Shown: one piece after another, positions 1-64,000 of the stretch
Layout: each line of letters begins with the position of its first letter
Position numbering within the stretch: position 1 is the stretch's first letter
From: a candidate division WOR-3 bacterium
Lineage (GTDB): Bacteria > Hydrothermota > Tepidihabitantia > SM23-42
Direction: 5' to 3'
Length of the DNA stretch: 64,000 bases
Assembly (NCBI GenBank): GCA_027026255.1
Contig: JALVOT010000014.1
Location: 23,986 to 87,985, forward strand
The notes under the pieces: generated by a model
Told to the model about the DNA's origin: nothing
The model's input: only the letters and a program-made list of their open reading frames with translations
The model's database searches: none
Made by a program: the position numbers and the translations under genes

Positions 1-302
1 AAATTTTTATAGATTGAACCAGGTAGTACAATCGGAATGGCAAAGATTAATCCGATGCGGCGGCGCAAATCATTTATGGGAAGTTCCATAATGTTTTTAC
101 CGTCCAATAATATTTCACCGGTGATTGTGGCACCATCAAGTTCAATCAGGCGATTTATCGCCCGTAAAAGTGAACTCTTACCGGAATTTGCCGGGCCAAT
201 TATTCCCAGAATTTCATTTTCCGTAACATCGAGATTGATATTCTTTAATGCCTGAAAATTTTTATAGAATAGGTTCAGATTTCTGATTGATATCTTTGCC
301 AT
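1..302 (-). CDS. pstB: Phosphate ABC transporter ATP-binding protein PstB, 5' part only (runs off window start)
   Basis: Minus-strand translation from ATG 300-302 reads MAKISIRNLNLFYKNFQALKNINLDVTENEILGIIGPANSGKSSLLRAI..., an ABC ATPase N-terminus with Walker A-like GPANSGKS. Sits directly after pstA in canonical pstSCAB order. Absent from ORF track because no stop lies in the window. Confidence 0.75.
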   Translation of the reverse strand, partial: MAKISIRNLNLFYKNFQALKNINLDVTENEILGIIGPANSGKSSLLRAINRLIELDGATITGEILLDGKNIMELPINDLRRRIGLIFAIPIVLPGSIYKN

Positions 303-308
303 AATATT

Positions 309-1151
309 TTAATAGTATCGGGCAATGAAACGATGCACCAGACGATAGGCGATGAAGTTAATTAAAAGGATGATGATTATCAAAACGGTTGCAGTAGCAT
401 ACGCCTTGGGCATTGAGATGCCTTCCCGTGCAAGGATATAAAAATGGACAGCGAGGGTGCGGGTTGATGAGAATATTGAGGTCGGTAATCCCAAGGAAGA
501 GCCAGCAGTAAATATCACCGCAGCAGTTTCACCGATCGCCCGACCAATACCCAGAATAACACCGGTTAGGATACCGGGCAGAGCAGTAGGAAGCACGACC
601 TTTAAGATTGTATCAAGTTTTCCTCCACCTAAGGAGTAACTTATCTCACGGTAGGCCCGGGGGACGGTCTTTATTGCCTCTTCTGATGTTCTTATGATCG
701 TGGGCAGAATCATTACTGCTAAGGTGAGTCCTCCGGAAAGCACACTCCAGCCAAAGTTGAGGGTAATTACAAAGAAGATGAATCCAAACAATCCAAAGAT
801 GATTGAGGGCACACCATTCAGGCAGTCTGCACCAAAACTGATTATCCGACGCACAAATCCTGCTTTTGTATATTCGACTAAATAGACCGCACTTCCCACC
901 CCAATTGGTGCAGCAATGATTATTGCGAGCAGGGTGACAAACAGGGTTCCTAAGATTGACGGAAAGATTCCACCTGCCTTTCCCATATCCGTTGTTCTTT
1001 CGGTTAAAAATTTCAAAGAGACCTGACCAAGTCCGTTTTTCAGGATGAAGCCGATGATAAAGAAGAGGACGAATATTGTAATGACCGTCATTATCAGGAG
1101 TGCGGTATAGGCGATAATCTGGTTTGTGCGTGGTCCTACTCTGAAGGTCAT
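309..1151 (-). CDS. pstA: Phosphate ABC transporter permease PstA
   Basis: 280 aa polytopic membrane protein with the ABC permease signature region (GIGRAIGETAAVIFTAG); position after pstC. Confidence 0.8.
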   Translation of the reverse strand: MTFRVGPRTNQIIAYTALLIMTVITIFVLFFIIGFILKNGLGQVSLKFLTERTTDMGKAGGIFPSILGTLFVTLLAIIIAAPIGVGSAVYLVEYTKAGFVRRIISFGADCLNGVPSIIFGLFGFIFFVITLNFGWSVLSGGLTLAVMILPTIIRTSEEAIKTVPRAYREISYSLGGGKLDTILKVVLPTALPGILTGVILGIGRAIGETAAVIFTAGSSLGLPTSIFSSTRTLAVHFYILAREGISMPKAYATATVLIIIILLINFIAYRLVHRFIARYY

Positions 1152-1984
1152 TATTCCTTCCCTTTAAATCTTATTGCAATGATATTGAGAATCACGATGA
1201 TAATAAAGAGAAAGGAACCACAGGCAAAGAGGGCAGCCCTGTGATCACCGGTTGCATAACCGAGTTCTAAGGCAATGGTTGAGGTCAGGGTTCGGACTGA
1301 ATCGAGTATTGAATGGGGAATCTTCAGGGCATTGCCTGCGATCATAATCACTGCCATTGTCTCACCGATCGCCCGACCCATCCCCAGAATAATCCCGGCG
1401 ATGATGCCGGAACGTGCCGCCGGTATCAAAAGCATCACAACGGTCTGCCATTTTGTCGCCCCGAGGGCAAATGAACCTTCGCGATAGGTTTTGGGTACAG
1501 CCCTTAATGAGTCATAAGAGATGCTGACGATGGTTGGTAAAATCATTATGCCGAGGATTATGCTTGCGGTGAGCACTGAAAAGCCCGGGCCACCAAAATG
1601 GGTGCGGACAAAAGGAACCAGAATAACAATACCCATAAAACCATAAACCACGGAAGGAATGCCGGCCAGAAGTTCAATAATGGGTTTAAGGGTTTTCTGG
1701 ATTGTTCCTGAGGAAAATTCAGAGAGGAAGATTGTGCAGGCAAGTCCGAATGATACACCGATAATCAATGCCCCGGCAGTCACCATTATAGAGCCGACAA
1801 TCATTGAAAGAATTCCGAAATGTCCCCGGGTTGGAGCCCAGTGGGTTGAAAAGATATTATGGAGTCCGGCTTTAAATATCAGGGGTAATCCCTGCTGGAA
1901 GATAAAGAAGCTAATAAGGGCAAGGGTGAGGATTGCCGAAAAGGCGACTACCATCAAGAACTTTTCAGCAATCTTATCTTTCAT
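1151..1984 (-). CDS. pstC: Phosphate ABC transporter permease PstC
   Basis: 277 aa permease paralogous to PstA (GMGRAIGETMAVIMIAG); start overlaps the pstS stop. Confidence 0.8.
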   Translation of the reverse strand: MKDKIAEKFLMVVAFSAILTLALISFFIFQQGLPLIFKAGLHNIFSTHWAPTRGHFGILSMIVGSIMVTAGALIIGVSFGLACTIFLSEFSSGTIQKTLKPIIELLAGIPSVVYGFMGIVILVPFVRTHFGGPGFSVLTASIILGIMILPTIVSISYDSLRAVPKTYREGSFALGATKWQTVVMLLIPAARSGIIAGIILGMGRAIGETMAVIMIAGNALKIPHSILDSVRTLTSTIALELGYATGDHRAALFACGSFLFIIIVILNIIAIRFKGKE

Positions 1985-2774
1985 TATTAAATGGAACTGC
2001 GGGGATTAAACCATTCCCGGCAAGAATTTTCTGGCCCTTTGGGGATAAGACATAATCAATGAATTTTTTGACTTCACCTTTTGGTTCCTCAAGAAGTAAT
2101 AATAAAAATGGTCGACAGAATTTATAATGGTGGGAGATAAGATTTTCCGGGGTGGGTTTTATGCCATCAATGGCGATAGCCTTTTCCCGTTCATCAACCA
2201 GACCTGCAGATATATATCCGATACCGTTTGGTGTTGTGGCGATAATCTCTCTCACCGAGCCGTTAGAGTCCTGGACAAGGCAGCGGTCACTTATTTCTTC
2301 TCCCTCCATTATCAGTTCCTCAAATGAACCCCGGGTGCCGGAACCTTCTTCACGGGTAACCGGGATTATTATCTCATCCTTTCCTCCGACATCTTTCCAG
2401 TTTCTTATTTTCCCGGTAAAGATACCCCGAATCTGTTCAACCGTTAGATTATCCACGGGATTGCTCGGATGGACTATGACTGCAACGCCATCCATTGCGA
2501 TTAATATCTGTTTAAGCCGTTTCTCATCGCCAATCAGATGTCTTGATGAGGTGCCGATATTGCAGATGCGATTGAATGTCGCCTGGATTCCTGCGGTTGA
2601 ACCACCACCCTGGACAATGATTGCGATGCCGGGATGTTCACGCATATAATTGTCTGCGACCTGTTCAATAAACGGCTGGACCGAGGTTGAACCGGCGATA
2701 ATAATGCCGGAGCCTGCCTTTTTCTGGGTGCAGGTAAGCATAGTAAAGGTTAAAAGCATCAGAAAATATCGCAC
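1974..2774 (-). CDS. pstS: Phosphate-binding protein PstS (probable lipoprotein, GTG start)
   Basis: 266 aa with signal peptide and periplasmic-binding-protein motifs (SGTRGSFEE); first gene of the pst operon. Confidence 0.75.
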   Translation of the reverse strand: MRYFLMLLTFTMLTCTQKKAGSGIIIAGSTSVQPFIEQVADNYMREHPGIAIIVQGGGSTAGIQATFNRICNIGTSSRHLIGDEKRLKQILIAMDGVAVIVHPSNPVDNLTVEQIRGIFTGKIRNWKDVGGKDEIIIPVTREEGSGTRGSFEELIMEGEEISDRCLVQDSNGSVREIIATTPNGIGYISAGLVDEREKAIAIDGIKPTPENLISHHYKFCRPFLLLLLEEPKGEVKKFIDYVLSPKGQKILAGNGLIPAVPFNNER

Positions 2775-2783
2775 GGTCAGGTT

Positions 2784-2811
2784 ATTATAATCAGAATAAC
2801 CAAATCGTCAA
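2784..2811 (-). promoter_or_regulatory. sigma70-type promoter for pstSCAB: TTGACG, 16 bp, TATAAT, 9 nt before the GTG start
   Basis: Read directly on the minus strand: -35 at 2806-2811, -10 at 2784-2789. Confidence 0.5.
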
Positions 2812-2850
2812 TAAAATAATTCATCACTCAGGTAAATGATTCGATAACCT

Positions 2851-3033
2851 ATGATTTTTTCTAAACTTCTTAACATCAATCTTTATTCTGGATTTAAAAA
2901 TCGCCATTCAGGAGGGGTGGCGAGTTGTGGTTCAAGTGTTGAGGAGGCATTTAAAAATCTGAAAGAGGCAGTGGAGCTTTATCTTGAAAATGCCCGTGAA
3001 TTAGGATTACTGGAGCAAATTGAAGCTGAATGA
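2851..3033 (+). CDS. HicB-like (UPF0150) antitoxin-family small protein, no HicA partner
   Basis: C-terminal stretch SCGSSVEEAFKNLKEAVELYLENARELGL resembles the HicB/UPF0150 motif (GC.SQG.TLEEAL.NAKEA.ELYLE). No toxin ORF adjacent. Confidence 0.35.
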   Translation: MIFSKLLNINLYSGFKNRHSGGVASCGSSVEEAFKNLKEAVELYLENARELGLLEQIEAE

Positions 3034-3078
3034 TTTTTCAAGGGGAAATTTCATAATTGTATTATTAAAATATATGAA

Positions 3079-3513
3079 TTATTTGCCAAAGTCAATTTTT
3101 ATATTTATATCAGAAGGCACACGAAATCGTAATAAAATTTTAGAATCACCACTTAAGCGTTGTTTTTCAGCTCTAAATAGTATATTGAGATGTATAGAAT
3201 TATCATTTGTTTTTTCTGCTTGATTAGTAGTATTAGAAGAAAAATGATGTAGGTGTGCTTTTATATTGAGATATCCAGAAAAAGTGTTGTTCAATTTATC
3301 GATTGTTAAATAGCCAATAGCATCGGTTGTTCCTTCTGACAAGGAATATAGAAAACCATTAGCTTTATGGTAAAGAAATGATTTTATGGAGTCAGATTCA
3401 ATATTTACTGAGTCCATCAGGCAAGTATTAAATTTAATACATAAGAAATAATTATGTTGTATAACATCAAGATCATACATACTTGGTGATGCATAGTATC
3501 CATAGATTACCAA
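3079..3513 (-). CDS. Hypothetical protein, possibly an orphan toxin-tip remnant (TTG start)
   Basis: 144 aa ORF lying directly 3' of a degenerate Rhs core-end relic (3522-3545) but out of frame with it. No recognisable motif. Confidence 0.3.
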   Translation of the reverse strand: MVIYGYYASPSMYDLDVIQHNYFLCIKFNTCLMDSVNIESDSIKSFLYHKANGFLYSLSEGTTDAIGYLTIDKLNNTFSGYLNIKAHLHHFSSNTTNQAEKTNDNSIHLNILFRAEKQRLSGDSKILLRFRVPSDINIKIDFGK

Positions 3514-3521
3514 TACAGAGT

Positions 3522-3545
3522 AGTTTCCTTAAGGGGTTATTGATA
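3522..3545 (-). repeat. Degenerate relic of the Rhs core 3' end (encodes ..NNPLR..)
   Basis: ccttaaggggttattga matches the block encoding VNNPLRF at 7555-7571 and 5624-5640. Confidence 0.4.
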
Positions 3546-3562
3546 CCTTTAGTAACATAGTA

Positions 3563-4024
3563 TCAAATTCCTACAACCAAAAGCTGCAGGAATTTTGGCC
3601 CCATCCATAGAGCGAACCAGGTATTATCACCCTTAATTCGCAACCAGAACCACATAAGTAGAATTACCGCTATTGAACCAAGTAAACAATACCAGCCACT
3701 GATGGTTAAAATTAAACGTAATAACAATGGCGGTTCGAATTTCTTGCTGGCCTTACGAAGTTTAAGAGAAAATATAAAGATGAATATTCCGATCAGAACC
3801 AGAGGTGTTAAACCGATACGCAAAGGGGTAGTATCAGCAACCGTTGGGAATAAATCTGCATACCGTGACCAAGCATCCCAGAGTCTTAATACATATTCAA
3901 AAATGGTATTGAAAATAAAACGTGCGAGTATAGAGTATGGGAAATAGAAAGCAAAAGCACTAAAGAGAATTATAACTGCCCCTAAGAGAAATTTTTTAGT
4001 GAAGAAGTCTTTTATTTGCAGCAT
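3563..4024 (-). CDS. Small polytopic membrane protein, candidate Rhs-toxin immunity protein (paralogue of 4556-5050)
   Basis: 153 aa with about 4 TM segments; shares blocks with the 164-aa protein (PLRIGLTPLVLIGI vs SLRIALTPLLLIGI; ISGWYCLLGSIAVILLMWF vs ICGWYCLVMTSIVILAMWF). Lies just 3' of a cassette-junction relic carrying an intact promoter. Confidence 0.5.
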   Translation of the reverse strand: MLQIKDFFTKKFLLGAVIILFSAFAFYFPYSILARFIFNTIFEYVLRLWDAWSRYADLFPTVADTTPLRIGLTPLVLIGIFIFIFSLKLRKASKKFEPPLLLRLILTISGWYCLLGSIAVILLMWFWLRIKGDNTWFALWMGPKFLQLLVVGI

Positions 4025-4112
4025 TAATGCTCCTATTTATAAAAGTGTGAATTGACCCATTTTTTAGCAAAATAATATTCATCTTAGAGCGAATTTTCAC
4101 ATATTTCCTATC

Positions 4113-4225
4113 TGATAAGTAGTTTATCCCATTTTCGTCAAGTCTGCTGCCCGTAGTCTTTAATTTCTTCTCCATCTTTCCTTATTGATAATTATAGCAA
4201 AATTATCAAGGATTTCAAGATTTTT
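4113..4225 (-). repeat. Degenerate relic of an orphan Rhs-CT cassette 5' junction (leader plus first ~25 codons, no toxin domain)
   Basis: About 75-80% identical by eye to 5733-5840. Minus strand reads MEKKLKTTGSRLDENGINYLSDRKY, compare orphan cassette MKNELKTFSKELDENNLNYFCQRYY. Confidence 0.55.
4191..4218 (-). promoter_or_regulatory. Conserved cassette promoter (TTGAAA, 16 bp, TATAAT, 15-nt leader) in the relic cassette
   Basis: Same box sequence and spacing as the orphan-cassette promoter at 5803-5830. Confidence 0.5.
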
Positions 4226-4247
4226 TTTGATTCTTACGCATTTTTAT

Positions 4248-4532
4248 TTAGAATAAGAATATGTTGTAAATGTCTGTATGAATGCGGTTTAGCAATGTCC
4301 TTATGGATAAAACAATGCCTGTCAATCCAAATATGAAGTTTATTAATCTAACATAAGATAATTTTCTTTTGTCTTTATATGTCAGACCATACATTACTGC
4401 AATTATACTGAAAGGAATGCCTAACACAGGCTGGGTAGATAAAATCAAACCCATAATTACCCATACAAATTTATCAAAAATATTACTACTTGAATAATTA
4501 GTATCCATATTTTTTTTCTTGTTGATGAACAT
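4248..4532 (-). CDS. Small membrane protein (2-3 TM), function unknown
   Basis: 94 aa hydrophobic ORF between the two immunity-candidate paralogues. Confidence 0.4.
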   Translation of the reverse strand: MFINKKKNMDTNYSSSNIFDKFVWVIMGLILSTQPVLGIPFSIIAVMYGLTYKDKRKLSYVRLINFIFGLTGIVLSIRTLLNRIHTDIYNIFLF

Positions 4533-4555
4533 TATATATTAAATACATAATTATC

Positions 4556-5050
4556 TTAAGGCCCAGCTGGCATATAAATTGGCGCTCCGCTTAAATAGCC
4601 ATTCAGAAAATGGCCATAAACCATTATAAAAACGCTTGATTTATCAGGCCAAGTAAATGCACGAATTTGTATATCAAACCACATCGCAAGAATTACTATG
4701 CTTGTCATAACTAAACAATACCAACCACAAATCAATGAAATCCATCTAAGATTTATTAAACGATTAACTTTGCATATTGAAGATAATTTCTGTAACAAAA
4801 GAAAAAGTAGTATACCAATGAGTAGTAAAGGTGTAAGAGCGATACGTAAAGAATTTATACTGTTGGGAAGTGCTGATGTTGACAACCAGAACCTGGTTGT
4901 ATAATTCCATATAGTAACAAAGATGAACTTGGCTAAAATAGGGTATGGCAAATACCCGGCGATAAAAGCAATTATTATTGTAATTATGCCGATTGCAGCT
5001 CTATTCAGAAAAAGCTTATGTTTTGCGACTTCACCCAGTGCATTTATCAT
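4556..5050 (-). CDS. Small polytopic membrane protein, candidate immunity protein for the orphan Rhs toxin
   Basis: 164 aa; start overlaps the stop of the orphan toxin ORF (5047-5050), the usual toxin-immunity arrangement; paralogue of 3563-4024. Confidence 0.5.
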   Translation of the reverse strand: MINALGEVAKHKLFLNRAAIGIITIIIAFIAGYLPYPILAKFIFVTIWNYTTRFWLSTSALPNSINSLRIALTPLLLIGILLFLLLQKLSSICKVNRLINLRWISLICGWYCLVMTSIVILAMWFDIQIRAFTWPDKSSVFIMVYGHFLNGYLSGAPIYMPAGP

Positions 5051-5787
5051 TTTCTATAGAAATAAAAATAAACCCATCTATTTGCGAAGAGATGGCCTGA
5101 ATTATTTGCTTTTCTGTGAATTATGTTCCACCAAGATAGGTCAGTCCTTGTCCAACCGTGGGCACGTAGCCAAATAATTTCAGCAAATTCATGGGCAAAA
5201 GATTTTCGTAGACTCCAAGTCTTATTCCATTGCATTTTATTAATTTTAAACTCCCATATTGTCAAAATCTCATTTTTTGGATTACCTGCAACAGATTTTC
5301 CCAGGTGTTCAACAATCATATATTCAAATTTAGACACTTCAGCCCAATAATCTATTGTGGCAAGAAATCCAGAATTTTCTTTTAACCAAGATATTGCATT
5401 AAGAATATCATCTAAGGTTATTTTTCCCCCCGGATGATAACTTTCCCAATCATCATATGTAATTTGATCCAGCATCTTTTCAAGACTGCGCATTGCGTTC
5501 ATTAACTTACTTTGTCTTCTCAGTTGTTCCATATGAATAAATGTCCACCATGAGGGGTCGCCAGCGTCTACGGGACTTTCTTTTTTAGATTCCATCATTC
5601 TTTCACCAGTAGGGTCGGTAAACCTTAAGGGGTTATTGACACAATAGGCATAGGGAGATGATGCAGGGGAATTCTCAGGGTCCAACCTCAAAAACCTCCC
5701 AATCTCTGCCTCATAATACCGCTGGCAGAAGTAGTTAAGATTGTTTTCATCAAGTTCCTTGCTAAAGGTCTTTAATTCATTCTTCAT
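5047..5787 (-). CDS. Orphan Rhs C-terminal toxin cassette (Rhs core tail plus unrecognised toxin domain)
   Basis: 246 aa. N-terminus MKNELKTFSKELDENNLNYFCQRYYEAEIGRFLRLDP...YAYCVNNPLRFTDPTG duplicates the end of the full-length Rhs core (FDENNLNYFCQRYYEAEIGRFLSLDP...YAYCVNNPLRFTDPLG), then diverges completely. Confidence 0.65.
   Translation of the reverse strand: MKNELKTFSKELDENNLNYFCQRYYEAEIGRFLRLDPENSPASSPYAYCVNNPLRFTDPTGERMMESKKESPVDAGDPSWWTFIHMEQLRRQSKLMNAMRSLEKMLDQITYDDWESYHPGGKITLDDILNAISWLKENSGFLATIDYWAEVSKFEYMIVEHLGKSVAGNPKNEILTIWEFKINKMQWNKTWSLRKSFAHEFAEIIWLRAHGWTRTDLSWWNIIHRKANNSGHLFANRWVYFYFYRK
5612..5762 (-). repeat. Direct repeat of the Rhs core 3' end (orphan copy)
   Basis: 41-bp block 5612-5652 is identical to 7547-7587; about 70-bp block 5690-5762 is near-identical to 7640-7712. 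The spacer between blocks differs. Confidence 0.8.
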
Positions 5788-5802
5788 TTTTCCTTCTTGA
5801 TA

Positions 5803-5830
5803 ATTATAGTAAAATCAAGTGATTTTTCAA
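5803..5830 (-). promoter_or_regulatory. Internal promoter of the orphan toxin cassette (TTGAAA, 16 bp, TATAAT, 15-nt leader with AAGGA)
   Basis: Read on minus strand: -35 at 5825-5830, -10 at 5803-5808, ATG at 5785-5787. Confidence 0.5.
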
Positions 5831-5955
5831 GAAGATATTTCATCGCCCGGTATTTTATTTTTCTGGAAAAGTTGTGTATTAACAGAGGAAAATAATTGTG
5901 GAATCGAAACAAGTTGAAGGAAAATAAATATAAGTTAATTATTCCACAGCGTTTG

Positions 5956-6747
5956 TTAATGAAACACACCTCGTATATTCAATATTACCGATATTAATAC
6001 GAAAATATTAAAGCTCACAAAATAACCAATCGGTAATAACAAAGAATGTCGTTTCCAATATAAGTAAATTACGAGCAGTCCATTAAATAAAATCCAGATT
6101 GTGTTAATGATACTAAACTGATTGTGCGAGAATATTATCCCATGGCACAATGTGAAAATTATGGTAGTAACTATTGCACCAGTTTTAATACCCATCTTTT
6201 TAGCAAAAGCAGGGAATGCAAATCCTATGAAAAATATAGATTCTCCAATTGGTCCTATGATACTTACAATAATTGCGCGTGAGAAGTTTATGTAATAATT
6301 AATTTGATTGGAGGCAATAAACTTTGGTACTTTTGGTAAAATATTGTTGCCTGTAATTATGATTGGTAGTAATAATATAAGTTTTAAACATAAAGCCAGG
6401 ATAAATCCAGTAAAAAAATAAATTAGCCACCTATCGGATCGTAAACCTAAAGTTCTTAGTGATCCAAATTTTCTCAGTTTTATCCATAATATAGGCACAA
6501 ATGTGTAGAGAAGTTGATTAATCATTAAGCATAATATAACTATATACCAACGTTTTTTAAGATAAGTTAATAATATTGAATAAAGTTCTGAATTTTTTTC
6601 GAAATGTGAGAAATCTATATGTGTAGGTGAAAAGATTTTAAATGAAATTATGACCAAACTCAAATATATTAAAATAATAAGAAAAAAGGTCACGACGACA
6701 TCAGTTATACCCCATTTTACATTAAGTATCTCATTAGATTTGTTCAT
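5956..6747 (-). CDS. Polytopic membrane protein with degenerate CPBP/Abi-like motifs, candidate immunity protein for the full-length Rhs toxin
   Basis: 263 aa, about 7-8 TM. GPIGESIFFIGF and FTLCHG...SHNQF loosely match CPBP motifs (EExxxR, FxxxH, HxxxN) with catalytic positions substituted. First gene 3' of the Rhs toxin; extremely AT-rich. Confidence 0.4.
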   Translation of the reverse strand: MNKSNEILNVKWGITDVVVTFFLIILIYLSLVIISFKIFSPTHIDFSHFEKNSELYSILLTYLKKRWYIVILCLMINQLLYTFVPILWIKLRKFGSLRTLGLRSDRWLIYFFTGFILALCLKLILLLPIIITGNNILPKVPKFIASNQINYYINFSRAIIVSIIGPIGESIFFIGFAFPAFAKKMGIKTGAIVTTIIFTLCHGIIFSHNQFSIINTIWILFNGLLVIYLYWKRHSLLLPIGYFVSFNIFVLISVILNIRGVFH

Positions 6748-6951
6748 ATTTATCTTATGCTGGCAATAATTGTACAGCGATATTTCGATTGAAGAAAATA
6801 ATAATCAATGGTCTTGATACGATATTCGATTTGAGGTTATCTGTAATGAATAATCGAACTTATTCAGAAATTTATAAAAATGCAAACTGTATAGGTGGTA
6901 TCGCATCTGTAGTCCTGGTTAAATATCTATATCTGATGTGATATATAGCCA

Positions 6952-9900
6952 TTAGCTTAAGCCCCTGGGAATAGGAAGAATTTCTTTTTCCTCTTTTTTG
7001 GTGGGTTCAGACGGTTTTCGCCACCAGGCTGGTGGAAACATATTTTTATAGTAATCATCGTTCCACATTTCATCGAGTTCCTCGATTGGTAATTTATTAT
7101 AACCACGAGGAGGATAAACGATATTCTTCGGATGATGTATATTCTCAAAAGCAGGCTGCCTTTCTTTATGTTTTTCTGGTTGAGGTAGATTAGGTTCGTT
7201 CGGATAGAAAGATGATTTGGGGATAATCTGTTCTAATGATTCGATGAAGTTCTCGCCAAGAATTATGTATCCAGACAATTGGAGTATAATACCTACGTAA
7301 TGTGTTATGGGGTGAGGGTACGCTTCAAGCATTACTCCCAAATTAATTAATTCTATTTCAAGCTGTGAGCCTTTCACAGTTTCTAACGCTTGACTGCCCA
7401 AATTTTTTGTTGTATTATAGAACACTTTTATTTTTGTTTCAATATTTGCTTCAGAATTTTCAAAAAATAGATTCAACCCTGATTCATGGCCAATGAATTC
7501 GTAATAATCGTTTGGCGACATAAAGAGAGGTACCTGCAGCCCCAATGGGTCGGTAAACCTTAAGGGGTTATTGACACAATAGGCATAACGGTTCTGGGAT
7601 TGAGGAACTTCAATATAACCACCAAAGGGATCAAGAGACAAAAACCTTCCGATCTCTGCCTCATAATACCGCTGGCAGAAGTAGTTAAGATTGTTTTCAT
7701 CAAATTCCTTGCCGGTGAAGGTATGGGTGTTATCAGCAGTACCTGATTTTGTTATTTCACCGAATGGATAATAATATGCAGTCCAGACCACTGAACCCGA
7801 TTCATCGGTCATCTTCCTTGATGAACCTAAAACATCACAATGATAAAAGGTGGTATCTGCACCATCAATCCTTGCAATATGTAATCCACCGGCATAGACA
7901 TACCTTGCCAGTATTGAACCATCCGGGGAATATTCAATAAGCGGATTTATACCGTCATAAACATAGTAAATCGTATAGTCAGTTGTTGTATTAATTCCGG
8001 ATGTAGTTATCTCACCATAGCCGTTGATTTCACCACCGAATGTTTTATTGGTGCCGGGAAAGACATCAACTGCATTTGAACCACCCTGATGCAGGGTATC
8101 AACATTCACAGGTAAACCAGGGTCAAAGGTTGAGATGGTCCACCGCAGGGGACCATAATGATTTAATAACTGTTTGGAGATCTTTATCTGGATACTGCCA
8201 TCAGGACCAATAATCCGTTCCACTGTCATACCAGAGGGCATTACAGTCTTTGTGCCGTCTGCCCTGTAAAAACCGTATTCTCCATCGTCTATATATAGAC
8301 AGTATTCCCAGGCAGCATTTTTTGGCACCTTTGTCTTCATATCTTCTGGTAAGGTAATTCTACCCGAATTTGGAATCGTGTCAAGGTCTAAGGTGATAAA
8401 GAGCTTTAATCGGCTGACCTGGGCAAAGATATATCGGTTGACGACGGTAAAGATATAATACCGGGCGGTATTTTTTATGTAGACTTTTTCAATATCAAGT
8501 CCTTTATTATATACTGTATCCGGACCGGATGATTTGAATCCTAAGTCGTTTGCTGCATCAGTGAATAGGGTTCTTGAAGTTATCCCTGTGCCGGGAGTTA
8601 ATTTATGATAATGTTTTTTGACCCTGAGGCCGGAACTGTTATAGGCATAATCAATGGTTTCAGGACCTTTTTTATAATAGATTAGCCGATTATTCCAGTC
8701 ATAGGCAAATGAATCGACCAAACTGCCTGAGGAATTGTTGCGTTTAATAATATTACCATTGTCATCATAATAATACTCATAATCTCTGTGGTCGGTTTTT
8801 AGCCGGTTGGTATTTGACCAGTATGAATATGAGTTACCATTTTTTGCAGTGCGGTTTCCTGTTTTGTCATAGCTGAATGATTGGATACCTGCTAATTGGG
8901 TGACCGCGGTGAGTCGATTCAGGGCATCATAGGTAAAGGTCTGGGTGTATCTGCTGTTAAGATAGTCGGTAATTGAATGGATATTGCTGTTATCTTCGTA
9001 AGAATAACCGAGTTTTAGAATATCACCGGTTTTATAAGCCCTCACCAGGATTGGACGAAGCCGGGAATCATAGGTTATTGTATCCACTACCCCGTTATCA
9101 TAACTTAGCTTTACAATCTGACCTGCAGGATTATATTTAAAGGTTGTTAAAAGACCGGGGACGGATTTTATCTGGCCGAGTCTATTGTATCGGTATTTTA
9201 TTTTGTCGTCTGTTGATAAATAGATCAGGATGCACTGGTTCGCATAATTAAAATTATAGGTAAACGATTTTTCACCACTCAGACCTACAATATTAACCCT
9301 TTTGAGTCCTAATCTGCCTCGATCATCATAGTAGTATGTTATTGAATCTATTCCGCAGGTAACAACTTTACTCAGTCGACCCGTAGGATTAGCCAGTTCA
9401 TAAGGAGTTGGTCCTCCGGTCGTAATATCATAGGTCAGTCTGACTTTATCTGCCCAGGTGGAGCCATTATCGGTTGAAAGTTCTATTTTGGTCAAACGGT
9501 TGATATTATCATAGGTATACCGAACCCATCCATTCGGGTCTTTTTTTAGCGTTAAATTTCCCAGGTCATTATATTCATCATAGAGCACATCAACTGGGTT
9601 ACCATTGTAATAATATGAAGATGTTGCATCCGGACCATCCACACCACGCAATCTGCCAAGGGTATCATAATAGTATTTTGTCACCCTCCCTTCGGCATCG
9701 GTCACTTTTGTCAATCTGCCGAGGGTATCATATTGATAACAGGTGCGGTTATTATTGGCATCAATGATTGTATCAATTGCGCCGTAGGCATTATAAATAT
9801 GGATGGTTTTATTACCCTTTTCATCAATGATGGTGTCGGTATTGGCATAGTATTTTACCTGAGAATATTTACCATCAGGATGGGTTATTTTTATAATGCG

Positions 9901-10257
9901 TCCCAGAGCATCATACTCATAGGTGGTAATTTGAGACCAGGAAGGTGAACTATAACTGTATGATGTACCGAAGATTGTATAGGGGTTACAAACTGAATCT
10001 TTTTTACTGTTTTTATTATAAGAAATATTCCGGATAATCGTCCGGGCGTTATCAAAATCAAATTTTTTGGTTTGAATCAGTTTACCAAATCCATCATAGA
10101 AGTTTTTACTTACTATCCAGTATGTAGCCCCAGCTTCGTCGATGAAGTCTATTTTTATCGAATCAATAACTGCAGATGGAATTTCAAAGTCTTTATAGGT
10201 AATTCTCCGGGATGCTGAAGATTCATTGGGCTGGAAGGTTTTTATTAATCGGCTCAT
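6952..10257 (-). CDS. Rhs/YD-repeat protein with C-terminal polymorphic toxin domain of unrecognised family
   Basis: 1101 aa with many YD repeats (YDALGRII, YDTLGRLT, YDALNRLT). Rhs core end FYHCDVLGSSRKM...YAYCVNNPLRFTDPLGLQ, then about 210 aa unique C-terminus ending in a Pro/Lys-rich tail. No signal peptide or PAAR-like N-terminus visible. Confidence 0.85.
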   Translation of the reverse strand: MSRLIKTFQPNESSASRRITYKDFEIPSAVIDSIKIDFIDEAGATYWIVSKNFYDGFGKLIQTKKFDFDNARTIIRNISYNKNSKKDSVCNPYTIFGTSYSYSSPSWSQITTYEYDALGRIIKITHPDGKYSQVKYYANTDTIIDEKGNKTIHIYNAYGAIDTIIDANNNRTCYQYDTLGRLTKVTDAEGRVTKYYYDTLGRLRGVDGPDATSSYYYNGNPVDVLYDEYNDLGNLTLKKDPNGWVRYTYDNINRLTKIELSTDNGSTWADKVRLTYDITTGGPTPYELANPTGRLSKVVTCGIDSITYYYDDRGRLGLKRVNIVGLSGEKSFTYNFNYANQCILIYLSTDDKIKYRYNRLGQIKSVPGLLTTFKYNPAGQIVKLSYDNGVVDTITYDSRLRPILVRAYKTGDILKLGYSYEDNSNIHSITDYLNSRYTQTFTYDALNRLTAVTQLAGIQSFSYDKTGNRTAKNGNSYSYWSNTNRLKTDHRDYEYYYDDNGNIIKRNNSSGSLVDSFAYDWNNRLIYYKKGPETIDYAYNSSGLRVKKHYHKLTPGTGITSRTLFTDAANDLGFKSSGPDTVYNKGLDIEKVYIKNTARYYIFTVVNRYIFAQVSRLKLFITLDLDTIPNSGRITLPEDMKTKVPKNAAWEYCLYIDDGEYGFYRADGTKTVMPSGMTVERIIGPDGSIQIKISKQLLNHYGPLRWTISTFDPGLPVNVDTLHQGGSNAVDVFPGTNKTFGGEINGYGEITTSGINTTTDYTIYYVYDGINPLIEYSPDGSILARYVYAGGLHIARIDGADTTFYHCDVLGSSRKMTDESGSVVWTAYYYPFGEITKSGTADNTHTFTGKEFDENNLNYFCQRYYEAEIGRFLSLDPFGGYIEVPQSQNRYAYCVNNPLRFTDPLGLQVPLFMSPNDYYEFIGHESGLNLFFENSEANIETKIKVFYNTTKNLGSQALETVKGSQLEIELINLGVMLEAYPHPITHYVGIILQLSGYIILGENFIESLEQIIPKSSFYPNEPNLPQPEKHKERQPAFENIHHPKNIVYPPRGYNKLPIEELDEMWNDDYYKNMFPPAWWRKPSEPTKKEEKEILPIPRGLS
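7547..7712 (-). repeat. Rhs core 3'-end segment repeated at 5612-5762 (master copy)
   Basis: See 5612-5762. Confidence 0.8.
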
Positions 10258-10260
10258 AAT

Positions 10261-10288
10261 AGATTACCCGGAACTTTAAGGATGTAAA
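10261..10288 (-). promoter_or_regulatory. Possible promoter of the Rhs gene (TTTACA, 16 bp, TAATCT, 3 nt before ATG)
   Basis: Correct spacing but a weaker -10 than the other promoters in this window. Confidence 0.3.
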
Positions 10289-10464
10289 TGTGTGGGATGT
10301 ACTGAGGGCGATTGGCATTCAAAGTGCAGTAAATATCGTTGTTGATAAGAATTTTGAGGGTAGTATTACAGTTTATCTGGGAAAGGTTACTTCAGAACAG
10401 GGATTGAAGAAGCTGCTTGAGGCAAACGGTTTTCTCCGAAGAAAAAAGAGAATTATTTTTTTGT
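10263..10464 (+). pseudogene. Gene fragment with secretin-N/STN-like motif; no canonical start, runs into stops
   Basis: Frame reads ..NFKDVNVWDVLRAIGIQSAVNIVVDKNFEGSITVYLGKVTSEQGLKKLLEANGFLRRKKRIIFL*, resembling the N-terminal domain motif of secretins and TonB-dependent receptors (DVLRAL...NIVVD...G.VT..L......AL..LL.ANGL). Only about 60 codons. Confidence 0.3.
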
Positions 10465-10652
10465 AAAGAAAAGATTAAAAGAACGATTAAAAAAGTTTAC
10501 AGCCGCTGATGGTAAACTCGGTTTGAATGTGAAGAATGCATCGAGAGATGAAAATTATTTCCGGTATCGGATCGGGGTTTGCATCTGAACTTTCCATCCT
10601 CCAGATTTTGTTTTTTTAACTCAGGATAAAAATTCACTGCTCCACTTATTGC

Positions 10653-10680
10653 TTGATTTAAAGAAAATTATATGTATAAT
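10653..10680 (+). promoter_or_regulatory. sigma70-type promoter (TTGATT, 16 bp, TATAAT) with 21-nt leader and AAGGAGG for the Yip1 gene
   Basis: Boxes and SD read directly upstream of ATG 10702. Confidence 0.5.
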
Positions 10681-10701
10681 AAAATACTAAGGAGGTAGAG
10701 T

Positions 10702-11259
10702 ATGTTAGAAAAGATTAAAGCAATACTATTTCAACCCAAAGAGACCTGGCCCAAGATTAAGGCCGATGGTGAGAATTTCGGTGAGGTCCTAACCAGGTAT
10801 GCGGTGCCTCTGGCAGCAATCCCTGCTTTTTTTGGTCTACTCGGTCATTCAATATTCTTCCGGATATTCTTCGGTTTTTCATTAATCTGGGCGATTGTCT
10901 ATTATATACTGATACTTATTGGACTCTATGTTGAGGGTATTGTGATTAACGCCCTTGCTCCTTCATTCGGTTCAAGACAGGATTCAACTGATGCATTCAA
11001 ACTTGCGGTCTATGCCTATACCCCGGTTTTTGTCGCCGGTATATTGAACATCTTCCCTATGTTGGGGATCCTGGCTTTCCTCATTTCTCTTTATGGATTG
11101 TATCTTTTATACCTGGGTCTGCCGGTTATGATGGAGACACCAAAGGAAAAGGTCATCGGTTATCTTGTGGTGACTATTATCGTTCTGATAATCATATATT
11201 TTATAATCGGCGCAATTTCCACGGCAATTCTTTCTATCTTCTGGAGGCCGCTCTTTTAA
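10702..11259 (+). CDS. Yip1-family membrane protein
   Basis: 185 aa, 5 TM, layout typical of Yip1/DUF1282 proteins; strong SD. Confidence 0.6.
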   Translation: MLEKIKAILFQPKETWPKIKADGENFGEVLTRYAVPLAAIPAFFGLLGHSIFFRIFFGFSLIWAIVYYILILIGLYVEGIVINALAPSFGSRQDSTDAFKLAVYAYTPVFVAGILNIFPMLGILAFLISLYGLYLLYLGLPVMMETPKEKVIGYLVVTIIVLIIIYFIIGAISTAILSIFWRPLF

Positions 11260-11269
11260 ATAGATAATT

Positions 11270-12208
11270 TTATTCTAATACAATTCTGGTTCCGGTCTGA
11301 CCAAGGATTGCCTGGCGTGCCTTGTCAAGGGATGTAATAATAACTTCTTTACCACCCTTTTCTAAAAAAGATATTGCTGATTCAATCTTGGGACCCATAT
11401 TACCCGGGGGGAAATGTCCTTCCTGTAAATATCTCTTCGCCTCAGAAACAGTCAGATTACGCAGCATTTTCTGGTCTGGTTTATTATAGTTCAGGTAAAT
11501 ATATTCAACATTGGTCAGGATTAAAAGGGTTTGAGCCTGAATATCAAAAGCAAGCACTGCCGAGGCACGGTCCTTATCAATTACTGCATCAACTCCTTCA
11601 TATGTTCCATCATTTTCTATATATACCGGGATACCACCACCACCGGCGGCGATAACAATAGTTCCTTCATCAACCAGTTCTCGAATGATACGTCGATTTA
11701 CAATCTTTATGGGTCGGGGTGAGGGCACGACCCGACGATAGCCTTTTCCTGAATCATCTTTTATCACCCAGTTGAATACCTTGGCAAGTTTTTCTGCCTG
11801 GTTTTTTGTATAGAATGGGCCAATAAATTTTGTTGGATTAATAATTGAAGGGTCGTCAGGGTCAACAATCACCTGAGTGACGATTGTAATTACATCCCTT
11901 TTAATACCCATCTGCATTAGTTTATTCTGAAGGCTCTGTTCAATCATATACCCCATACCGCCTTCAGTATCAGCAACAATCACACCCAGGGGCAGAACAG
12001 GAATGTCATGGGCGGTTCTTTCCACGCGCAAAAGGGCATTGCCCACCTGCGGTCCATTACCATGGGTAACGGCGAGGTTATAGCCTTCCTGGATTAATTC
12101 AACAATGCCCATCAATGCCTTTCTTGTATTGGCGAATTGTTCATGAATATTTTCTTTGCCGGTCTGGGCGATGGCATTTCCGCCCAGGGCAACGACTGCC
12201 TTCTTCAT
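11270..12208 (-). CDS. arcC: Carbamate kinase
   Basis: 312 aa; MKKAVVALGGNAI...VTHGNGPQVG...IAAGGGGIPV motifs of the carbamate kinase family. Confidence 0.85.
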   Translation of the reverse strand: MKKAVVALGGNAIAQTGKENIHEQFANTRKALMGIVELIQEGYNLAVTHGNGPQVGNALLRVERTAHDIPVLPLGVIVADTEGGMGYMIEQSLQNKLMQMGIKRDVITIVTQVIVDPDDPSIINPTKFIGPFYTKNQAEKLAKVFNWVIKDDSGKGYRRVVPSPRPIKIVNRRIIRELVDEGTIVIAAGGGGIPVYIENDGTYEGVDAVIDKDRASAVLAFDIQAQTLLILTNVEYIYLNYNKPDQKMLRNLTVSEAKRYLQEGHFPPGNMGPKIESAISFLEKGGKEVIITSLDKARQAILGQTGTRIVLE

Positions 12209-12213
12209 TTTGA

Positions 12214-12241
12214 ATTATAAATATAAACCGATAAAAGTCAA
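12214..12241 (-). promoter_or_regulatory. Leaderless sigma70-type promoter for arcC (TTGACT, 16 bp, TATAAT, 5 nt to ATG)
   Basis: -35 at 12236-12241, -10 at 12214-12219 on the minus strand. Confidence 0.55.
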
Positions 12242-12260
12242 GATTTTTGTGCGATCGACT

Positions 12261-14018
12261 TTACATTTTACGCCGTCCCTGAAATGTAAAGTTCTCATCA
12301 AGCCATCGCTTTACGGTCCGGGCAGATTCATATTTTTTTATTGCATTGAGATAGATATAGTTTTGCTGCGTCATTTTTTTGACCACCTCAAGGTTGAATT
12401 TCACCCTTGGATCATTTATTATCGGCGGTATTCTGATTTTCAGTTTATTGAAATTAAACGGTTGATATCCTGTAGTATCCTTTTTTATTTCGTAACAGAG
12501 ACCCCGGGGAACAGCGTGGTATGGTTTCAAGACAAAGGCAATATCATAATCAGGAAACGGCACGGCTAAGAATACACCATTGTCAAGTCGGGACCTGGTC
12601 ATAGCATTTAATAGATTGATGAATTTTTTCTGAATCAAAACAGGGTCATACTGAAGTCCATATTCAAATTTTCTCAATTCAACAAGATAGTCTTCAGTCT
12701 CTTTTTTTATCTGATTATAAAACTTTGGATATTCATTCTTGAGATATTTGATATACCAGGTTCGACGCAAAAGTTCTTTATCAACAACAATGAGGTCAGG
12801 TCTTATATTTTTTACTTTTCTCAAGTACATTATCGGTGAATAAATATCCCAGTAGGTAGTGATCAGCAAGCTGTTTTCTGGTAATTGCGAAATATGAGCG
12901 GCGCCGAATTGAAGCCCGAAGTGGTTATTTCTCAGGGTGCAGGATGCATAGTTCACGATGGGAAATATCGCGGCGATAATAAAAACAATCAGGGGTTTCA
13001 GATGGCGCGATAATAATTTTAAGCCGTATGCAGAGACAATGATTAAACCGACAAATCCTGGAATGTAATAGGATTCAATATCAGGAATTGAATAATTTAT
13101 TGCATAGAAGAGATTTAAGAGGATAGTAATTATAAAGAGCCAGAACTCTTTTCTTTTTTTAATGTATAGTGTGTAAAAACCCAGAATCGGAATTGGAATC
13201 AATACAAATAAAAAACCACGGGAGATTATTTTGAGTCCATTTAAAAGATTATTCAGTATCTCTTTAACTGATAAAGAAAACATCCATACTTGATACTGTT
13301 TGCCCGTAATATGCCAGAAAAGTCTTTGAAGATTATGTGTATTACCCCAGGCGATTTCTGCCCCGGCATTGGTTCTGATTAAAAGATAGAGATAAGGGCT
13401 TATGCCGATAAAAAAGAGGATGGATCCTGAGATGATTTTTTTTAGTCCCGGTCGCCAGGTAATTATGGTGTATAATAAGACCGGTATGGAGAGGGCAAAG
13501 ATTATAATGTGGTTTGTAAAGCTCAGGCCGATTAGATACATTATTATATAAAATGTGCGGTCGGTTTTTTCCTGATTGAGGGTATAAAAAATCAAGGTTG
13601 CAAAAAGAAGGGTGAAGGAATAGACCTCATTGGTTATCGCAATGCGCCAGACAATTGGTGCAAAGGCAAATAACGAAGTGATGATTACAGGGTGGATTTG
13701 ATTTCCAAGGATTTTTTGGGAAATTTTGTAGATAAAAAAGACTGAGATGATTGAGAAGAGAGCCGAGAGGAGGTTAAGTCCAATTATCGGTTCAGGAAAA
13801 AGATGGGCGAATGGATACGAAATGATTGTATATAATGGATAGCCAGTAGGATGGGCGATACCAAGGCAGCAGCTGACTGTGGCGAGTTCTCCGGAATCAA
13901 TCGTATAAACAGTCGGGCAGAGCGAGTAAAGATATATCAGAAAGGCAGCGCAGATAAATATAATTTCCGGAAGAAAATATTTTAATTTAATGATGACCTT
14001 TGCTGGATGGGTGCAGCC
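12261..14018 (-). CDS. DUF2723-like polytopic membrane protein (glycosyltransferase-C fold-like); 5' end anomalous, no canonical start before TTG at 13595
   Basis: ORF track gives 12261-13595, but the frame stays open and coding-like up to a TAA at 14019-14021 (...KYFLPEIIFICAAFLIYLYSLCPTVYTIDSGELATVSCCLGIAHPTGYPLYTI...). This carries the DSGEL / HPTGYPLY block I recall as the conserved N-terminal region of DUF2723 proteins. Confidence 0.5.
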   Translation of the reverse strand, partial: GCTHPAKVIIKLKYFLPEIIFICAAFLIYLYSLCPTVYTIDSGELATVSCCLGIAHPTGYPLYTIISYPFAHLFPEPIIGLNLLSALFSIISVFFIYKISQKILGNQIHPVIITSLFAFAPIVWRIAITNEVYSFTLLFATLIFYTLNQEKTDRTFYIIMYLIGLSFTNHIIIFALSIPVLLYTIITWRPGLKKIISGSILFFIGISPYLYLLIRTNAGAEIAWGNTHNLQRLFWHITGKQYQVWMFSLSVKEILNNLLNGLKIISRGFLFVLIPIPILGFYTLYIKKRKEFWLFIITILLNLFYAINYSIPDIESYYIPGFVGLIIVSAYGLKLLSRHLKPLIVFIIAAIFPIVNYASCTLRNNHFGLQFGAAHISQLPENSLLITTYWDIYSPIMYLRKVKNIRPDLIVVDKELLRRTWYIKYLKNEYPKFYNQIKKETEDYLVELRKFEYGLQYDPVLIQKKFINLLNAMTRSRLDNGVFLAVPFPDYDIAFVLKPYHAVPRGLCYEIKKDTTGYQPFNFNKLKIRIPPIINDPRVKFNLEVVKKMTQQNYIYLNAIKKYESARTVKRWLDENFTFQGRRKM

Positions 14019-14309
14019 TTACTCTTTCCGGGCGAAATTCAGGCGCAGGTTTGTTAACCGTGTCTGGATATCTTTTTTCTCCGCCGTGTCGAGTTCCGGT
14101 TCAATTATCTTGAACAGGGCATCGATTGAATCGATTGCAAGTCGTGCCTGTTTCAGGTCTTTGGTATGGCTCTGGGTTTCAGGATGGGCAACAAAATCCA
14201 TATAAGCCCAGGCCTTTGCCTCAAGCGAAAGGATATTCATTATCACCACCTCTTTTACCCGGATGGGCTTATCCAGCAATTTTTCTTTTTTTTCTTTCTT
14301 TTCAGCCAT
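14019..14309 (-). CDS. Hypothetical 96-aa Lys/Glu-rich protein; same frame as the DUF2723-like ORF, separated by one TAA
   Basis: ATG at 14307-14309 sits 6 nt after a perfect TTGACA, 16 bp, TATAAT promoter. Predicted helical and soluble, no recognised motif. Confidence 0.45.
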   Translation of the reverse strand: MAEKKEKKEKLLDKPIRVKEVVIMNILSLEAKAWAYMDFVAHPETQSHTKDLKQARLAIDSIDALFKIIEPELDTAEKKDIQTRLTNLRLNFARKE

Positions 14310-14315
14310 GGATGG

Positions 14316-14343
14316 ATTATATAAATTTATAAATTTTTGTCAA
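14316..14343 (-). promoter_or_regulatory. Leaderless sigma70-type promoter (TTGACA, 16 bp, TATAAT, 6 nt to ATG)
   Basis: -35 at 14338-14343, -10 at 14316-14321 on the minus strand. Confidence 0.55.
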
Positions 14344-14510
14344 TGCCTGATGTATCTGATTCCTCTTAACTTTTTGTCCTGATTTTTTGAGAAATATGTA
14401 AGTTACAGGGCAGTTCTTCTTTCATCCTTTATCCTGAATTTCCCCCCGCCTTTGCGGTTGTCGGTGATAATTCTATCATCATTATGAGCCTGTTTTAATT
14501 ATTTATCTTA

Positions 14511-14538
14511 TTGATTTTTTTCTGATTTCTTTTATAAT
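14511..14538 (+). promoter_or_regulatory. Leaderless sigma70-type promoter (TTGATT, 16 bp, TATAAT, 5 nt to GTG 14544) for the Nudix gene
   Basis: Boxes read directly; divergent from the promoter at 14316-14343. Confidence 0.5.
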
Positions 14539-14540
14539 CT

Positions 14541-14939
14541 TTGGTGAAGCAGGCGGTCGCAGTTGTGGTCAAAAAGGACGGCAGGTTCCTTTTAATCAGA
14601 CGGGCAAAAAATGATTCAGCACAGGATTATTGGTGTCCGGTAACCGGTGCGGTGGAGCCTGGAGAAAGTCAGGAACAGGCAGTGATACGCGAGGCAAAAG
14701 AAGAAGTTGGAATTGATGTGAAACCGATAAAAAAGGTCTGGGAATGTCCGACTGAGAATGAAGCGTATATATTACACTGGTGGTATGTAAAACTTATTAA
14801 TGAAGAGATAAAACCAAATCCTTTAGAGGTGCAGGATTATTGCTGGGTCAACTATAAGGAAATGGAGCATTTGGATAAGACCTTTAGTGCGGATTTAAGA
14901 TTCTTCAGAGAGTTTGGCTCAGATTTACCCGATTCTTAA
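14541..14939 (+). CDS. NUDIX hydrolase (TTG 14541 or GTG 14544 start)
   Basis: Nudix box GAVEPGESQEQAVIREAKEEVGI matches GX5EX7REUXEEXGU. Confidence 0.75.
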   Translation: MVKQAVAVVVKKDGRFLLIRRAKNDSAQDYWCPVTGAVEPGESQEQAVIREAKEEVGIDVKPIKKVWECPTENEAYILHWWYVKLINEEIKPNPLEVQDYCWVNYKEMEHLDKTFSADLRFFREFGSDLPDS

Positions 14940-15045
14940 GTTTTATTTAGAGCCGTTAACTGTAAACTGAATTTTATCTTTATTAGCGATATCGCCGGCA
15001 AATATTTCTTCGCTGCTTAACCAATAGCAATCGCAACAGGAAAAT

Positions 15046-15567
15046 TCAATTCAGATTCATTTTCAGGATTGGAAATTCAGGATGGTCGTGCTGAATCACG
15101 AATCCATTTTTCAGATAAAATTCTACTGGTCCGGCAGGATTATCTTCACTATTCTTTCGTGCGATGACCTGAACAGCAGTTATATTCCTCTCTTCTAAAT
15201 TTTCAAGCACTGAATTGAGAAGCACGGACCCAAATCCGGTTTCTCGATTGCGTTTTTTAAAGATAAATAAACAGGCAATTATGATTACATCAGGTTCCGG
15301 GATGACTGGATAGTTAATTAAATTGGGAAAGTATCGGGGTGGGGCATAGGTGGCATAACCGATAATTTTATCATCCACAGACAAGAGCCTTCCGCAGTCT
15401 CCAAATTCATTCCTTACATTTTTGAGCCATTCTTTTTTTATAGTTAGTAGATTATTATTTTCTTTACAATTTGCAATCTCGGGATGCTGCCAGTAAACAC
15501 AATGCTTACAACTTGATGAAACCGCATCTAATGTTTTTTCGGTCAGATTCAGAATCTGAATCTTCAA
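15046..15567 (-). CDS. GNAT-family N-acetyltransferase with N-terminal Cys pair
   Basis: 173 aa; acetyl-CoA motif A RNRETGFGSVLL; translationally adjacent to the SPFH gene (15567/15568). Confidence 0.55.
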   Translation of the reverse strand: MKIQILNLTEKTLDAVSSSCKHCVYWQHPEIANCKENNNLLTIKKEWLKNVRNEFGDCGRLLSVDDKIIGYATYAPPRYFPNLINYPVIPEPDVIIIACLFIFKKRNRETGFGSVLLNSVLENLEERNITAVQVIARKNSEDNPAGPVEFYLKNGFVIQHDHPEFPILKMNLN

Positions 15568-16509
15568 CTATTTAACCTGAAGCAGAGGGATAAAGTTTTT
15601 ATCATAGGGTGAAATCACAATTGTATTATTGGGAGAGTCATAAAGTTTCTGCAGATTTTCAAGGTATTTCCAGGAGAGATATGCCCTTCCTCTTTCACCG
15701 ATTAGAGATTGGGCAATTATGCGCTGTGCCTGAGCAATACCGGATGCCTCAATCTTCTTTCTTTCAGCCTCTTTCTTCTCCTTCTGGAGGACGAACTCCA
15801 TTTTCTGGGCTTCCTGTTCCGCCTCAAGTTTTGCCTCAATTGCGCTCTTTACCTTTGCCGGAAGACTGATATTTCTTAAAAGAACCTTTTCCAGCACTAT
15901 ACCGCGGCTTTCGTAGTCTTTCTTTAATGCCCGGGTGATTTCATTTTGAACCTCTTCGCGTTTTTCCGAATAGATTTCAACCGCCATATATCTTACTGTA
16001 GTATTTCTTATCGCTGTGCGGGCTGCCGGTCTGACAATCTTGGAGACATAATCACTGCCGATTTTCTGAAAGACAATCGCTGCCTTTTCCGGCATAAGAT
16101 GGAACCAGACCGTAAGGTCCATCTTGACCTCAAGCCCATCCCGGGTTAGTGCACTTATGGCATCATCACCGTATCTTTGACCCTCTTCAGTCGCCGCCGA
16201 CATTGTATATGCCTGGGTGCGGATACTCATAATTTTGAGGTTTATGAAGGGGTTAACAACATTGAGACCTTCACGCATGGTAGAACCGGTCAGGACCCGA
16301 CCGAAGAGTATCTGGATTCCAACTGAGCCAGGCGGCACAATGCGCAGGAGAGAAGTGATTATTAAAATAACAGCCAGGGCAGTTCCACCCATTGATACAT
16401 AGGAGCGAATTTTAAGTTTGTCCTGAAGCCGAAGATCTTCAGGTCTGACCTTGTAGGTTGCACGAAAGACAATTAAAAAAACGATGATAAGAATCCCTAA
16501 GATAAACAT
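15568..16509 (-). CDS. SPFH/band-7 domain membrane protein
   Basis: 313 aa; N-terminal TM, SPFH core, C-terminal Ala/Glu/Lys-rich coiled coil. Confidence 0.8.
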   Translation of the reverse strand: MFILGILIIVFLIVFRATYKVRPEDLRLQDKLKIRSYVSMGGTALAVILIITSLLRIVPPGSVGIQILFGRVLTGSTMREGLNVVNPFINLKIMSIRTQAYTMSAATEEGQRYGDDAISALTRDGLEVKMDLTVWFHLMPEKAAIVFQKIGSDYVSKIVRPAARTAIRNTTVRYMAVEIYSEKREEVQNEITRALKKDYESRGIVLEKVLLRNISLPAKVKSAIEAKLEAEQEAQKMEFVLQKEKKEAERKKIEASGIAQAQRIIAQSLIGERGRAYLSWKYLENLQKLYDSPNNTIVISPYDKNFIPLLQVK

Positions 16510-16559
16510 ACATACCTCCTTTCATTAAGGTCCGGATTCTCCAAATCAGATATATTATT

Positions 16560-16587
16560 ATTATAACTTAAATTCCCTTAGTGTCAA
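16560..16587 (-). promoter_or_regulatory. sigma70-type promoter (TTGACA, 16 bp, TATAAT) with about 45-nt leader and AGGAGGT for SPFH-GNAT
   Basis: -35 at 16582-16587, -10 at 16560-16565 on the minus strand. Confidence 0.5.
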
Positions 16588-16646
16588 TTGGTGTGAACAC
16601 TGACTCCTCTCCACTTTTTGTCCCGGTTTTTTGTAAGTACAATATA

Positions 16647-16758
16647 GCCGAGGGGCGTCCCGCCCCGAGGCAGGAACGCCTGGCGAGCTGCCGGAGATTC
16701 TGAAACGAGTTAAGAATGATAAACCTCCAGCGGGCGGCGGGGACGCCGCCCGCGCTGG
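16647..16758. ncRNA. GC-rich hairpin island, candidate structured RNA of unassigned family
   Basis: Two near-perfect GC hairpins (ggggcg-tcc-cgcccc; ccagcgggcggcg-ggga-cgccgcccgcgctgg) flank an AT hairpin in an otherwise AT-rich 600-bp non-coding gap. No flanking T-run, so not a plain terminator. Strand not determined. Confidence 0.25.
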
Positions 16759-16954
16759 AAAAAATTGAACCGGGCGAAGATGGCAGAGAAATTTTTCAAA
16801 TAACCAATAAATAATATAAAAAAAGTAAAACGAAGTTGTTGAGTATTTTTCGTCTTAGTTTAATAATCTCAGGGAAGTTTATTCTGTCCAGAATACCGTT
16901 GTAATTAATCAAGGAGGCATAATGAAAAAAGTGGAGAGGAATCAGGTGTGAACA

Positions 16955-17022
16955 GTTATTCGTTATACGGTGTCGATGCCCGTCTGGTTTATAGGTTGTG
17001 GTTAATCGGCTAAAAACAAAAA
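16955..17022 (+). repeat. Conserved 68-bp intergenic element, copy 1
   Basis: gttattcgttatacggtgtcgatgcccgtctggtttataggttgtggttaatcggctaaaaacaaaaa; about 90% identical to 21166-21232, same orientation. Confidence 0.7.
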
Positions 17023-17113
17023 TAAAAGCCTGTTTTATTACAGCACTTCAGTCTGACCTTTTCAATCTGCCCGGCGACGAGATTTACAGGGTATAATTAA
17101 ATATTAAAGGTCG

Positions 17114-18205
17114 TCAATAGTAAAAGAAACAGCAGGCCCGGCAGACTGAGAAGAATTCTCTGTTTTTTATCCGGATGCGGAGATTTTTATTCTTTTTGTT
17201 GTTCCAGAGGTGAAGAAATTTTTCATTGATAAGACTGCCCAGAATATAGTCAGGGCAGGATTCGACTTCACCATCAGGAAGGATTGTTGCGGTATTCCAG
17301 GGTGCCCGGCACCTGCCTTTGAATACCGAATAGAAGTCGGCACCTGGTTTATAGTATTGCAAAAATTGCTGTTTACTGAATCGGGGGAAGATGTTGATTG
17401 TTATTTTTGTGTTCTTTTTTATTTTTTCAAAAACCTTCTGGATATTAGTGAAATTTTCCGGTTTCGGGGCGACACGATATGCCTCGCGCCAGTAGTTCAA
17501 TTCCCGACCCAATATATTTTTCAAAAAATGGCGGTGTTCCTCAATCGCCTCTTTATCAGCAAAAAGTGGATAGAGAAATTTCACTTCATCTATATGAAGA
17601 GAGCGGGCGATATCAACAATTTTTTGCATCGCCAAGGGGTTTTCAAAATTTATCATTGAGTGAATCTTTATTCTGGGTTTTCTTTTTTTCTTTTTTATTT
17701 CATTGATGCCATCAAGGATTTGATTAAAGGTGCCCGCAACGCCCCTGATTTTGTCGTGAATTTCTGCCGGACCATCAATAGAGATATTTATTTGATTTAC
17801 GGTTGCAGCGATAATTGAAGTAAATTTCTTAAGGTAGGTTCCATTGGTGGTGAGGACAAGGAATAGTTTATGCCTTTTGATATATTCCAGGAGTTTATCG
17901 ATATCTGGATAGAGTAATGGTTCACCACCGGAAAGATGAATCCTCGGACCAGACCCTGAAACCTGGTCGATGATCGATTTCCACTGTTCAATTTTTAATT
18001 CTTTCTTGGGGATGCGGAATTTTTCAAAACACATCTTACACCGCAGATTACATCGGTCTGTAGGGAAGATATTGATGGTCTCGGGTGGTAGTGCCTGGTA
18101 ATTTAAGAGCGGGGCAAAGGTGTGGCTGAAGACTGCACCGACCCGGCGGCGGATAATATTAAAGAGATAGGGCGATTTTTCTATTATTAAAACAGGATCA
18201 GCCAT
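17114..18205 (-). CDS. Radical SAM protein with C-terminal SPASM-like Cys cluster
   Basis: 363 aa; CNLRCKMC (CxxxCxxC) near the N-terminus, C-terminal CRAPW...CPDY...CRACC; start overlaps the queG stop. Confidence 0.7.
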   Translation of the reverse strand: MADPVLIIEKSPYLFNIIRRRVGAVFSHTFAPLLNYQALPPETINIFPTDRCNLRCKMCFEKFRIPKKELKIEQWKSIIDQVSGSGPRIHLSGGEPLLYPDIDKLLEYIKRHKLFLVLTTNGTYLKKFTSIIAATVNQINISIDGPAEIHDKIRGVAGTFNQILDGINEIKKKKRKPRIKIHSMINFENPLAMQKIVDIARSLHIDEVKFLYPLFADKEAIEEHRHFLKNILGRELNYWREAYRVAPKPENFTNIQKVFEKIKKNTKITINIFPRFSKQQFLQYYKPGADFYSVFKGRCRAPWNTATILPDGEVESCPDYILGSLINEKFLHLWNNKKNKNLRIRIKNREFFSVCRACCFFYY

Positions 18206-19223
18206 TATTCAAATTATTTATTGCCCAGTGTGCGGTTTGGGCGATGACCGGGTCAGGATGATTGGTGAATTTTTTTAATACCGGCAGAAATCTATTGTCT
18301 TTAGTATTACTGATGCCGATGAGTGCATTCCTTTTTATCGCCCGAAAATCTATCCAGGAGGCGGTAATCTGATTTTTGGGATATTTTCGGCGATATTCAT
18401 CTTCTTCTATATCGAGTATCTTTAAAAGGGGTAAACCGGGACCAACATATCCGATATCACTCTTGGGCGGCTGCGGTTTCACATCTCTATTTTTCGGACA
18501 GACATCCTGACAGGTGGTGCAGCCATAAAGGCGATTGCCCCAGACCTTTGCAATCCTGTCCGGGATCGGACCGTACCAACCAGAGAGTGCCTGGATACAC
18601 CGGGTATTGTCAATAATATATGGTTTGATTATTGCCCCGGTCGGACAGGCGGCAATACATTTATCACAATCTCCACAGTCAATCTCAAGTTCGGTATCCG
18701 GTGTTAATTTTAGATCAGTAACAATCTCTCCGAATACCATCCAGGAACCAAATTCTTTATTTATAATGATGCCATTTTTTCCATAATACCCTACACCACT
18801 TTTCCGGGCAAGGGGTTTTTCAGGGATTGAACCGTTTGAAAAGATGCGGCATTTTGCCCGGGATTCTTTTTTTATGACCTGAGCCAGCCTCTTTAATCTT
18901 TTTTTTAATTCAAGATAGTAATTGCGCCAGGTATAACGGGCGATAATTCCATAAGGGCCATTTTCATTCAAGGGAATTTCTTCGGAGGTTAGATACCCTA
19001 ATGCACCGATGATAATGGATTTTGCCCAGGGAAATCGCACCTGAATATTACAGAATCGTTCAACATCGATATTTGACAGATAATCTGAATCCAGATATAG
19101 GCCCTTCTTTTTTTGCGCCGGGATGATTTTTGCAAGGGTTGTAAATGATCTGGCTTGAGCAATGCGAATTACATCAATTCCGAATTCCCTCCCCAGTTTT
19201 TTGAGTTCCGTTTCATCAATCAC
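18198..19223 (-). CDS. queG: tRNA epoxyqueuosine(34) reductase QueG
   Basis: 341 aa; two ferredoxin-type Cys motifs (CGDCDKCIAACPTGAI; CTTCQDVCPKN) in the characteristic QueG arrangement. Confidence 0.75.
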   Translation of the reverse strand: MIDETELKKLGREFGIDVIRIAQARSFTTLAKIIPAQKKKGLYLDSDYLSNIDVERFCNIQVRFPWAKSIIIGALGYLTSEEIPLNENGPYGIIARYTWRNYYLELKKRLKRLAQVIKKESRAKCRIFSNGSIPEKPLARKSGVGYYGKNGIIINKEFGSWMVFGEIVTDLKLTPDTELEIDCGDCDKCIAACPTGAIIKPYIIDNTRCIQALSGWYGPIPDRIAKVWGNRLYGCTTCQDVCPKNRDVKPQPPKSDIGYVGPGLPLLKILDIEEDEYRRKYPKNQITASWIDFRAIKRNALIGISNTKDNRFLPVLKKFTNHPDPVIAQTAHWAINNLNNG

Positions 19224-19229
19224 TATTTT

Positions 19230-19460
19230 TTATTTCAGTAATATTCCCAGAGGGAAGAAGACAAGGTAGCCCACGATTAATAGTATCGGAGAGATTACTA
19301 TATCCCCGGCAGCGAGAAGGATAAAACCGAGGACAACAAGAATAAGTCCGATGCCGAAAAATATAGTATTCTTGCGTGAAAATTGAATCTGGACCAGGGT
19401 CTGGGCTGGTTTTTCTTTTATCTCCTTTTCCTTCTTTTTCTTTTTGGATTTTTTTGACAT
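19230..19460 (-). CDS. Small membrane protein with Lys-rich N-terminus
   Basis: 76 aa; AAGGAG SD 6 nt upstream; preferred over the overlapping alternative-frame ORF 19216-19467. Confidence 0.5.
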   Translation of the reverse strand: MSKKSKKKKKEKEIKEKPAQTLVQIQFSRKNTIFFGIGLILVVLGFILLAAGDIVISPILLIVGYLVFFPLGILLK

Positions 19461-19463
19461 CTT

Positions 19464-21113
19464 TCACTCCTTCTCTTTTTCGCCTCTTCGGGCAATCTTT
19501 TTAAAATCACCATCACTAATTTTATAGATATCAAATGCCTGATTCTTCTTGGTGATTTCATCAATCAGGCGCGGTAGAGTTGTCCGGGTATAATTCTTTA
19601 ATACCCTTAACTGATATAGACCTTCAAAGAATCTTTTTGCCAGCTCACCAATCGAACTGATATTCTGGTCTATTATATTGAGCAGTGAGGAATCAGGTTC
19701 CGCCGGGCTGGAAAATATCGCACCCTCAACATATCTTTCACCCAGTCTCGGCACCCTTTCCTTCTTGAATGTCTTTATTCCCAGCAGCTGCACACCCTCC
19801 AGACCATAATATGCAATCTGGGGTGTCGTATTTATAATCATATCTGAACTCATTGCCAAAAATATCGCCTCGGGTTCCATTTTTTTTATTGCCTTAAGTT
19901 GATATTTCAGAGTAATGGAATCAGGGGAGAAACTTATATTTGCCACCACGGTGCGATTATTCTTTATGACCTCCTGGGCGAATGTTCGGGCGATTATATT
20001 ATAATTTTCTTCATCACTGTAGAGGATTGCAAATTTGTTAATACCAAGGTTAAAGATAGCATAGTCGGCGATTATCTTTGCCTGGGTTTCAAAGTTTTCT
20101 TTTCTGGTGAAGACAAGGGGAATCTGTTCAAACCGCGCCTCTTCGGTTATGGGAAGAAAGACAGGAACGCCTTTACCATCCGCAAATCCGCAGATTCCAA
20201 ATGCCTCTCGAGAGCTTACCGGAGCAATGAGAAAATCGACCTGTAAATCATTAATCAGTTTCCGGGCGGCAATGATTGCTTCAATCGGGTCGGATTTTGT
20301 ATCAAGAAGGTGGAGAGAGTATGGAAGTATTTTATTTTTTTCAAATGATTTTATGACTTTGAATAATTCCTTCCCGATATCTTTAAATTTTCCGCTCAGA
20401 GGCAGGAGAACACCGGCCCGGCCGGTGGTTGAACCGAGGTTTATGAATCGCTGGTATTCTTCAATCTCAAATTTATAAGCCGTTTGTGGATAGCGTCGTA
20501 TGAGCAGATTAAAATCCCTTTCGGCCTCTGCTTTTTTCCCCTCGCGGGCTTCAATCTGGGCGAGGTTGTAGAGAATATGTTCATCAACCGGTTCCGCCAT
20601 AAAGATGCGGTGTAATTTTTCCAGTTGTGAAATTGATAGGTTGGGCAGGGTCTTCAGAATGTGCTCAAATGCCTTTGCCCGGGCGATTGTGTCTTTGCTG
20701 CTTGTATAGAATTTTAGAAGATAAAATGATGCCTTATAATCCCTGGCAAGATTGTAATACGACTCTCCCAGGAGTGATAAAGTATTTGTGTAGTATTTTG
20801 AATTGGGGAATTCTTCAATAAAATATTCACCGGTTGAAACCGCCTTTTCAAACCGATTTAGTTTATAATAACAGAATGCAGTGAGGTAGAGGGCAGGTTC
20901 ATAGGCATCACTCTTTTTATATTTTTTAATTATCAGCTGAAACTGTTCTAATGCCCGGGTATATGCCTTTTTGTTAAAATAATCCTGTCCCTTTTCAAAC
21001 AGCGTTATCGCCTTTTCATTGGCATACTCGGCTTCGTATTGCTTGAGTATGCTCGGTTGTATTTGGGCACAACCAAAAAAGAGTATTGGGAGAATTAGAG
21101 ATAGTTTTTTCAT
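19464..21113 (-). CDS. TPR-repeat plus LivK-type periplasmic-binding-fold protein (LpoA-like architecture)
   Basis: About 549 aa; signal peptide with lipobox-like FFGCAQ, N-terminal TPR helices, C-terminal type-1 PBP fold. ATG at 21111-21113 preferred over the TTG at 21116 given by the ORF track. Confidence 0.55.
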   Translation of the reverse strand: MKKLSLILPILFFGCAQIQPSILKQYEAEYANEKAITLFEKGQDYFNKKAYTRALEQFQLIIKKYKKSDAYEPALYLTAFCYYKLNRFEKAVSTGEYFIEEFPNSKYYTNTLSLLGESYYNLARDYKASFYLLKFYTSSKDTIARAKAFEHILKTLPNLSISQLEKLHRIFMAEPVDEHILYNLAQIEAREGKKAEAERDFNLLIRRYPQTAYKFEIEEYQRFINLGSTTGRAGVLLPLSGKFKDIGKELFKVIKSFEKNKILPYSLHLLDTKSDPIEAIIAARKLINDLQVDFLIAPVSSREAFGICGFADGKGVPVFLPITEEARFEQIPLVFTRKENFETQAKIIADYAIFNLGINKFAILYSDEENYNIIARTFAQEVIKNNRTVVANISFSPDSITLKYQLKAIKKMEPEAIFLAMSSDMIINTTPQIAYYGLEGVQLLGIKTFKKERVPRLGERYVEGAIFSSPAEPDSSLLNIIDQNISSIGELAKRFFEGLYQLRVLKNYTRTTLPRLIDEITKKNQAFDIYKISDGDFKKIARRGEKEKE

Positions 21114-21120
21114 CAATCAG

Positions 21121-21148
21121 ATATTACTCAAAAATGCGTATATGTCAA
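21121..21148 (-). promoter_or_regulatory. Leaderless sigma70-type promoter (TTGACA, 16 bp, TAATAT, 7 nt to ATG 21113) for the LpoA-like/queG/radical-SAM operon
   Basis: -35 at 21143-21148, -10 at 21121-21126 on the minus strand. Confidence 0.5.
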
Positions 21149-21165
21149 CGGGTTAGTAAAGGATC

Positions 21166-21232
21166 GTTATTCGTTGTGCGGTGTCGATGCCCGTTTAGTT
21201 ATAGGTTGTGGTTAATCGGCTGAAGACAAAAA
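21166..21232 (+). repeat. Conserved 68-bp intergenic element, copy 2
   Basis: gttattcgttgtgcggtgtcgatgcccgtttagttataggttgtggttaatcggctgaagacaaaaa; lies between two divergent promoters; closed by a downstream inverted segment (ccacgaataacg). Confidence 0.7.
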
Positions 21233-21379
21233 ACCACGAATAACGAAACCTTACGACGAGACGGGCTTCGATGTCCAACAACTTACAACGATGTTATCCG
21301 GTGCTTGAGAAATTCTATTCGCGACAGCGTATAACTTCCAGGGCGCAGCCCGCACTTTCAACCCTTCGTGAATAACTTC

Positions 21380-21407
21380 TTGATTTTTTAAGAAATCTAT
21401 TTAATAT
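21380..21407 (+). promoter_or_regulatory. Leaderless sigma70-type promoter (TTGATT, 16 bp, TAATAT, 5 nt to ATG 21413)
   Basis: Boxes read directly. Confidence 0.5.
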
Positions 21408-21412
21408 TAGCT

Positions 21413-22573
21413 ATGCGATATTTAATGATAATCAATGTGCTTTTTGTTTCTATTCTCAGTAACTGCACCCACTACATAAAATATACTCCGGATCCGGAAA
21501 GGGATATCGGAGATTGGGTAAAGAACTTTAATTGCCAGAAATCATTTCATTATTCATATAAATTGCAGACCGCCTGGCTCTCTTCGACAGCCGAGGGTGA
21601 TTGTATTATCGGCCTCGGTGAGCATATCAAGGGGACCTGGCAAAGGCCAGAATCTACGGTCAATTTTGAATATATTGGATTAGGGGATATCGAGTATATT
21701 AAAAAGGATGGAAAATGGGAACGGGCAGTAAGGGGGGAAGAATCCAATATATTTGAGCAGATTAAGCGGATAATGGAGTTTGACAGCTTTGTATATAAGG
21801 GGTTTGAACAGGGATACTGGTATCAATTTAAACCGAATATTCCATTCCTTGCCCCAAAGAGATGGCGCGATATGAAGGGATATCTTAAAATTTCTGAGAA
21901 GACATTTTTGCCTGAATTTATCTGGGCTGGACTGCCAGATTCAACGACATTTTATCAAATAAGTTTAGAGCGGTATAATAAGATAAGAGGTATAAAACCG
22001 CCGCGCCATAATTATAATCTATTTACCGTCGATATCAATATTGAACCCCGGCATGGACTTGGCTTAATTAATAAGAGGTTGAAACTGATTGGTCTGAATT
22101 ATCAACTTAAGATTCAGGATTCGGTTCTGGTGCTGAGGGTACCGGACTATTATCGTGGGACCGACCTTGAGTCGGCACTTGCTCCCGGAAGCCTTGAGGT
22201 CTGGGGCTTAACCAAACTCAAGGCAGAATCAAAAAGGGTTATATACATTAATGAGGATATTAAAAAACCAGTCTATCTTACAGGAAAATTACTGAATAAC
22301 CGCGATATTAAGGATGCACGGATTCGTTTTGATGAACGGCACCGACCCTATATTTTACTAAAACTTAAGAAGAAGTTTAAATTTCCTGAAGAGGTCGTCT
22401 TTCTATCTGATCACCGTTTGATAGCTGCGGTAAAACTTGACACCAGAAGAAAAATGGATAAAATAAGGCTGCTGACAGAAATGGAATATTATCGCATTGA
22501 ATTCCTCAGAGCCGGAATTATCCAGCCATTGCCCCCTTTGAAACTGAAAATTTTTAAAAAGGGGAGTAGTTGA
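21413..22573 (+). CDS. Hypothetical secreted protein or lipoprotein, first gene of the GT2 operon
   Basis: 386 aa with N-terminal signal peptide (MRYLMIINVLFVSILSNC); no recognised catalytic motif; stop overlaps the GT2 start. Confidence 0.5.
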   Translation: MRYLMIINVLFVSILSNCTHYIKYTPDPERDIGDWVKNFNCQKSFHYSYKLQTAWLSSTAEGDCIIGLGEHIKGTWQRPESTVNFEYIGLGDIEYIKKDGKWERAVRGEESNIFEQIKRIMEFDSFVYKGFEQGYWYQFKPNIPFLAPKRWRDMKGYLKISEKTFLPEFIWAGLPDSTTFYQISLERYNKIRGIKPPRHNYNLFTVDINIEPRHGLGLINKRLKLIGLNYQLKIQDSVLVLRVPDYYRGTDLESALAPGSLEVWGLTKLKAESKRVIYINEDIKKPVYLTGKLLNNRDIKDARIRFDERHRPYILLKLKKKFKFPEEVVFLSDHRLIAAVKLDTRRKMDKIRLLTEMEYYRIEFLRAGIIQPLPPLKLKIFKKGSS

Positions 22574-24048
22574 TTACATTAATTCTAATCATCTATACCC
22601 TGTTTCTTATAATTCTCTTTGGTTACTCGATTCATGCATTTATACTTTTAAATTACTATTATAAGTTTCACAAACATCCGGTGCATCGAAAAAAGAAAAA
22701 GAAGGTTTTAAAGAATTTTCCTGCGGTAACAGTCCAACTGCCTATTTATAACGAAAAATATGTGGTGCACCGTTTAATAAAGAGTGTTGTGGAGCTGGAT
22801 TATCCCAGGGAAAGGCTGGAGATTCAGGTGCTTGATGATTCTGATGATGAAACTACGGAGATTGTCGAGCACCTTGTGCAGATTTATCAAAAGGATGGCT
22901 ATGATATAAAACATATAAGAAGGGGGTCGCGCCGGGGTTTTAAGGCAGGTGCATTGCAGTATGGGCTTGAGATGGCAAAGGGTGAATTTCTTGCAATTTT
23001 TGATGCCGATTTTGTTCCGCCCAGAGACTTTCTTACGGAGTTATTACCGGAATTTGAGGATCAAAATATCGGCGGTGTTCAGGCACGCTGGGGGCATTTA
23101 AATGATCGGGCGTCTTTTCTTACCCGGGCACAGGCAATCGGCCTTGATAATCACTTTGCAATAGAACAGCGTCTTCGTTTTTTAGCAAACTGTTTTATCA
23201 ATTTCAATGGAACCTGTGGAATCTGGAGGAAAAAAGCAATTATTGATGGTGGAGGATGGCACAGTGATACCCTTGCTGAGGACCTTGACCTTTCTTATCG
23301 GGTTCAATTAAAGGGCTGGAAGATAAAATACCGCGAAGATTTTGCGGTTCAGGGAGAATTACCTGAGAATGTTGCAAGTTTCCGCATCCAGCAGAATCGC
23401 TGGGCAATGGGCACAATCCAGGTTGCCCGTAAACTATTAATAAAGGTTTTGAAATCGAAACTCAGGCCGATTGCAAAGTTTGAGGCGTTTGTTCATCTTA
23501 CCTGTCATATAAATTTTCTTGCTATGCTTGGTCTGGCAATATTTTCGCCGATTATTGTCTATTTAAAGGTTGAAGGGCTCGCCCCGACCGGTTATTATAT
23601 ATTCGCTTCGTTCTTTACGATTGGGGCATTTGGTTATCCTATTCTCTATTATCTTTCCCAGCGTGAGCTTTATAAAGACTATATTCACAGGATTCCATTC
23701 ATCGCCGGGGTGATTGCCTACTCAATGGGTTTATCAGTATCCAACACCAAGGCGATAATTGAGGGCTGGCTTAAAAAACATCATATCTTTACCCGAACCC
23801 CAAAGTCCGGAGGAAAAAAACAGGGGTACCGTCCCGAATGTAAATTCTTTGTCCCTCTTGTTGAACTCCTTTTGGGGATTTATATGCTTTCGGGTCTGAT
23901 TTATGTCGTTGTCCACTTCCAATTAATTCTCATTCCCTTTCTACTACTCTATTGTTATGGATTTTTGAGTTTGGGTGTCCTTTCCCTTAAGGATTTAATC
24001 TTTGTTCCCAGATTTAAGGAGGTTGCATGCTCAAGAGAGAACTTTTAG
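22570..24048 (+). CDS. Membrane-embedded processive family-2 glycosyltransferase (cellulose/chitin/hyaluronan-synthase-like)
   Basis: 492 aa; N-terminal TM, D/DxD region ([13 protein letters not shown]), QxxRW motif ([10 protein letters not shown]), C-terminal TM bundle. Confidence 0.8.
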
Positions 24049-24197
24049 ATATTCTGGTCTGTCCAAAGTGTAAGGGTGAATTGGAATATGACCAGAAAAA
24101 TCAGGAGTTAATTTGTCACAAATGTAAACTTGCCTATGCAATAAAAGATGATATTCCTATTATGCTTATTGAAGAGGCAAGGAAATTGAATGATTGA
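24027..24197 (+). CDS. Trm112/YcaR-like small zinc-ribbon protein (56 aa; below ORF-track cutoff)
   Basis: [56 protein letters not shown]; AAGGAGG SD at 24016-24022. Confidence 0.6.
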
Positions 24198-27100
24198 CCT
24201 TGCACTGATAGTTTTCGTTATTGCAGGGACAGATATCCGAACAGTTGAAGACGGTGTTATAGTATCATTTTCAATGACAAAGGTTGAGGCGGAAAGTCTT
24301 AAAATCCCTGATGCGCGGTGGTTAAATAAGGTCGGTGATCCGGCACTGCCTTGTTTACACTATAAATTCGGTATCCCACAGAATGGTGAGGTTGCGGTTT
24401 CGATACTGGAGAATGATGAGGCGGTGATCGATGGTCAGAAGATTGACCCAGTGGTTGAGTTGGGTATTAAGGAATCGGCACCCCGGGATACAGAATTATT
24501 CCGCAGTGAAGTCTATAAAGAAAATAAGTTTTTCCCTCACAATTTGGTTGTTGTTTCCGAACCGGGATATCTGCGTGATCTCTATACAGTTGATGTGCGG
24601 ATTAATCCGGTCCGTTATAACCCGGTGAAGAACCGGGTGCGTTATTCGAGAAGATTTATTATAAAAATAAAGTTTAAAGGTAAGCCGTTCATTAATGCTC
24701 CTTTTGATACTACATTTGAAAGGGTAATGCGCCATCTGGTTGATAATTATGAGCAGTGCCGTCTCTGGCGTTTGACACCATCACGGAATGGGACAAATCC
24801 ATTTGCCCAGGGAACCTGGTTTAAGATAGCGGTTGAAAAAGAGGGGATTTATCGGATTGGCTATAAAGAGATTAAGAATGCCGGGATCGACCCTGCCCAA
24901 TTTGACCCCAGGACGATGCGGATTTATACGGCAAAATTTGACCTCTTAACACGGAGCGTTCCATTGCCTGATTCACTCGATTCATTGGTTGAAATCCCCT
25001 GTTTTGTTCAGGGTGAATCAGATGGGGTGTTTAATAAAGATGACTATCTTGTTTTCTACGGCTATCCAGCAAGCCATTTTATTCCTGATACCTCAATTTC
25101 CTGGTTTTATAATGGATATGCAAAAAAGAATATCTACTGGTTTACATTTGGTGGAAAATATGGTAAGAGGATGTCGAGGGTAGATGCCCGTTATAATGGA
25201 GACCCTGTCGATACCCTGGTACAGGAGGTGCTGCATTTTGAAGAGGATAATGGTAATCCGACGCGTTCTGGCATAAACTGGTACTGGCAGGAGGTTTCCC
25301 CGGGTGAGGGTCAGGGCGCTGAAACCTCGGTTAATATTGAACATCCCTTTGCAGCGGGAGATGCCCGTATCAGCGCCAGCCTTTTCGATTCAATCGGGGT
25401 GAGCGGTCCATTTATTTATCGTTTTTCCGTAAATGATAATATAGCTTATAATGAGACCTTATCGCTCAGTTCTCACTGGTCATTTCCTCCCCAGTATTTT
25501 AATATCGAGACATCCTTAAAAGGTGATTCCTCTATTTTTAAGATTGAACTCATCCGACCCCAGGGGGTGGAAGGCAAGATGCTTGCCTGGTTTAATGCCC
25601 TTGATATTCTTTATCAGCGCCTCACCCGATTGACAGAACCTTTCCATGCATATTTTTCGGCACCCGAAGATTACTCTATCAAATGTGATGATGCAGAAGA
25701 ACCGGTTTTTGTCTTTGATATTTCTGATATACAAAATCCCAGGATGTTGTATAATTTAAAGCTGGATAATGGAAAACTTTATCTTTCAGGAACCTGCGAT
25801 TCTTTTCAGCTGCTCTATTTTTGTAAACTTGGTTCGACTGAACCGGTTAAATTGATTCCCGCCAAACCGGGAAAATTACGCGAGCATTCTTCTGGATGCC
25901 AGTATCTTATAATCACCCATCCGAAATTTTCTAAGGCGATAATGCCCCTTGTGCACTACCGCAGCCAGGACTATACAGTTAGGGTGGTGAATATTTATGA
26001 AATCTATGATGATTTTTCATACGGAAAGTTTGACCCCTTAGCGATTAAGCATTTCTTTTATTATGCCCTTAATAACTGGGATGTCTTTCCGAGTTTTGTG
26101 CTTTTGGTGGGTGACGGCACATACGATTATAAGAATAATCTTCATAAAGAAAATCCTCCCAATTATATTCCGATGTATGAAACAGGGAGTCTTTTAATCG
26201 GTAATCCCGGAATTCCTCCGAATACAATTTATGAAGGTGAATATACCGATTTTGGAGGCGGCGAGTCAGTTGCCTCAGGCAGAATCACGGTCAGGACCAA
26301 TGCCGAGGTCAGGGACTTTATTGATAAGTTAATTACCTATGAGACGAAAAATATTGACGGTATCTGGAATCAAAGGATTATCCTTGCCGGTGATGATGAG
26401 TATGCGGGAAACCACTGGGAAGGACCGGATATGCACTGTGGCGCCTGTGAGGCTATATTCAGGAATGTCCCGGATTCTCTTTATAACTTCGCCAAGATTT
26501 ATATGATAAGTTATCCGCCGTTTCCACCCTACGGAGGTCAGGTCAATAAGGTGAATGCCCGCAAGGCATTTATTCGGGAATTGAATAAGGGCGGTTTTGC
26601 CGGAGTCTATTTCGGCCATGGCAATACTCATCAGCTTGCCCATGAAGGGCTCTTCTATGATATTTATATTCCCGAAATAAATAATGGGAGACGATGTTAT
26701 TTCTTTTATTTTGGTTCCTGCACCGTAGGAAGGTTTGATGATTCGGATTATGAATGTATCGGTGAGGAATTTGTGCGGATTAAAGACGGCGCAATCGGCA
26801 CGATGGCATCAACCGGTGGCACCTATGTGCAGGGTAATGTGGCTATCGGTAATACTCTTTTTAGACTGATGACCTCACCGGATAGTGATTTGACAATGGG
26901 CGAGTGTTTTCGCATCGCCAAGGTGTATGGAAGCCCGTCATATCTTCTTATCGGTGAGCCGGCAACGAGATTAAGAAAAATAAAGACAAAAATGACATTG
27001 ACTGCCTTGAGTGATTCATTGAAGCCCCTTCAAAGGTTGAAAGCGGTCGGGTCTGTCCCTTATTATTATCTTGACGCCTTTGTTCGTGATACTACACATA

Positions 27101-28023
27101 TCGAGAAGTTTGATGCTACAACCCAGGATAAGATTAGTGGTCATGTCTATCGGTTGGTCCAGACCGGACGGAATGCCTGGAAACCGTTTGATTATCAAAT
27201 AGATGGTAAAGAGATATATTCAGGATTCTGGGATGATGATACTGCGAAGATGATTGTTCCGCAGGTATCTACGGTAAACCGCCCGGTAGTAAAATTGACC
27301 TATTGCGCCAATCGCAAATCTGGTTCGCTCGATTCAATTCTGATTTATGGGGTGGCATCACCTTCATCTGATGATCAGGGACCGCAACTAAAACTTTATG
27401 ATCAGGCAAGGGTTTTACAGAATGGGGATTGGGTGGATAAGGATTTTATCCTTACCGGTCGGGTTGCTGATATGAGCGGCATTAATCTGCTAAATTCAGT
27501 TGAGGACATCAATCGCGGTTTTTATCTCTATATAAATAATGATATCGATAATAGGATTGATTTAAGAGACTATTTTACCTATGATAAGAATTCCTATACA
27601 GATGGAACATTTAATGTGAAGATTAGCCTGCCTAATCCGGTTGATACAATTAAGATAAATGTTGCGGATAATAATTATAATCAGACATATCAGAAACTTA
27701 TATTAAATACCGATATTTATGAATCGGTTAAGATTTCTAATTTTCTGGTCTATCCAAATCCGATTACAAATGACGCCGGGGTGTGGTTTACATTTAACCT
27801 TTCAAGTTCAGCCCTGGTTAATTTAAAGGTCTTTACAATTGCAGGACGACTTGTAAAGACAATCGATGATTTCTACTGTCGAGCCGGTTATAATCAGAAA
27901 TTCTGGGATGGTCTTGATGATTCGGGTCAGCCTCTTGCTAATGGAGTTTATCTGGTCAGGGCATATTGTGAGAAGGCTAACGCCCGGACTGAAGTGATTG
28001 AAAAATTTATTATCGCCCGATAA
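24190..28023 (+). CDS. Gingipain-like cysteine peptidase (family C25) with T9SS-type C-terminal sorting domain
   Basis: 1277 aa; C25 catalytic dyad context [10 protein letters not shown]...[15 protein letters not shown]; C-terminal about 80 aa ([20 protein letters not shown]...[10 protein letters not shown]) resembles the T9SS CTD beta-sandwich. Confidence 0.7.
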
Positions 28024-28045
28024 TTTTACTGTAAGGGAGTGAAAG

Positions 28046-28513
28046 ATGGAAAAATTGATCGACCGGGTGGAGTTCAACACCCGGGTGGCAAAGGTTACAT
28101 TGCAGAAGGTTACAGACAAACCCGGTATTGCTGCGGAGATATTTTCTCTGCTGGGTAAACATGGCATAAATGTTGAACTGATTTCGAGTTGCTCGGTAGG
28201 CCAAAAGAAGTCTGATATTTCACTGGCAGTGCTGGAAGATGACCTTGATGAGGTGGTGAGAATTCTAAAGAAATTTAAAGAAAAGTTTGGTATGAAGGGG
28301 ATTTTGGTCGATAAAGATGTTGGAATGATATCGGTCTTTGGTGAAAATCTTTCCCGGCAACCGAATGTTGCCTCTTATATCTTCCATATGATTTCTGAGG
28401 AGGGTATTAATATTAAGATGATTAATGCCTCAATGCTGGTTATGACCATTGTAATTGATGAGAAGAGGATTATGGATATAGTCGCCTCTTTAAGGGCCGA
28501 ATTTATGATTTGA
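28046..28513 (+). CDS. Tandem ACT-domain protein
   Basis: 155 aa; two ACT-like repeats (VTDKPGIAAEIFSLLGKHGINVELI; QPNVASYIFHMISEEGINIKMI); AGGGAG SD. Confidence 0.55.
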   Translation: MEKLIDRVEFNTRVAKVTLQKVTDKPGIAAEIFSLLGKHGINVELISSCSVGQKKSDISLAVLEDDLDEVVRILKKFKEKFGMKGILVDKDVGMISVFGENLSRQPNVASYIFHMISEEGINIKMINASMLVMTIVIDEKRIMDIVASLRAEFMI

Positions 28514-28547
28514 TTATGATTATAAAAAAATTTAAAGGAGGTAAGGT

Positions 28548-28730
28548 ATGAGGATGTTGAAATATTTCAGCCTTCTGGTTGCCGTGGTCTGTATGGGACT
28601 GGCCATTACTGCACGATTGTTTTTACCCGGCAAGATATTATTCGGCTTGGCTGCCCTCAGCTATCTCAGGTTAACAATGATAATGCTGCTTTTCGCCCTG
28701 ACCTTTCATTTCTTATTTTCGGAAAGATAG
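28548..28730 (+). CDS. Small membrane protein (60 aa)
   Basis: Strong SD (AAAGGAGGT) 7 nt upstream; two hydrophobic helices. Confidence 0.4.
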   Translation: MRMLKYFSLLVAVVCMGLAITARLFLPGKILFGLAALSYLRLTMIMLLFALTFHFLFSER

Positions 28731-28733
28731 CAT

Positions 28734-29048
28734 TTAAACGGTCGGGGGTTGAGATTTTAAAGCACGGGTATTCTCTTCAATCGCCAGGATTACCAGGATC
28801 AGGTCGGCACCGGCGAGTAGACTGATAAACCAGATGGCACCGATAATCAAAACATAAAAGGCCATACCAACCGCACTGATTGAGCCCAATGACGGCATAT
28901 TCCCATAACGAGAACCAAGTCCGGCTAATGCTGCCCCGCCAACGAGCATCGCCAGAAATCCGATAACCGTGAATACGGCTACAATCCAGGCGATTATTTT
29001 TAATACAATACTTATGATTCTTAATGCCCTGAATTTGTTGTCCATCAT
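28734..29048 (-). CDS. Small membrane protein (104 aa, 3 TM)
   Basis: Hydrophobic ORF immediately 3' of mfd. Confidence 0.45.
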   Translation of the reverse strand: MMDNKFRALRIISIVLKIIAWIVAVFTVIGFLAMLVGGAALAGLGSRYGNMPSLGSISAVGMAFYVLIIGAIWFISLLAGADLILVILAIEENTRALKSQPPTV

Positions 29049-29056
29049 ACCTCCTT

Positions 29057-31873
29057 TTATGTGATTATATTTATAAAATCGGTTGTGTCAATGTGGTCGG
29101 AAAAGTGGAAGAGGAGTTTATCGCCTTTTTGGGTAACTTCAGTTGCCCCAAGTTCTCTTGCCCGCAGTCTTATGCGTGCGATCAAAAATAAGTTTTCTAC
29201 AGTTTTCGGGAATTTACCGAAGCGGTCAATCAATTCTTCTTTTATTGAATTAATCTCAAATCGGGATTCGGCATCAAGTAATCTTTTATAAAGGGCGATC
29301 CTTTCATAGGGGTTCTTTATATAATCTGAAGGAAAGAAGGCATCAATCCTGAGATTGAGGATGGGCTCGGCCGGGGTTGGAATGCCTTTGAGGCTGTGCA
29401 CCGCCTCGGTAAGCATTTTTATGTAGTGATGATACCCGATTGCCGATACACAGCCGGACTGCTCTTTGCCTAAGAGATTTCCAATGCCCCTTATTTCCAT
29501 ATCCCTTAGTGCCAGTCTGAAGCCGGAACCCAGGGATGAATATGTAACAAGTGCCGAAAGGCGTTTGTGTGCCTCATCAGAGATCGATTGATTTGAGGGG
29601 ATGATAAAATAGGCATATGCCTGTTTATCACCGCGACCGACCCGACCCCTTAATTGGTGAAGGTCAGCAAGGCCAAATTTATGTGCTTCATCAATGATAA
29701 TTGTATTAACCCGGGGCATATCCAATCCTGATTCAACGATTGCGGTTGAAAGGAGAAGGTCATATTTGCCGCTGAGAAACTCCATAATTCTCTTTGTGAC
29801 AACCTCTTCTTTCATTCGGCCGTGGAGAAGGCAGATTCTCAATCCGGGGAGAATCTTTAAAAGCCTCTTTCTTGTCGATTCAATGGTCTGAATCCGATTG
29901 TGCACATAAAAACATTGACCTCCCCGGGCGATTTCAAATTCTATAATCTTTTTAATCTCTTCTTGTTCAAAAAAGATGACCCGGGTGATGATATCCTGTC
30001 TGCCCGGCGGCGGGGTATAGATATTAGAGATTCCCCGTATCCCGGTGAGTGCCATATAAAGGGTGCGGGGAATCGGTGTCGCTGATAGATAAAGGACATC
30101 GAGGTTCGGAATCAAATGTTTTAGTCGTTCTTTCTGCCGCACGCCAAAACGCTGTTCCTCGTCGATGATGAGCAGGCCAAGGTCTTTGAATTTTATATCG
30201 GATTGGAGCAGACGGTGGGTTCCAATGATGATATCAATCGTGCCCCGGGCAAGTTCTTTGATTATCTTTATCTGTTCTTTTTTCTTATTAAGCCGAGAGA
30301 GCATTGCCACCTTTACCGGAAATTGTTCTAATCTTTTCTTAAATGTATTGTAGTGCTGGAGCGCAAGGATTGTTGTTGGACAGATTAAGGCAGATTGTTT
30401 TCCATCAAGGGCAGCCTTGAACGATGCACGCAGGGCGATTTCAGTCTTACCATATCCAACATCGCCACATATCAAACGGTCGGCAGGATGTGCTGATTCC
30501 ATATCCCTTTTTACATCATTTATTGCTTGAAGCTGGTCCGGGGTCTCTTCATAGGGAAAAGAGATTTCGAGTTCTTTCATTTCAAAGGTATCTTTACTAA
30601 AGGCAAATCCTTTTTCTTTACTGCGGCGTGCATAGAGTTTTAATAATTCAATTGCAAACCTCTCGGTTGCTTTTTTTACTTTATTTTTTGTCTTTGCCCA
30701 GACACTGCTGCCCAGGCGTGAAAGTTTTGGTGGCCGATTATCCGGGGTGATGTATCTTTCCAGTAGATTCAGCTTTTCCACGGGTAGATAGACGCGGTCG
30801 GTTCCTGCATAATTAATCTGTAGACATTCAATCCTTCGGCCTTCAATTTCCAGCACGGTTAACCCTTTGAACTGACCAATCCCATATTCAGAGTGAACCA
30901 CATAATCTCCAGCCCGCAACCCCAGAAGGTCATCAATAAATGGTCCTTTATAAATTTTCTTTCTTCTTTTTAAGGGACCAAATATATCGGTTTCACTGAG
31001 ATATACAGTTCTGTTTTTAATGTCGATAAAACCGTTTTTTATAGGCCGGGGAATGATTTCGGTTTCTTTAAACAGGGTGTGCAATTTTTCTGCCAGGGAA
31101 GCCGGCACCAGAAATTTGAATTGATAGTTTCCCTTTTTTATGTCGTTATGTAATGCACTCAAATCACCATAATATTTGCGTGCTGAAGAGAGCTGGTATT
31201 CAATTCCTGTCTGGCTGGTGAATATGATTGCGGGTAAGGGCAGGTCGATGTCGTTCTCACTGACAAATATACCTCTGTTTCTAATTAATTCAAGGAGTGG
31301 TTCGGGTTTATCAAAAAGCTCGACAATTTTTATTTCAGCATTCTTGATGGTCTGGACCGAGCGCTGGGTCTGGATATCAAATTTTCTTAGGGAGATGATT
31401 TTCTCACCGAAAAATTCTATTCTCAGGGGAATATTTTCCGATTCATAGATGTCGATAATTCCACCGCGCCGGGCGAATTCATTTTCCTCTTCAACATTTT
31501 CAACCCGGTTGAATCCTGTTTCAATGAGTGCCCTTTCAAACTTTTCGACATCAAGCTCTTTGTTCAGGTAAATTTTTAATTTTTTCTTTATTCTTATGTT
31601 TTCTTTCAGGATTTCTGGAGTGATTATGATTAAATCTGAGGGTAGATAAAAGGGATGTTCTCTGGTAATTAATCCCACATTTCGGGTTAGCCGTTTGCAT
31701 TCGCAGAAATAGTCAAGTGCATCTTTATCACCGGATACGAAGATAACCGGTGTAATATTTCTTTGGAGTTCAAGTATGAAAAGGGTTTTTGCTGAGCCGA
31801 AGAGCCCGGAAACATAAATTTTTTTTTCCGTCTTTAACCGATTGATTATATTATTTATACCGAAATCTAACAT
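29057..31873 (-). CDS. mfd: Transcription-repair coupling factor Mfd (short form)
   Basis: 938 aa; CarD/TRCF RNAP-interacting domain (YVVHSEYGIGQFKGL), SF2 helicase motifs (GDVGYGKTE, DEEQRFGV), TRG region. Confidence 0.85.
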   Translation of the reverse strand: MLDFGINNIINRLKTEKKIYVSGLFGSAKTLFILELQRNITPVIFVSGDKDALDYFCECKRLTRNVGLITREHPFYLPSDLIIITPEILKENIRIKKKLKIYLNKELDVEKFERALIETGFNRVENVEEENEFARRGGIIDIYESENIPLRIEFFGEKIISLRKFDIQTQRSVQTIKNAEIKIVELFDKPEPLLELIRNRGIFVSENDIDLPLPAIIFTSQTGIEYQLSSARKYYGDLSALHNDIKKGNYQFKFLVPASLAEKLHTLFKETEIIPRPIKNGFIDIKNRTVYLSETDIFGPLKRRKKIYKGPFIDDLLGLRAGDYVVHSEYGIGQFKGLTVLEIEGRRIECLQINYAGTDRVYLPVEKLNLLERYITPDNRPPKLSRLGSSVWAKTKNKVKKATERFAIELLKLYARRSKEKGFAFSKDTFEMKELEISFPYEETPDQLQAINDVKRDMESAHPADRLICGDVGYGKTEIALRASFKAALDGKQSALICPTTILALQHYNTFKKRLEQFPVKVAMLSRLNKKKEQIKIIKELARGTIDIIIGTHRLLQSDIKFKDLGLLIIDEEQRFGVRQKERLKHLIPNLDVLYLSATPIPRTLYMALTGIRGISNIYTPPPGRQDIITRVIFFEQEEIKKIIEFEIARGGQCFYVHNRIQTIESTRKRLLKILPGLRICLLHGRMKEEVVTKRIMEFLSGKYDLLLSTAIVESGLDMPRVNTIIIDEAHKFGLADLHQLRGRVGRGDKQAYAYFIIPSNQSISDEAHKRLSALVTYSSLGSGFRLALRDMEIRGIGNLLGKEQSGCVSAIGYHHYIKMLTEAVHSLKGIPTPAEPILNLRIDAFFPSDYIKNPYERIALYKRLLDAESRFEINSIKEELIDRFGKFPKTVENLFLIARIRLRARELGATEVTQKGDKLLFHFSDHIDTTDFINIIT

Positions 31874-31893
31874 CAGGGGCTTGAGAATATATT

Positions 31894-32799
31894 TTAATTA
31901 TTTTTTTTGTCTGCGATTGCCACACCAAGGGCGATTGAATTTAATTTTGCCTGAGGCTTGTCAGCCCGCGACAGCATCACCACCGGCTTCTGGGCACCCA
32001 TTACGATTCCTCCGGGGATTGCCCGGGCAAAGTAGATTAAACCTTTTGCCCATATATTTGCTGCGGCAATATTCGGCATTAAAATAAAATCAACATCACC
32101 GGCAACCCGGCTCGGGATCTTTTTATGTTCGGCAGCCGGTTTGGAGATTGCGACATCAAAACCAAATGGTCCTTCAATAATACAATTCGGAATATGGCCG
32201 GCTTTATTTAATTTTACAATCTCAACGGCATCTATGGTTTCAGGCATATCCGGATGAATACTCTCGCTGGCCGCGACCAGGGCAATTTTGGGCATTTTGA
32301 TATGCAGGGCATTGAGAAGCTGAAGACCATTTTTGATTATCTCTATCCTCAGTTCAAGATTAAGTTTTGGATTCATTCCGCCATCCGACATAAATATGAG
32401 CTTATGATAGCCGGGGATTTCAAGGACCGCAATATGACTCAGAATCCGACCGGTGCGCAGTCCCCATTCTTTATTCAGCACACCTTTAAGAAATGTTGAT
32501 GTTGGTAGCATTCCTTTCATCAAAATTCCGTTTCTTGCCCTGACAATTGCCGTTCCCGTTTTCATCGCCTCATTTTCTTCAGCGACATCAATGATTTCTA
32601 ATGAAGTTGAATCTAAGTGGACCGAATCAGCACATTTGAGCACTTCATCTTTTTTGTCAACGAGGATTGGATTAATCAGGTTTAATTCATAAGCCAGTCT
32701 GATGCCTTCGAGGACAACCGGGTCTGCCGCTTTTACAACAACACAATTTATCTTTCCTTTTTTTCGGGTAAAACTAATCAGCTCAGAAAATGATTTCAT
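31894..32799 (-). CDS. Phosphate butyryl/acetyltransferase family protein
   Basis: 301 aa; Pta/Ptb-fold similarity along the full length. Confidence 0.7.
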   Translation of the reverse strand: MKSFSELISFTRKKGKINCVVVKAADPVVLEGIRLAYELNLINPILVDKKDEVLKCADSVHLDSTSLEIIDVAEENEAMKTGTAIVRARNGILMKGMLPTSTFLKGVLNKEWGLRTGRILSHIAVLEIPGYHKLIFMSDGGMNPKLNLELRIEIIKNGLQLLNALHIKMPKIALVAASESIHPDMPETIDAVEIVKLNKAGHIPNCIIEGPFGFDVAISKPAAEHKKIPSRVAGDVDFILMPNIAAANIWAKGLIYFARAIPGGIVMGAQKPVVMLSRADKPQAKLNSIALGVAIADKKNN

Positions 32800-32800
32800 T

Positions 32801-33886
32801 CTAAATAATTTCTTTCAAAACCCTGATTACTCTTTCGTTCTGTTGCGGTGTACCGATTGTAATCCTTAGGTGATGGGAAAGACCATATTCATAGATGGTT
32901 CGGAGAATAACACCCCTTTTCTGAGCCAGATTGAATATCTCCATCGCTTCCTTAGAAAATTCAACCATAATGAAGTTTCCGTAGGTAGGTACATATTCTA
33001 AACCCAATTTCTTTAATTCTTTATAAAAAAATTTCTTGCCTTCTTCGTTATTGGCGATACTTTTTTTTACAAAATCCTTATCATCTAATGCCGCTGATGC
33101 AGCAGCCTGACCGGCGCGATTGACATTGAAGGGAAGCCTGACCTTCATCAATGCGGTGATGATATCCGGACTGGAAAATCCATATCCAATCCTGAGACCG
33201 GCCAGACCGTAAATCTTGGAGAATGTATGGAGTGCGATCAGATTACTGTGTTTCAATAGATAATTCGGTGCCTTAGGATAGAATTCATCTTCAATATACT
33301 CATTGTATGCTTCATCAATGACCAGTATAACATGGTCCGGAATCTTTTTGATGAATTGGTCAAATTGCTCTTTTGTGATTATGGTGCCGGTGGGATTGAT
33401 CGGGTTATCAATAATTATGATTTTTGTCTTTGTATTAATCGCCTGAGTTATTTTTTCAATATTGTGTTTGAAGTCCACCAGGGGTATTGATACCATTTTG
33501 CCGCCGAATATCTGACAGGCGATTTTGTACATAATAAACGAGGGCTCGCTCATTATAACTTCATCTCCGGGGTTCACATATGCCTTAAAGATAAGTTCAA
33601 TCAGTTCAACGGAGCCGTTGCCGATGATGATTTGATTGATAGGAATTTTATATTTTGTGCTGAGTCGATGCTTCAGATGAAAACAATTATCATCCGGGTA
33701 AATGTTCAATTTATTGAGACTCTTTTTTAAGGCCGCGACCGCCGTTGGTGGAGGGCCCAGGGGATTTTCATTTGATGCAAGTTTCAGAATTTCACCGGTC
33801 AGACCCTGTTCACGGGCTATATCTTCAATCGCCTTACCGGGTTTGTAGGGTTTTATATTTTTAACAAAATTTCTCAGTTCAATCAT
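32801..33886 (-). CDS. hisC: Histidinol-phosphate aminotransferase (class II PLP aminotransferase)
   Basis: 361 aa; NENPLGPPP, IIDNPINPTG, PLP-lysine context FSKIYGLAGLRIGY. Confidence 0.75.
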   Translation of the reverse strand: MIELRNFVKNIKPYKPGKAIEDIAREQGLTGEILKLASNENPLGPPPTAVAALKKSLNKLNIYPDDNCFHLKHRLSTKYKIPINQIIIGNGSVELIELIFKAYVNPGDEVIMSEPSFIMYKIACQIFGGKMVSIPLVDFKHNIEKITQAINTKTKIIIIDNPINPTGTIITKEQFDQFIKKIPDHVILVIDEAYNEYIEDEFYPKAPNYLLKHSNLIALHTFSKIYGLAGLRIGYGFSSPDIITALMKVRLPFNVNRAGQAAASAALDDKDFVKKSIANNEEGKKFFYKELKKLGLEYVPTYGNFIMVEFSKEAMEIFNLAQKRGVILRTIYEYGLSHHLRITIGTPQQNERVIRVLKEII

Positions 33887-33900
33887 ATTAACCTCATCAT

Positions 33901-33928
33901 ATTATACCCAGAATTTTAAAAAATACAA
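33901..33928 (-). promoter_or_regulatory. sigma70-type promoter (TTGTAT, 16 bp, TATAAT) with 14-nt leader (GAGGT SD) for hisC/pta-like/mfd
   Basis: -35 at 33923-33928, -10 at 33901-33906 on the minus strand. Confidence 0.45.
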
Positions 33929-34055
33929 TATTTTTCTATGTTGTCCGTCAACGGTTGATTTTTTAGCTGCTTAATCATTTCCACGGTTTATTTGAATCTG
34001 TGATTATTTTATCCTGCAATAAAATGCCTTTGATGGATGAGTAACTGCCGGATGA

Positions 34056-34083
34056 TTGACTTTGTCCGGATTTTGTCTATAAT
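34056..34083 (+). promoter_or_regulatory. Leaderless sigma70-type promoter (TTGACT, 16 bp, TATAAT, 6 nt to ATG 34090)
   Basis: Boxes read directly. Confidence 0.55.
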
Positions 34084-34089
34084 AAGAAT

Positions 34090-34320
34090 ATGCTGAAGCG
34101 TGTTTATGTTTCTTTAGATGAATTTACTGCGATAACACTTAAGACAATGCTTGAGGGGAAAGGTATTAAGGCGATGGTTCGCAGGTTTGAGACAACCTGG
34201 CTTAACGGTTTACCGAAATTTATGGAAGGCGGCTGGGGAGAAATTTTGGTTCCGGAAGATGATAAAGAACTGGCTGAAAGATATATTCAGGAATTTCTCA
34301 AAGACAGCAATCAGGATTAA
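34090..34320 (+). CDS. DUF2007-like small protein
   Basis: 76 aa; family assignment from overall pattern only. Confidence 0.4.
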   Translation: MLKRVYVSLDEFTAITLKTMLEGKGIKAMVRRFETTWLNGLPKFMEGGWGEILVPEDDKELAERYIQEFLKDSNQD

Positions 34321-34885
34321 ATTTTTTACCAAATTTATTGTAAGAAACGATTTCTTTGAGTTTTTTGCGCGGTCGGGCATTAATTCCTCCGATACCTCTT
34401 TTGTTTGATGGTTCTGCAGGATATCCCAGTGCCAGAAGCACTGCAATACGATAACGACGCGGAATATCGAGCAGTTTTTTTATGTAGGGTTCATTAAACC
34501 AACCCACAAAGCAGGTTCCAATACCAAGTTCGGTTGCCGCCATAACCATATGGGTCATCGCGATGGAAATGTCAATCAGATGATTTTCGTGTTTGAATAT
34601 CTGGGCGATATAATGGGTCAGTGCCTTTTGATAACAGCCCACGATTACCAGAGGTGCATCCTTTATCCATTTAATTATACCCCTTGTTCCCGCCGGAACC
34701 CTATCCGGAATCTTGTTGATAATCTCTTTATCGTCAATTACTACAAAATGCCAGGCCTGACGATTACTTGATGATGGGGCAAGCCTTGCCGCTTCGAGAA
34801 TCTTTAATATCTTATCCGCTTCAATTTTTTGTCGGGAAAATTTTCTGATACTACGACGCCATTCAATTGCTTCAAATACATTCAT
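34298..34885 (-). CDS. Nitroreductase-family flavoprotein
   Basis: 195 aa; nitroreductase-fold motifs (RRSIRKF near N-terminus; GIGTCFVGWF). Confidence 0.7.
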   Translation of the reverse strand: MNVFEAIEWRRSIRKFSRQKIEADKILKILEAARLAPSSSNRQAWHFVVIDDKEIINKIPDRVPAGTRGIIKWIKDAPLVIVGCYQKALTHYIAQIFKHENHLIDISIAMTHMVMAATELGIGTCFVGWFNEPYIKKLLDIPRRYRIAVLLALGYPAEPSNKRGIGGINARPRKKLKEIVSYNKFGKKFNPDCCL

Positions 34886-34916
34886 AAAATATTTTTTGAA
34901 TTTTAATTATTTTAAT

Positions 34917-35501
34917 TTATGTGAGGCCGAACAGTCCGCTGAATCCGAGGAATGCGAGAGAAACAAGGCTGGCGGCAATGAATGCGATTGGATATCCTTT
35001 TAATGATGGGTTTATCGGGGCAAGATCAAGTTGTTCTCTGATTGCAGCAAAGGTGATGATGACCAGGATGAATCCAAGTCCGGTACCGATTGCGAATATA
35101 GTAGCATTGAGGAGATTGAAGTTGTTGTCAATATTTAAAAATGTTACGGCGAGGATTGCACAATTAGTTGTAATTAATGGTAGATAGATACCGAGTGCAT
35201 CATAAAGATTTTTATATGACTTTTTTAAAAACATCTCAACCAGCTGCACTAAAGAGGCGATCGTGAGAATAAAAGTAGCCGTCCTTAAGAATACTAAATT
35301 CAGGGGTAAAAGAATGAGATGAAAGACAATCCAGGTAATCCACGCCGCCAGGGTCATTACAAAGATTACAGCCATTCCCATTCCGGTTGCGGTCTCAACC
35401 GCCGTGGAAACTCCAAAGAATGGACATAATCCAATGAAACGCATCAGTATTATGTTATTTACAAGAAACGCACCGAGAAATATTAACGCAGGATTCTTCA
35501 T
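34917..35501 (-). CDS. rnfA: Rnf electron-transport complex subunit A
   Basis: 194 aa, 6 TM; GLCPFFGVS signature, paralogous to RnfE. Confidence 0.85.
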   Translation of the reverse strand: MKNPALIFLGAFLVNNIILMRFIGLCPFFGVSTAVETATGMGMAVIFVMTLAAWITWIVFHLILLPLNLVFLRTATFILTIASLVQLVEMFLKKSYKNLYDALGIYLPLITTNCAILAVTFLNIDNNFNLLNATIFAIGTGLGFILVIITFAAIREQLDLAPINPSLKGYPIAFIAASLVSLAFLGFSGLFGLT

Positions 35502-36100
35502 TATTGCCCCTTTCTTACATATTTATTGATTAATGCCTTTAATATTCCGATTACCAGAAAGGCACCGGGTGGAAGGATCATAAATATAACCGGTGACTTT
35601 TTGAAGCCTTCACCAAGCACCACCATTCCCAGGAATGTGCCGTTGCCCAGAATTTCCCGAATCGTGCCCATAATAGTCAGGGCTATGGTGAACCCCAGTC
35701 CGGTTCCCAAGCCGTCAAGTGCTGCATCAAGGACCGAATTCTTGGAAGCAAAGGCTTCGGCCCGGCCCAGAATCATACAGTTTACAACAATCAAAGGGAC
35801 AAACACACCCAGGGCACGATAAAGTTCGGGTTCGTATGCCTGCATAAAGTAGTCAATAATCGTAACAAATGTCGATATGATTAATATGAATATGGGTATC
35901 CTTACCTGATTCGGGATATTCCTGCGCAGCACCGATATTATAACATTTGAGAAGAATAGAACAAAGGTTGCGGCCAGACCCATACCAAAACCGTCGCGCA
36001 CTGTCCCTGAGGTGGCAAGGGCTGGACAGAGTCCAATCATCAGGACAAATACTGCATTCTCTTTCATTAATCCCCGGGTAAAGATATTTATTCGTTTCAT
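35501..36100 (-). CDS. rnfE: Rnf electron-transport complex subunit E
   Basis: 199 aa; LMIGLCPALATS signature. Confidence 0.85.
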   Translation of the reverse strand: MKRINIFTRGLMKENAVFVLMIGLCPALATSGTVRDGFGMGLAATFVLFFSNVIISVLRRNIPNQVRIPIFILIISTFVTIIDYFMQAYEPELYRALGVFVPLIVVNCMILGRAEAFASKNSVLDAALDGLGTGLGFTIALTIMGTIREILGNGTFLGMVVLGEGFKKSPVIFMILPPGAFLVIGILKALINKYVRKGQ

Positions 36101-36993
36101 TTCAAATACTCCTTAAACCGTTTAATGCCGTTCTTCACGCCATTGATTAATGCCTTAGATGAAATTGTCGCACCGGTTATCGCTTCGGGCATTCCTTTTT
36201 TAAATTTATTGAGAAAATTCTGGTCTTTGATTTTGTCACCAAAGCCGGCGCTTTCATTTATATAGAGAATATCGACCCCGGTGATTTTCTTTTTCTTATT
36301 TAATCCCACAATGAACTTAATCGTATCAAGATAGCCGGATGTTGCACCGATAAATACGATACCCAGGGTATCGGTATCACTCAATGCATACCAGAGGGTA
36401 TCTTTTATAATAGGAGAAAATGATTTTGCCCCGGGGAAGAGCTTCTTTTTATCGTATGTGGGGCCTAAATATTTTGAATAGGTATCAATGCCCTGTTTAA
36501 TACCATTGCAGACCGCCCTTGATGATATCGTTGCGGCGGTAATGCCATCGATTGTGCCGCCGTCTTTTTTCAGTAATACATCATTACCACATTTTCCGAT
36601 AAATTGTCCGGTAAATTCCGGTTCCGTGGTCTTGACACCCAAACCCGGAGTCTCTTTCAGACCTTCAGCTGCACTGGCAATCTTTATTCCGGTAATCTTA
36701 CCATCCGGGCCTAAACCTACGGTTATGGGGATAGGTCCACCATAGCCGCGCGGAAATACCCGATAAACAATGCCTACTCTGTTGCCGGCCGAATCAAATG
36801 CCTGCCATAGGGTATCCGGGATAATATTCTTAAATTCCCGGGCTTCGATAACCTGTCTTAATCCTTCAAGACTCAATTTCTTTTTGGTTTCTTTTATCCG
36901 GGGCGAAGTAAATGCATAAACAAATGATAATACAACAGCACAGACGAGTGCAACGATAAACAGGGTCAGAACCATTTTCCTCGTGTCGTTCAT
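36097..36993 (-). CDS. rnfG: Rnf subunit G with tandemly duplicated FMN-binding domain
   Basis: 298 aa, about 100 aa longer than usual. Two homologous modules, each ending in the FMN-attachment motif (IDGITAATISSRAVCNGIKQGI; EAITGATISSKALINGVKNGIKRF) and each starting with DTLW. Confidence 0.8.
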   Translation of the reverse strand: MNDTRKMVLTLFIVALVCAVVLSFVYAFTSPRIKETKKKLSLEGLRQVIEAREFKNIIPDTLWQAFDSAGNRVGIVYRVFPRGYGGPIPITVGLGPDGKITGIKIASAAEGLKETPGLGVKTTEPEFTGQFIGKCGNDVLLKKDGGTIDGITAATISSRAVCNGIKQGIDTYSKYLGPTYDKKKLFPGAKSFSPIIKDTLWYALSDTDTLGIVFIGATSGYLDTIKFIVGLNKKKKITGVDILYINESAGFGDKIKDQNFLNKFKKGMPEAITGATISSKALINGVKNGIKRFKEYLK

Positions 36994-37985
36994 TTCTTTC
37001 CCTTTCTGATTTCTCCAAAAACCCGTTCCCTGGTCAATCGATCAATAAGCGGCGTGAAGACATTCATTAAAAGAATTGAATATGATACACCTTCAGGATA
37101 TCCACCCCAGACTCTTATCACCATTGTGAGCACACCACAACCAATCCCAAAGATCCACCTGCCCTTTTTGGTAATGGGCGAGGTTACCCAATCGGTTGCC
37201 ATAAAGAAGACACCAAGGAATAGACCGCCCGAAAACAGGTGGAAGAGAAGGCTGCCTCTGGTTGGGAGAACCAAGGCGAGCAGGATAAAACTGCCCAGAT
37301 ATCCTACAACAATGCGGTAATCAGTAATTCCAATGATAATTAAAAATATTCCCCCAATTAATAATAATAGGGCAGAGGTTTCTCCAATGCATCCTCCGAC
37401 CTTACCGATAAAAAGGTTCTTAATCGTTGCGAATTCATTCAAATGTTTGATAACAAAATGGGGATCACCATAGTTTGCCGCATTTTTCAAGAGATTGAGT
37501 GGTGTCGCCGAGGTTATACCATCAATACCCGATAGAGTTCCGTTTACCGGGGCAAGCCATTCCTTGGTCATCGCCCAGGGCCAGGATGCCATTAAAAATG
37601 CACGGCCGGCCAATGCCGGATTAATGAAATTGTAACCCAGCCCACCGAATAACTGTTTTGCAAAGATTATGGCAAATGCGCTTCCTACAATCGGGATCCA
37701 GAAAGGAACCCCGGGCGGCAGGTTGAATGCAAGTAGTATTCCGGTGAGGATTGCGCTGCCGTCGGTGATGCTGATATTCCGACCCAACATGCGCTCCATT
37801 ACTGCCTCACACACAACACTTGTGATAATACTTAACAGCACAATAATCAATGCCCTGATACCAAAGAGATAAGTGCTGAAAATCAAGGTTGGGATGAGGG
37901 CGATAATAACCAGACGCATTGCCTTATTGATATCTCGCTTTGACCTTATATGAGGAGATGCAGATACCTGTAATAATTCTTTCAT
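36990..37985 (-). CDS. rnfD: Rnf electron-transport complex subunit D
   Basis: 331 aa polytopic NqrB/RnfD-type protein; conserved GGxxxN/P regions. Confidence 0.85.
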   Translation of the reverse strand: MKELLQVSASPHIRSKRDINKAMRLVIIALIPTLIFSTYLFGIRALIIVLLSIITSVVCEAVMERMLGRNISITDGSAILTGILLAFNLPPGVPFWIPIVGSAFAIIFAKQLFGGLGYNFINPALAGRAFLMASWPWAMTKEWLAPVNGTLSGIDGITSATPLNLLKNAANYGDPHFVIKHLNEFATIKNLFIGKVGGCIGETSALLLLIGGIFLIIIGITDYRIVVGYLGSFILLALVLPTRGSLLFHLFSGGLFLGVFFMATDWVTSPITKKGRWIFGIGCGVLTMVIRVWGGYPEGVSYSILLMNVFTPLIDRLTRERVFGEIRKGKK

Positions 37986-39274
37986 TTTTTCTCGGTTCTC
38001 CTTATCTCTGCTTTACCATATTTAATATAATGAACAAGCGGGATTCTTGCCGGACAACTGTAGGCACAACATCCACATTCAATACAATCCAAGGCGCCAA
38101 ACTCCTTTGCCGTTTTGAACCGGCGGTTTTTGACAAATTTATAAATTTCCGTAGGCATCAAGCCCATAGGGCAGACATCAATACAACTGGCACAGCGCAC
38201 ACATGGACCTTCAGGAAATGTTTGTGCCCTGGCCCGGACAATTATCCCTGATGTGCCTTTGATTACCGGGACCTCGTCGGTGAATTGGGCAATGCCCATC
38301 ATCGGGCCGCCAAAGATAATCTTCTTTGGTGGGTTTGTGTATCCGCCGCAGTGGTTTATTACATCTATCGCCCGGGTTCCAATACGGACGAGAAGATTTT
38401 TCGGTTCTTTTATACCATCGCCAGTAACCGTAACAACCCGGTCGATCAATGGTTTACGGTATTTTGCCGCTTGGAATGCAGCATAGGCAGTTCCAACATT
38501 CTGAACCACACATCCAACATCCATCGGCAGGCCTCCCCTGGGGACCTCACGATTGAGCACCGCCTTAATCAACTGTTTCTCTGCACCTTGAGGATATTTT
38601 GTCTTTAAAATTACCACTTCAACGCCTTCTTTTTTTAAGACATCGGCGGCATCAAGTTTATTATTTTCAATTGCGAATATGAGCCGGGGTGCATCTAAAA
38701 CACGCTGGAATAAACCGGCGCCTTCAATTATGCCAATCGGGTATTCCAGAATTAATCGGTGATCAGCAGTAAGCATTGGTTCACATTCACAGCCGTTTAT
38801 AATAATGGTATCTATCTTTTTACCCTCAGGTGGAGATAGTTTGACATAGGTTGGAAATGCTGCACCCCCCAGACCCACGATACCGGCTTCTTTAATGATC
38901 TCAATAAGTTCTTTGCGGCTTAAGGATTCATAATTCTGCTTTACCTTAACGCCTTGTTCCCATTCATCCTGATTATTTGATTCAATAATACAGCAGAGTG
39001 ACTCTCCGACAACCGGGTGGGGATATTTTTTGATATCCACCACCGTGCCTGAAATACTTGAATGGACCGAACTGGAAATAAAGCCATCTGCTTCACCGAT
39101 CTTTGTGCCTACCTTTACCTCATCGCCCTTTTTTACCAGGGGAAGTGCTGGTTTGCCAGTATGCTGAGAAAAGGGGATATAGACCCTTTTTGGTAAGGGC
39201 ATCGCCTCAATAGCAATCTTTTCAGTATATTTTTCTTCGTGGGGATGAACTCCACCAGAAAATCCCTTTGCCAT
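37982..39274 (-). CDS. rnfC: Rnf electron-transport complex subunit C (start refined to ATG 39272-39274)
   Basis: Two 4Fe-4S motifs (CASCIDVCP; CIECGCCAYSCP) and NADH-binding fold. The internal ATG (MAKGFSGGVHP...) lies 7 nt after a consensus promoter, so the TTG at 39292 in the ORF track is rejected. Confidence 0.85.
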   Translation of the reverse strand: MAKGFSGGVHPHEEKYTEKIAIEAMPLPKRVYIPFSQHTGKPALPLVKKGDEVKVGTKIGEADGFISSSVHSSISGTVVDIKKYPHPVVGESLCCIIESNNQDEWEQGVKVKQNYESLSRKELIEIIKEAGIVGLGGAAFPTYVKLSPPEGKKIDTIIINGCECEPMLTADHRLILEYPIGIIEGAGLFQRVLDAPRLIFAIENNKLDAADVLKKEGVEVVILKTKYPQGAEKQLIKAVLNREVPRGGLPMDVGCVVQNVGTAYAAFQAAKYRKPLIDRVVTVTGDGIKEPKNLLVRIGTRAIDVINHCGGYTNPPKKIIFGGPMMGIAQFTDEVPVIKGTSGIIVRARAQTFPEGPCVRCASCIDVCPMGLMPTEIYKFVKNRRFKTAKEFGALDCIECGCCAYSCPARIPLVHYIKYGKAEIRRTEKK

Positions 39275-39281
39275 ATCAAGC

Positions 39282-39309
39282 AGTATAGTCAATTTTTTTC
39301 CAAAGTCAA
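39282..39309 (-). promoter_or_regulatory. Leaderless sigma70-type promoter (TTGACT, 16 bp, TATACT, 7 nt to ATG) for rnfCDGEA
   Basis: -35 at 39304-39309, -10 at 39282-39287 on the minus strand. Confidence 0.5.
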
Positions 39310-39724
39310 TAATTTTTTAGCAATTATCATATTTTATTAAAAAAATTTTCTGGACGGTGCAGCCTTTTCTCTCTGTTGAACCTGATTTATTCTGAGCAGA
39401 TTCACTTTACAGGTTATAAACATACATAGAAAATTTCCGGTTTCTGGTTTATAGATAATCGTTATTCATTCCAGGCACCGTCGCCATTTTTTTATTTTTA
39501 ATTAATATTAATTAATGATAATATTTTTGTTATGGGGTATATCTATGAAGATAATGAGATGTTTATGATGGCCGGGGATGGTGATGGTGAAGAGACAAAT
39601 CACGGTGCGGCTGATGACCGGTTCGGTCTCTTGATGGAAATGGATTACGGCGGTTGTGCTGTTATTAAACAGGGCCAATCAGACAACTCAAATTGTGCGG
39701 CAATCTGATTTTATATAATGGGCG

Positions 39725-39752
39725 TTGACAAGTAATAGTTATTAGATATAAT
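39725..39752 (+). promoter_or_regulatory. Leaderless sigma70-type promoter (TTGACA, 16 bp, TATAAT, 6 nt to ATG 39759)
   Basis: Perfect consensus hexamers. Confidence 0.6.
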
Positions 39753-39758
39753 TTCATT

Positions 39759-40775
39759 ATGATGCTTAAGAGATTGAGTGAGTTATATGGTGTGAGTGGT
39801 GATGAGGAAGAGGTGAGAAATTTTATCAAACTACAGATTAAGGATGATGTCGATGATATGATTGAAGATGCCTATGGTAATTTGATTGCCCGTAAAGGAA
39901 AGAAAAAGCTTCCTAAGATAATGCTTGCTGCACATATGGATGAGGTTGGCTTTATGATCACTGCGGTTGAAAAGAACGGCCTTTTGAGGTTTCGTTCGAT
40001 TGGAATATTGCCCCAGGTGGTTCTGGCAAAACGGGTGGCATTTCGTAATAAAGATATCAAAGGGGTTATTGGTGCGAAACCTGTCCATCAATTAAAACCT
40101 GAAGAACAGAAAAGTATCCCAGAACCGGACCAACTATTTATTGATATCGGGGTTAGTAGCAAGGAAGAGGCAGAAAAATTGGTGCAGGTGGGTGATTACT
40201 GCACATTTGATACCCGATTCCGCAGGCAGGGTAATACCATTTTTGGAAAGGCGTTTGACAATCGGGTCGGTTGTTATGTGCTTATTCAATTAATAAAAAA
40301 TTATGACCTACCATGTTATTATACCTTCACCGTGCAGGAGGAGTTGGGATTGATGGGTGCCCGTATCGCCGGTTATCGTATTGACCCGCAGATTGCCCTG
40401 GCAGTTGATACGACCGCATCAGGAAAATGGCCGACAGAAAAGGATCTTCCTCAATATCCTGAATTAAATAAGGGACCGGCAATCAGTATCGCCGACCGTT
40501 CTGTAATCTGTGACAAAGAATTAACCGGGCTTATAATCAAAACCGCCCAGGAAAACAGTATACCATATCAGTTCAAAAGGCCGATGATTGGGGGGACCGA
40601 TGCCGGGGAGATTCATCTTGTTAAAAGAGGTGTGAAGAGTGCGGTATTATGCACACCAGCCCGATATATCCATTCACCACTCTCTATCGCTTCATTAAAG
40701 GACATTGAGGCGTTGATTAAATTATTGAACCTAAGTATTAAAAAGATTTTAACCAGGGGAGAACTATGGAATTGA
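39759..40775 (+). CDS. M42-family metallo-aminopeptidase (FrvX/TET-like)
   Basis: 338 aa; AAHMDEVGFMI, metal-ligand contexts; tandem with a paralogue. Confidence 0.8.
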   Translation: MMLKRLSELYGVSGDEEEVRNFIKLQIKDDVDDMIEDAYGNLIARKGKKKLPKIMLAAHMDEVGFMITAVEKNGLLRFRSIGILPQVVLAKRVAFRNKDIKGVIGAKPVHQLKPEEQKSIPEPDQLFIDIGVSSKEEAEKLVQVGDYCTFDTRFRRQGNTIFGKAFDNRVGCYVLIQLIKNYDLPCYYTFTVQEELGLMGARIAGYRIDPQIALAVDTTASGKWPTEKDLPQYPELNKGPAISIADRSVICDKELTGLIIKTAQENSIPYQFKRPMIGGTDAGEIHLVKRGVKSAVLCTPARYIHSPLSIASLKDIEALIKLLNLSIKKILTRGELWN

Positions 40776-41767
40776 TAAAGAAGTTGTGTGAGACCTTTGG
40801 CCCGTCCGGTCGGGAAGAATCAGTGCGGAAATTGATTCAGCATACCGTAAAGACCTATTGCGACGAATTGAAGGTTGATGCATTGGGCAATCTTATCTGC
40901 CGGAAAAAACCGCGGCGAAAGGCAAAGAATACATCGAGGATAATGTTCTGCGCCCATATGGATGAAATTGGTTTGATAATAACCCATATTGAAAAACGGG
41001 GATTTTTAAGGTTTGCTCCGGTTGGTGGTGTCTATTCTGAAAGGTGTCTTGCCCAGAGGGTAAAATTTGAATCAGGGATTGTTGGTATTATCGGTGTTGA
41101 GACAAAACCGGAAACTCCAAAACCGCCCCGGCTCGATAATATGTTCATCGATATCGGGGCGAGGAATCGCAAAGAGGCGGAAAGGTTAGTAAAGATAGGT
41201 GATATGGCGACATTTTACCAGCGAGTTGAAAAATTGCAGGGCAGGATTGTTGCCAAGGCACTGGACGATCGGATTGGTTGCTACTGTCTGATTGAGGCAT
41301 TAAAAAGGGTTAAGAAAAATAAGGATGAACTCTATTTTGTATTTTCCGCCCAGGAAGAGGTGGGAGCACGCGGGGCAAGGACCGGGGCCTATGCCATAGA
41401 ACCAGAATATGCCCTGGCGGTTGATGTGACCGGAACCGGAGATACTCCGCAGTCTCCAAGGATGGCGGTTGCTCTGGGTGAAGGGACGGCAATCAAGGTA
41501 AAGGATAGTAATTTTATTACCCATCCTTTTATTAAGGACCGTCTTATCCAGTATGCCCGAAAAAATAAGATTATTTATCAACTTGAAGTCCTTGAATACG
41601 GCACCACAGATGCTTCAGTTATTCAGATTGTGCGCGAAGGCGCATTAAGTGGTGTTCTCTCCATACCAAGTCGTTATATCCATTCCACGGGTGAGGTTTG
41701 TGACCTGGGAGATGTTGAACAGACAATCAGGTTGCTTGCCTGCAGTGCTGAAAATGGATTTGAATAA
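40766..41767 (+). CDS. M42-family metallo-aminopeptidase (paralogue)
   Basis: 333 aa; CAHMDEIGLII; overlaps the upstream paralogue by 10 nt. Confidence 0.8.
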   Translation: MELIKKLCETFGPSGREESVRKLIQHTVKTYCDELKVDALGNLICRKKPRRKAKNTSRIMFCAHMDEIGLIITHIEKRGFLRFAPVGGVYSERCLAQRVKFESGIVGIIGVETKPETPKPPRLDNMFIDIGARNRKEAERLVKIGDMATFYQRVEKLQGRIVAKALDDRIGCYCLIEALKRVKKNKDELYFVFSAQEEVGARGARTGAYAIEPEYALAVDVTGTGDTPQSPRMAVALGEGTAIKVKDSNFITHPFIKDRLIQYARKNKIIYQLEVLEYGTTDASVIQIVREGALSGVLSIPSRYIHSTGEVCDLGDVEQTIRLLACSAENGFE

Positions 41768-41773
41768 TAATTT

Positions 41774-42526
41774 ATGAAGAAAGGCTATTCGGTTGTAATA
41801 ACCTCAACTGATAGCACAAATACCCGGTCTTTTTTTCTCTCCCGGACATTCTTAAACATTTGTGTGGTAATTGCCGGTATCATAGTCATTGCCTTAGTGG
41901 TGGCTGTAGTAAATTACGGACGGGTATATGTTAGGGCGATTCAGGCCGATGCCCTGAAAAAAAGAAATCTTAAACTGGAGAAGGAGTTTGCAAAGTTAAA
42001 ACAGATAGAAAAACTCATTGCCCAGACTGAAGACTATGGTAAGAAATTAAAGAATATGCTGGGAGTTGAAAAGACCCCACCGCCCGTTGAGATAAATTTT
42101 AATGGTTTTACAACTGATATAAAGCGTCCTGATTCTCTAAATATTACAAAAGACAATATCCCATCGCTTTTGCCGGTGGTGGGTCAGATTTCACGCAGCT
42201 TTGGTATTAATCATAAAGGTATTGATATTGCTGCGCCCCAGTTATCTCCAGTGGTTGCCGCCGGTTCTGGTATTGTGCAGCAAACAGGCTGGGATTCATT
42301 ATTCGGTAATTATGTGATTGTGAAGCATAATAAAGACTATTCGACATTCTATGGACATCTCTATTCAGTGGATGTGAAGAAAGGAGATAAGATCAATGGT
42401 GGTCAGATTATCGGAACAGTTGGGTCAACTGGAAGTTCAACTTCACCCCATCTGCATTATGAGGTAAGGTTTCGAGGGAAACAGGTTGACCCAATGGGCT
42501 ATCTGCCCTTTTTTATCAAAATGTGA
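41774..42526 (+). CDS. M23-family peptidoglycan metalloendopeptidase
   Basis: 250 aa; N-terminal TM and coiled coil; HKGIDIAAP...HLHYEV zinc-ligand motifs. Confidence 0.75.
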   Translation: MKKGYSVVITSTDSTNTRSFFLSRTFLNICVVIAGIIVIALVVAVVNYGRVYVRAIQADALKKRNLKLEKEFAKLKQIEKLIAQTEDYGKKLKNMLGVEKTPPPVEINFNGFTTDIKRPDSLNITKDNIPSLLPVVGQISRSFGINHKGIDIAAPQLSPVVAAGSGIVQQTGWDSLFGNYVIVKHNKDYSTFYGHLYSVDVKKGDKINGGQIIGTVGSTGSSTSPHLHYEVRFRGKQVDPMGYLPFFIKM

Positions 42527-42535
42527 GGTGAATTG

Positions 42536-43492
42536 GTGAAGGTTTTAATTACCGGAATATCCGGTTTTGTTGGAAGCCATCTGGCTGAATACTTTTTGGT
42601 ACAGAAAAATTGTGAGGTTTTTGGAACGATTAAGTGGCGTTCAATGCGTGATAATATCGTTCATATTGAGAAACAGATAAAACTATTTGAGTGTGATATA
42701 AATGATGCCTTTGCTATGAAGATGATGCTGGCTGAGGTCAGACCCGATTACATATTCCATCTTGCTGCCCAGAGTTATGTTCCGTTCTCCTGGCGTGCGC
42801 CGCAGGAGACAATCAGTACCAATGTTATTGGTGAGGTAAATCTCTTTGAATCCGTAAGAGAATTGAAACTTGATTCAAAGATACAGATTGCCGGTTCGAG
42901 TGAAGAATACGGTCTTGTCTATCCTGAAGAGACTCCAATTAAAGAGACAAATCCCTTAAGGCCTTTAAGCCCATATGCAGTTAGTAAGGTGGCACAGGAT
43001 TTTCTCGGTTATCAATATTTTAAGAGTTACGGTCTAAAGATCGTCCGCACCCGGGCATTTAATCATACCGGACCCCGGCGTGGAGATGTCTTTGTTACCT
43101 CCAATTTTGCAAAACAGCTGGTTGAGATAGAAAAAGGAATGCGCCGGCCGGTTATCTATGTGGGAAATCTGAATGCGGTGCGCGATTTTCTCGATGTGCG
43201 TGATGTGGTGCGGGCATATGTGCTTGCCCTGGAAAAGGGCGAACCCGGAGAGGTCTATAATATTGCGTCAGGAAAGGGTATTAAGATTAAGGAACTGCTT
43301 GATCGTTTAATTGAATTATCCGGTGTTGATTTAAAGGTGGAAGCTGATCCTGCTCGATTAAGACCCAGTGATGTTGAACTTTTAATCGGTTCGCCTGAGA
43401 AGTTTCAGAAGGCAACCGGCTGGAAACCTGAGATACCGTTTGACAAAACATTAAAAGACCTGCTTGATTTCTGGCGTGAGAAACTGAAATGA
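42536..43492 (+). CDS. NAD-dependent sugar-nucleotide epimerase/dehydratase (SDR family)
   Basis: Rossmann GISGFVGSHL; catalytic YAVSK. GTG 42536 after GAGGTG SD (ORF track gives TTG 42533). Confidence 0.8.
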   Translation: MKVLITGISGFVGSHLAEYFLVQKNCEVFGTIKWRSMRDNIVHIEKQIKLFECDINDAFAMKMMLAEVRPDYIFHLAAQSYVPFSWRAPQETISTNVIGEVNLFESVRELKLDSKIQIAGSSEEYGLVYPEETPIKETNPLRPLSPYAVSKVAQDFLGYQYFKSYGLKIVRTRAFNHTGPRRGDVFVTSNFAKQLVEIEKGMRRPVIYVGNLNAVRDFLDVRDVVRAYVLALEKGEPGEVYNIASGKGIKIKELLDRLIELSGVDLKVEADPARLRPSDVELLIGSPEKFQKATGWKPEIPFDKTLKDLLDFWREKLK

Positions 43493-44406
43493 AGACCGTT
43501 CTTATTACCGGAAGCGAGGGGTTTGTCGGCGGTTATTTACTTACTGCATTAAAAGAGGACCTTTATAAGATTGTTCCGACAAGCCATCCCAGGTTGATCC
43601 CCAAAATAGGTGAGTATATACCGCTTGATATCCTGAGTTTTGAAATGACCAGGGAGATTATAAGGGAATATAAACCTGACATAATTTTCCATCTTGCGGC
43701 AATAAGTTCGGTATCGCGTTCATTCCGGGAGCCACCGGTTACATATGATACAAATATTATGGGCACAGTAAATCTTTTAGAATCCGCAAGGTCATTGAAT
43801 TCAAAAGTCCGTTTTATCTATGTTTCAACCTGTGAGGTTTATGGTGGAGGTCGTAATCTCTCTGAAGATGCACCCATTGTTTTAAAAAACCCCTATGCGG
43901 TGAGTAAATATGCTGCTGAGCTGGTATGTCAGAATTATGGACAATTCGGCATTGATTGGATGATACTCAGACCATTTACCCATACCGGACCCGGCCAGGC
44001 AGACAATTTTGTTCTCTCTTCGATTGCCCGCCAGATTGCAGAGATGGAAAAAGATAAAAAACCGCCTCTGATTGAACTCGGTAATATCAAGGCAGAACGG
44101 GAGTTTATGAATGTTCGGGATATAGTGTATGGATATCGTCTTGCCCTGAAAAAGTGTCGGGTGAAAAAAATATATAATATTTCATCAAATAAGGGCTATA
44201 CAATCGAAAAGGTGCTGCGGATATTCAAAAAGATTGCCCGTAAGAAGTTCGAGATAAAGGTGAGTGCGGAACGAGTGCGAAAGGTTGATATCCCCTATCT
44301 TATTGGCAATGGAAGACGATTTTCCCGGGCAACCGGCTGGAAACCAGGGGTGACCATTGAAAAGACGGTCGAAGACCTTTTAAATTACTGGCGCGCAAAG
44401 ATATAA
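43489..44406 (+). CDS. NAD-dependent sugar-nucleotide epimerase/dehydratase (second paralogue)
   Basis: GSEGFVGGYL; YAVSKYAAE; start overlaps the upstream stop. Confidence 0.8.
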   Translation: MKTVLITGSEGFVGGYLLTALKEDLYKIVPTSHPRLIPKIGEYIPLDILSFEMTREIIREYKPDIIFHLAAISSVSRSFREPPVTYDTNIMGTVNLLESARSLNSKVRFIYVSTCEVYGGGRNLSEDAPIVLKNPYAVSKYAAELVCQNYGQFGIDWMILRPFTHTGPGQADNFVLSSIARQIAEMEKDKKPPLIELGNIKAEREFMNVRDIVYGYRLALKKCRVKKIYNISSNKGYTIEKVLRIFKKIARKKFEIKVSAERVRKVDIPYLIGNGRRFSRATGWKPGVTIEKTVEDLLNYWRAKI

Positions 44407-44413
44407 AAAATCA

Positions 44414-45508
44414 ATGAACATTTTGCTGATTAACTGGCAGGATTGGCTCAATCCATATGCCGGCGGTGCTGAGGTTTATATGTATGAAATCTTTTCCCGT
44501 TTGATAAAAAAAGGACATCGGGTAGTGCTGCTTTGTAGTCGTGCACCCGGGCAGAGCCGATTTGAGAAACTGGATGGATTTGAAATTCATCGATTAGGTA
44601 ATCGGCAAAACTTCAACTTTTTAGCGGTCTCAGGCTTGCGGGCGATACTCAGACATAATAATATTGATATTATTGTTGACGACCTGAATAAGATTCCATT
44701 CTATTCCCCGGCATTTACCCGAAAAAGGGTCTTACCGATTGTGATGCATATCTTTCGTGGTTCGATTTATCGCGAGACAAATTTTCTTTTTGCAAGTTAT
44801 GTTTTTTTAACCGAGAGGTTGATTCCCTTTTTTTATGCGGGTTCAAACTTTGTGGCAATTTCAAAGAGTACCGCCCGGGATCTTGAGGATATCGGGGTGA
44901 AAAAAAAGGTCTTTGTTGTCCATTCAGGGATTCCTGAGATTCCCGAATTTAAAAACATCTCCCGGATTGAAAATCTTGTTGTCTATGTGGGAAGGGTAAA
45001 ACGATACAAGTCTATCGACCACTTTATCCAGGCGGTAAAGTTGATTAGTAAGAAACAGAAGATTATCGCCCGGGTCGTGGGTGATGGTGATGCCTTAGAG
45101 TATCTCAAACAACTTTCTAAGGATCTGGAGGTCGATGTTCAATTTACCGGTTTTGTATCAGAAAAGGAGAAATACAGGATATATCAAAGTGCCCGGGTCG
45201 TTGTTCAACCATCAATCAAAGAGGGGTGGGGACTTACTGCAATTGAGGCTCAGGCCTGTGCAACACCGGTGGTCTGTGCGGATGCCCCCGGTCTGAGAGA
45301 GGCGGTTTTCCATAATAAGACCGGTTTTCTTTATCCATATGGTGATATCGAGATATTTGCAAAAAGGATTTTGCAGTTGATTAATGATGATGACCTCTGG
45401 AATAAATTTTCCGCGGCAGCAAAAAACTGGGCTCAAGAATTTTCCTGGGATAGATCAGCCGAGAAGATGGAGTCGATATTAATTGAACAGATTTTAAATG
45501 AAAATTAA
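44414..45508 (+). CDS. Family-4 glycosyltransferase
   Basis: 364 aa; GT-B C-terminal motif EGWGLTAIEAQACATPVV. Confidence 0.8.
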   Translation: MNILLINWQDWLNPYAGGAEVYMYEIFSRLIKKGHRVVLLCSRAPGQSRFEKLDGFEIHRLGNRQNFNFLAVSGLRAILRHNNIDIIVDDLNKIPFYSPAFTRKRVLPIVMHIFRGSIYRETNFLFASYVFLTERLIPFFYAGSNFVAISKSTARDLEDIGVKKKVFVVHSGIPEIPEFKNISRIENLVVYVGRVKRYKSIDHFIQAVKLISKKQKIIARVVGDGDALEYLKQLSKDLEVDVQFTGFVSEKEKYRIYQSARVVVQPSIKEGWGLTAIEAQACATPVVCADAPGLREAVFHNKTGFLYPYGDIEIFAKRILQLINDDDLWNKFSAAAKNWAQEFSWDRSAEKMESILIEQILNEN

Positions 45509-47738
45509 AACTTTAATATTCATCTTATTTCTTTTAATTATCAGGGGGTTCGGTGAAAATCTTAAAGATGATTTTGAATATGCAAAAACCCAATTTTTAT
45601 CTGGAAACTGGACGGTCGCTGAGGTTTATTTTAAGCATATAAAAGAGAAAGCGCATAATCTATACGGACGCTTAAGTAGATATTACCTCATTAAGATATA
45701 TCAAAAAAAGGGTGATTTGCTTAAATTAATGGATGAGGGATATCAATTTCTTGAAGGTTTTTCCTGCGATGAACATTCTGAAGAGGTATTTAAGGTAATA
45801 ATTTCAGTATTGATTGAGCGTGGTGCATACGGATTGGCATTCGACTATATTAAAAGGTTTAATGAATTCACAATAGATGATTCCGTCATTAATAAGATAG
45901 GGATGGGTTTATATAATCAAAATCCAGAAATGGCGGACAGTGTTCTTACCCGATGTATCCAGACCGATACGATTAAGATTCTCCGGGCAATGCTCCGCCC
46001 GCCAGAAGAGAGGGCTAAATTCCTTGAGTCGGTTTCTGGAAACAGGGGGCTTGTCTATCAGATTGAGAATTTGCTGCAGATGGGTGATACAATTGAGGCA
46101 TATCTAAGATATAATAAGATTATGCATAAAAGATTGGATGATGGACTTTTATACCGTTTTTGTCGGCTTGCCGCAATCTTTGAAAGTGATAGTATCAACA
46201 AATATATTAACAAATTGGCCGGGCAAAAAGGCTATAAAGAAGACGCCAACTTTATCAGCGGTTTACTGGTGGGAAGATTATATCCTGTATCCAGATTTAA
46301 TAAAGAAATATTAGATCTGCTGTTTTTACTCTTTCCCGGCGACAGTGTTGTAAAAAAAATTCCGGATGGAGTGGATATAGACACGCTTCTGGCTGACAGT
46401 TCAAATCTTATCAGGAATTTAAGAAAATTGAAGAAAGAGTATAAAGCTAATTTCAAGATTGATTCGCTGTATTGTGAGGTTCTTATTAAGAAAAAAATAT
46501 ACTCGACCGCCTACAATAATATCAAGCCCTATCTTACATATCATAATACAAAAAAATATGCCCGGTTGATAAGGGCACTCTTTTATTATCATAATCATAA
46601 TTATAAGCATAGCGCCCGGGATATTATTTTAAGCAATACCCGAAATCCTTATTGGGTTTGTTTACTTGCTAAATCCTTAGAAAATCTTTCTCTTAATCCC
46701 GTAAAATTTTATCGTCAGGCATACGACAATGCAGAGGATGATAGTCTCAGAAGGCTTGCCTTTAAGGGACTGGTCAATGCCCTATTTAAAGAGAATGAAT
46801 TCAAAGAAATTTTGAAATTCGACCGCCAGGAGTTTCTCAGTGATACCCTACTGGTGAGGATTTATATAAGCAGTCTTTTGCGGATGGGCAGCTACAATCT
46901 TGCTGATTCCCTGCTTAATGAGTTTGATTTTATCAGACTGGATTATCGACTGGCAAATTACTATGGTGAATTTTTGATTGATAATAAAATGCTCGATAGG
47001 GCAGAGGCATTCTATGATTCTATTATTGAATCTATGGATTCTTTACAACCGGAGATTTATTATAATTATGCCCGGATTGCATTTATGCAGGGCAGGCTTG
47101 ATACCGCGCAGGAACGATTCAAATATTTTGTTGATAAATTCGCCGGTAAAAAATATTTTTACAATGCCCTGTATAAGATTGCTACCATAAATTATCTCAA
47201 GCAGAATTTCGATTCTGCAGGATACTATTATGATATGGCGAGTCAGGATACAACCCTGCGTTATGACGCCTTGAAAAATGAGTTTCTCTGCTATAAAAAA
47301 TCTGGTGCCTGGAAAAGGGCATATAAAACGGCAAAGAGATTACTCGAAATTGCCCGACCTGAAGATGAGGCAGAGATATATTTTAATACAGGCTATACCC
47401 TGCTTCAGGCTGGCAGGCCTGATTCGGCTGAGAAATATCTCGGCTGTGCGATACAGAAAAAACCGACCCCGGAATATATCTACTGGCTGGCTGAGGCATA
47501 TCTGGCACAGGCTGATTTTGCTGGTGCCCTTTATCAATATCAGCGTATCGTCAAAGATTTCCCCCGGGCTGGTATGTGGTTGCCCACTGCCCGGTATAAG
47601 ACCGGACTTATGCTCGAATTTATGGGGCGGTATGCCGAAGCGCGTAGAATCTATAAGATGCTCATAAGAAAAAGGGGAGCGGACGATACCTGGTCAAAGG
47701 AAGCGAAAAAGCGTCTGCGAATTTTGAAGGAGAAGTAG
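45498..47738 (+). CDS. Secreted TPR-repeat protein
   Basis: 746 aa; signal peptide; repeated TPR-like helices (AEAYLAQADFAGALYQYQRIVKDFP...). Confidence 0.55.
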   Translation: MKIKTLIFILFLLIIRGFGENLKDDFEYAKTQFLSGNWTVAEVYFKHIKEKAHNLYGRLSRYYLIKIYQKKGDLLKLMDEGYQFLEGFSCDEHSEEVFKVIISVLIERGAYGLAFDYIKRFNEFTIDDSVINKIGMGLYNQNPEMADSVLTRCIQTDTIKILRAMLRPPEERAKFLESVSGNRGLVYQIENLLQMGDTIEAYLRYNKIMHKRLDDGLLYRFCRLAAIFESDSINKYINKLAGQKGYKEDANFISGLLVGRLYPVSRFNKEILDLLFLLFPGDSVVKKIPDGVDIDTLLADSSNLIRNLRKLKKEYKANFKIDSLYCEVLIKKKIYSTAYNNIKPYLTYHNTKKYARLIRALFYYHNHNYKHSARDIILSNTRNPYWVCLLAKSLENLSLNPVKFYRQAYDNAEDDSLRRLAFKGLVNALFKENEFKEILKFDRQEFLSDTLLVRIYISSLLRMGSYNLADSLLNEFDFIRLDYRLANYYGEFLIDNKMLDRAEAFYDSIIESMDSLQPEIYYNYARIAFMQGRLDTAQERFKYFVDKFAGKKYFYNALYKIATINYLKQNFDSAGYYYDMASQDTTLRYDALKNEFLCYKKSGAWKRAYKTAKRLLEIARPEDEAEIYFNTGYTLLQAGRPDSAEKYLGCAIQKKPTPEYIYWLAEAYLAQADFAGALYQYQRIVKDFPRAGMWLPTARYKTGLMLEFMGRYAEARRIYKMLIRKRGADDTWSKEAKKRLRILKEK

Positions 47739-47739
47739 T

Positions 47740-48216
47740 ATGAAAAGATATTGTCCATTTTTTATTTTTATAATACTTTTATTCCTTCATTGCTGTGGTT
47801 ATTCAACCCGTTCCTTATTACCTGGATATATTAATAAAATCCATATCCGCCTCTTTGAGAACAACACAATAAAACCAGGATTGGATGAACTGGCTACAGA
47901 ACAGGTTATTAACGCCTTCCAGAATGGCTCTAATCTGAAAATCACTGATGAAGCAAGGGCTGATCTTCTCCTGGAAGGAAGGGTTTCGAAATTTAACAAA
48001 GAACCTTACACCTATACCGCAAATCAGGATGTCATTGAATATAAAATAACAATCGGATTTACCGTGCGCTGTGTGGACCGGGTTAAAAATAGTGTCTTCT
48101 GGGAAGGGACGGTGTCTGATTGGGCACTCTACTCAACCGAGGAGGATGCAGGGATAAAAAAGGCGATGAAGAAGGTTGCGGAAAGATTGGTGACTACGAT
48201 TTTAACCAACTGGTGA
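47740..48216 (+). CDS. Small lipoprotein, LptE-like
   Basis: 158 aa; signal peptide with Cys; overall similarity to LptE-type lipoproteins is weak. Confidence 0.35.
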   Translation: MKRYCPFFIFIILLFLHCCGYSTRSLLPGYINKIHIRLFENNTIKPGLDELATEQVINAFQNGSNLKITDEARADLLLEGRVSKFNKEPYTYTANQDVIEYKITIGFTVRCVDRVKNSVFWEGTVSDWALYSTEEDAGIKKAMKKVAERLVTTILTNW

Positions 48217-49061
48217 TGAAGGGATTGATGAATATTGGTTTACCAGAACATAAAAGTAAAGACTTTGAAGATTTTTTACTCAGGGCAATCGATTTTGAGA
48301 CCGGTAAACCCTTATCACCGGCAAGAGACAGATCTGTTGATTATTATATAGAGCAGGGTGATGAAAAATACTTTTTTTCGTATTATAAAGATGCCCTTAA
48401 ATGCTACGCCCTTGCCCTTAAGAAAGAACCCGGCACAATACAGGCCTGGGCTGGTCAGATAAGATGCCTGCTCGATCTGGGCCTTTATGCTTCAGCATTA
48501 TACTGGGCGGAAAGGTCTTTAAATCTATGTAGAGATAATACCCTCTTGGAATGTCTGACTGCGCTCTGCCTCAGCTTTACAGGTAATGATAAAAAGGCTG
48601 AGGAGATCATCAACCGTCCGGTAAAGGAATCAGATTCTGCAATGGTCTGGCTGATAAGGGGCGAGACATTGATAAAGTTTAAAAGGCATAGTTTCTTATT
48701 TCCCCGGCGCCATAATATCGGTCCACTCGGTGCCTTCTTCTCATTTCTGAAGGCGCTTGAGCCAGACCCCAAGGATGGTTTAATAAACCAGCGCATCGGG
48801 ATTGCCTATTTAAGGCAAAATTATCTTATGAGAGCGTTTGAGCATCTCCGTCTTGCCCTCATCGCCGCCCCCCAGAATCCACTCACGCTGTATCATCTTG
48901 CAGAATACTATCGTCGTAAAAAAAATTATCGCTATGCACGATTTTATGTTAAGAAGTCTATAGCATTCAACCTACATCTTGATTCAGCAATTGAACTTCT
49001 GCAGATTTTATCCAGCCCGATTGTCAAATTTAAAGAAAAGTTGGGTTTGGTTTTTTTATAA
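48216..49061 (+). CDS. TPR-like helical repeat protein (start refined to ATG 48216, overlapping upstream stop)
   Basis: ORF-track start 48120 overlaps the previous gene by 96 nt; ATGA overlap at 48214-48218 is the usual coupled start. Confidence 0.5.
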   Translation: MKGLMNIGLPEHKSKDFEDFLLRAIDFETGKPLSPARDRSVDYYIEQGDEKYFFSYYKDALKCYALALKKEPGTIQAWAGQIRCLLDLGLYASALYWAERSLNLCRDNTLLECLTALCLSFTGNDKKAEEIINRPVKESDSAMVWLIRGETLIKFKRHSFLFPRRHNIGPLGAFFSFLKALEPDPKDGLINQRIGIAYLRQNYLMRAFEHLRLALIAAPQNPLTLYHLAEYYRRKKNYRYARFYVKKSIAFNLHLDSAIELLQILSSPIVKFKEKLGLVFL

Positions 49062-49072
49062 AGGAGAAAACG

Positions 49073-51043
49073 GTGAGGAAAAAATTGGTTGCAATTAACG
49101 ATTTATATAAGATAAAGTTTTTAAGGGAAATCACTCTCGCCCCATCCGGGGACAGGATTGCCTATACAGTAGAATGGCTTGACTACAAAAAAAATACTTA
49201 CTACTCAAACCTCTATGTTGTTGACCTCAAGGCAGGGGTGCGCCATTATATCAGGGGTAATAAGAAGATAAGAAGCCTGCGCTGGTCACCGGATGGTAAA
49301 TTTATTTCATTCATTATGTCGGAAAAAGAGAGTCAGCATATCTGGTTGATACCGGTTGATGGTGGTGAACCATTCTCCCTTACCAGTGTCCCGGGCTCAT
49401 TTGGAAAATATGTCTGGACACCGAACAGCAGATATATAATCTGTGAATTCACCAAACATAAGGAGGATAAAGAGAGAATCCCTGAAAAGGGTAAACCACC
49501 ACTATACTACTATATAAAAAGACCCTGGTATAAACTCGATGGCAGGGGTATACTCCCGGAAGAGAAACCACATATCTGGCGGGTGCATACAAAAACCGGC
49601 GTAATGAAACAACTTACATCCGGTAAGAATGGAGATACCTCTCCTAATATTTCTCCCGACGGTAAAAAGATTGTCTTCGTATCCAATCGCCGGGAATCAT
49701 TTGAAGAGAAACTGCTCTATACTGATATCTTTGTTGTTGATATTGAAGGTAAAAAAGAAATGAAGATAAAGACCCTGCCCGGGCCCAAGGCGGCGCCATT
49801 TTTCCTGCCCGATAATGAAACGATTGTCTATGTGGGAAGAAAATATCCGAATGACTATGCCGGATGGCGTAATGACTATATCTGGGCAGTGGGGATGAAA
49901 AAGGGGAAGGTGGTGAATCTTACTGCTTCTCTGGACCGCACTGTTTCGGACCGGGTGATTGATGATCTGGGTCATCCTGAGGGAGATGAACCAAAGCCGT
50001 CCCGGGATGGCAAAAAAATATTCTTTGCCGCAACTGATTATGGAAATACAATACTCTATGGTGTCTCTGTCAAAAAGAGAAAGGTATTTAAATATTATGA
50101 TGAACCGGGAAGGGTGTATGCTTTTGATTATGATGGAAAAGAAACTTTTGTTATTGCCCGTTCTACGCCAACCGACCCCGGTAATATCTATCTGTTGAAA
50201 AATGGTAGGTCACAAAAATTGACCGACATCAACAGAGATTATCATCAGAGCCATCGCATTGCAAGTCCTGAGGAGATTCGATTCACCGGTTTCAAGGGAA
50301 GGGAGATACAGGGCTGGATATTAAAGCCCCCTGATTTTAATAAAAACAGGCGATATCCTTTATTGGTTCAAATTCATGGTGGACCACATTTTAGCTACGG
50401 CAATTCATTCTTCCATGAATTTCAGGTGCTTGCGGCAAATGGTTATATCGTATTTTACTGTAATCCCCATGGCAGTATCGGTTACGGTGAAGGATTTGCT
50501 GAGGAATTGCACAATAGATGGGGGATACCTGATTCACAGGATATATTGAAGGGTATTGCAATACTTAAAAGGCGGCGATACATTGATCAGAAAAGACTCG
50601 GGGTTATGGGGGGAAGTTATGGAGGTTTTATGACCAACTGGCTTATCGGACATACCGATATCTTCAGGGCGGCGGTCACGATGCGCAGTGTTGTTAATAT
50701 GCTTTCGTTCTTCAGCTCAGATTTCGGGTTTTCCTTAGCAAGGGAATTTAAGGGTTTATGGTGGCATCCAAAGAATTTTAAATTTTACTGGAATATGTCG
50801 CCGATAAAATATGTTGCTAAGATAAGGACTCCATTGCTCATTGTTCATTCTGAACAGGACCACCGCTGTCCAATAAGTCAGGGGGAAGAACTTTTTGTCG
50901 CCTTAAAATTGTTAAAGCGGGAAGTTGAGATGCTGCGTTTCCCTTCAGAATCCCATGGATTGTCCCGACATGGTTCACCCCGGCGCCGGGAAAAGAGGCT
51001 TGAATTCATCCTGAAATTTGTTGACCGATATTTAAAAAAATAG
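49073..51043 (+). CDS. S9-family serine peptidase (prolyl oligopeptidase/acylaminoacyl-peptidase type) with N-terminal beta-propeller
   Basis: 656 aa; nucleophile elbow GGSYGG; C-terminal Asp/His region; AAGGAG SD before GTG. Confidence 0.8.
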   Translation: MRKKLVAINDLYKIKFLREITLAPSGDRIAYTVEWLDYKKNTYYSNLYVVDLKAGVRHYIRGNKKIRSLRWSPDGKFISFIMSEKESQHIWLIPVDGGEPFSLTSVPGSFGKYVWTPNSRYIICEFTKHKEDKERIPEKGKPPLYYYIKRPWYKLDGRGILPEEKPHIWRVHTKTGVMKQLTSGKNGDTSPNISPDGKKIVFVSNRRESFEEKLLYTDIFVVDIEGKKEMKIKTLPGPKAAPFFLPDNETIVYVGRKYPNDYAGWRNDYIWAVGMKKGKVVNLTASLDRTVSDRVIDDLGHPEGDEPKPSRDGKKIFFAATDYGNTILYGVSVKKRKVFKYYDEPGRVYAFDYDGKETFVIARSTPTDPGNIYLLKNGRSQKLTDINRDYHQSHRIASPEEIRFTGFKGREIQGWILKPPDFNKNRRYPLLVQIHGGPHFSYGNSFFHEFQVLAANGYIVFYCNPHGSIGYGEGFAEELHNRWGIPDSQDILKGIAILKRRRYIDQKRLGVMGGSYGGFMTNWLIGHTDIFRAAVTMRSVVNMLSFFSSDFGFSLAREFKGLWWHPKNFKFYWNMSPIKYVAKIRTPLLIVHSEQDHRCPISQGEELFVALKLLKREVEMLRFPSESHGLSRHGSPRRREKRLEFILKFVDRYLKK

Positions 51044-51049
51044 TGTAGT

Positions 51050-51559
51050 ATGCAGATTCTGGCAATCCTGGGTCTGGTGTTTGTAATTTATATCATCTGG
51101 AAATACTGGGCGTTGTGTGTTGGTGCTGGATACGACCCAACCCCAATGGATAAGGTTCACAAGATGTTGAAACTGGCACAGGTAGAACCGGATGATATAG
51201 TCTATGATCTGGGCTGTGGTGATGCGCGTGTTCTTATTACCGCCGCAAAGAAGTTTGGTGCTCGCGGCTGCGGCATTGAGATCGACCCTTTTCGATTTTT
51301 TTTCGCCTGGTTTCTTGTATTTATTTCCGGTTGTCTCAATCGAATAAGTATCAGGTTTGGTAATTTTTTCAAAAAAGATATAAGAGATGCTACGGTTGTT
51401 GTAGTTTTCTTATATGGACCAACAAATAATCGATTGAAAGAAAAATTTTTAAAGGAACTCAAGCCCGGGACAAGGATAGTATCTTATGTCTGGAGGTTTG
51501 ATGACTGGGAAGAAAGAGACGCCCTGCCTGATGATAGGATATATCTTTATGTAATCTAA
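51050..51559 (+). CDS. Class I SAM-dependent methyltransferase-like protein
   Basis: 169 aa; motif I VYDLGCGDARVL. Confidence 0.5.
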   Translation: MQILAILGLVFVIYIIWKYWALCVGAGYDPTPMDKVHKMLKLAQVEPDDIVYDLGCGDARVLITAAKKFGARGCGIEIDPFRFFFAWFLVFISGCLNRISIRFGNFFKKDIRDATVVVVFLYGPTNNRLKEKFLKELKPGTRIVSYVWRFDDWEERDALPDDRIYLYVI

Positions 51560-51736
51560 TCATTGCATTAGAAAAAAATGAAGTTAAAAGGTTGGGTGGT
51601 TGTGAAAAAAAAATCAATCATTCGGGCATTCTGGGTTTGCCCCCGGTTACTTTTTTCTCATTCGGATTCGTAAAACTCCACTCCGATATACCGAATGCCC
51701 CCCCCCTATTTTTAACACCTGAATTTTCCTTTTATG

Positions 51737-51764
51737 TTGACATTCATTGGAAATTGGTTATTAT
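51737..51764 (+). promoter_or_regulatory. sigma70-type promoter (TTGACA, 16 bp, TATTAT, 13 nt to ATG 51778) for the trehalose synthase gene
   Basis: Boxes read directly; supports the internal ATG as start rather than ORF-track 51592. Confidence 0.5.
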
Positions 51765-51777
51765 AATAGTAGTTATT

Positions 51778-53961
51778 ATGGTCAAATTGATAATTGTTTC
51801 CAATCGCTTGCCGATTACCGTTGTAAAACGGGAAGGAAGATTAAAATTTAATCCCAGTGTTGGTGGACTGGCAACCGGACTTGAATCTTTTTATAAATCG
51901 TATAACAGTATCTGGGTAGGCTGGCCGGGGACGGCGGCGGAAAGAATAAAAAATGAGAAAGAACAGATATACGAGAGATTGACGAAAGATAATTCCTATC
52001 CGGTGTTTTTGAAACAACATGATATTGATTTATATTACCACAGTTTCTGTAATAAAACAATCTGGCCCCTTTTTCACTATTTCACCCAGCATACAAGCTA
52101 CAATAAAAAATCCTGGCAGGCATATAAACGGGTAAATGATATTTTTTGCAAAGAGGTCTTGAAAGTCGCCCGTGCTGAAGACAAGATATGGGTTCACGAC
52201 TATCAATTGATGCTATTGCCGAAGATGTTAAGGGAAAAATTACCCGAGGCGACAATCGGTTTTTTTCTTCACATTCCTTTTCCATCTTCTGAGGTCTTCA
52301 GACTTCTTCCCTGTAGAAAGGAGATTATTGAAGGTATTCTCGGTGCCGACCTTGTCGGCTTTCATACCTATGACTATGTGCACCACTTTATTGAATCGAT
52401 AAGAAGATTATTGGGTTATGAATTCAGTCTTGGCCAGATTGCCGCCCTGAATCGTATCATAAGGGTTGATGCATTCCCCTTAGGAATTGACTATGAAAAG
52501 TATGCCCGGGCCGCTGATAGCCAATCGGTCCAGAATGAGATTAAGAAGATAAGAAAAAAGGTGGGGGATAGGAAGATTATTATTTCTGTGGACCGCCTCG
52601 ATTATACAAAGGGCATTCCTCAGCGTCTTGAGGCATTCGAATATTTTCTTGATAAATATCCTGAGTATCGTGAAAAGGTAACTATGATACTTGTTGCAGT
52701 ACCCTCCCGCACCGGGGTCGAGCAGTATGCCCAGTTAAAAAGGAGTGTTGATGAATTAATAAGTCGCATAAATGGCGAATATGGAACCCTGAGCTGGATG
52801 CCCATCTGGTATCTTTACAGATTTCTTCCATTTCACAACCTGATTCCTTTATATCGTATCGCAGATGTTGCTCTTATTACACCCTTAAGGGATGGGATGA
52901 ACCTTATTGCCAAGGAATTTATTGCGACCAAAACTGATAAAAAAGGTGTTTTAATATTGAGTGAGATGGCGGGAGCAGCAATGGAGCTTGGGGAGGCGAT
53001 TATTGTAAACCCCAATAACAAAGAAGAGATCGCCCGGGCAATAAAAACCGCCCTTGAGATGCCGGCGTCGATTCAGATAAAAAATAATGAAGTGATGCAG
53101 CAGCGATTGAAACGCTACAATGTTGAACGCTGGGCAAATGATTTTATGGATAGGCTCTATCATATTAAGAAGATTCAACAGGACCTCAGTGCCAAAAGAT
53201 TTACACCAAATATAAAGGCGAAATTATTGGAAGATTATCAGCATAGTAAAAAAAATCTTATCCTGCTTGATTATGATGGAACATTGATTGAGTTTGTAGA
53301 ACAGCCGGGGCAGGCAAGACCCGACAATGATGTTCTCGGTTTACTCAGGCTTCTTACTGAAAAGAAGAAGAATGAAGTTGTCATTACCAGTGGTCGGCAA
53401 AAAGATATCTTAGATGAGTGGTTTCATGGATTACATCTAAATTTTATTGCCGAGCACGGGGTCTGGATAAAAAAGAAGAATAGTAACTGGCAATTGATTG
53501 AACCCCTGCGGAATGATTGGAAGGAACAGATAAGGCCAATCCTGGAATTATATGTTGACCGCACCCCGGGTTCACTTATCGAAGAAAAGGAATTTTCCCT
53601 GGTCTGGCACTATCGGAAGGCGGACCCAAAGCTTGCGGCAATCAGATTGGGTGAATTGAAGGATGCCCTTATGCATCTGACTGCAAACTTTGATCTTGGG
53701 GTGCTTGAAGGAAGTAAGATTATTGAAATAAAAAATATGGGGATAAATAAAGGAAGGGCGGTATTGCAGTGGTTAACCGAGATAGACTGGGATTTTATCC
53801 TTGCGATCGGTGATGACTGGACCGATGAGGATACATTCGCAATCTTACCCGAAATTGCCTATTCCATCAAGGTCGGGCTGGGGATATCAAAGGCAAAATA
53901 TAGTATTCCATCCCCACAGGAGGTCAGGAATTTGTTGCATGAACTGGTCGTCAAATATTAA
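51778..53961 (+). CDS. Bifunctional trehalose-6-phosphate synthase / trehalose-6-phosphate phosphatase (OtsA-OtsB fusion)
   Basis: N-terminal GT20 domain (HDYQLMLLP; HIPFPSSEVF); C-terminal HAD phosphatase (LLLDYDGTL; GDDWTDED). Confidence 0.8.
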   Translation: MVKLIIVSNRLPITVVKREGRLKFNPSVGGLATGLESFYKSYNSIWVGWPGTAAERIKNEKEQIYERLTKDNSYPVFLKQHDIDLYYHSFCNKTIWPLFHYFTQHTSYNKKSWQAYKRVNDIFCKEVLKVARAEDKIWVHDYQLMLLPKMLREKLPEATIGFFLHIPFPSSEVFRLLPCRKEIIEGILGADLVGFHTYDYVHHFIESIRRLLGYEFSLGQIAALNRIIRVDAFPLGIDYEKYARAADSQSVQNEIKKIRKKVGDRKIIISVDRLDYTKGIPQRLEAFEYFLDKYPEYREKVTMILVAVPSRTGVEQYAQLKRSVDELISRINGEYGTLSWMPIWYLYRFLPFHNLIPLYRIADVALITPLRDGMNLIAKEFIATKTDKKGVLILSEMAGAAMELGEAIIVNPNNKEEIARAIKTALEMPASIQIKNNEVMQQRLKRYNVERWANDFMDRLYHIKKIQQDLSAKRFTPNIKAKLLEDYQHSKKNLILLDYDGTLIEFVEQPGQARPDNDVLGLLRLLTEKKKNEVVITSGRQKDILDEWFHGLHLNFIAEHGVWIKKKNSNWQLIEPLRNDWKEQIRPILELYVDRTPGSLIEEKEFSLVWHYRKADPKLAAIRLGELKDALMHLTANFDLGVLEGSKIIEIKNMGINKGRAVLQWLTEIDWDFILAIGDDWTDEDTFAILPEIAYSIKVGLGISKAKYSIPSPQEVRNLLHELVVKY

Positions 53962-55225
53962 AAAAATATTTTTTATTTTTCTGATTTTATTTTTCAGTAG
54001 CTGTTTTCAGGAAAAGAAACACCTTACATTTATGGTGGGTGGTGCCCCAAATGAGGTTGATTACTGGGAGAAGTTGATTAAAGAATTTTATAGAAAGACC
54101 CATATCAAGGTGGAACTGATTAGACAACCAACTGATACAGATCAGAGACGTCAGGGTCTGATTATTCCTCTGCGGGCGCATAAATCGGCTCCGGATGTCT
54201 TTCTGATGGATGTGGTATGGGTTGCTCAATTTGCAGGTTCTGGCTGGCTCTTGCCCCTTGATGCATTTATTAAAAAGGATAAAATCAATCTCGGGAATTT
54301 CTTCTCGAGTATTATCAATCAGGTTGATAGGACAGAGCAGGGTCTTGTCGCCCTGCCGGTTTATAATGATTGTGGTCTTTTGTATTATCGTAAAGATTTG
54401 CTCGACAAATATGGATTATCGGTTCCCGGGACCTGGAGCGAACTGGTGACAAACGGTCTTCGGGTTCAAACCGAATTGCGCAAGGAGAACCCAAAATTTT
54501 ATGCGTTTGTCTGGCAAGGTGCCCAGTATGAGGGATTGGTCTGCACATTTTTAGAATTTGCGACTTCATTCGGCGGTGGACTTTTAGATTCAGTCGGGAA
54601 TATCACAATCGACAGAAATGAGAATATCAATGCCCTGAAATTTATGTATGACCTTATTCATACTTATAAGATTTCTCCACCCAATACATACACCGAAATG
54701 AAGGAGGAGGAGGTGCGACAATTTTTTGAAAGTGGTAATGCACTTTTCGAAAGAAACTGGCCCTATGCCTGGGGAATGCACAACCGTCTGAGCTCTCCGG
54801 TTAAAGATAAAGTGGGGGTCAGTCAGTTACCCAAGTATCCTGGTAAGAGAAGGGCATCAGCCCTGGGCGGCTGGCATATCGCAATTTCTAAATATTCTGA
54901 CTGTCCGGATAAGGCCTGGGAGCTTGTAAAATTTATTATTTCTTATAATACCGAGAAGGCATTGGCACTTGACTTAGGCTGGAATCCCGGGAGAAGCGAT
55001 TTATATGATGATGAAGAATTGAAAAAAGGGATCGCCCATATTACAGTATTAAAACGGGCATTTGAAAATTCCGTGGCCCGTCCTACATTGCCGTATTATA
55101 CAGGTATTTCCGAGATTCTTCAGCGGCATCTTAACGGGGTGATTGCGGGTCGGGAAAAACCAGAACAGGCGCTACACGATGCCCAGGCTGAGGTTGAATT
55201 GGTTGTTAAGAATTATAGTGAATAG
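53939..55225 (+). CDS. ABC transporter sugar-binding protein (family 1 solute-binding lipoprotein)
   Basis: Signal peptide with lipobox-like FFSSC from ATG 53939; the ORF-track N-terminal extension overlaps OtsAB. Confidence 0.7.
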   Translation: MNWSSNIKKIFFIFLILFFSSCFQEKKHLTFMVGGAPNEVDYWEKLIKEFYRKTHIKVELIRQPTDTDQRRQGLIIPLRAHKSAPDVFLMDVVWVAQFAGSGWLLPLDAFIKKDKINLGNFFSSIINQVDRTEQGLVALPVYNDCGLLYYRKDLLDKYGLSVPGTWSELVTNGLRVQTELRKENPKFYAFVWQGAQYEGLVCTFLEFATSFGGGLLDSVGNITIDRNENINALKFMYDLIHTYKISPPNTYTEMKEEEVRQFFESGNALFERNWPYAWGMHNRLSSPVKDKVGVSQLPKYPGKRRASALGGWHIAISKYSDCPDKAWELVKFIISYNTEKALALDLGWNPGRSDLYDDEELKKGIAHITVLKRAFENSVARPTLPYYTGISEILQRHLNGVIAGREKPEQALHDAQAEVELVVKNYSE

Positions 55226-55243
55226 AAGATTTATAAATAAAGG

Positions 55244-56113
55244 TTGAAAATGAATAATAAGGGTAGAGATGCCCTGCTCTTTATCCTGCCTCTGATATGC
55301 TTTGTAATTCTCTTCATCCTTATTCCCGTTATCGGGACTCTCTTAAACAGTCTGCGGCAGGATGTTTCTTTTATGCCCAAAAGGTTTATTGGTTTTACAA
55401 ATTTTGTAAGATTATCTGCTGACCAGAAGTTCTGGCAGTCGGTTCTCTTTACCCTTGTCTTTCCTGCAATCTCGGTTTTTCTGGAGATGGTCTTTGGAAT
55501 GGTCATCGCCATTACCCTGAATCAGACTTTGAAACTGCGTGGTCTTTTGCGGGGTATTGCACTCATACCCTGGGCAATACCCGGGGTGATTAGTGCCCGT
55601 ATCTGGCAGATGATATATCGTTATGATTATGGACTTGCAAATTATCTATTAAAATTTGTCGGGATTGGACCGGTTAACTGGTTGGGTAGTTCAAGTGGTG
55701 CATTCTTGTGTCTGGTTATGGCAGATGTCTGGCGTACTACACCATTTGTGGCAATAATACTCCTGGCGGGGCTTCAAGTTATTCCCACCGAATTGTATGA
55801 GCAGGCAAAGGTGGATGGTGCCGGTCCGATTAAGAGATTTCTTTACATCACCTTACCTTTGCTCAGTCCGATTATTATCGTTGCCCTTATCTTCAGGACG
55901 ATCGATGCCTTAAGGGTATTTGACATAATTTATGTCCTGACCGGGGGAGGTCCGGGTGGGGCAACTACTTCACTTTCAATCTATGGATACCGATTTTATC
56001 TTCTGGGCGATTTCGGCTATGGTTCAGCAATTTCCGTAATGCTCTTTATCTTCGCATTAATCTTTGCATTGATCTTTATTAAGGCAGGAAAATTCGGAAG
56101 GCTGTCGGTATGA
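55244..56113 (+). CDS. Sugar ABC transporter permease (MalF-type)
   Basis: 289 aa, 6 TM; EAA loop EQAKVDGAGPIKRF. Confidence 0.85.
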   Translation: MKMNNKGRDALLFILPLICFVILFILIPVIGTLLNSLRQDVSFMPKRFIGFTNFVRLSADQKFWQSVLFTLVFPAISVFLEMVFGMVIAITLNQTLKLRGLLRGIALIPWAIPGVISARIWQMIYRYDYGLANYLLKFVGIGPVNWLGSSSGAFLCLVMADVWRTTPFVAIILLAGLQVIPTELYEQAKVDGAGPIKRFLYITLPLLSPIIIVALIFRTIDALRVFDIIYVLTGGGPGGATTSLSIYGYRFYLLGDFGYGSAISVMLFIFALIFALIFIKAGKFGRLSV

Positions 56114-56934
56114 TGGTAGAGAGGGAAGAGGCGGTCTTAAAAAAATCAGGGGTGATTTTTGTATTGTTCTTCTCGCTGATTCCGGTCTTCTGGATGCTTA
56201 TAATATCATTAAGCCAGAGCCCTGATTTTCTTGTAAACGGCGAAATGGTATTAACTTTGAAGAATTACTTCGATATCATTGCCCGGCACAATTTACATTT
56301 TTTGGACTTTTTAAAAAACAGCATAATTGTTGCCGGTATCAGTTCACTATTTAGCACATTGATTGCCGCACTTGCCGGTTATGCAGTTTCCCGAATCAGA
56401 TTCAGGGGTAGAATGGTTTTTATGATTCTTGTGCTTACCCTTTCAATGTTTCCTCAGATATGTATTATCGGCTATCTCTATAAATTTATGAGCAGGCTGG
56501 GCTGGATTAATTCCTATCCAGGACTTATATTGCCATATATTGCCTGGAGTCTGCCCCTGGGTCTTTGGATTATGTTAAGTTATTTTTCTCAAATTCCCCG
56601 GGAACTTGATGAAGCCGCAATGGTGGATGGTGCAAACCGCTTTCAAATCCTCATCCGGGTGATTCTTCCGGTTGCCCTGCCTGGTTTTCTTTCTACAATA
56701 TTATTATTATTTATATTTTCATTCAATGAGTTTCTCTTTGCCCTTATGCTGACGACCGATTTTCATTCACAGACCGTGCCGGTGGGGATTGCACTTTTTC
56801 AGGGTCTCCACGGCGAGTTACCCTGGGGATATATTATGTCAGCTTCAACAATTTCCTGCCTGCCGGTAATCATTATTGCCCTTTTGTTTCAGCGCCAGAT
56901 TATTCAAGGATTGACCCGGGGTGCGGTAAAATAA
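56110..56934 (+). CDS. Sugar ABC transporter permease (MalG-type)
   Basis: 274 aa; EAA loop DEAAMVDGANRFQIL. Confidence 0.85.
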   Translation: MMVEREEAVLKKSGVIFVLFFSLIPVFWMLIISLSQSPDFLVNGEMVLTLKNYFDIIARHNLHFLDFLKNSIIVAGISSLFSTLIAALAGYAVSRIRFRGRMVFMILVLTLSMFPQICIIGYLYKFMSRLGWINSYPGLILPYIAWSLPLGLWIMLSYFSQIPRELDEAAMVDGANRFQILIRVILPVALPGFLSTILLLFIFSFNEFLFALMLTTDFHSQTVPVGIALFQGLHGELPWGYIMSASTISCLPVIIIALLFQRQIIQGLTRGAVK

Positions 56935-56947
56935 TTCATCAAAAGTC

Positions 56948-56975
56948 TTGAAAAATTTTCAAAAATATCTATAAT
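56948..56975 (+). promoter_or_regulatory. sigma70-type promoter (TTGAAA, 16 bp, TATAAT) with about 44-nt leader and AAGGAGG
   Basis: Boxes read directly upstream of ATG 57020. Confidence 0.5.
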
Positions 56976-57019
56976 CAAAAAATTATGAATCTTAAGCCTA
57001 TGAAAAGGAGGTTTGTCCG

Positions 57020-58234
57020 ATGAGACGCACCCTGGAGGATTATCGCAATATTGTTGGTGATGATGTCATTTATAAAATATACCATTTATCAAGGGGACTG
57101 TGCGGGAAGTCGCTTGTTCATATTAATTCAACATATTATGGTGGAGGTGTGGCTGAGATATTGAGTGCCCTTGTGCCTTTGATGAATGATGTGGGTTTAT
57201 CTGCCGGGTGGAGAATCCTGCGCGGGACGCCAGATTTTTTTAATATTACCAAAAAATTTCATAATGCTTTGCAGGGAGATACGATACATCTTACTAAAAT
57301 AAAGAAGCAGTTATATATGCAGGCAAATGAGGATTTTTCCACCTATAGTCATATTGATCATGATTGTATTATAATCCACGATCCACAGCCACTACCCCTG
57401 ATAAATTTTTATAAAAAACGGCAGCCCTGGATCTGGCGTATTCATATTGACCTTTCACATCCCGATACAAAACTCTGGAATTATCTTAAAAAATTTATTT
57501 TGAAATTTGATGTAATAATACTTTCCCATGAAGATTATCGGCGGCCTGATATTCCAGTGGAACAGGTTATTATTCATCCGGCAATTGATCCGCTGTCGAC
57601 GAAGAATATGGATGTTAGTGATAAAACGATCAGTAAAACTCTGAAAAAATTTGATATTCCCACCGATAAACCGATTATCAGTCAGGTGTCAAGGTTTGAT
57701 AAGTGGAAGGATCAGGAAGGGCTGATTGAGATTTATCATCTGGTTCGGAAAAAGATTGATTGCCGTCTGGTTCTATGCGGTAGTATGGCTACTGATGATC
57801 CGGAATCCCAGCAATATTATGAACGCATCAAGAGAAAGGCGAATAATCTGATAAAAAGCAAAGATATCATTTTGATTACCAGTGAGAATAATATTCTGGT
57901 AAACGCCCTCCAGCGCCGTTCATCGGTTGTGATTCAAAAGTCATTGCGAGAGGGCTTCGCTCTGACTGTGACCGAGGCATTATGGAAGAGTAAGCCGGTT
58001 ATTGCATCAGATATTGGTGGAATACCGCTGCAGATAAAGGATGGTGAAAATGGTTTTCTGCTTGACCCTGAGGATTATGAGGGATTTGCCGACCGGATTT
58101 TACGGTTATTAAAAAATCCTAAACTTGCTGCTAAACTCGGCGAAGCTGGAAGAGAAGTGGTGAAGAAGAAATTTTTAATCACAAGGTTATTAACTGATTA
58201 TCTGAATCTCCTCCAGAAACTTTTGATAAAGTGA
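57020..58234 (+). CDS. GT4 glycosyltransferase, TreT-like trehalose synthase candidate
   Basis: 404 aa; N-terminus EDYRNIVGDD...VHINSTYYGGGVAEIL...FFNITKKFHNALQG resembles archaeal/bacterial TreT as I recall it; linked to OtsAB and a sugar ABC importer. Confidence 0.55.
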   Translation: MRRTLEDYRNIVGDDVIYKIYHLSRGLCGKSLVHINSTYYGGGVAEILSALVPLMNDVGLSAGWRILRGTPDFFNITKKFHNALQGDTIHLTKIKKQLYMQANEDFSTYSHIDHDCIIIHDPQPLPLINFYKKRQPWIWRIHIDLSHPDTKLWNYLKKFILKFDVIILSHEDYRRPDIPVEQVIIHPAIDPLSTKNMDVSDKTISKTLKKFDIPTDKPIISQVSRFDKWKDQEGLIEIYHLVRKKIDCRLVLCGSMATDDPESQQYYERIKRKANNLIKSKDIILITSENNILVNALQRRSSVVIQKSLREGFALTVTEALWKSKPVIASDIGGIPLQIKDGENGFLLDPEDYEGFADRILRLLKNPKLAAKLGEAGREVVKKKFLITRLLTDYLNLLQKLLIK

Positions 58235-58246
58235 TACATATTTCAT

Positions 58247-58702
58247 ATGTCTGACTTTTATCGAATTGCTTGTAATATCCAGAAGCTGATTGATGAGGAG
58301 TTGAACAGGGGATACGGCAGGAAGGCGATTGAACACTGGCATAATCCAAAAAATTGGGGGATTATGAATAAGGCGGATGGTTATGCTAAAATTACCGGTC
58401 CCTGTGGTGATACAATGGAGATTTCTATTCTGGTTGAGGATAACAGGATTATAAAATGCACATTCGATACCGATGGCTGTGGTGCTACAGTCGCCTGTGG
58501 TAGTATTGTAACCGAGCTGGCGACAGGTAAATCTATTTTCGCGGCAAGGCAGATAGACCAGCAAAAGGTGCTTGACTATTGCGGAGGATTCCCCGACGAG
58601 AATACACATTGTGCACTGCTTGCTGCCAATACCCTGCAGAGGGCGATTGATAAGTATCTTCAAGATTCTAACTTACCCTGGAAAAAATTTTATAGAAAAT
58701 AG
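58247..58702 (+). CDS. NifU/IscU-like Fe-S cluster scaffold-domain protein
   Basis: 151 aa; three conserved Cys contexts (GPCGD; DGCGA; HCALLA). Confidence 0.65.
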   Translation: MSDFYRIACNIQKLIDEELNRGYGRKAIEHWHNPKNWGIMNKADGYAKITGPCGDTMEISILVEDNRIIKCTFDTDGCGATVACGSIVTELATGKSIFAARQIDQQKVLDYCGGFPDENTHCALLAANTLQRAIDKYLQDSNLPWKKFYRK

Positions 58703-58707
58703 GTTAT

Positions 58708-59688
58708 TTAAAGGGTGAACCCTGAACTCCGGGCATCGACCGATAGGCTTGAAGGCCCAAATTTTTTAAATCTTTTTGAGCCCGCCAGTCCAATCATTAC
58801 TCCGTTGTCAGTGCAGAACTGAAGACTGGTTAGATATAATTTTATTTTTTCTTTTTTGGCGAGATTTTTAAAGTATTCGCGCAGCCGTTGATTGGCTGAG
58901 ACACCGCCAACAATTCCCAGGCCCTTGACCTTTGTCTGTTTTAAACACCTTTCAGTAACTTCAATAAGATGTTTGATTGCTGATTCCTGAAAATTTGCGA
59001 CGACATCCGGCCGATTATAATAGGGATTATTTTTTACATAATACAAAACCGCGGTCTTTAAGCCTGAATAACTGAAGTTGAATTTTGATGGTCTTGGAAC
59101 AGGAAACTTTATCTTACCCAGCCTGCCTTTAGCAGCCTCTTTCTCAATATATGGTCCACCCGGATAAGGAAGCCCGGTTAATTTTGCTACCTTATCAAAT
59201 GCCTCACCACAGGCATCGTCAAGGGTTCGGCCCATAGTTTTATAGCTAAATTCCTTTTGTACAAGCACGATTTCAGTATGGCCTCCTGATACAATGAGCA
59301 CAAGATATGGATAGGCGGGTTTACTTCCATCAAGTTGCAGAGAATAGATATGTCCTTCAAGATGGTTTATTCCTATGAAAGGTTTATTAAGACTTATGGC
59401 AATAGATTTTGCAAAGGAGAGTCCAACCAGAAGTGAGCCAACCAGGCCTGGTCCATAAGTAGCCGAGACAAGGTCGATATCTGATAATTTTATGTTTGCA
59501 ATCTCAAGGGCGAGTTTTGTCAGGGGCATTATTACCTTGATATGGTTTCTTGCGGCAATTTCCGGCACCACACCACCAAATTTTGTATGTGCAATCTGGG
59601 ATGAGACGATATTCGCCAGGACATTTTGGTCCTTAATAATACCGACTGCGGTTTCATCACAGGATGTTTCAATACCCAGGGTTATCAT
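58708..59688 (-). CDS. tsaD: tRNA N6-adenosine threonylcarbamoyltransferase TsaD (start refined to ATG 59686-59688)
   Basis: MITLGIETSCDETAVGI...; Kae1/TsaD motifs. The 102-codon upstream extension in the ORF track is rejected because a consensus promoter ends 5 nt before this ATG. Confidence 0.85.
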   Translation of the reverse strand: MITLGIETSCDETAVGIIKDQNVLANIVSSQIAHTKFGGVVPEIAARNHIKVIMPLTKLALEIANIKLSDIDLVSATYGPGLVGSLLVGLSFAKSIAISLNKPFIGINHLEGHIYSLQLDGSKPAYPYLVLIVSGGHTEIVLVQKEFSYKTMGRTLDDACGEAFDKVAKLTGLPYPGGPYIEKEAAKGRLGKIKFPVPRPSKFNFSYSGLKTAVLYYVKNNPYYNRPDVVANFQESAIKHLIEVTERCLKQTKVKGLGIVGGVSANQRLREYFKNLAKKEKIKLYLTSLQFCTDNGVMIGLAGSKRFKKFGPSSLSVDARSSGFTL

Positions 59689-59693
59689 ACCCA

Positions 59694-59721
59694 ATTTTAT
59701 CCAAACTGCATTGAAAATCAA
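59694..59721 (-). promoter_or_regulatory. Leaderless sigma70-type promoter (TTGATT, 16 bp, TAAAAT, 5 nt to ATG) for tsaD
   Basis: -35 at 59716-59721, -10 at 59694-59699 on the minus strand. Confidence 0.5.
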
Positions 59722-59987
59722 GCCTGAGTTATTTAACGGCGCCGTCCTGGAATAATCGGGATTGGCGGGCTGGTTCTGCAGCGGTGCTTTTGGTAGAGAC
59801 ATTTCTCTTTTTGTCTGCTTTATTGAATGAACAGCCTCTGAAAACCCGGGTTCTGGTTTCTCATTGACTGTCCGGACGGATTTTAATGATTTATTAAGAG
59901 AAGGGATGTTTGATATCAGAGGGAGATTCAATAGAGAAATGGCGAATTCGTTTGTCCGAGCCATTGTTGAATCCTCGGTGGAAGGTC

Positions 59988-60015
59988 TTGACATTGATTG
60001 ATTTCTAAATATAAT
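59988..60015 (+). promoter_or_regulatory. sigma70-type promoter (TTGACA, 16 bp, TATAAT) with about 80-nt structured leader for the REC-PAS regulator
   Basis: Perfect hexamers; leader contains a GTCAGT/ACTGAC hairpin followed by a T-run. Confidence 0.5.
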
Positions 60016-60100
60016 ATAACCATAAATATAAATTTGGAAGGTCAGTATGTAACTGACAAGGGCGGTAGCTTATCTTTTTTCAAAACGAAGGGATGTGATT

Positions 60101-61219
60101 ATGAAAAACAAAGTTTTTCTTGTAACTCAGGATTTAAAACTGGTTGATGAAATAGTGCCCATCCTTAAAAACGAAGGTTTTGAGGTCCATACCACTGCAT
60201 CACCCGAGATGGTTTCTGAACAATGTAAAAAAGAAAATTTTGACCTTGTCTTACTCGATGTGCATCTTCGTAAAGTCCCGTATGAAAAATTGATTCCGGA
60301 AATTAAGAACGCCTCGCCGGAAACTGAGGTTGTTGTTATGACCTCTTATGCATTTCCTGAAAGTATGGCTAAAGATGATATATCAGACATCGCCGGCTAT
60401 TTAATAAAACCTTTTAGCCGGGATAAGGTAAAAAAGGTTATTACCCGGGCACTAAAGCAGGGTGAGTTGATTAGAGAAAATAAAAGGCTTCTATTAAATA
60501 TTACTGCTGCAAAAAAGGAATGGGAGGCAACGGTTGATGCAATAGATAGTCCGATATTTGTGACCGATTTCGATTATAATATTCTCAGGGCAAATCTGAC
60601 AACCTTTCAGACACTGGGTAAGGGTGTGAAGGATGTTGTGGGACACAAATGCTATAAGGTTTTCCATTGTGCGGACTATCCGCTTGATGATTGTCCTGGT
60701 AAACGGGCAATGGATAGAGGTGAACCGGTGCATGATGTCATATCATTTAAAGGCTTAAAAAAGAGGTTAAATTGCAGTGTTTATCCTCAGGTATTTGCTG
60801 AAGGCGGCGGGCTTGTCCATTATCTACATGAGCCTGATGTCAAACCTGAATTCCAGGCTGAGATGATGACTAAATATGAAAGGCTCTTTCTTGATGCGGC
60901 ATTACCGATCCTCCTTATTGATTTAGAAAATTACAAGGTGGTGGATGCAAACCAGCGGGCGATTGAATTGTTTGGTTATAACCCGGAAAATATATCAGAC
61001 CGAGATTTAGAAGAACTTTTTCCTCAAAAAGAGCGTGAATCGGTGATGTCCTGGATGATTAAAGAGGCAGAGGGGAACAGCGGTGTTATAAAGACAAAAA
61101 TTCTGACGGACGGGGATAAAGAGATTGCTGTCTATATGTTTGCCAATCCGGTAGAGATTGGGAGTCAGCGGTTTCTGGAAACCTTTATTATCCTGGAAGA
61201 TTCATTAAAATCTGATTAA
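60101..61219 (+). CDS. Response-regulator receiver domain protein with PAS-type sensory domains (no DNA-binding or kinase output recognised)
   Basis: REC motifs (DLVLLDVHL; LIKPF) then PAS-like regions. ATG 60101 preferred over ORF-track GTG 60095 on SD spacing. Confidence 0.65.
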   Translation: MKNKVFLVTQDLKLVDEIVPILKNEGFEVHTTASPEMVSEQCKKENFDLVLLDVHLRKVPYEKLIPEIKNASPETEVVVMTSYAFPESMAKDDISDIAGYLIKPFSRDKVKKVITRALKQGELIRENKRLLLNITAAKKEWEATVDAIDSPIFVTDFDYNILRANLTTFQTLGKGVKDVVGHKCYKVFHCADYPLDDCPGKRAMDRGEPVHDVISFKGLKKRLNCSVYPQVFAEGGGLVHYLHEPDVKPEFQAEMMTKYERLFLDAALPILLIDLENYKVVDANQRAIELFGYNPENISDRDLEELFPQKERESVMSWMIKEAEGNSGVIKTKILTDGDKEIAVYMFANPVEIGSQRFLETFIILEDSLKSD

Positions 61220-61471
61220 AAAGGAGCAGTATTCCGTTGAAATTGAAAATATTTTACAAATCAGAATGAAGCGAGTGGTAGGACGCAAGACCGACTTGAT
61301 GAACAGCGAAAAATTAAATGAATTGAGGCGGATATGATTGCAAAATATGCCATTGAATCAAGAGAGTTATTGCGGGTATTGGAGTGGCTAAAGTGCAAAT
61401 TACCTTTGTTTGCTATTTTAAAAGAGTTTAAACAAAGATAGAAGATGTAGAAAGGTTATGGTCTTTACAGA

Positions 61472-63496
61472 ATGAAATACAAATTTTTGGTTCCCCGTAA
61501 AATCAGACCCAAATTCAAAAATTTATTCAGAAGGTATTATGCCTTATATGGAAATGTACTATATAAGGTAAAACCTAAAACATTAACAGATTCTCAATTT
61601 CTTGAAGCCGTTAACGGGTTCAATGACCTATCCGATTTTGTTAATCATATTAAGTCAAGGGAAGAACCAAAATTTTTCATATCAGAACACTATAAACCAG
61701 AGGTGGGTAATATTTTGAAGAATAAATTTCCTGATGCGATGACCAAAATAATTGAGGCGGCAGATGATATCTGTAACCATAATTTTGACCTGCTCGGTTC
61801 AGGTAAAATAAATTTGGGCAACCGGATTGATTGGAATGTAGATTTTAAGACGGGGTACAAATGGGATTTGAAATATTATAAAGCCTATGATGTTAATAAT
61901 CTGGATTCTCATTCGGATATAAAGGTCCCCTGGGAGGTTTCACGGTTTCAACATCTTGTTACATTGGGACAGGCGTACTGGCTGACCCGGAATGAAAAAT
62001 ATGCCGAGGAATTTACGGACCAGATTTCAAGTTGGATTGAAGATAATCCTGTTGGCCTGGGTATTAATTGGATATGTCCTATGGAGATCGCGATACGAAT
62101 TATCAACTGGATTTGCGCGCTCTATTTTTTCAGAAAAGCCCCTTCGGTTTCCAGAAGTTTTATTGTTGAATTTTTGAAATCAATATTCTTACAGGGTCAA
62201 CACATATTCAATAATTTAGAACGATTTCCGAAATCAAATCATTATATTTCCGACATAGTAGGCATATTTTTTCTGGGGATGATGTTCCCTGAATTTAGAA
62301 CTGCTGAAAAATGGCGCAAATTTGCATTTCAAGAATTGCTGATTGAGATGGATAAACAGGTATATGATGATGGTGTTGATTTTGAAGCTTCAGTCTGTTA
62401 TCATCGGTTCGTTCTTGAATTATTTTTTTCATCCTTTTTACTTTGTCGATTGAATGGTATTCAGTTGCCTCAGGTATATTGGAATAAACTAAAGAAAATG
62501 TTCGACTTTGTGCTTTTTTATCTGAAATCGAATGGCTATGCGCCTCAAGTTGGTGATAATGATAACGGGAGATTGATTGTTTTTAAGAAACGAGATGCTC
62601 TTGACCACAGTTATCTTCTGACATTGGCTACTATTCTTTTCAATGATTCAAAATATAAATTGTCAGATTCTGAATTTTCTGAGGAAGGACTCTGGTTTTT
62701 TGGACCTGAGGCATATCAGACATATAAAACCCTGGATAGTAATAGTGATATTTACTCATCCGCCTTTCCGGACAGCGGTTTTTATATTATGCGTAATAAG
62801 AAGTTTTATATCATCGCAAATTGTGGACCGGTAGGCCAGGGCGGTCTGGGTGGTCATTCACATTCTGATAAGTTAAGTTTCGAGTTAAACATCGACGGTG
62901 TAGATATTATAGTCGATACGGGAACGTTTTCATATACCGGTGACTATCGAATGCGTAATCTATTCCGCAGCAGTAAGTTTCATAATACAGTTATTGTAGA
63001 TGACGCTGAGATATGCAGTTTTAAGCCACTTGAAATATTTCGGATGTTTGATGATGCACGCGTTCGCATTATTGATTGGAAAACAAAGGACGAATATGAT
63101 TATCTTGCGGCTGAACACTTTGGTTATTTAAAATTAAGCGATTCTGTCATACATAGGCGGTCCTTCATATTAGATAAGCGGGATAACATATTGAAAATTA
63201 CCGATGCTATTGATGGTAAAGAAACCCATAAGATTGAGGTTTTTTTTCATTTTCCACCCCGACTGTTGATAAAACCTGAATCCGACGGACGCAGCTATAA
63301 AATTAATCTTGATAAGAAGAAAGAATTGTTAATTACTACTCTAAGCAGGAATTTCCATTCCGAATTAAAGATGGGTCTTTATTCCCCTTCTTATGGGATA
63401 AAAGAAGAAGCTCCTTACTTGTGTTATTATCAGACCGTAAAGTTGCCAGTGGAGCTGGAGTTTTACTTTAAATATTATGAAACAAATTTTAATTAA
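61472..63496 (+). CDS. Heparinase II/III-like polysaccharide-lyase family protein
   Basis: 674 aa; overall heparinase II/III-like organisation; family assignment by pattern recall only. Confidence 0.55.
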   Translation: MKYKFLVPRKIRPKFKNLFRRYYALYGNVLYKVKPKTLTDSQFLEAVNGFNDLSDFVNHIKSREEPKFFISEHYKPEVGNILKNKFPDAMTKIIEAADDICNHNFDLLGSGKINLGNRIDWNVDFKTGYKWDLKYYKAYDVNNLDSHSDIKVPWEVSRFQHLVTLGQAYWLTRNEKYAEEFTDQISSWIEDNPVGLGINWICPMEIAIRIINWICALYFFRKAPSVSRSFIVEFLKSIFLQGQHIFNNLERFPKSNHYISDIVGIFFLGMMFPEFRTAEKWRKFAFQELLIEMDKQVYDDGVDFEASVCYHRFVLELFFSSFLLCRLNGIQLPQVYWNKLKKMFDFVLFYLKSNGYAPQVGDNDNGRLIVFKKRDALDHSYLLTLATILFNDSKYKLSDSEFSEEGLWFFGPEAYQTYKTLDSNSDIYSSAFPDSGFYIMRNKKFYIIANCGPVGQGGLGGHSHSDKLSFELNIDGVDIIVDTGTFSYTGDYRMRNLFRSSKFHNTVIVDDAEICSFKPLEIFRMFDDARVRIIDWKTKDEYDYLAAEHFGYLKLSDSVIHRRSFILDKRDNILKITDAIDGKETHKIEVFFHFPPRLLIKPESDGRSYKINLDKKKELLITTLSRNFHSELKMGLYSPSYGIKEEAPYLCYYQTVKLPVELEFYFKYYETNFN

Positions 63497-64000
63497 ACAC
63501 GGCGAACTAAATATTGAAGAAATACCTGCTCCGGTAGTTGATGAGGGAATGGTGCTTGTTGAAGTTTATTATTCTCTTATTAGCACAGGAACAGAAATAT
63601 TTGTAATTAAACAGGAAGAAAAATCTTTATTTAAAAAACTTCTGAAACAACCCGAAAAGATTTCTAAGTTGATAAGGCATCTTAATGAATATGGAATTAG
63701 GAAGACGCTTGCGACGGTAAAGGAAAAGTTAGGTACTAATATTCCACTTGGCTATTCCTGTTCTGGAAGGGTCATTGCATTAGGTGAAGGAGTAACTGAC
63801 TTTCAAATTGGTGATTATGTTGCCTGTGCCGGGGCGGGTAAAGCAAATCATTCAGAGGTGGTTGTTGTACCACAAAATCTTGTCGTCAAAGTTCCTGAAG
63901 GCTGTGAATTAAGGGATGCATCATCTGTTGCGGTAGGTGCAGTAGCATTACAGGGAATAAGAAGATGCGCACCGGATTTTGGAGAAGTTGTTGCTGTAAT
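63477..64000 (+). CDS. Zinc-binding medium-chain dehydrogenase-family oxidoreductase, 5' part (runs off window end)
   Basis: MKQILIKHGELNIEEIPAPVVDEGMVLVEVYYSLISTGTE...GYSCSGRVIALGEGV...; start overlaps the upstream stop; partial. Confidence 0.55.
   Translation, partial: MKQILIKHGELNIEEIPAPVVDEGMVLVEVYYSLISTGTEIFVIKQEEKSLFKKLLKQPEKISKLIRHLNEYGIRKTLATVKEKLGTNIPLGYSCSGRVIALGEGVTDFQIGDYVACAGAGKANHSEVVVVPQNLVVKVPEGCELRDASSVAVGAVALQGIRRCAPDFGEVVAV

Follow-up and report, generated by a model that had tools for sequence, protein, structure and literature searches.

Sigma-70-type promoters adjoining start codons suggest leaderless operon heads in a candidate division WOR-3 bacterium

Leaderless genes in described systems

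Model leaderless mRNAs such as lambda cI (PRM) begin with the AUG itself and have no ribosome-binding site ahead of it, and direct binding of ribosome and initiator tRNA is their presumed paradigm. The leaderless architecture known as GeneMarkS-2 group C has a weak -35 element. Its members include Actinobacteria (Mycobacterium tuberculosis, Streptomyces) and Deinococcus-Thermus (D. deserti) (PMC6028130, PMC3160421), its -10 element is a degenerate TANNNT (PMC3160421, PMC6028130), and, where genetic code 11 is used, the known group C genomes are nearly always high-GC (bioRxiv 10.1101/2022.07.25.500264). A non-SD AT-rich enhancer has been proposed for 'group B' genomes of the Bacteroidota type. 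Group B motifs also precede internal genes (PMC6028130). Leaderless genes were found in merely 1 of 37 Bacteroidetes/Chlorobi genomes (PMC3160421); candidate division WOR-3 likewise belongs to the FCB superphylum.

On the evidence of nearest named homologs and synteny, the organism studied here is a member of candidate division WOR-3 (FCB superphylum) and not of Bacteroidota. Within the window, that is, the whole 64-kb stretch of DNA analysed, carbamate kinase is 79–81% identical to WOR-3 proteins, TsaD about 70% and RnfC 67–69%, and the window is syntenic with WOR-3 contigs. The Bacteroidota -7 motif TAnnTTTG was not enriched (59 matches versus 66.9 ± 8.1 expected), in agreement with a preliminary description of this DNA that had argued against Bacteroidota. 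T9SS-type cargo was observed as well, as a C25 peptidase in the window and as Por_Secre_tail domains in relatives.

Promoter geometry, frequency and conservation

All ten promoters put forward in the preliminary description were located at their coordinates on the expected strand (Table 1). They share a TTGAC(A/T)-like -35 element, a 16-bp spacer, a TATAAT-like -10 element and then ATG or GTG, and the distance of 5–9 nt claimed between the -10 element and the start codon was measured at every site. Their characterization as near-perfect applies to the eight promoters that match the consensus at 10 or more of 12 positions, and less well to those of g21413 (8/12) and tsaD (9/12), which have the same spacer and are both kept in relatives.

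Table 1. Promoters and associated start codons in the window (PWM, weight matrix score)
Gene or operon	Coordinates	Strand	Promoter	Gap or leader and start codon	PWM (bits)
pstS	2772..2811 (promoter 2811-2784)	-	TTGACG-N16-TATAAT	9 nt, GTG 2774	19.2
arcC (carbamate kinase)	12206..12241	-	TTGACT-N16-TATAAT	5 nt, ATG 12208	23.4
DUF1844 (96-aa ORF)	14307..14343	-	TTGACA-N16-TATAAT (12/12)	6 nt, ATG 14309	
Nudix	14511..14546	+	TTGATT-N16-TATAAT	5 nt, GTG 14544, not TTG 14541	18.6
LpoA-like/QueG/radical-SAM operon	21111..21148	-	TTGACA-N16-TAATAT	7 nt, ATG 21113	16.5
g21413/GT2/C25 peptidase operon	21380..21415	+	TTGATT-N16-TAATAT	5 nt, ATG 21413	17.6
DUF2007	34056..34092	+	TTGACT-N16-TATAAT	6 nt, ATG 34090	25.9 (highest in window)
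rnfCDGEA operon	39272..39309	-	TTGACT-N16-TATACT	7 nt, ATG 39274, not TTG 39292	21.6
M42 peptidase long operon	39725..39761	+	TTGACA-N16-TATAAT (12/12)	6 nt, ATG 39759	
tsaD	59686..59721	-	TTGATT-N16-TAAAAT	5 nt, ATG 59688, not ATG 59994	11.7
otsAB (trehalose-6-P synthase/phosphatase)	51737..51780	+	TTGACA-N16-TATTAT	13 nt without SD, ATG 51778	17.8
Short SD leader	5788..5830	-	TTGAAA-N16-TATAAT	15 nt holding only AAGGA, ATG 5787	
Short SD leader, 59-aa ORF	4218-4176			start 4175	
Short SD leader	29091-29049			AAGGAGGT, ATG 29048	
Short SD leader	33928-33887			14 nt, GAGG	
Yip1	10653..10704	+	TTGATT-N16-TATAAT	21-nt leader with AAGGAGGT	
SPFH	16587-16560			50-nt leader with SD site	
treT	56948-56975			44-nt leader with SD site	
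Response regulator	59988-60015			79-nt leader with SD site	

Across the whole window, TTGACA-N16-TATAAT with at most one mismatch gave 16 matches, compared with 0.85 ± 0.84 expected from 100 dinucleotide shuffles; spacers of 12–15 and 17–22 bp yielded 1–2 matches each, the chance level, limiting the enrichment to 16 bp. Scored with a weight matrix trained on relatives only, the motif ended 5–9 nt before the start of 10 window genes, and 1000 shuffles of those same 45-nt upstream regions gave a mean of 0.02–0.03 and a maximum of 2. Both frequencies exceed the chance level that had been named beforehand as grounds for discarding the pattern. Such a matrix picked up all ten sites. At the 22 transcription-unit heads of the window, 10 of which show a gap of 5–9 nt, the distances from -10 element to start were 5 (four times), 6 (three), 7 (two), 9, 13, 14, 15 (two), 21, 44, 50 and 79 nt.

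The same geometry recurred in a pooled set of 13 WOR-3 loci (299 kb: 64 kb from this genome plus about 235 kb from relatives). A gap of 4–9 nt was found in 47 of 81 gene-proximal promoters (58%, mode 5) from a pool subject to ascertainment bias, the relatives having been retrieved via genes already suspected to be leaderless; with up to 12 anchor genes dropped, the count was still at least 28/53 (53%). Gaps of 5, 6, 7 and 8 nt occurred 20, 13, 8 and 4 times, none of the 81 promoters had a gap of 10–12 nt, and the 47 close-gap genes start with ATG (42), GTG (4) or TTG (1). The spacer measured 16 bp in 72/81 promoters, which places it inside the sigma-70 range (TTGACA/TATAAT at 17 ± 1 bp, hexamers confirmed here), yet shifted and unusually rigid. 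In Firmicutes control loci, only 6/64 promoters had a gap of 4–9 nt and 44/64 a 17-bp spacer (WOR-3 versus Firmicutes in an earlier mismatch-based scan, Fisher p = 2.6e-7).

The ortholog comparison covered eight of the ten sites (arcC, DUF1844, Nudix, LpoA-like, g21413, rnfC, M42 and tsaD). Ahead of arcC the N16 spacer and 5-nt gap are present, ungapped, in 5/5 genomes; tsaD keeps TTGATT-N16-TA[AC]AAT with a 5-nt gap in 5/5, and rnfC keeps TTGAC[TG]-N16-TATACT, 7 nt and ATG in 4/4. In these three footprints hexamers, spacer length and gap are invariant, while flanks and spacer sequence diverge. The M42 architecture was found in 2/2 genomes, the ortholog at locus L003 (63% identity) having TTGACA-N16-TATAAT, 6 nt and ATG next to a different upstream neighbour. 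In L084, L085 and L086 the DUF1844 ortholog follows a promoter at a gap of 5–6 nt, and single orthologs show TTGATT-N16-TATAAT, 5 nt and ATG for Nudix (L087, encoding MKQAVAVV), TTGACA-N16-TATCAT, 7 nt and ATG for LpoA-like (L084), and TTGATT-N16-TAATAT, 6 nt and ATG for g21413 (L084). Housekeeping genes are among those with the leaderless layout, both in the window (tsaD, rnf, arcC) and in relatives (smpB, rpsT, parAB, gidA).

Start codons and Shine-Dalgarno sites

Start codons were fixed independently of the promoters by Pfam boundaries, canonical N-termini, lipoprotein signal peptides and homolog lengths. From ATG 59688, TsaD comprises 326 aa (homologs 326–340 aa, source annotation 418 aa) and is canonical from its first residues (MITLGIETSCDET). 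RnfC comprises 430 aa, the modal homolog length (source annotation 436 aa), with a canonical N-terminus (MAKGFSGGVHP) and position 2 of the RnfC_N profile aligned at residue 4. Carbamate kinase, whose homologs measure 311–315 aa, likewise begins canonically (MKKAVVALGGNA), with position 1 of the AA_kinase profile at residue 2. The NUDIX domain begins at residue 4 counted from GTG 14544, which in the alignment with L087 falls on an ATG, again 5 nt from the -10 element. Lipoprotein signal peptides open the products of pstS (VRYFLMLLTFTMLTC, followed by a PBP_like_2 domain), LpoA-like (MKKLSLILPILFFGC, its ATG at gap 7 agreeing with L084) and g21413 (from ATG 21413), and an independent gene call also gave the DUF2007 start at ATG 34090. 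The start codons that the preliminary description had revised for TsaD, RnfC, Nudix and LpoA-like are thereby upheld, the first two by homologs and the others by L087 and L084, respectively. The leaderless architecture misleads automatic gene callers, as seen in the over-extended TsaD and RnfC.

With the cut-off for an SD site set at an anti-SD duplex energy of -6 kcal/mol, none was detected at the ten leaderless heads (mean +0.16 kcal/mol), compared with 6/7 at leadered heads (mean -9.8) and 14/34 at operon-internal genes. In the window, no promoter-like motif precedes the operon-internal genes, where AAGGAGG is found instead. Duplex energies reach -12 to -13 kcal/mol for Yip1, SPFH and TreT and -6.3 for the aminotransferase ('hisC'), and the 60-aa ORF at 28548 is preceded by AAAGGAGGT; these are the genes for which SD-led initiation had been proposed to coexist with leaderless genes, as it does. 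The Yip1 SD leader is kept in L083-L085.

Two further observations had escaped the preliminary description. A discrete promoter class has a gap of 14–15 nt filled by the SD site alone (short SD leaders in Table 1). The otsAB promoter, a strong one at a gap of 13 nt, probably yields a short SD-less leader. The product measures 727 aa from its ATG, as does the L087 ortholog with the same promoter; position 2 of the GT20 profile falls on residue 3 when counted from ATG 51778 (residue 65 in the long ORF), and the OtsA N-terminus is MVKLIIVSNRLPITV (canonical MVKLIIVSNR).

Interpretation, alternatives and comparison with known systems

The ten sites are very probably housekeeping sigma-70/sigma-A type promoters of the WOR-3 bacterium, with transcription beginning at the A or G of the start codon or within about 3 nt of it, and about half of its operons appear to begin transcription at the start codon. 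The compact, rigid geometry reads -35 TTGAC(A/T), 16-bp spacer, -10 TATAAT, 5–7 nt, ATG. Such placement would make the opening gene of roughly half of all transcription units leaderless, with no SD site. On the model of lambda cI, Mycobacterium and Deinococcus, its translation would start with a ribosome and initiator tRNA binding directly to the AUG at the 5' end of the mRNA. Canonical AAGGAGG SD sites serve the operon-internal genes and the other heads. We infer the exact transcription start from promoter geometry only, and likewise infer the mode of ribosome recruitment; the leaderless reading of the preliminary description gains support at this level from promoter position and ungapped conservation. 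At a 5-nt gap, counting from the end of the -10 hexamer, the A of ATG is nucleotide 6. The usual preferred transcription start lies one position further, so a leader of 1–2 nt or an unusual start-site preference is possible. For pstS, given its 9-nt gap, a near-leaderless mRNA with a predicted 5'UTR of 2–3 nt is probable.

That the pattern arose by chance or from the AT-rich composition of intergenic DNA, helped by a selective choice of start codons, has practically no probability left. Intergenic DNA is indeed AT-rich, and loose 9/12 promoter matches are enriched merely ~1.5-fold; this reading is nevertheless already refuted by the shuffles (0.85 and 0.02 against 16 and 10) and by conservation in arcC and tsaD, and it also conflicts with the confinement of the enrichment to a 16-bp spacer, the recovery of all ten sites by a matrix from other genomes and the retention of the architecture in orthologs. 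It is very unlikely that real promoters are here paired with the wrong start codons, the true ones lying downstream and the supposed first codons forming ordinary leaders. Gene callers differ on several starts, and some genes have an in-frame ATG or GTG inside the first 60 codons, but the SD-like match at any alternative start spans at most 4–5 nt, Pfam profiles start at residues 2–4, the lipoprotein signal peptides require the proposed starts, and these also fit the homolog lengths and the canonical N-termini of TsaD, carbamate kinase, RnfC and OtsA. Unlikely, too, is a second upstream promoter at each gene from which, under most conditions, most of the mRNA would arise with a leader, leaving the leaderless form minor or restricted to certain conditions. 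Other bacteria do have genes with both kinds of transcript, and the long upstream intergenic regions (466 nt at rnfC/M42, 296 nt at LpoA-like/g21413) speak for this arrangement; against it, a scan at PWM >= 10 bits showed no further strong promoter ahead of these genes, a leadered isoform would be without an SD site for translation, and the strictly kept gap of 5 or 7 nt points to selection on the leaderless isoform. Extra upstream promoters may nonetheless provide leadered isoforms.

Membership in the FCB superphylum, where non-SD AT-rich motifs precede genes in about 90% of genomes (PMC6028130), lends some initial plausibility to the TATAAT-like element acting at the RNA level as a non-SD ribosome- or S1-binding enhancer, with transcription starting further upstream. 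We consider this extremely improbable: a TTGAC -35 box, for which there is no RNA role, always lies exactly 16 bp upstream and is kept across genomes; unlike group B motifs (PMC6028130), the element is missing at operon-internal genes, which use AAGGAGG; and the Bacteroidota promoter motif lacks enrichment.

The architecture found here fits the way leaderless genes of bacteria have been defined in the literature (PMC6028130, PMC3160421). As in group C, a -10 (Pribnow) box lies a few nucleotides before first-in-operon starts in 25–60% of operons, SD sites occur at internal genes and other heads, and starts at the 5' end strongly favour AUG (PMC6028130, PMC3160421). The pooled gaps peak sharply at 5–7 nt, at least 25% of operons are affected (10/22 heads and 47/81 promoters, in a sample rather than the whole genome), and the remaining heads and internal genes are SD-type, the latter without a promoter-like motif. 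WOR-3 differs from group C in its GC content of 40–50%, full TTGACA and TATAAT hexamers, rigid 16-bp spacer and modal gap of 5 rather than 6–8 nt. Aquificae and Chloroflexi resemble it in a full Pribnow-like TAtaaT about 10 bp before the start and in mid-GC genomes (Zheng et al. 2011, PMC3160421), but belong to other phyla and have no described -35 box or 16-bp rule; in the Chloroflexota loci sampled, 7/67 promoters had a gap of 5–9 nt and the spacer was mostly 17 bp. With Bacteroidota, WOR-3 has in common the FCB superphylum and T9SS-type cargo, whereas sigma-ABfr promoters (TTTG/TAnnTTTG) and non-SD 'group B' initiation there contrast with classical sigma-70 promoters and strong AAGGAGG SD sites here. 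Lambda cI-type mRNAs are isolated cases in SD-dominated genomes, while in WOR-3 leaderless initiation would be the majority mode for operon heads. The architecture is that of known leaderless, group C genes, by a known mechanism, in a new, mid-GC lineage unreported for leaderless genes, and with a rigid 16-bp spacer.

Promoters abutting start codons

At each of the ten genes proposed in the preliminary description to be leaderless, a −35 hexamer of the form TTGAC(A/T/G) or TTGATT is followed by a 16-bp spacer and a TATAAT-like −10 hexamer, with a gap of 5–9 nt between the end of the −10 hexamer and an ATG or GTG start codon (Table). These promoters had been described as near-perfect; all ten exist with the 16-bp spacer and eight match the consensus at 10 or more of 12 positions, but those of g21413 (8/12) and tsaD (9/12) are weaker.

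The pattern exceeds chance by three independent tests. Allowing at most one mismatch, TTGACA-N16-TATAAT occurs 16 times in the window against 0.85 ± 0.84 expected (100 dinucleotide-preserving shuffles, maximum 4), while in the same scan every other spacer from 12 to 22 bp yields the one or two matches expected by chance. A position weight matrix trained only on promoters from other genomes recovers all ten proposed sites, nine of them scoring at least 16.5 bits. In ten window genes its site ends 5–9 nt upstream of the start codon, compared to a mean of 0.02–0.03 genes (maximum 2) in 1,000 shuffles of the same 45-nt upstream regions, so that the AT richness of intergenic DNA does not account for the pattern. 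The concern raised with the original proposal, that the motif might be no more frequent than chance for this base composition, is thereby answered.

Among the 22 first genes of transcription units (heads), the gap is 5 (four heads), 6 (three), 7 (two), 9, 13, 14, 15 (two), 21, 44, 50 and 79 nt, and four heads have no recognisable promoter. Three strong promoter-like sites with the 16-bp spacer (12.8–16.1 bits) lie inside coding regions: one within g21413, 105 nt upstream of a GT2 gene, may be an internal promoter, and the others are sense-oriented within the RHS gene and antisense within g21413.

Positions, gaps and conserved forms of the features discussed (window coordinates unless a locus of another genome is named)
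Feature	Position (strand)	Gap (nt)	Start	Remarks
pstS		9	GTG	
arcC (carbamate kinase)		5	ATG	TTGAC[AT]-N16-TATA[AC]T-5 nt-ATG in 5/5 genomes
DUF1844 (96-aa ORF)		6	ATG	
Nudix		5	GTG	
LpoA-like		7	ATG 21113	
g21413		5	ATG	
DUF2007		6	ATG	
rnfC		7	ATG	TTGAC[TG]-N16-TATACT-7 nt-ATG in 4/4 genomes
M42		6	ATG	TTGACA-N16-TATAAT-6 nt-ATG in 2/2 genomes
tsaD		5	ATG	TTGATT-N16-TA[AC]AAT-5 nt-ATG/GTG in 5/5 genomes
otsAB promoter	51737–51764 (+)	13	ATG 51778	longest ORF from TTG 51592; region 51592–53961 (+)
SBP gene			ATG 53939	operon-internal
Small ORFs, spurious	53987–54569 (−)			
Promoters with SD-only gap	5803–5830, 4191–4218, 29064–29091, 33901–33928 (all −); L003 about 9911–9960	14–15	ATG	
Near-duplicate promoter and leader	4191 and 5803			TATAATtatcaa[ta]aaggaaa
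treT promoter and mini-ORF	56948–57023 (+)			TATAAT ends at 56975
treT ortholog and mini-ORF	L087 about 7220–7300 (−)			
444-aa ORF region	12261–14018 (−)			between arcC and DUF1844
RHS gene region	3079–10257 (−)			
ORF-free stretches	16588–17113; 10258–10652			~525 nt; ~395 nt
Intragenic promoter-like sites	22437–22464 (+), 8357–8384 (−), 22011–22038 (−)			
Mis-set starts	59689–59994; 39275–39292; about 39532–39708; P0121; P0241; L084 974–1708; L087 12569; L091 10001 and 16969			

Start codons and modes of initiation

The main rival explanation holds that the real start codons lie further downstream and that the leaders are ordinary. We consider this very improbable, as features of the proteins themselves, which do not depend on the promoter, rule it out. 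In carbamate kinase, RnfC and Nudix the Pfam profiles start at residues 2–4; the N-termini of TsaD (MITLGIETSCDET), carbamate kinase (MKKAVVALGGNA) and RnfC (MAKGFSGGVHP) are canonical; and PstS, the LpoA-like protein and g21413 begin with lipoprotein signal peptides bearing a terminal lipobox cysteine. Homolog lengths also fit the promoter-proximal starts, with carbamate kinases of 311–315 aa, TsaD homologs of 326–340 aa (against 418 aa in the source annotation of the window gene) and a modal RnfC length of exactly 430 aa, alongside which a 436-aa over-extension recurs. No in-frame downstream start, moreover, is preceded by a Shine-Dalgarno (SD)-like match longer than 4–5 nt. The same profiles, N-termini, signal peptides and homolog lengths bear out the start codons that the preliminary description had reassigned for rnfC, tsaD, the LpoA-like gene and Nudix.

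Gene-caller errors in the window thus include a 418-aa TsaD for one of 326 aa and a 436-aa RnfC for one of 430 aa, and the 58-aa ORF called in the rnfC-M42 intergenic region is probably spurious. In relatives, called starts fall short of the gap-5/gap-7 ATG by 5–6 codons in Nudix and ArsR-type genes and by 2 codons in RnfC at locus L091, and one ABC ATPase start is called 25 codons too far upstream; many database homologs of TsaD (353–418 aa) and RnfC (436–467 aa) are over-long. Start-codon prediction in WOR-3 metagenome-assembled genomes (MAGs) is systematically at risk, and the rule TTGAC-N16-TATAAT-N5–7-ATG corrects such mis-set starts.

A similar correction applies to the otsA-otsB fusion gene (otsAB), whose longest ORF (789 aa) is wrong. 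Its true product has 727 aa, as does its ortholog at locus L087; the GT20 profile begins two residues after the ATG, and the N-terminus is MVKLIIVSNRLPITV. A strong promoter precedes this ATG with no SD site in between, a predicted short SD-less leader that the preliminary description overlooked. The solute-binding protein (SBP) gene that follows shares 23 nt with the end of otsAB and begins with a lipoprotein signal peptide.

Predicted leaderless and SD-led genes coexist in the window, as had been proposed. SD strength was computed as the predicted duplex energy between the 20 nt upstream of the start and the anti-SD sequence. An SD of −6 kcal/mol or stronger is found in none of the ten leaderless heads (mean +0.16 kcal/mol), in six of the seven leadered heads (mean −9.8 kcal/mol) and in 14 of 34 operon-internal genes (mean −4.3 kcal/mol). 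Duplexes of −12 to −13 kcal/mol precede Yip1, SPFH, TreT and a 104-aa ORF at 29048, and the ORF at 28548, a 60-aa membrane protein, follows AAAGGAGGT.

A discrete promoter class has its −10 hexamer 14–15 nt before the ATG and holds only an AAGGAGG-type SD site in the gap; its predicted leader of ~8–9 nt would begin at or within that site. At treT, a 12-codon mini-ORF, ATGAATCTTAAGCCTATGAAAAGGAGGTTTGTCCGATGA (MNLKPMKRRFVR and stop), begins 9 nt past the −10 hexamer; it includes the treT SD site, and its TGA stop shares bases with the treT ATG (ATGA). This layout recurs in the L087 ortholog (MNLKPKKRRLNQ and stop). This mini-ORF may be a leaderless upstream ORF, or a leader peptide coupled to treT translation.

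Elsewhere in the window, the 444-aa ORF between arcC and DUF1844 stands where relatives carry a 555–573-aa PMT_2/TMEM260-like gene. It has no Pfam match at E ≤ 1e-5, the 423-nt gap upstream of it contains only short minus-strand ORF fragments, and a frameshifted pseudogene and an assembly error are both possible explanations. The 1,101-aa RHS-repeat protein gene has no recognisable promoter, and after it come a CAAX protease-like gene and a series of small membrane ORFs without Pfam matches, possibly immunity or orphan cassettes; two units downstream of the RHS gene share a near-duplicate promoter and leader. Rfam and tRNA scans of the window returned no matches, so no riboswitch or RNA gene explains its long intergenic regions. 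Two such stretches lack any ORF of at least 60 aa, Rfam match or tRNA, and relatives carry a MamF/MmsF-like gene beside QueG near the corresponding position.

Conservation and pooled counts

Twelve loci (39–50% GC) around orthologs of M42, arcC, tsaD and rnfC, taken from further genomes of WOR-3 or its relatives, were compared with the window. The promoters of all four genes are conserved at fixed spacing (Table), and the arcC and tsaD alignments run without gaps from the −35 box to the ATG, with divergence in the spacer sequence and in the flank upstream. All five genomes have the same idiosyncratic −35 box at tsaD, which is therefore not a weak case despite its low consensus match, and the unusual C in the rnfC −10 box is common to all four genomes. 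Locus L003 retains the M42 promoter despite a different upstream gene. Orthologs of DUF1844, the LpoA-like gene, g21413 and Nudix likewise have a promoter close to the start, with the L087 Nudix ortholog placing ATG at the exact position of the window GTG. Further predicted leaderless heads in relatives include smpB, rpsT (S20), parA, gidA, prsW, phzF, an ArsR-type regulator and LEA2. Yip1, MamF and aldehyde dehydrogenase are SD-led in all genomes examined. A TA06 locus (L004; 31% GC, without gene calls) has the 16-bp spacer in 9 of 12 promoters and two possible leaderless genes; the FCB-related loci L029, L035 and L069 provided nothing useful.

We pooled strong promoters lying at most 120 nt from a plausible gene start across 299 kb from 13 WOR-3 loci, using a gene-start filter that requires a short open stretch upstream. 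A looser control, which accepted any start codon 3–10 nt downstream with an ORF of 60 aa or more, did not discriminate, because in-frame codons within genes also pass. The distribution of −10-to-start distances is quantised: the gap is 4–9 nt in 47 of 81 promoters (58%; 20 at 5 nt, 13 at 6, 8 at 7 and 4 at 8) and 10–12 nt in none, and a second small cluster at 14–16 nt has a leader consisting of the SD site alone. Of the 81 promoters, 72 have a 16-bp spacer, and the leaderless class starts with ATG (42), GTG (4) or TTG (1). Since genes suspected of being leaderless had served to select the loci, up to 12 of these anchor genes were removed, after which at least 28 of 53 promoters (53%) still had a gap of 4–9 nt. 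By contrast, of 64 promoters in Firmicutes control loci from the same M42 search, only 6 show a 4–9-nt gap, and 44 carry a 17-bp spacer. With a mismatch-based scan, WOR-3 differs from Firmicutes (Fisher p = 2.6e-7) and from Chloroflexota (p = 7.6e-6), and the spacer peak in both control groups lies at the textbook 17 bp. The rigid 16-bp spacer of WOR-3 possibly stems from sigma-A/RNA polymerase geometry.

Lineage, mechanism and known leaderless systems

For carbamate kinase (79–81% identity), TsaD (about 70%) and RnfC (67–69%), the nearest homologs with a named source belong to candidate division WOR-3, a member of the FCB superphylum; the M42 peptidase has its best match in an unclassified MAG (63%), followed by one in a TA06 bacterium (47%). 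T9SS-type cargo is consistent with this placement: the window encodes a C25 peptidase, and relatives carry Por_Secre_tail proteins. The Bacteroidota −7 motif TAnnTTTG is not enriched (59 vs 66.9 ± 8.1 expected) and a Bacteroidota-type promoter was rejected, in agreement with the original argument that the host is not a member of Bacteroidota.

The promoter feature is real, conserved and well supported, and from it we infer transcription starting at the start codon. Sigma-A holoenzyme would initiate at the start-codon purine, the sixth to eighth nucleotide past the −10 box, yielding an mRNA with a 5′-terminal AUG. The leaderless mRNA of lambda cI is bound directly by the ribosome together with initiator tRNA. 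By analogy with lambda cI, mycobacterial and Deinococcus leaderless mRNAs (PMC6028130), the WOR-3 transcripts would be translated in this manner. The promoter grammar, its position and conservation, and the absence of SD sites are what the WOR-3 sequences themselves show. The modal 5-nt gap and the spacer of 16 bp both fall 1 bp short of the textbook optimum.

Whether compact-promoter leaderless initiation, with its rigid spacer and start 5–7 nt after the −10 box, is phylum-wide and ancestral in WOR-3, and possibly in TA06, we judge to be evenly balanced. If so, the WOR-3 clade would join Actinobacteria and Deinococcus-Thermus as a third large bacterial lineage rich in leaderless genes, and would be the first such lineage of mid to low GC content that uses the standard genetic code. 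Its FCB relatives, the Bacteroidota, would stand in sharp contrast, having given up both sigma-70-type promoters and SD sites, and a lineage-specific geometry of RNA polymerase and sigma-A would account for the spacer and discriminator being 1 bp shorter. The present observations extend abundant predicted leaderless initiation to an uncultured FCB phylum at 40–50% GC, which bears on the evolution of initiation modes among FCB lineages. The rigid grammar supplies promoter and 5′-end predictions for that phylum, of use in heterologous expression and metatranscriptome interpretation, and there are practical consequences for gene-start annotation in MAGs.

Surveys of cultured genomes report almost no leaderless initiation in FCB (PMC3160421; PMC6028130; bioRxiv 10.1101/2022.07.25.500264), with leaderless genes detected in a single genome among 37 from Bacteroidetes/Chlorobi (PMC3160421) and 90% of FCB genomes assigned to GeneMarkS-2 group B (PMC6028130). 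Within a limited literature collection, we found no paper joining "leaderless" or "Shine-Dalgarno" with WOR-3. Novelty lies in the lineage and the promoter geometry, the mechanism itself being known. In group C of GeneMarkS-2, the Pribnow box lies 6–8 nt from first-in-operon starts in 25–50% of operons (PMC6028130). The WOR-3 architecture fits this group, and with it the published definition of bacterial leaderless genes (PMC6028130), as well as the "TA-led" gene type that Zheng et al. described (PMC3160421). Group C, however, is concentrated in Actinobacteria and Deinococcus-Thermus, and its genomes with genetic code 11 are almost all high-GC (bioRxiv 10.1101/2022.07.25.500264), whereas WOR-3 belongs to a different lineage and has 40–50% GC.

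Follow-up and report, generated by a model that had tools for sequence, protein, structure and literature searches.

Main rhs genes of Enterobacteriaceae, including those of Salmonella LT2, E. coli and Dickeya, are followed downstream by orphan rhs-CT/rhsI modules (PMC3967940, PMC3150448). The locus described here is built on the same plan: a full-length rhs gene is succeeded by fragments of the core 3′ end that carry a different toxin and an immunity gene, high-identity blocks common to orphan and main gene permit tip swapping by homologous recombination, and the tips are lower in GC than their surroundings (0.28–0.37 across 3000–7500 versus 0.42–0.47 in the flanks). It departs from the enterobacterial orphans in retaining a very short core piece of about 50 codons, preceded by a conserved promoter, Shine-Dalgarno (SD) site and ATG leader that lie outside the core homology. 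Furthermore, neither the toxin nor the immunity family is annotated, the immunity protein is polytopic in the membrane and usually accompanied by another, small membrane protein, the host belongs to an uncultivated, poorly sampled lineage, and one cassette appears to have become toxin-less by internal deletion.

The T6SS clusters of Vibrio cholerae contain orphan immunity arrays generated by effector displacement (Kirchberger et al. 2017, PMC5361080). The parallels with the present locus are the loss of old effectors with retention of immunity genes in the 3′ part of the cluster, the capacity of an effector 3′ end to travel along with its immunity gene, and the proposed gain, namely protection against kin still using the old effector. 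Two features that mark orphan immunity genes in V. cholerae recur here: homology to immunity genes of intact pairs and a cognate effector reduced to fragments. In contrast, Rhs takes the place of T6SS auxiliary effectors as delivery platform, the relic still has the promoter of its cassette along with some of the conserved core, and there is one clear toxin-less immunity gene instead of a long array.

In Salmonella, main and orphan rhs genes possess internal promoters and show TA-like expression (Starsta et al. 2020, PMC7043789). Similarly, a promoter shortly upstream of the PxxxxDPxGL-coding sequence could here transcribe tip and immunity gene apart from the long rhs gene. Whereas the Salmonella promoter is located inside the conserved core, is common to main and orphan genes and is coupled to translation from a weak CTG, the promoter predicted here is found beyond the core homology and not in the main gene, and stands ahead of a canonical SD site and ATG.

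The acquired interbacterial defence clusters of Bacteroidales were reportedly described by Ross et al. in 2019. In these clusters, orphan immunity genes lie outside toxin loci (PMC10470768, PMC12247911). A comparable case is a metagenomic member of the immunity family discussed below (in contig L017), which stands alone among defence-type genes. The immunity gene at the centre of the present analysis, imm153, is different, as remnants of a junction and of a toxin still accompany it inside the Rhs array; it was left behind in situ rather than acquired as a free-standing gene.

In kind, the locus is an ordinary array of Rhs orphans in which an effector has been lost and its immunity gene kept; the uncultivated lineage that carries it is poorly sampled. 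The window, that is the whole stretch of DNA analysed, spans 64,000 nucleotides. All array features and their coordinates refer to the minus strand, and promoters were called purely as consensus matches. From the main gene to the distal end, the features are the following.

6952..10257, minus strand: main rhs gene (1101 aa), with YD/RHS repeats, Rhs-associated core domain and its own C-terminal toxin tip
5956..6747, minus strand: putative immunity gene of the main tip (263 aa), CPBP/Rce1-like polytopic membrane protein
5803..5830, minus strand: promoter-like site of the intact orphan cassette, TTGAAA-16-TATAAT, 11/12 match
5047..5787, minus strand: orphan toxin gene (246 aa), ATG leader and last 52 Rhs core positions, then toxin
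4556..5050, minus strand: imm164, putative immunity gene of the orphan toxin, 3–4 TM segments
4248..4532, minus strand: small 2-TM partner (86–94 aa), third cassette gene, homologous to genes in contigs L009 and L016
4191..4218, minus strand: promoter-like site of relic 1, TTGAAA-16-TATAAT, TG before the -10, 11/12 match
4101..4190, minus strand: relic 1 5′UTR (AAGGAAA), ATG at 4173-4175 and 25 codons from leader and Rhs core end
3996..4175, minus strand: residual ORF of 59 codons opened by the relic ATG, reaching 29 nt into the immunity gene
4033..4083, minus strand: probable 3′-terminal toxin remnant of ~16 codons, ending ..DEYYFAKKWVNSHFYK and a stop, in a frame different from the leader's
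3563..4024, minus strand: imm153, immunity-type membrane gene without toxin, intact 153-aa ORF with 3–4 hydrophobic segments
3527..3546, minus strand: relic 2, 20-nt Rhs core-end remnant (..I-NNPLR), 19/20 match, 17 nt after the imm153 stop
3079..3513, minus strand: 144-aa ORF (112 aa from the ATG at 3417), soluble, predicted all-beta, no homologues
3031..3054, minus strand: possible third relic, distal in the array, resembling the -35 flank of the cassette promoter (ATGAAATnTCyyCTTGAAAAATCA) at 21/24 positions

The main Rhs protein was identified by family search (RHS_repeat 3e-36, RHS 2.5e-11) and contains a complete Rhs_assc_core at residues 829–907 (6e-20, positions 1–76 of 76). The core ends in NNPLRFTDPLGL, a PxxxxDPxG(L) motif at which the variable toxin tip starts; the motif is present in the orphan as NNPLRFTDPTGE, and the sequences 3′ of it are unrelated. 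No recognised N-terminal trafficking domain was detected in the main protein, a match to DUF6443 being weak only. The product of 5956..6747 matches PF02517 (4e-10) and displays 7 hydrophobic segments; it is considered the putative immunity protein of the main tip purely from the position of its gene. The 3′ part of the core is repeated downstream in the orphan, in relic 1 (25 codons) and in relic 2 (19/20 nt). Rfam and tRNA scans of the window gave no match, and a scan of the genome contigs with the main Rhs protein returned a single weak, irrelevant match. A further assembly covering the locus, L001, shows no difference over 14 kb and hence offers no strain variation for comparison.

The intact orphan toxin covers positions 22–75 of the 76 of Rhs_assc_core (E 4e-13), and its gene has two blocks in common with the main gene, of 74 nt at 96% and 41 nt at 100% identity. 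The toxin family is unannotated and is characterized by the signature A[HS]E[FM]xE...PGHxFA. The start of imm164 overlaps the toxin stop (ATGA), and the imm164 family was recovered by profile search. The small partner is 58% identical (8e-32) to the L009 gene located after the immunity homologue in that contig, and 41% identical to its L016 counterpart. Pfam and NCBIfam hold no family matching the orphan toxin, the immunity genes or the 144-aa ORF, and the toxin-family profile has no match below E = 0.1 among solved structures. Single-sequence structure models of the orphan toxin (pLDDT 36.2) and the 144-aa ORF (pLDDT 44.7) are too poor for a fold search, and queries of a 5.8-billion-protein index with the 144-aa ORF, imm153 and the orphan toxin yielded self or Rhs core-end matches only.

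A preliminary description of this DNA had proposed that 4113–4225 is a diverged copy of the orphan junction, and the proposal stands: that exact span is 67% identical ungapped (76/113). The full block, 4100–4221 against 5712–5833, shows 68–71% ungapped and ~80% gapped identity (71% ungapped for 4100–4203 against 5712–5815). Identity is at background outside it (25% at 4040–4099, 42% at 4222–4280), and the homology ends after codon 25. The gapped local score of the junction is 75, compared with a mean of 20.3 (sd 3.2) and a maximum of 40 in 1000 composition-matched shuffles. A 30-nt block, CTATAATTATCAAnAAGGAAAnATGrAGAA, occurs within the 64 kb at both junctions only (0 expected), and promoter, SD site and ATG are common to the two. 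On re-inspection the reported promoter hexamers are in place at 4218..4191 (TTGAAA-16-TATAAT); both are identical at 6/6 positions to those of the orphan, as against 7/16 in the spacer. The relic and orphan promoter sites rank among the four best in 8 kb. Promoter-like sites are frequent in this AT-rich region, numbering 58 in 8 kb. Sigma-70-type sites precede housekeeping genes in the window, pstS (TTGACG-16-TATAAT) and a Yip1-type gene (TTGATT-16-TATAAT), which makes this promoter type plausible in the organism.

The expression signals of relic 1 (-35, -10, 5′UTR with SD site, ATG) are conserved preferentially over their surroundings: they are 28/30 identical to those of the orphan, versus 52/88 for the spacer and codons 2–25 (Fisher p = 2.4e-4), a contrast that may be inflated because the orphan core-end codons have apparently been homogenised with the main gene (96–100% identity). 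The leader and core-end codons read MEKKLKTTGSRLDENGINYLSDRKY, as first described, and open the ORF 4175..3996, which has no significant family match. The body of the toxin is gone, leaving 25 codons at the 5′ side and about 16 at the 3′ side, and an intact immunity-type gene lies behind the conserved promoter. The further claim that this promoter runs straight into the immunity gene is accurate as to its upstream position only, since the 59-codon ORF, the toxin 3′ remnant and a separate AGGAG site intervene. The stop of the remnant is 8 nt before the imm153 ATG and is overlapped by the AGGAG site at 4030–4034. Aligned with toxin C-termini, 4033..4083 attains a BLOSUM62 score of 41 that is reached by 0/1000 shuffles and 0/188 control chunks; against whole toxins 3/300 shuffles reach its score (p about 0.01), the remnant being short. 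A DNA-level search of 4015–4115 against the orphan toxin and main tip found no significant toxin similarity. The protein-level scores indicate that 4033–4083 is probably the 3′ end of a deleted toxin gene.

The imm153 product is 43% identical to that of imm164 over 106 aa (E 2e-11), retains the family residues FPY, LRIxLTP, WYC and MWF, and is also homologous to P0014 and P0016, which come after intact toxins; the length of its open frame is beyond that of all 500 shuffles. Members of the family are found directly 3′ of orphan-toxin homologues in the independent contigs L009, L012, L013 and L015, with toxin E-values of 1e-43 to 7e-48 for L009 and L012 and 9e-22 for L013. This adjacency supports an immunity role for the membrane protein, and for imm153, which has no known domain, such a role is suggested by gene order and family association. 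Transcription of imm153 would proceed from the relic promoter. Relic 1 is devoid of the small 2-TM partner, the usual third gene of intact cassettes, and as most intact cassettes have it imm153 may not be fully functional. The partner gene is likewise missing beside P0016 in L012 and L013.

The view that immunity genes outlive their toxins is borne out elsewhere in the same family. In L015 an immunity homologue and small partner lie behind a toxin fragment of ~25 codons (0/300 shuffles), and L010, L011 and L017 harbour immunity homologues without any toxin. A metagenome scan with a two-sequence immunity alignment gave no match, and a five-sequence alignment retrieved one locus, L017, where the family member is accompanied by OLD-like ATPase and GmrSD-like genes, far from Rhs genes. 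The comparison with intact versions of the decayed cassettes came to nothing: neither relic 1 nor relic 2 has an intact counterpart in any collection searched, so the ancestral state is reconstructed rather than observed.

The history that most probably accounts for these data is that at the tail of the Rhs locus, behind the full-length rhs gene, C-terminal cassettes were displaced or duplicated to form an array, part of which has decayed by deletion, with imm153 retained behind a cassette promoter. An intact cassette would consist, in order, of promoter, SD site and ATG, short leader, the last ~50 Rhs core codons, toxin, an immunity gene with 3–4 TM segments and the small 2-TM partner. Relic 1 would be a paralogue of the intact orphan cassette from which a non-homologous internal deletion took almost the entire toxin ORF, leaving the 5′ and 3′ codons joined out of frame; imm153 would have kept its own AGGAG site and the upstream cassette promoter. 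A second deletion, or an insertion junction, may then have taken the small partner together with the 5′ portion of the following cassette, reducing the latter to 20 nt of core end (NNPLR) followed by one unclassifiable ORF. Transcribed from the promoter, imm153 could afford protection against relatives deploying the cognate toxin while sparing the cost of the toxin, and it is presumably for this reason that the gene was kept. Relic 1 would no longer be recombinable onto the main gene, whereas the intact orphan still would be, via the 74-nt and 41-nt blocks.

Another course of events, tandem duplication in place and divergence, after which the distal copy lost toxin and partner by decay with no successive tip replacement, is quite possible, if less probable. 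The orphan and relic 1 have in common the leader and promoter, which are absent from the main gene, the toxin family (as judged by the 3′ remnant) and the immunity family, and to these features duplication and decay fits equally well; a parallel is provided by L003 and L004, where three orphan cassettes have one junction repeat in common that starts at the promoter. In contrast, the immunity paralogues are only 43% identical and the junctions about 70% at the DNA level, suggesting long divergence or different donors, and relic 2 and the main tip represent unrelated cassette types. Moreover, a core Gly codon missing from the orphan survives in relic 1 (KTTGSRLDEN, main gene HTFTGKEFDEN), and the junctions are thus not simple copies of one another. 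Serial turnover of toxin tips, as put forward in the preliminary description, is plausible: both relics descend from cassette junctions, but a serial order does not follow, as tandem duplication fits equally.

At relic 2, the NNPLR block had been placed at 3522–3545; the match is found at 3527–3546 (19/20), and 3522–3526 lie outside it. A 17-mer, TCAATAACCCCTTAAGG, is exact at 3527–3543, 5623–5639 and 7558–7574, with 0.02 occurrences expected at ≤2 mismatches. The NNPLR frame closes 17 codons later and the 144-aa ORF, correctly reported as out of frame, occupies the +1 frame (3513..3079). No promoter relic is present at this ORF, and no significant toxin remnant was found between NNPLR and the 112-aa ORF (11/300 shuffles reach the score). 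The 144-aa ORF may represent an immunity gene whose cassette has decayed, or else what is left of a toxin after a frame shift. The second option, an old toxin domain shifted by 1 nt at the NNPLR junction whose own immunity gene has been lost, is on the unlikely side. The frame is open from a stop inside the NNPLR block to 3079 (149 codons, above both the 95th percentile of 99 codons and the maximum of 142 in 500 shuffles), no gene separates it from the distal relic at 3031–3054, and neither candidate ATG is preceded by a convincing SD site; against these points, the DPxG motif is absent after NNPLR in either frame, the lack of any homologue makes placement with toxins or immunities impossible, and the structure model is too poor for comparison. 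The distal match itself is significant only given its position, with a chance expectation, by our estimate, of about 0.2–1 in the 7.7-kb region.

A more doubtful proposition is that promoter-equipped orphan cassettes act mainly as chromosomal TA-like modules expressed intracellularly instead of a silent reserve of tips, which would make relic 1 such a module minus its toxin and imm153 a leftover antitoxin without present role. Core end and toxin of the orphan are preceded by a consensus promoter, an SD site and an ATG. The homologous toxin in L015 begins at the cleavage motif, without Rhs core, and has its own promoter-like site; orphan junctions of three other arrays bear similar sites, and in four independent arrays such sites end ≤50 nt from the orphan starts. 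In Salmonella, internal promoters and TA-like behaviour have been demonstrated experimentally (PMC7043789). However, this proposition leaves the conservation of the relic 1 expression signals after toxin loss unexplained, and a membrane-embedded immunity protein suggests an envelope-acting toxin, for which delivery from outside fits at least equally. Finally, chance similarity with coincidental hexamers, a notion encouraged by the AT-richness of the region (GC 0.28–0.37) and the commonness of promoter-like sites, is refuted by the local score of 75 against a shuffle maximum of 40, and also by the 30-nt pattern at two junctions only, the 17-mer, and matches in the expected order and orientation beside paralogous genes.

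The favoured history of displacement or duplication, deletion and retention of imm153 leaves the current picture of Rhs biology unchanged, and toxin loss with immunity retention is a pattern already known from other bacteria. A bolder generalisation is speculative and, as a whole, improbable: within this group of uncultivated bacteria, promoter, start codon and Rhs core end would form the 5′ boundary of self-expressing portable cassettes, arrays would expand and contract by recombination at junction repeats, the promoter would be under selection after toxin loss, and the toxin would represent a new family with two-component membrane immunity. If true, Rhs arrays would be a source of constitutively expressed orphan immunity. 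Independently of this idea, two unannotated families are now definable, a toxin and a membrane immunity protein with its small partner, and the same toxin and immunity families meet the same fate in unrelated metagenomes. The locus offers a dissectable example of the decay of a polymorphic-toxin locus, in which the toxin was apparently deleted internally and immunity gene, ribosome-binding site and cassette promoter are intact. Far from the enterobacterial and Vibrio models, it provides sequence-level support for the notion that immunity genes outlive their toxins and, in the same distant lineage, that orphan Rhs cassettes bring their own expression signals.

The Rhs array of the window contains, 3' of the main rhs gene, an intact orphan cassette (toxin gene 5047..5787, the putative immunity gene imm164 and a small gene) and a decayed one, relic 1, in which a copy of the orphan junction (4100-4221) is followed by a second putative immunity gene, imm153. 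The features concerned are as follows:

10257..6952, minus strand: main Rhs protein, 1101 aa, with RHS/YD repeats and a complete Rhs-associated core domain
6747..5956, minus strand: CPBP/Rce1-like membrane protein, putative immunity protein of the main Rhs tip
5830..5803, minus strand: promoter-like site of the orphan cassette, whose ATG lies at 5787
4532..4248, minus strand: small protein with two transmembrane segments (2-TM), directly after imm164
4024..3563, minus strand: imm153, intact, with 3-4 hydrophobic segments, 43% identical to imm164 (E 2e-11)

The main Rhs protein lacks a recognisable trafficking domain at its N-terminus; its core terminates ...YAYCVNNPLRFTDPLGL and gives way to a variable tip. 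A 58-aa ORF (10290-10466, plus strand) lies head to head with the start of rhs; its match to STN (secretin/TonB N-terminal) is below threshold (E 9e-5), and the ORF may represent a fragment of a gene. The immunity position of the main tip (5956-6747, minus strand) is occupied by a homologue of CPBP/Rce1-like intramembrane proteases, a family that serves as bacteriocin immunity in Gram-positive bacteria, and all three putative immunity genes of the array encode membrane proteins. A promoter-like site, TTGAAA-17-TATAAT (11/12), is found at 7414-7442 (minus strand) within the main toxin tip, 5' of the CPBP-like gene, and could be an internal promoter of the main immunity gene. The orphan product (246 aa) matches only positions 22-75 of the 76 of the core domain and continues into a toxin without annotation, and the start of imm164 (164 aa, membrane) overlaps the toxin stop. 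Counterparts of the small 2-TM gene (4248-4532, minus strand) follow immunity genes in two metagenome loci found by homology, L009 (1098-1379, 58% identity) and L016 (606-830, 41%); as this gene recurs in several cassettes, the intact cassette is a three-gene unit. GC content is 0.28-0.37 over 3000-7500, against 0.42-0.47 in the pst and carbamate-kinase genes on either side, and an ENA metagenome scaffold carries the same locus with complete identity across 14 kb. The core ends of orphan and main gene share 96% identity over 74 nt (5689-5762 and 7639-7712) and 100% over 41 nt (5612-5652 and 7547-7587), with a divergent stretch between the two blocks. This pattern points to recent gene conversion, and homologous recombination through the two blocks could swap the intact orphan, and not relic 1, onto the main gene.

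A cassette junction comprises a promoter-like site, a ribosome-binding site, an ATG leader and the Rhs core end. The preliminary description of a diverged orphan-junction copy with its promoter is borne out for relic 1: a local alignment with gaps reaches a score of 75, against 20.3 ± 3.2 (maximum 40) in 1000 shuffles, and TTGAAA-16-TATAAT is present at both junctions, each site being within the best four of 8 kb. Over the span proposed earlier, 4113-4225 (75-80% by eye), ungapped identity is 67%; a repeat search gives 71% ungapped for 4100-4203 against 5712-5815. Identity falls to 25% immediately 3' and 42% immediately 5', so the edges of the block are sharp. A 30-nt pattern of -10 element, 5'UTR with AAGGAAA and ATG occurs in the 64 kb at these two junctions only. 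From its ATG relic 1 starts MEKKLKTTGSRLDENGINYLSDRKY, which aligns without gaps to the orphan (MKNELKTFSKELDENNLNYFCQRYY) and the main gene (..HTFTGKEFDENNLNYFCQRYY); the leader/core homology stops at codon 25.

The 76 nt between codon 25 and imm153 show no significant DNA similarity to the orphan or the main toxin. In another frame the same stretch reads ..DEYYFAKKWVNSHFYK-stop, a match to the C-terminal ends seen in the toxin family (..HLFANRWVYFYFYRK-stop in the orphan, ..WYAADWVNQYSWYPWP-stop in metagenome locus L012). The score of this remnant, 41, was reached by 0/1000 shuffles and 0/188 control chunks with C-terminal targets, and by 3/300 shuffles when whole toxins were the targets. 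The remnant stop lies 8 nt 5' of the imm153 ATG and is overlapped by an AGGAG site. Leader codons joined to an out-of-frame C-terminal remnant indicate an internal, out-of-frame deletion of the toxin gene; its loss had been correctly recognised, its complete removal had not occurred. Relic 1 is also devoid of the small partner gene carried by most intact cassettes.

An open frame as long as imm153 arose in 0/500 shuffles of the region. A word-indexed search retrieved no relatives of imm153, and a profile of imm153 and imm164 run against 1.8 billion representatives retrieved six further members (P numbers denote the proteins), in these contexts:

L009, P0014: homologue of the orphan toxin upstream (40% identity, 1e-43); small partner 3', 58% identical to that of the window
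L012 and L013, P0016: Rhs core end and homologous toxin upstream (7e-48 in L012, 9e-22 in L013); no partner
L015, gene 3555-4010: homologous toxin upstream; 2-TM gene in the partner position
L015, P0018: no toxin; ~25-codon fragment similar to the part of the toxin that precedes the AHE motif (0/300 shuffles); partner present
L010, L011 and L017, P0015-type: no toxin upstream; no partner

The 2-TM gene after 3555-4010 has no detected sequence similarity to the small gene of the window, and the partner of P0018 is weakly similar only to other small genes of L015 and L016. L015 is a JGI contig, on which the ~25-codon fragment (1722-1790) lies upstream of the toxin-less immunity pair. The L017 member (4932-5417) stands alone amid AAA_15/OLD-like ATPase and GmrSD-like defence-type genes, and no Rhs gene lies less than 5 kb away; it resembles an orphan immunity gene that has been acquired. 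Gene order beside toxin homologues on four independent contigs ties the immunity family to the orphan toxin family. Members without a toxin occur in three independent settings, window included, in keeping with the earlier proposal that immunity genes outlive their toxins. Toxin-linked and toxin-less contexts together are the best available support for that proposal and for the putative immunity identity.

The expression signals of relic 1 have been retained preferentially. Its -35, -10, 5'UTR and ATG match the orphan at 28/30 positions, against 52/88 in the promoter spacer and codons 2-25 (Fisher p = 2.4e-4), a contrast in which the coding class would carry extra divergence, as the orphan core-end codons have probably been homogenised with the main gene (96-100% identity). 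Sigma-70-type sites also precede pstS and a Yip1-type gene, and AGGAGG-type ribosome-binding sites occur at several genes of the window, which makes the cassette signals plausible for this organism. An inverted repeat spans the -10 of both cassette promoters (4185-4209 and 5796-5819, minus strand), with arms TTGATAATT/AATTATCAA in relic 1 (9 bp, 7-nt loop) and CTTGAT/ATCAAG in the orphan; it could be an operator or a chance occurrence in AT-rich DNA (rough chance estimate ~0.1). Judged from the sequence, the present role of relic 1 is most likely to express imm153 from the retained putative promoter, both expression and protection being predicted.

Further arrays, found by way of the orphan core end, have a window-like junction layout with different sequences. 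Three orphan cassettes of L003 and L004, from another metagenome, have a common junction repeat (in L004, for example, at 3482-3517, 7051-7086 and 9966-10001), which runs from ~5 nt before TTGACA-17-TACACT through the ATG into the core, the -10 ending 7 nt before the ATG. In L006 and L007, TTGACG-16-TAGAAT ends 18 nt before the orphan start, and in L015 TTGACA-17-TAGATT precedes the adjoining toxin gene (2748-3558), which has no Rhs core and begins exactly at the Rhs cleavage motif. The background of such promoter-like sites is 0.3-0.7 per kb per strand. These predicted sites agree with the situation in Salmonella, where promoters 89 nt 5' of the PxxxxDPxGL-coding sequence were found experimentally to transcribe the tips of main and orphan genes along with the associated immunity genes (PMC7043789).

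A second remnant, relic 2, starts 17 nt past the imm153 stop. The NNPLR block noted at 3522-3545 is present, its matching stretch being 3527-3546 (19/20); the 17-mer TCAATAACCCCTTAAGG occurs without mismatch at 3527-3543 and in the orphan and main core ends (0.02 expected). A single deletion could account for the absence of the small partner of relic 1 and, in the next cassette, of the promoter, the leader and most of the core end. In the NNPLR frame a stop is reached after 17 codons; as described earlier, the following ORF is out of frame with NNPLR, the +1 frame running open over 149 codons between a stop within the block and 3079 (500 shuffles: 95th percentile 99, maximum 142). Its soluble product of 144 aa (112 aa in the metagenome annotation) had no homologue in a protein search and gave a poor structure model (pLDDT 44.7); the ORF could represent either a toxin shifted out of frame or an immunity gene belonging to a third type of cassette. 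Directly after it, 3031-3054 (minus strand) matches the -35 flank of the orphan promoter (5820-5843) at 21/24 positions, a match suggestive by position only, with ~0.2-1 expected by chance in the 7.7-kb region on a rough estimate; it could be the truncated relic of a third junction, at the distal edge of the island. The abutting 60-aa ORF (2851-3033, plus strand) matches HicB-like antitoxins below threshold (E 5e-4) and over profile positions 22-52 only; it has the appearance of an antitoxin gene cut short, at the boundary of the island beside pstS.

The anatomy of the window fits the known model of Rhs orphan modules (PMC3967940) and also that of effector replacement or loss with retention of immunity (PMC5361080). 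The "serial" nature of the turnover is not established, since orphan and relic 1 have leader, toxin family and immunity family in common, as they would after duplication within the array and subsequent decay. Duplication is a serious alternative to serial turnover. Separate histories are favoured by a Gly codon of the core, present in relic 1 and absent from the orphan, and by the identity of only 43% between imm153 and imm164. The preliminary interpretation is largely right and of a kind already known; the case comes from a poorly sampled lineage, has toxin and immunity families without annotation, and illustrates well the preferential conservation of expression signals.

Follow-up and report, generated by a model that had tools for sequence, protein, structure and literature searches.

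What do two small, related membrane proteins do in an array of Rhs toxin genes? The question is raised by a stretch of 64,000 nucleotides, referred to here as the window, in which genes for proteins of 164 aa (tm164) and 153 aa (tm153) stand behind the cassettes of such an array. An earlier note, made from the DNA alone, had proposed that the two are paralogues that serve as immunity factors. From sequence comparison and gene neighbourhoods, they are quite probably inner-membrane immunity proteins of this Rhs polymorphic-toxin array, and we infer that they neutralise its toxins. The features that are used below, in the order of transcription, are as follows.

Positions 6952 to 10257, minus strand: full-length Rhs/YD-repeat protein of 1101 aa with its own C-terminal toxin tip, heading the array.
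Positions 5956 to 6747, minus strand: CPBP/Rce1-like polytopic membrane protein of 263 aa, directly after the main Rhs gene.
Positions 5716 to 5832, minus strand: leader of orphan cassette 1, with a sigma-70-like promoter TTGAAA-16-TATAAT (5830-5803), AAGGAAA and ATG.
Positions 5047 to 5787, minus strand: orphan Rhs toxin cassette (246 aa), composed of an Rhs core end (residues 10-61) and a new toxin domain (residues ~62-246, window positions 5050-5604).
Positions 4556 to 5050, minus strand: tm164, 164 aa, a membrane protein with three transmembrane (TM) segments and the candidate cognate immunity protein of the 246-aa orphan toxin.
Positions 4248 to 4532, minus strand: tm94, 94 aa (86 aa from the ATG at 4508), with two TM segments, between the two cassettes and downstream of tm164.
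Positions 4105 to 4220, minus strand: leader of the relic cassette; it contains a promoter-like site (4218-4191).
Positions 3996 to 4175, minus strand: relic of a second orphan toxin cassette, a 59-aa ORF holding only the N-terminal leader and a piece of Rhs core.
Positions 3563 to 4024, minus strand: tm153, 153 aa, a paralogue of tm164 with AGGAG ahead of it and a candidate immunity gene kept after toxin loss.

The paralogy of the two ORFs was confirmed by BLASTP with composition-based statistics (43% identity over 106 aa, E 2e-11), and a tblastn search of the whole window with tm164 gave tm153 as the sole other copy (E 4e-19). The blocks FPY.ILA.FIF, LRI.LTPL.LIGI and GWYCL...VIL.MWF, by which the earlier note had recognised the relationship, were all found in the alignment of tm164 with tm153. 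Since these blocks recur in unrelated metagenomic relatives, they are no composition artefact.

The membrane character claimed for tm164 also holds, with segments at approximately residues 18-34, 67-88 and 102-125 above the Kyte-Doolittle threshold. Both proteins carry three uncharged transmembrane helices, and acidic residues are nearly absent from these segments in the 11 family members compared. The N-terminus and the loop at 89-101 are net positive in the family and the loop at 59-66 is net negative. The AlphaFold model of tm164 (pLDDT 73.7) has four helices and a hairpin.

The head of the array matches the Rhs families: the 1101-aa protein is hit by PF05593 RHS_repeat (E 3e-36), PF03527 RHS (E 2.5e-11), TIGR01643 and TIGR03696 Rhs_assc_core (E 6e-20, residues 829-907). 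The 263-aa protein behind it has at least six hydrophobic segments and a match above cutoff to PF02517 (Rce1-like, E 4.4e-10), and would be a candidate immunity protein for the first toxin tip. PAAR genes, T6SS genes or other markers of a secretion system were not seen in the window, and a scan of the window with Rfam gave 0 matches.

The 246-aa ORF has the make-up of an Rhs toxin cassette, namely a core end followed by a variable C-terminal domain. Its residues 10-61 match TIGR03696 (E 4e-13), over 61 aa it shares 69% identity with the end of the core in the 1101-aa protein, and the motif LDPEN-x18-DPTG is readable in it. The tip that follows is variable relative to the main Rhs protein. It is soluble, contains 7% tryptophan and no TM segment, and carries the invariant motifs A.E..E ... 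T..DL ... GH..A; in the numbering of the tip alignment the invariant residues include E141, E144, D157 and H173. Profile and single-sequence searches of PDB and Pfam with the tip returned chance-level matches only, for example bacterioferritin (E 0.3), and a profile search for relatives gave 2 clusters only. Its structure model (pLDDT 42) is unusable. The stretch 'AHEFAE' was considered as a variant of the zincin motif HExxH and rejected, the His being Ser in two loci (L006/L007) and the second His at +4 being absent. Neither a hydrophobic hairpin nor a glycine zipper is present in the tip, which therefore does not resemble the pore-forming toxins against which membrane immunity proteins are usually directed. 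The tip may be an enzyme, and the toxin may act on the envelope, as the earlier note had suggested.

Each of the two membrane genes lies behind a toxin or its relic, as the earlier note had described: tm164 follows the 246-aa orphan and tm153 the 59-aa relic. The 4-nt overlap of tm164 with the orphan is also as reported, being the ATGA in ...AAAATGATA..., where tm164 starts with the ATG at 5050-5048 and the 246-aa toxin ORF stops with the TGA at 5049-5047. By this arrangement tm164 is translationally coupled to the orphan toxin.

The two cassettes have related leaders, which align with each other. The promoter of orphan cassette 1 matches the sigma-70-like consensus at 11 of 12 positions, as does the promoter-like site of the relic cassette, which is TG-extended. 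The first 25 residues of the relic are 48% identical to the N-terminus of the orphan (E 4e-4) and match the main Rhs core too, and the DNA upstream of the relic likewise matches that of the orphan cassette. The 59-aa relic overlaps the start of tm153 by 29 nt, and the toxin motifs are absent from every frame of 3990-4180. As read from the sequence, the toxin domain has evidently been deleted from this cassette.

The family to which tm164 and tm153 belong was also looked up in other genomes and metagenomes, where a number of loci (L003 to L020) were found. Genome-neighbourhood analysis, suggested in the earlier note as a check, came out in favour of toxin linkage. A homologue of the orphan tip lies directly upstream in 5/5 places with an intact array gene, these being the window, L003, L006/L007, L017 and L009/L015/L016/L020. 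The toxin-tip profile matches the ORF upstream of the membrane gene with E between 1e-42 and 1e-86 in the window, L003, L006, L007, L009/L015/L016 and L017, and a homologue stands at the same place in L020. Linked loci were found through the membrane gene, which is an ascertainment bias for any statement that the toxin always has a partner; L020 (P0010) is the one locus reached from the toxin side, and its architecture is that of L009. The two genes are on the same strand, with a spacing that ranges from an overlap to a gap of 42 nt, and in L006 and L017 the tip is visibly fused to an Rhs core.

Tips and membrane partners co-diverge: the pairwise identities of the 5 linked pairs correlate with a Pearson coefficient of 0.85 and a Spearman coefficient of 0.71, values that are driven in part by the divergent L009 pair and in part expected, as linked genes co-diverge somewhat anyway. 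Modules may be repeated, with two pairs of a larger and a small membrane gene in tandem in L009/L015 and in L011. Copies behind relics in orphan-cassette arrays comprise tm153 in the window and those of L011-L014. In the latter loci the remnant is an ORF of 121 aa with 'HQFTGKE' and 'VEGGSFAEYF'; its match to the toxin-family HMM is not significant (E 4.7), and only a match of 11 residues in the leader is significant (E 5e-4). The family thus shows three features expected of Rhs immunity proteins, namely a downstream position on the same strand, co-variation with one toxin family (in a small sample ascertained through the membrane gene), and copies both in arrays and as orphans.

The earlier note had named as a point against immunity a family widespread outside toxin contexts. 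The family is instead extremely rare, and the copies outside toxin contexts belong to one subtype: they are found only in L004, L005 and L018/L019, all P0004-type. At the DNA level the P0004-type gene is 90-94% identical across L004, L005, L017, L018 and L019, while the flanks differ and homology is confined to the gene. The contexts of the free-standing gene, three or four in number, are unrelated to one another, and two of the copies lie in restriction-modification/defence islands. A dN/dS of 0.21-0.56 indicates that the gene is functional. On this analysis, such free-standing spread is the expected signature of orphan immunity genes. The toxin-linked protein of L017 and the orphan of L019 differ at 14 residues, 10 of them within the C-terminal 28 residues, which are a candidate specificity region.

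That the family was not recognised in the earlier note agrees with our searches, in which Pfam, NCBIfam, PADLOC and PHROGs gave no significant or consistent match. Among the 11 members searched no database match was above cutoff and no database family was common to more than one member; PDB sequences gave no match at all. In a library of 1.84 billion representative proteins the family forms 7 clusters, and profile searches bring it to about 12 types; tm153 was recovered from the representative library as P0002. A word-indexed single-sequence search with tm164 returned only tm164 itself, and a locus search with an alignment of five sequences of the family returned 2 genome loci and 1 metagenome locus. 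Named relatives come mostly from MAGs of candidate division WOR-3, and tblastn of the family members against plasmids and phages gave no match. Two known families were considered and rejected. For CPBP/Abi (PF02517) neither tm164, tm153 nor their relatives gave a match, and for holins there was no match in PHROGs or Pfam, no match in phages and no lysis cassette nearby.

Between the two cassettes lies tm94, an ORF missed in the earlier note, which has two hydrophobic segments. It is 58% identical to the gene at the same position in L003 (E 2e-32), and its HMM also matches a gene at the same position in L010. In loci of the L009 and L011 types the position of tm94 is held by ORFs of 71-105 aa with two TM segments, and a comparison of tm94 with the small proteins of the WOR-3 loci by hhalign (probability 5%, E 0.008 in one comparison) does not establish homology. 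A small partner follows the larger membrane protein in most loci. It is absent after tm153, in L006/L007, in L017, in the P0004/P0005 subtypes and from the orphan copies. The arrangement suggests that the larger and the small membrane protein form a two-part membrane immunity unit. As a separate observation, when the window is compared with L003 the small partner shows higher identity (58%) than the toxin (41%) or the larger membrane protein (48%), which is unusual for an immunity protein that determines specificity.

The reading of tm164 and tm153 as immunity factors, as first proposed, is supported by the toxin linkage, the co-divergence, the retention behind relics and the spread of orphans, from which neutralisation itself would follow by inference. 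The array consists of a full-length Rhs gene followed by orphan cassettes, in which each tip would be followed by a gene that protects the producer and its kin. In this array tm164 would be the cognate partner of the 246-aa orphan tip, and tm153 would once have been paired with another tip of this kind, which was later lost by deletion. We propose that tm153 has been kept because protection persists against neighbours that carry that toxin.

The larger protein would lie in the cytoplasmic membrane, the N-terminus being on the inner side and the C-terminus on the outer. On the periplasmic face it would then expose the motifs FPYP, LRIALTP and MWF, an amphipathic helix (residues 35-58) and the C-terminal beta-hairpin. 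At this outer face it may bind the incoming toxin domain or shield the membrane-associated target of the toxin. In most lineages it would act jointly with the small partner represented by tm94, possibly as a heteromeric membrane complex.

A more specific form of this model is put forward tentatively, and we would not expect all of its parts to hold. Here the proteins with three and two TM segments would form an obligate heteromeric inner-membrane complex against a new class of soluble, Trp-rich and probably enzymatic Rhs toxin (invariant E..E / D / GH), which would attack a target that is embedded in the membrane or faces the periplasm. The C-terminal periplasmic hairpin of the larger protein would confer specificity, and in one clade the larger protein would have become self-sufficient, its gene now passing by itself as a mobile resistance gene among uncultured bacteria, WOR-3 included.

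It is improbable, though not to be neglected, that one of the membrane proteins alone confers immunity, and that the other is an accessory such as a stabiliser or an insertion helper, or confers some other immunity; either tm94 or tm164 could take the first part. The pair is positionally conserved in most loci, the small partner is missing at tm153, L006/L007, L017 and the orphan copies, and among the three genes conservation is highest for the small protein, all of which would agree with a division of this sort. Yet it is the larger protein that always adjoins the toxin, that remains by itself behind relics and that has spread as an orphan with no partner. Such persistence and spread argue that the larger protein is sufficient, at least in the P0004/P0005 clade. 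Considerably less probable is a role outside immunity altogether, in which the proteins would be membrane accessories of the toxin, either for holin-like release or as helpers in the membrane insertion or export of the Rhs tip. Small proteins with three TM segments, encoded ahead of another small membrane protein and in close coupling with a secreted toxin, could be taken in this way, and no marker of a secretion system was recognised for the Rhs protein in the window. The lack of matches to holin or phage families (PHROGs, Pfam) speaks against it, however, and an export helper would not be expected to be retained after deletion of the toxin, to be repeated once per cassette or to spread as a single gene to toxin-free loci.

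The most remote of the explanations makes the family a mobile membrane protein that has its own task, for example as a phage-defence effector paired with an Mrr-like nuclease; its link to Rhs would then reflect co-location in variable islands. It takes its interest from L018/L019, where the membrane gene begins 17 nt after a small Mrr_cat-like gene (PF04471, E 6.5e-4, just below cutoff) amid genes for type I restriction-modification, an OLD-like ATPase and DUF262 proteins, and where the Mrr-like and membrane genes are conserved together between the two loci (937 nt at 92%). Yet PADLOC gave no match, the Mrr-like gene is absent from every other locus, and L004 and L005 share just the membrane gene with L018/L019. 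Five independent locus types tie the family to one toxin domain, with overlap and co-divergence, and orphan immunity genes are known to accumulate in defence islands (10.1101/471110; PMC12744356). We therefore retain the reading of tm164 and tm153 as immunity proteins of the Rhs array.

If this reading is correct, the window adds three linked unnamed families, namely an Rhs toxin tip, an immunity protein with three TM segments and a partner with two, in an uncultured lineage that is, as far as can be told, WOR-3. We know of no experimental work on interbacterial antagonism in candidate division WOR-3. Databases contain few membrane-embedded immunity proteins, since such proteins evolve rapidly and are difficult to work on. 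With clear motifs, a candidate specificity region and natural orphans, the present family would be a useful test case for membrane immunity against a toxin that does not resemble a pore-former. The novelty is that of unnamed families in a system of known type. Rhs arrays that carry orphan cassettes together with their immunity genes are textbook material, and the gain therefore lies in annotation and in a testable toxin mechanism, with no new principle.

The locus resembles several known systems. CPBP/Abi proteins (PF02517) are comparable as polytopic membrane proteins of self-immunity to envelope-acting toxins, and one sits in the same array, whereas tm164 and tm153 have roughly half their length and none of the CPBP motifs. 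In Pseudomonas aeruginosa the Rhs toxin Tse5 (RhsP1) is countered by Tsi5, a membrane immunity protein with two predicted TM segments that fractionates with the membrane (PMC9637101). The likeness to Tse5/Tsi5, an Rhs C-terminal tip with a small integral protein of the cytoplasmic membrane encoded immediately downstream, is one of architecture and function only. The C-terminal domain of Tse5 is hydrophobic and forms pores, in contrast to the soluble, Trp-rich tip here, which has no TM segment. Likewise Tsi5 has two predicted TM segments, where the protein here has three together with an amphipathic helix and a hairpin, and usually comes with a second small membrane protein.

In Staphylococcus aureus, protection from extracellular EsxX requires two polytopic membrane proteins, ExiC and ExiD, which are also found as orphans in antitoxin islands (PMC12744356). 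Two membrane proteins at a toxin locus match the pair of a larger and a small membrane protein described here, again in architecture and function only. ExiC and ExiD guard from the outside face of the membrane, and their orphans in toxin-free strains match L004, L005, L018 and L019. EsxX, however, is a T7SS LXG toxin and a glycine-zipper depolariser from another phylum, whereas the toxin here is Rhs. A soluble cytoplasmic pair like ExiAB is not evident here, and the larger protein stands alone in some lineages.

Rhs/CDI orphan modules are displaced tips, each with an immunity gene, that lie downstream of a full-length gene, and their immunity genes outlast the decay of the toxin. Immunity genes also move horizontally into other genomes, where they form AID clusters (10.1101/471110). 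The present array is like these orphan arrays and AID clusters in its displaced tips with immunity genes, in the retention of immunity after decay and in horizontal movement. It differs from the Rhs/CDI orphan arrays in that the families are undescribed and in that both cassettes have their own conserved leader, with a near-consensus promoter, a ribosome-binding site and an ATG.

The array is encoded by the minus strand and consists of the features listed below; a phosphate ABC transporter operon (309-2774) flanks it on one side and a carbamate kinase gene (11270-12208) on the other.

Features of the Rhs array
10257-6952, minus strand: 1101-aa Rhs/YD-repeat protein (PF05593, E 3e-36; PF03527; TIGR03696)
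6747-5956, minus strand: 263-aa CPBP/Rce1-like (Abi-type) polytopic membrane protein (PF02517, E 4e-10)
5787-5047, minus strand: 246-aa orphan Rhs cassette: end of the Rhs core (TIGR03696, E 4e-13), then a 185-aa tip without a family
5050-4556, minus strand: tm164, 164-aa membrane protein ORF
4532-4248, minus strand: tm94, 94-aa two-helix membrane ORF
4175-3996, minus strand: 59-aa relic of another orphan cassette
4024-3563, minus strand: tm153, 153-aa membrane protein ORF
3513-3079, minus strand: 144-aa soluble ORF without a family, end of the array

Over approximately 2750-7250 the GC content drops to 0.27-0.35, compared with 0.40-0.49 in the phosphate-transport and carbamate-kinase genes on either side. 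The entire orphan/immunity array, and with it the 3' end of the Rhs gene, is compositionally foreign. The core end of the orphan cassette is 69% identical to the main Rhs protein over 61 aa. Directly 3' of the full-length Rhs gene stands the gene for the CPBP/Rce1-like protein, the likely membrane immunity partner of the main toxin tip; all three cassette positions thus end in membrane proteins. The 144-aa ORF is possibly a further orphan immunity gene. A 60-aa plus-strand ORF (2851-3033) has a weak HicB-like antitoxin match under the cutoff (PF15919, E 5.5e-4). No T6SS, PAAR or other Rhs delivery genes were seen among the large window ORFs scanned. A C25 (gingipain-like) peptidase of 1277 aa (24190-28023, plus strand), which has a propeptide and, at its C-terminus, a FlgD_ig-type domain, would fit a diderm of the FCB group.

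The earlier note had described tm153 and tm164 as paralogues, each following a toxin cassette or its relic, and this holds. Over 106 aa the two proteins share 43% identity (E 2e-11, composition-adjusted); they match only one another within the window, and both contain the conserved blocks quoted for them. The tm164 start overlaps the orphan toxin stop in an ATGA, and the first 25 residues of the relic ahead of tm153 match the orphan cassette. Toxin motifs are absent from every reading frame of the relic, which indicates a deletion of the toxin domain. Upstream of both the relic and the orphan cassette (4105-4220 and 5716-5832, minus strand) some 115 nt are conserved. This stretch includes a sigma-70-like promoter close to consensus (TTGAAA-16-TATAAT, 11 of 12 positions; 4218-4191 and 5830-5803), a ribosome-binding site (AAGGAAA) and the ATG opening a truncated Rhs-core reading frame. 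Judged by these signals, the orphan cassettes appear to be transcribed and translated on their own, not silent.

The tm164 family is real, unnamed and very rare. It has no significant or consistent match in Pfam, NCBIfam, PADLOC, PHROGs or PDB sequences, and a word-indexed search with tm164 returned only the query itself. Using a two-sequence profile in an exhaustive HMMER search of 1.84 billion representative proteins, 7 proteins were found at E <=1e-3; a 9-sequence profile added 3 relatives, and scanning of 185,579 species genomes together with JGI metagenomes added 3 loci. Plasmid and phage collections gave zero matches. The named source organisms are mostly candidate division WOR-3. All members share the motifs FPYP.L, L(R/K)IALTP, (W)YC and (M)WF, and a dN/dS of 0.21-0.56 among close copies implies that the gene encodes a functional protein. 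One contig, L016 (QMZU01000049.1 of GCA_003663345.1, bearing P0011), was deposited under a 'Candidatus Aenigmatarchaeota archaeon' MAG; the same assembly (ERZ650341) is the source of near-identical contigs and of a WOR-3 contig with a close paralogue (L015, L009, L020 and L011 were compared), and L016 bears Rhs-type cassettes. The archaeal label probably reflects faulty binning.

The contigs of all members were retrieved, their neighbours translated and every ORF profile-searched; L008 and L010 were too short for a neighbourhood call. The earlier note had asked whether the family always lies 3' of toxin tips; an intact toxin-tip homologue is found directly upstream in five locus types (window, L003, L006/L007, L017 and L009/L015/L016/L020). 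These genes match the window orphan tip at E 1e-42 to 1e-86 and overlap the membrane protein gene or end at most 42 nt from it. In L006 and L017 the tip is 3' of an Rhs core (…GLNYFCQRYYDP.IGRF..LDP…). Pairwise identities of tips and membrane proteins are correlated (r = 0.85) over five linked pairs, which are few and non-independent. Four further members occur in orphan-cassette arrays without an intact cognate tip.

Members without an intact tip
tm153: window
P0007: L009-type loci
P0012/P0013: L011-L014
Divergent 167-aa member: L011/L013

In L011-L014 a 121-aa remnant combines an Rhs-core piece with 11 residues that match the toxin leader of L009. The P0004-type subtype is toxin-linked in L017 and stands alone in L004, L005 and L018/L019, its copies being 90-94% identical in DNA over the gene and about 50-100 nt only. 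L018 and L019 are restriction-modification/defence islands (type I R-M, OLD-like ATPase, DUF262), where the orphan gene lies 17 nt 3' of a small Mrr_cat-like (PD-(D/E)xK) gene (L018 7520-7939, L019 5880-6320); this pair is kept between the two over 937 nt at 92%.

Other cassettes were also seen on these contigs. The C-terminal tip of a second orphan Rhs cassette in L017 (2403-3458) is rich in glycine and may be membrane-inserting; behind this cassette stand two unrelated polytopic membrane ORFs of 153 aa (3491-3952, 4092-4553); membrane immunity candidates thus seem common in these WOR-3 Rhs arrays. Small ORFs with an HEGMH (HExxH-like) motif (L011 2564-2899, L015 2-253), followed by conserved 257/299-aa proteins with a signal peptide, form another recurrent cassette type.

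In 11 members, the transmembrane helices (segments 18-34, 67-88 and 102-125) are essentially without acidic residues, whereas segment 35-58 bears charges of both signs and is therefore taken as amphipathic. Net charge is positive for the N-terminus and the 89-101 loop and negative for the 59-66 loop, which by the positive-inside rule predicts N-in, C-out. The conserved motifs and a C-terminal hairpin would then all lie at the periplasmic face. Between the toxin-linked L017 copy (1798-2235) and the orphan L019 copy (6385-6822), both P0004-type, 10 of 14 amino-acid differences fall in the last 28 residues, the predicted hairpin, making it a candidate specificity determinant.

The two-helix partner tm94, absent from the earlier note, has clear homologues, identically placed, in L003 (58% identity, E 2e-32) and in L010. 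In L009- and L011-type loci a two-helix ORF of 71-105 aa, often overlapping, follows each family gene; it and tm94 loosely share I(D/E)K…P….IP(F/L), which falls short of establishing homology. No partner gene occurs behind tm153 or in the P0004/P0005 subtypes.

The toxin tip is soluble (maximum 19-residue hydropathy 0.7-1.4), predicted all-alpha and contains 4-8% Trp across its family; its structure model is unusable (pLDDT 42). Being soluble and without relatives in Pfam or PDB, it is unlike the pore-forming toxins that membrane immunity proteins usually accompany. Invariant acidic and His residues (A.E..E, T..DL, GH..A) hint, speculatively, at an enzyme.

We consider it probable that the tm164 family comprises immunity proteins of an Rhs polymorphic-toxin array. 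Alternatively, just one of the two membrane proteins could neutralise the toxin, the proteins could be holin-like or export accessories, or the family could be an independent membrane effector of defence islands. All three are less likely, since there is repeatedly one membrane protein per cassette, the gene is kept after toxin loss and moves as a single gene, and no holin or defence family is matched.

Rhs arrays that include orphan cassettes and immunity genes are a known type of system; the toxin tip, the 3-TM protein and its small partner are undescribed families of an uncultured lineage. Among described systems, the nearest are Tsi5, which has 2 TM segments and confers immunity to Tse5, an Rhs toxin (PMC9637101); the polytopic membrane proteins ExiC and ExiD, both of which are needed against extracellular EsxX and which are found also as orphans in antitoxin islands (PMC12744356); and acquired interbacterial defence clusters (10.1101/471110).
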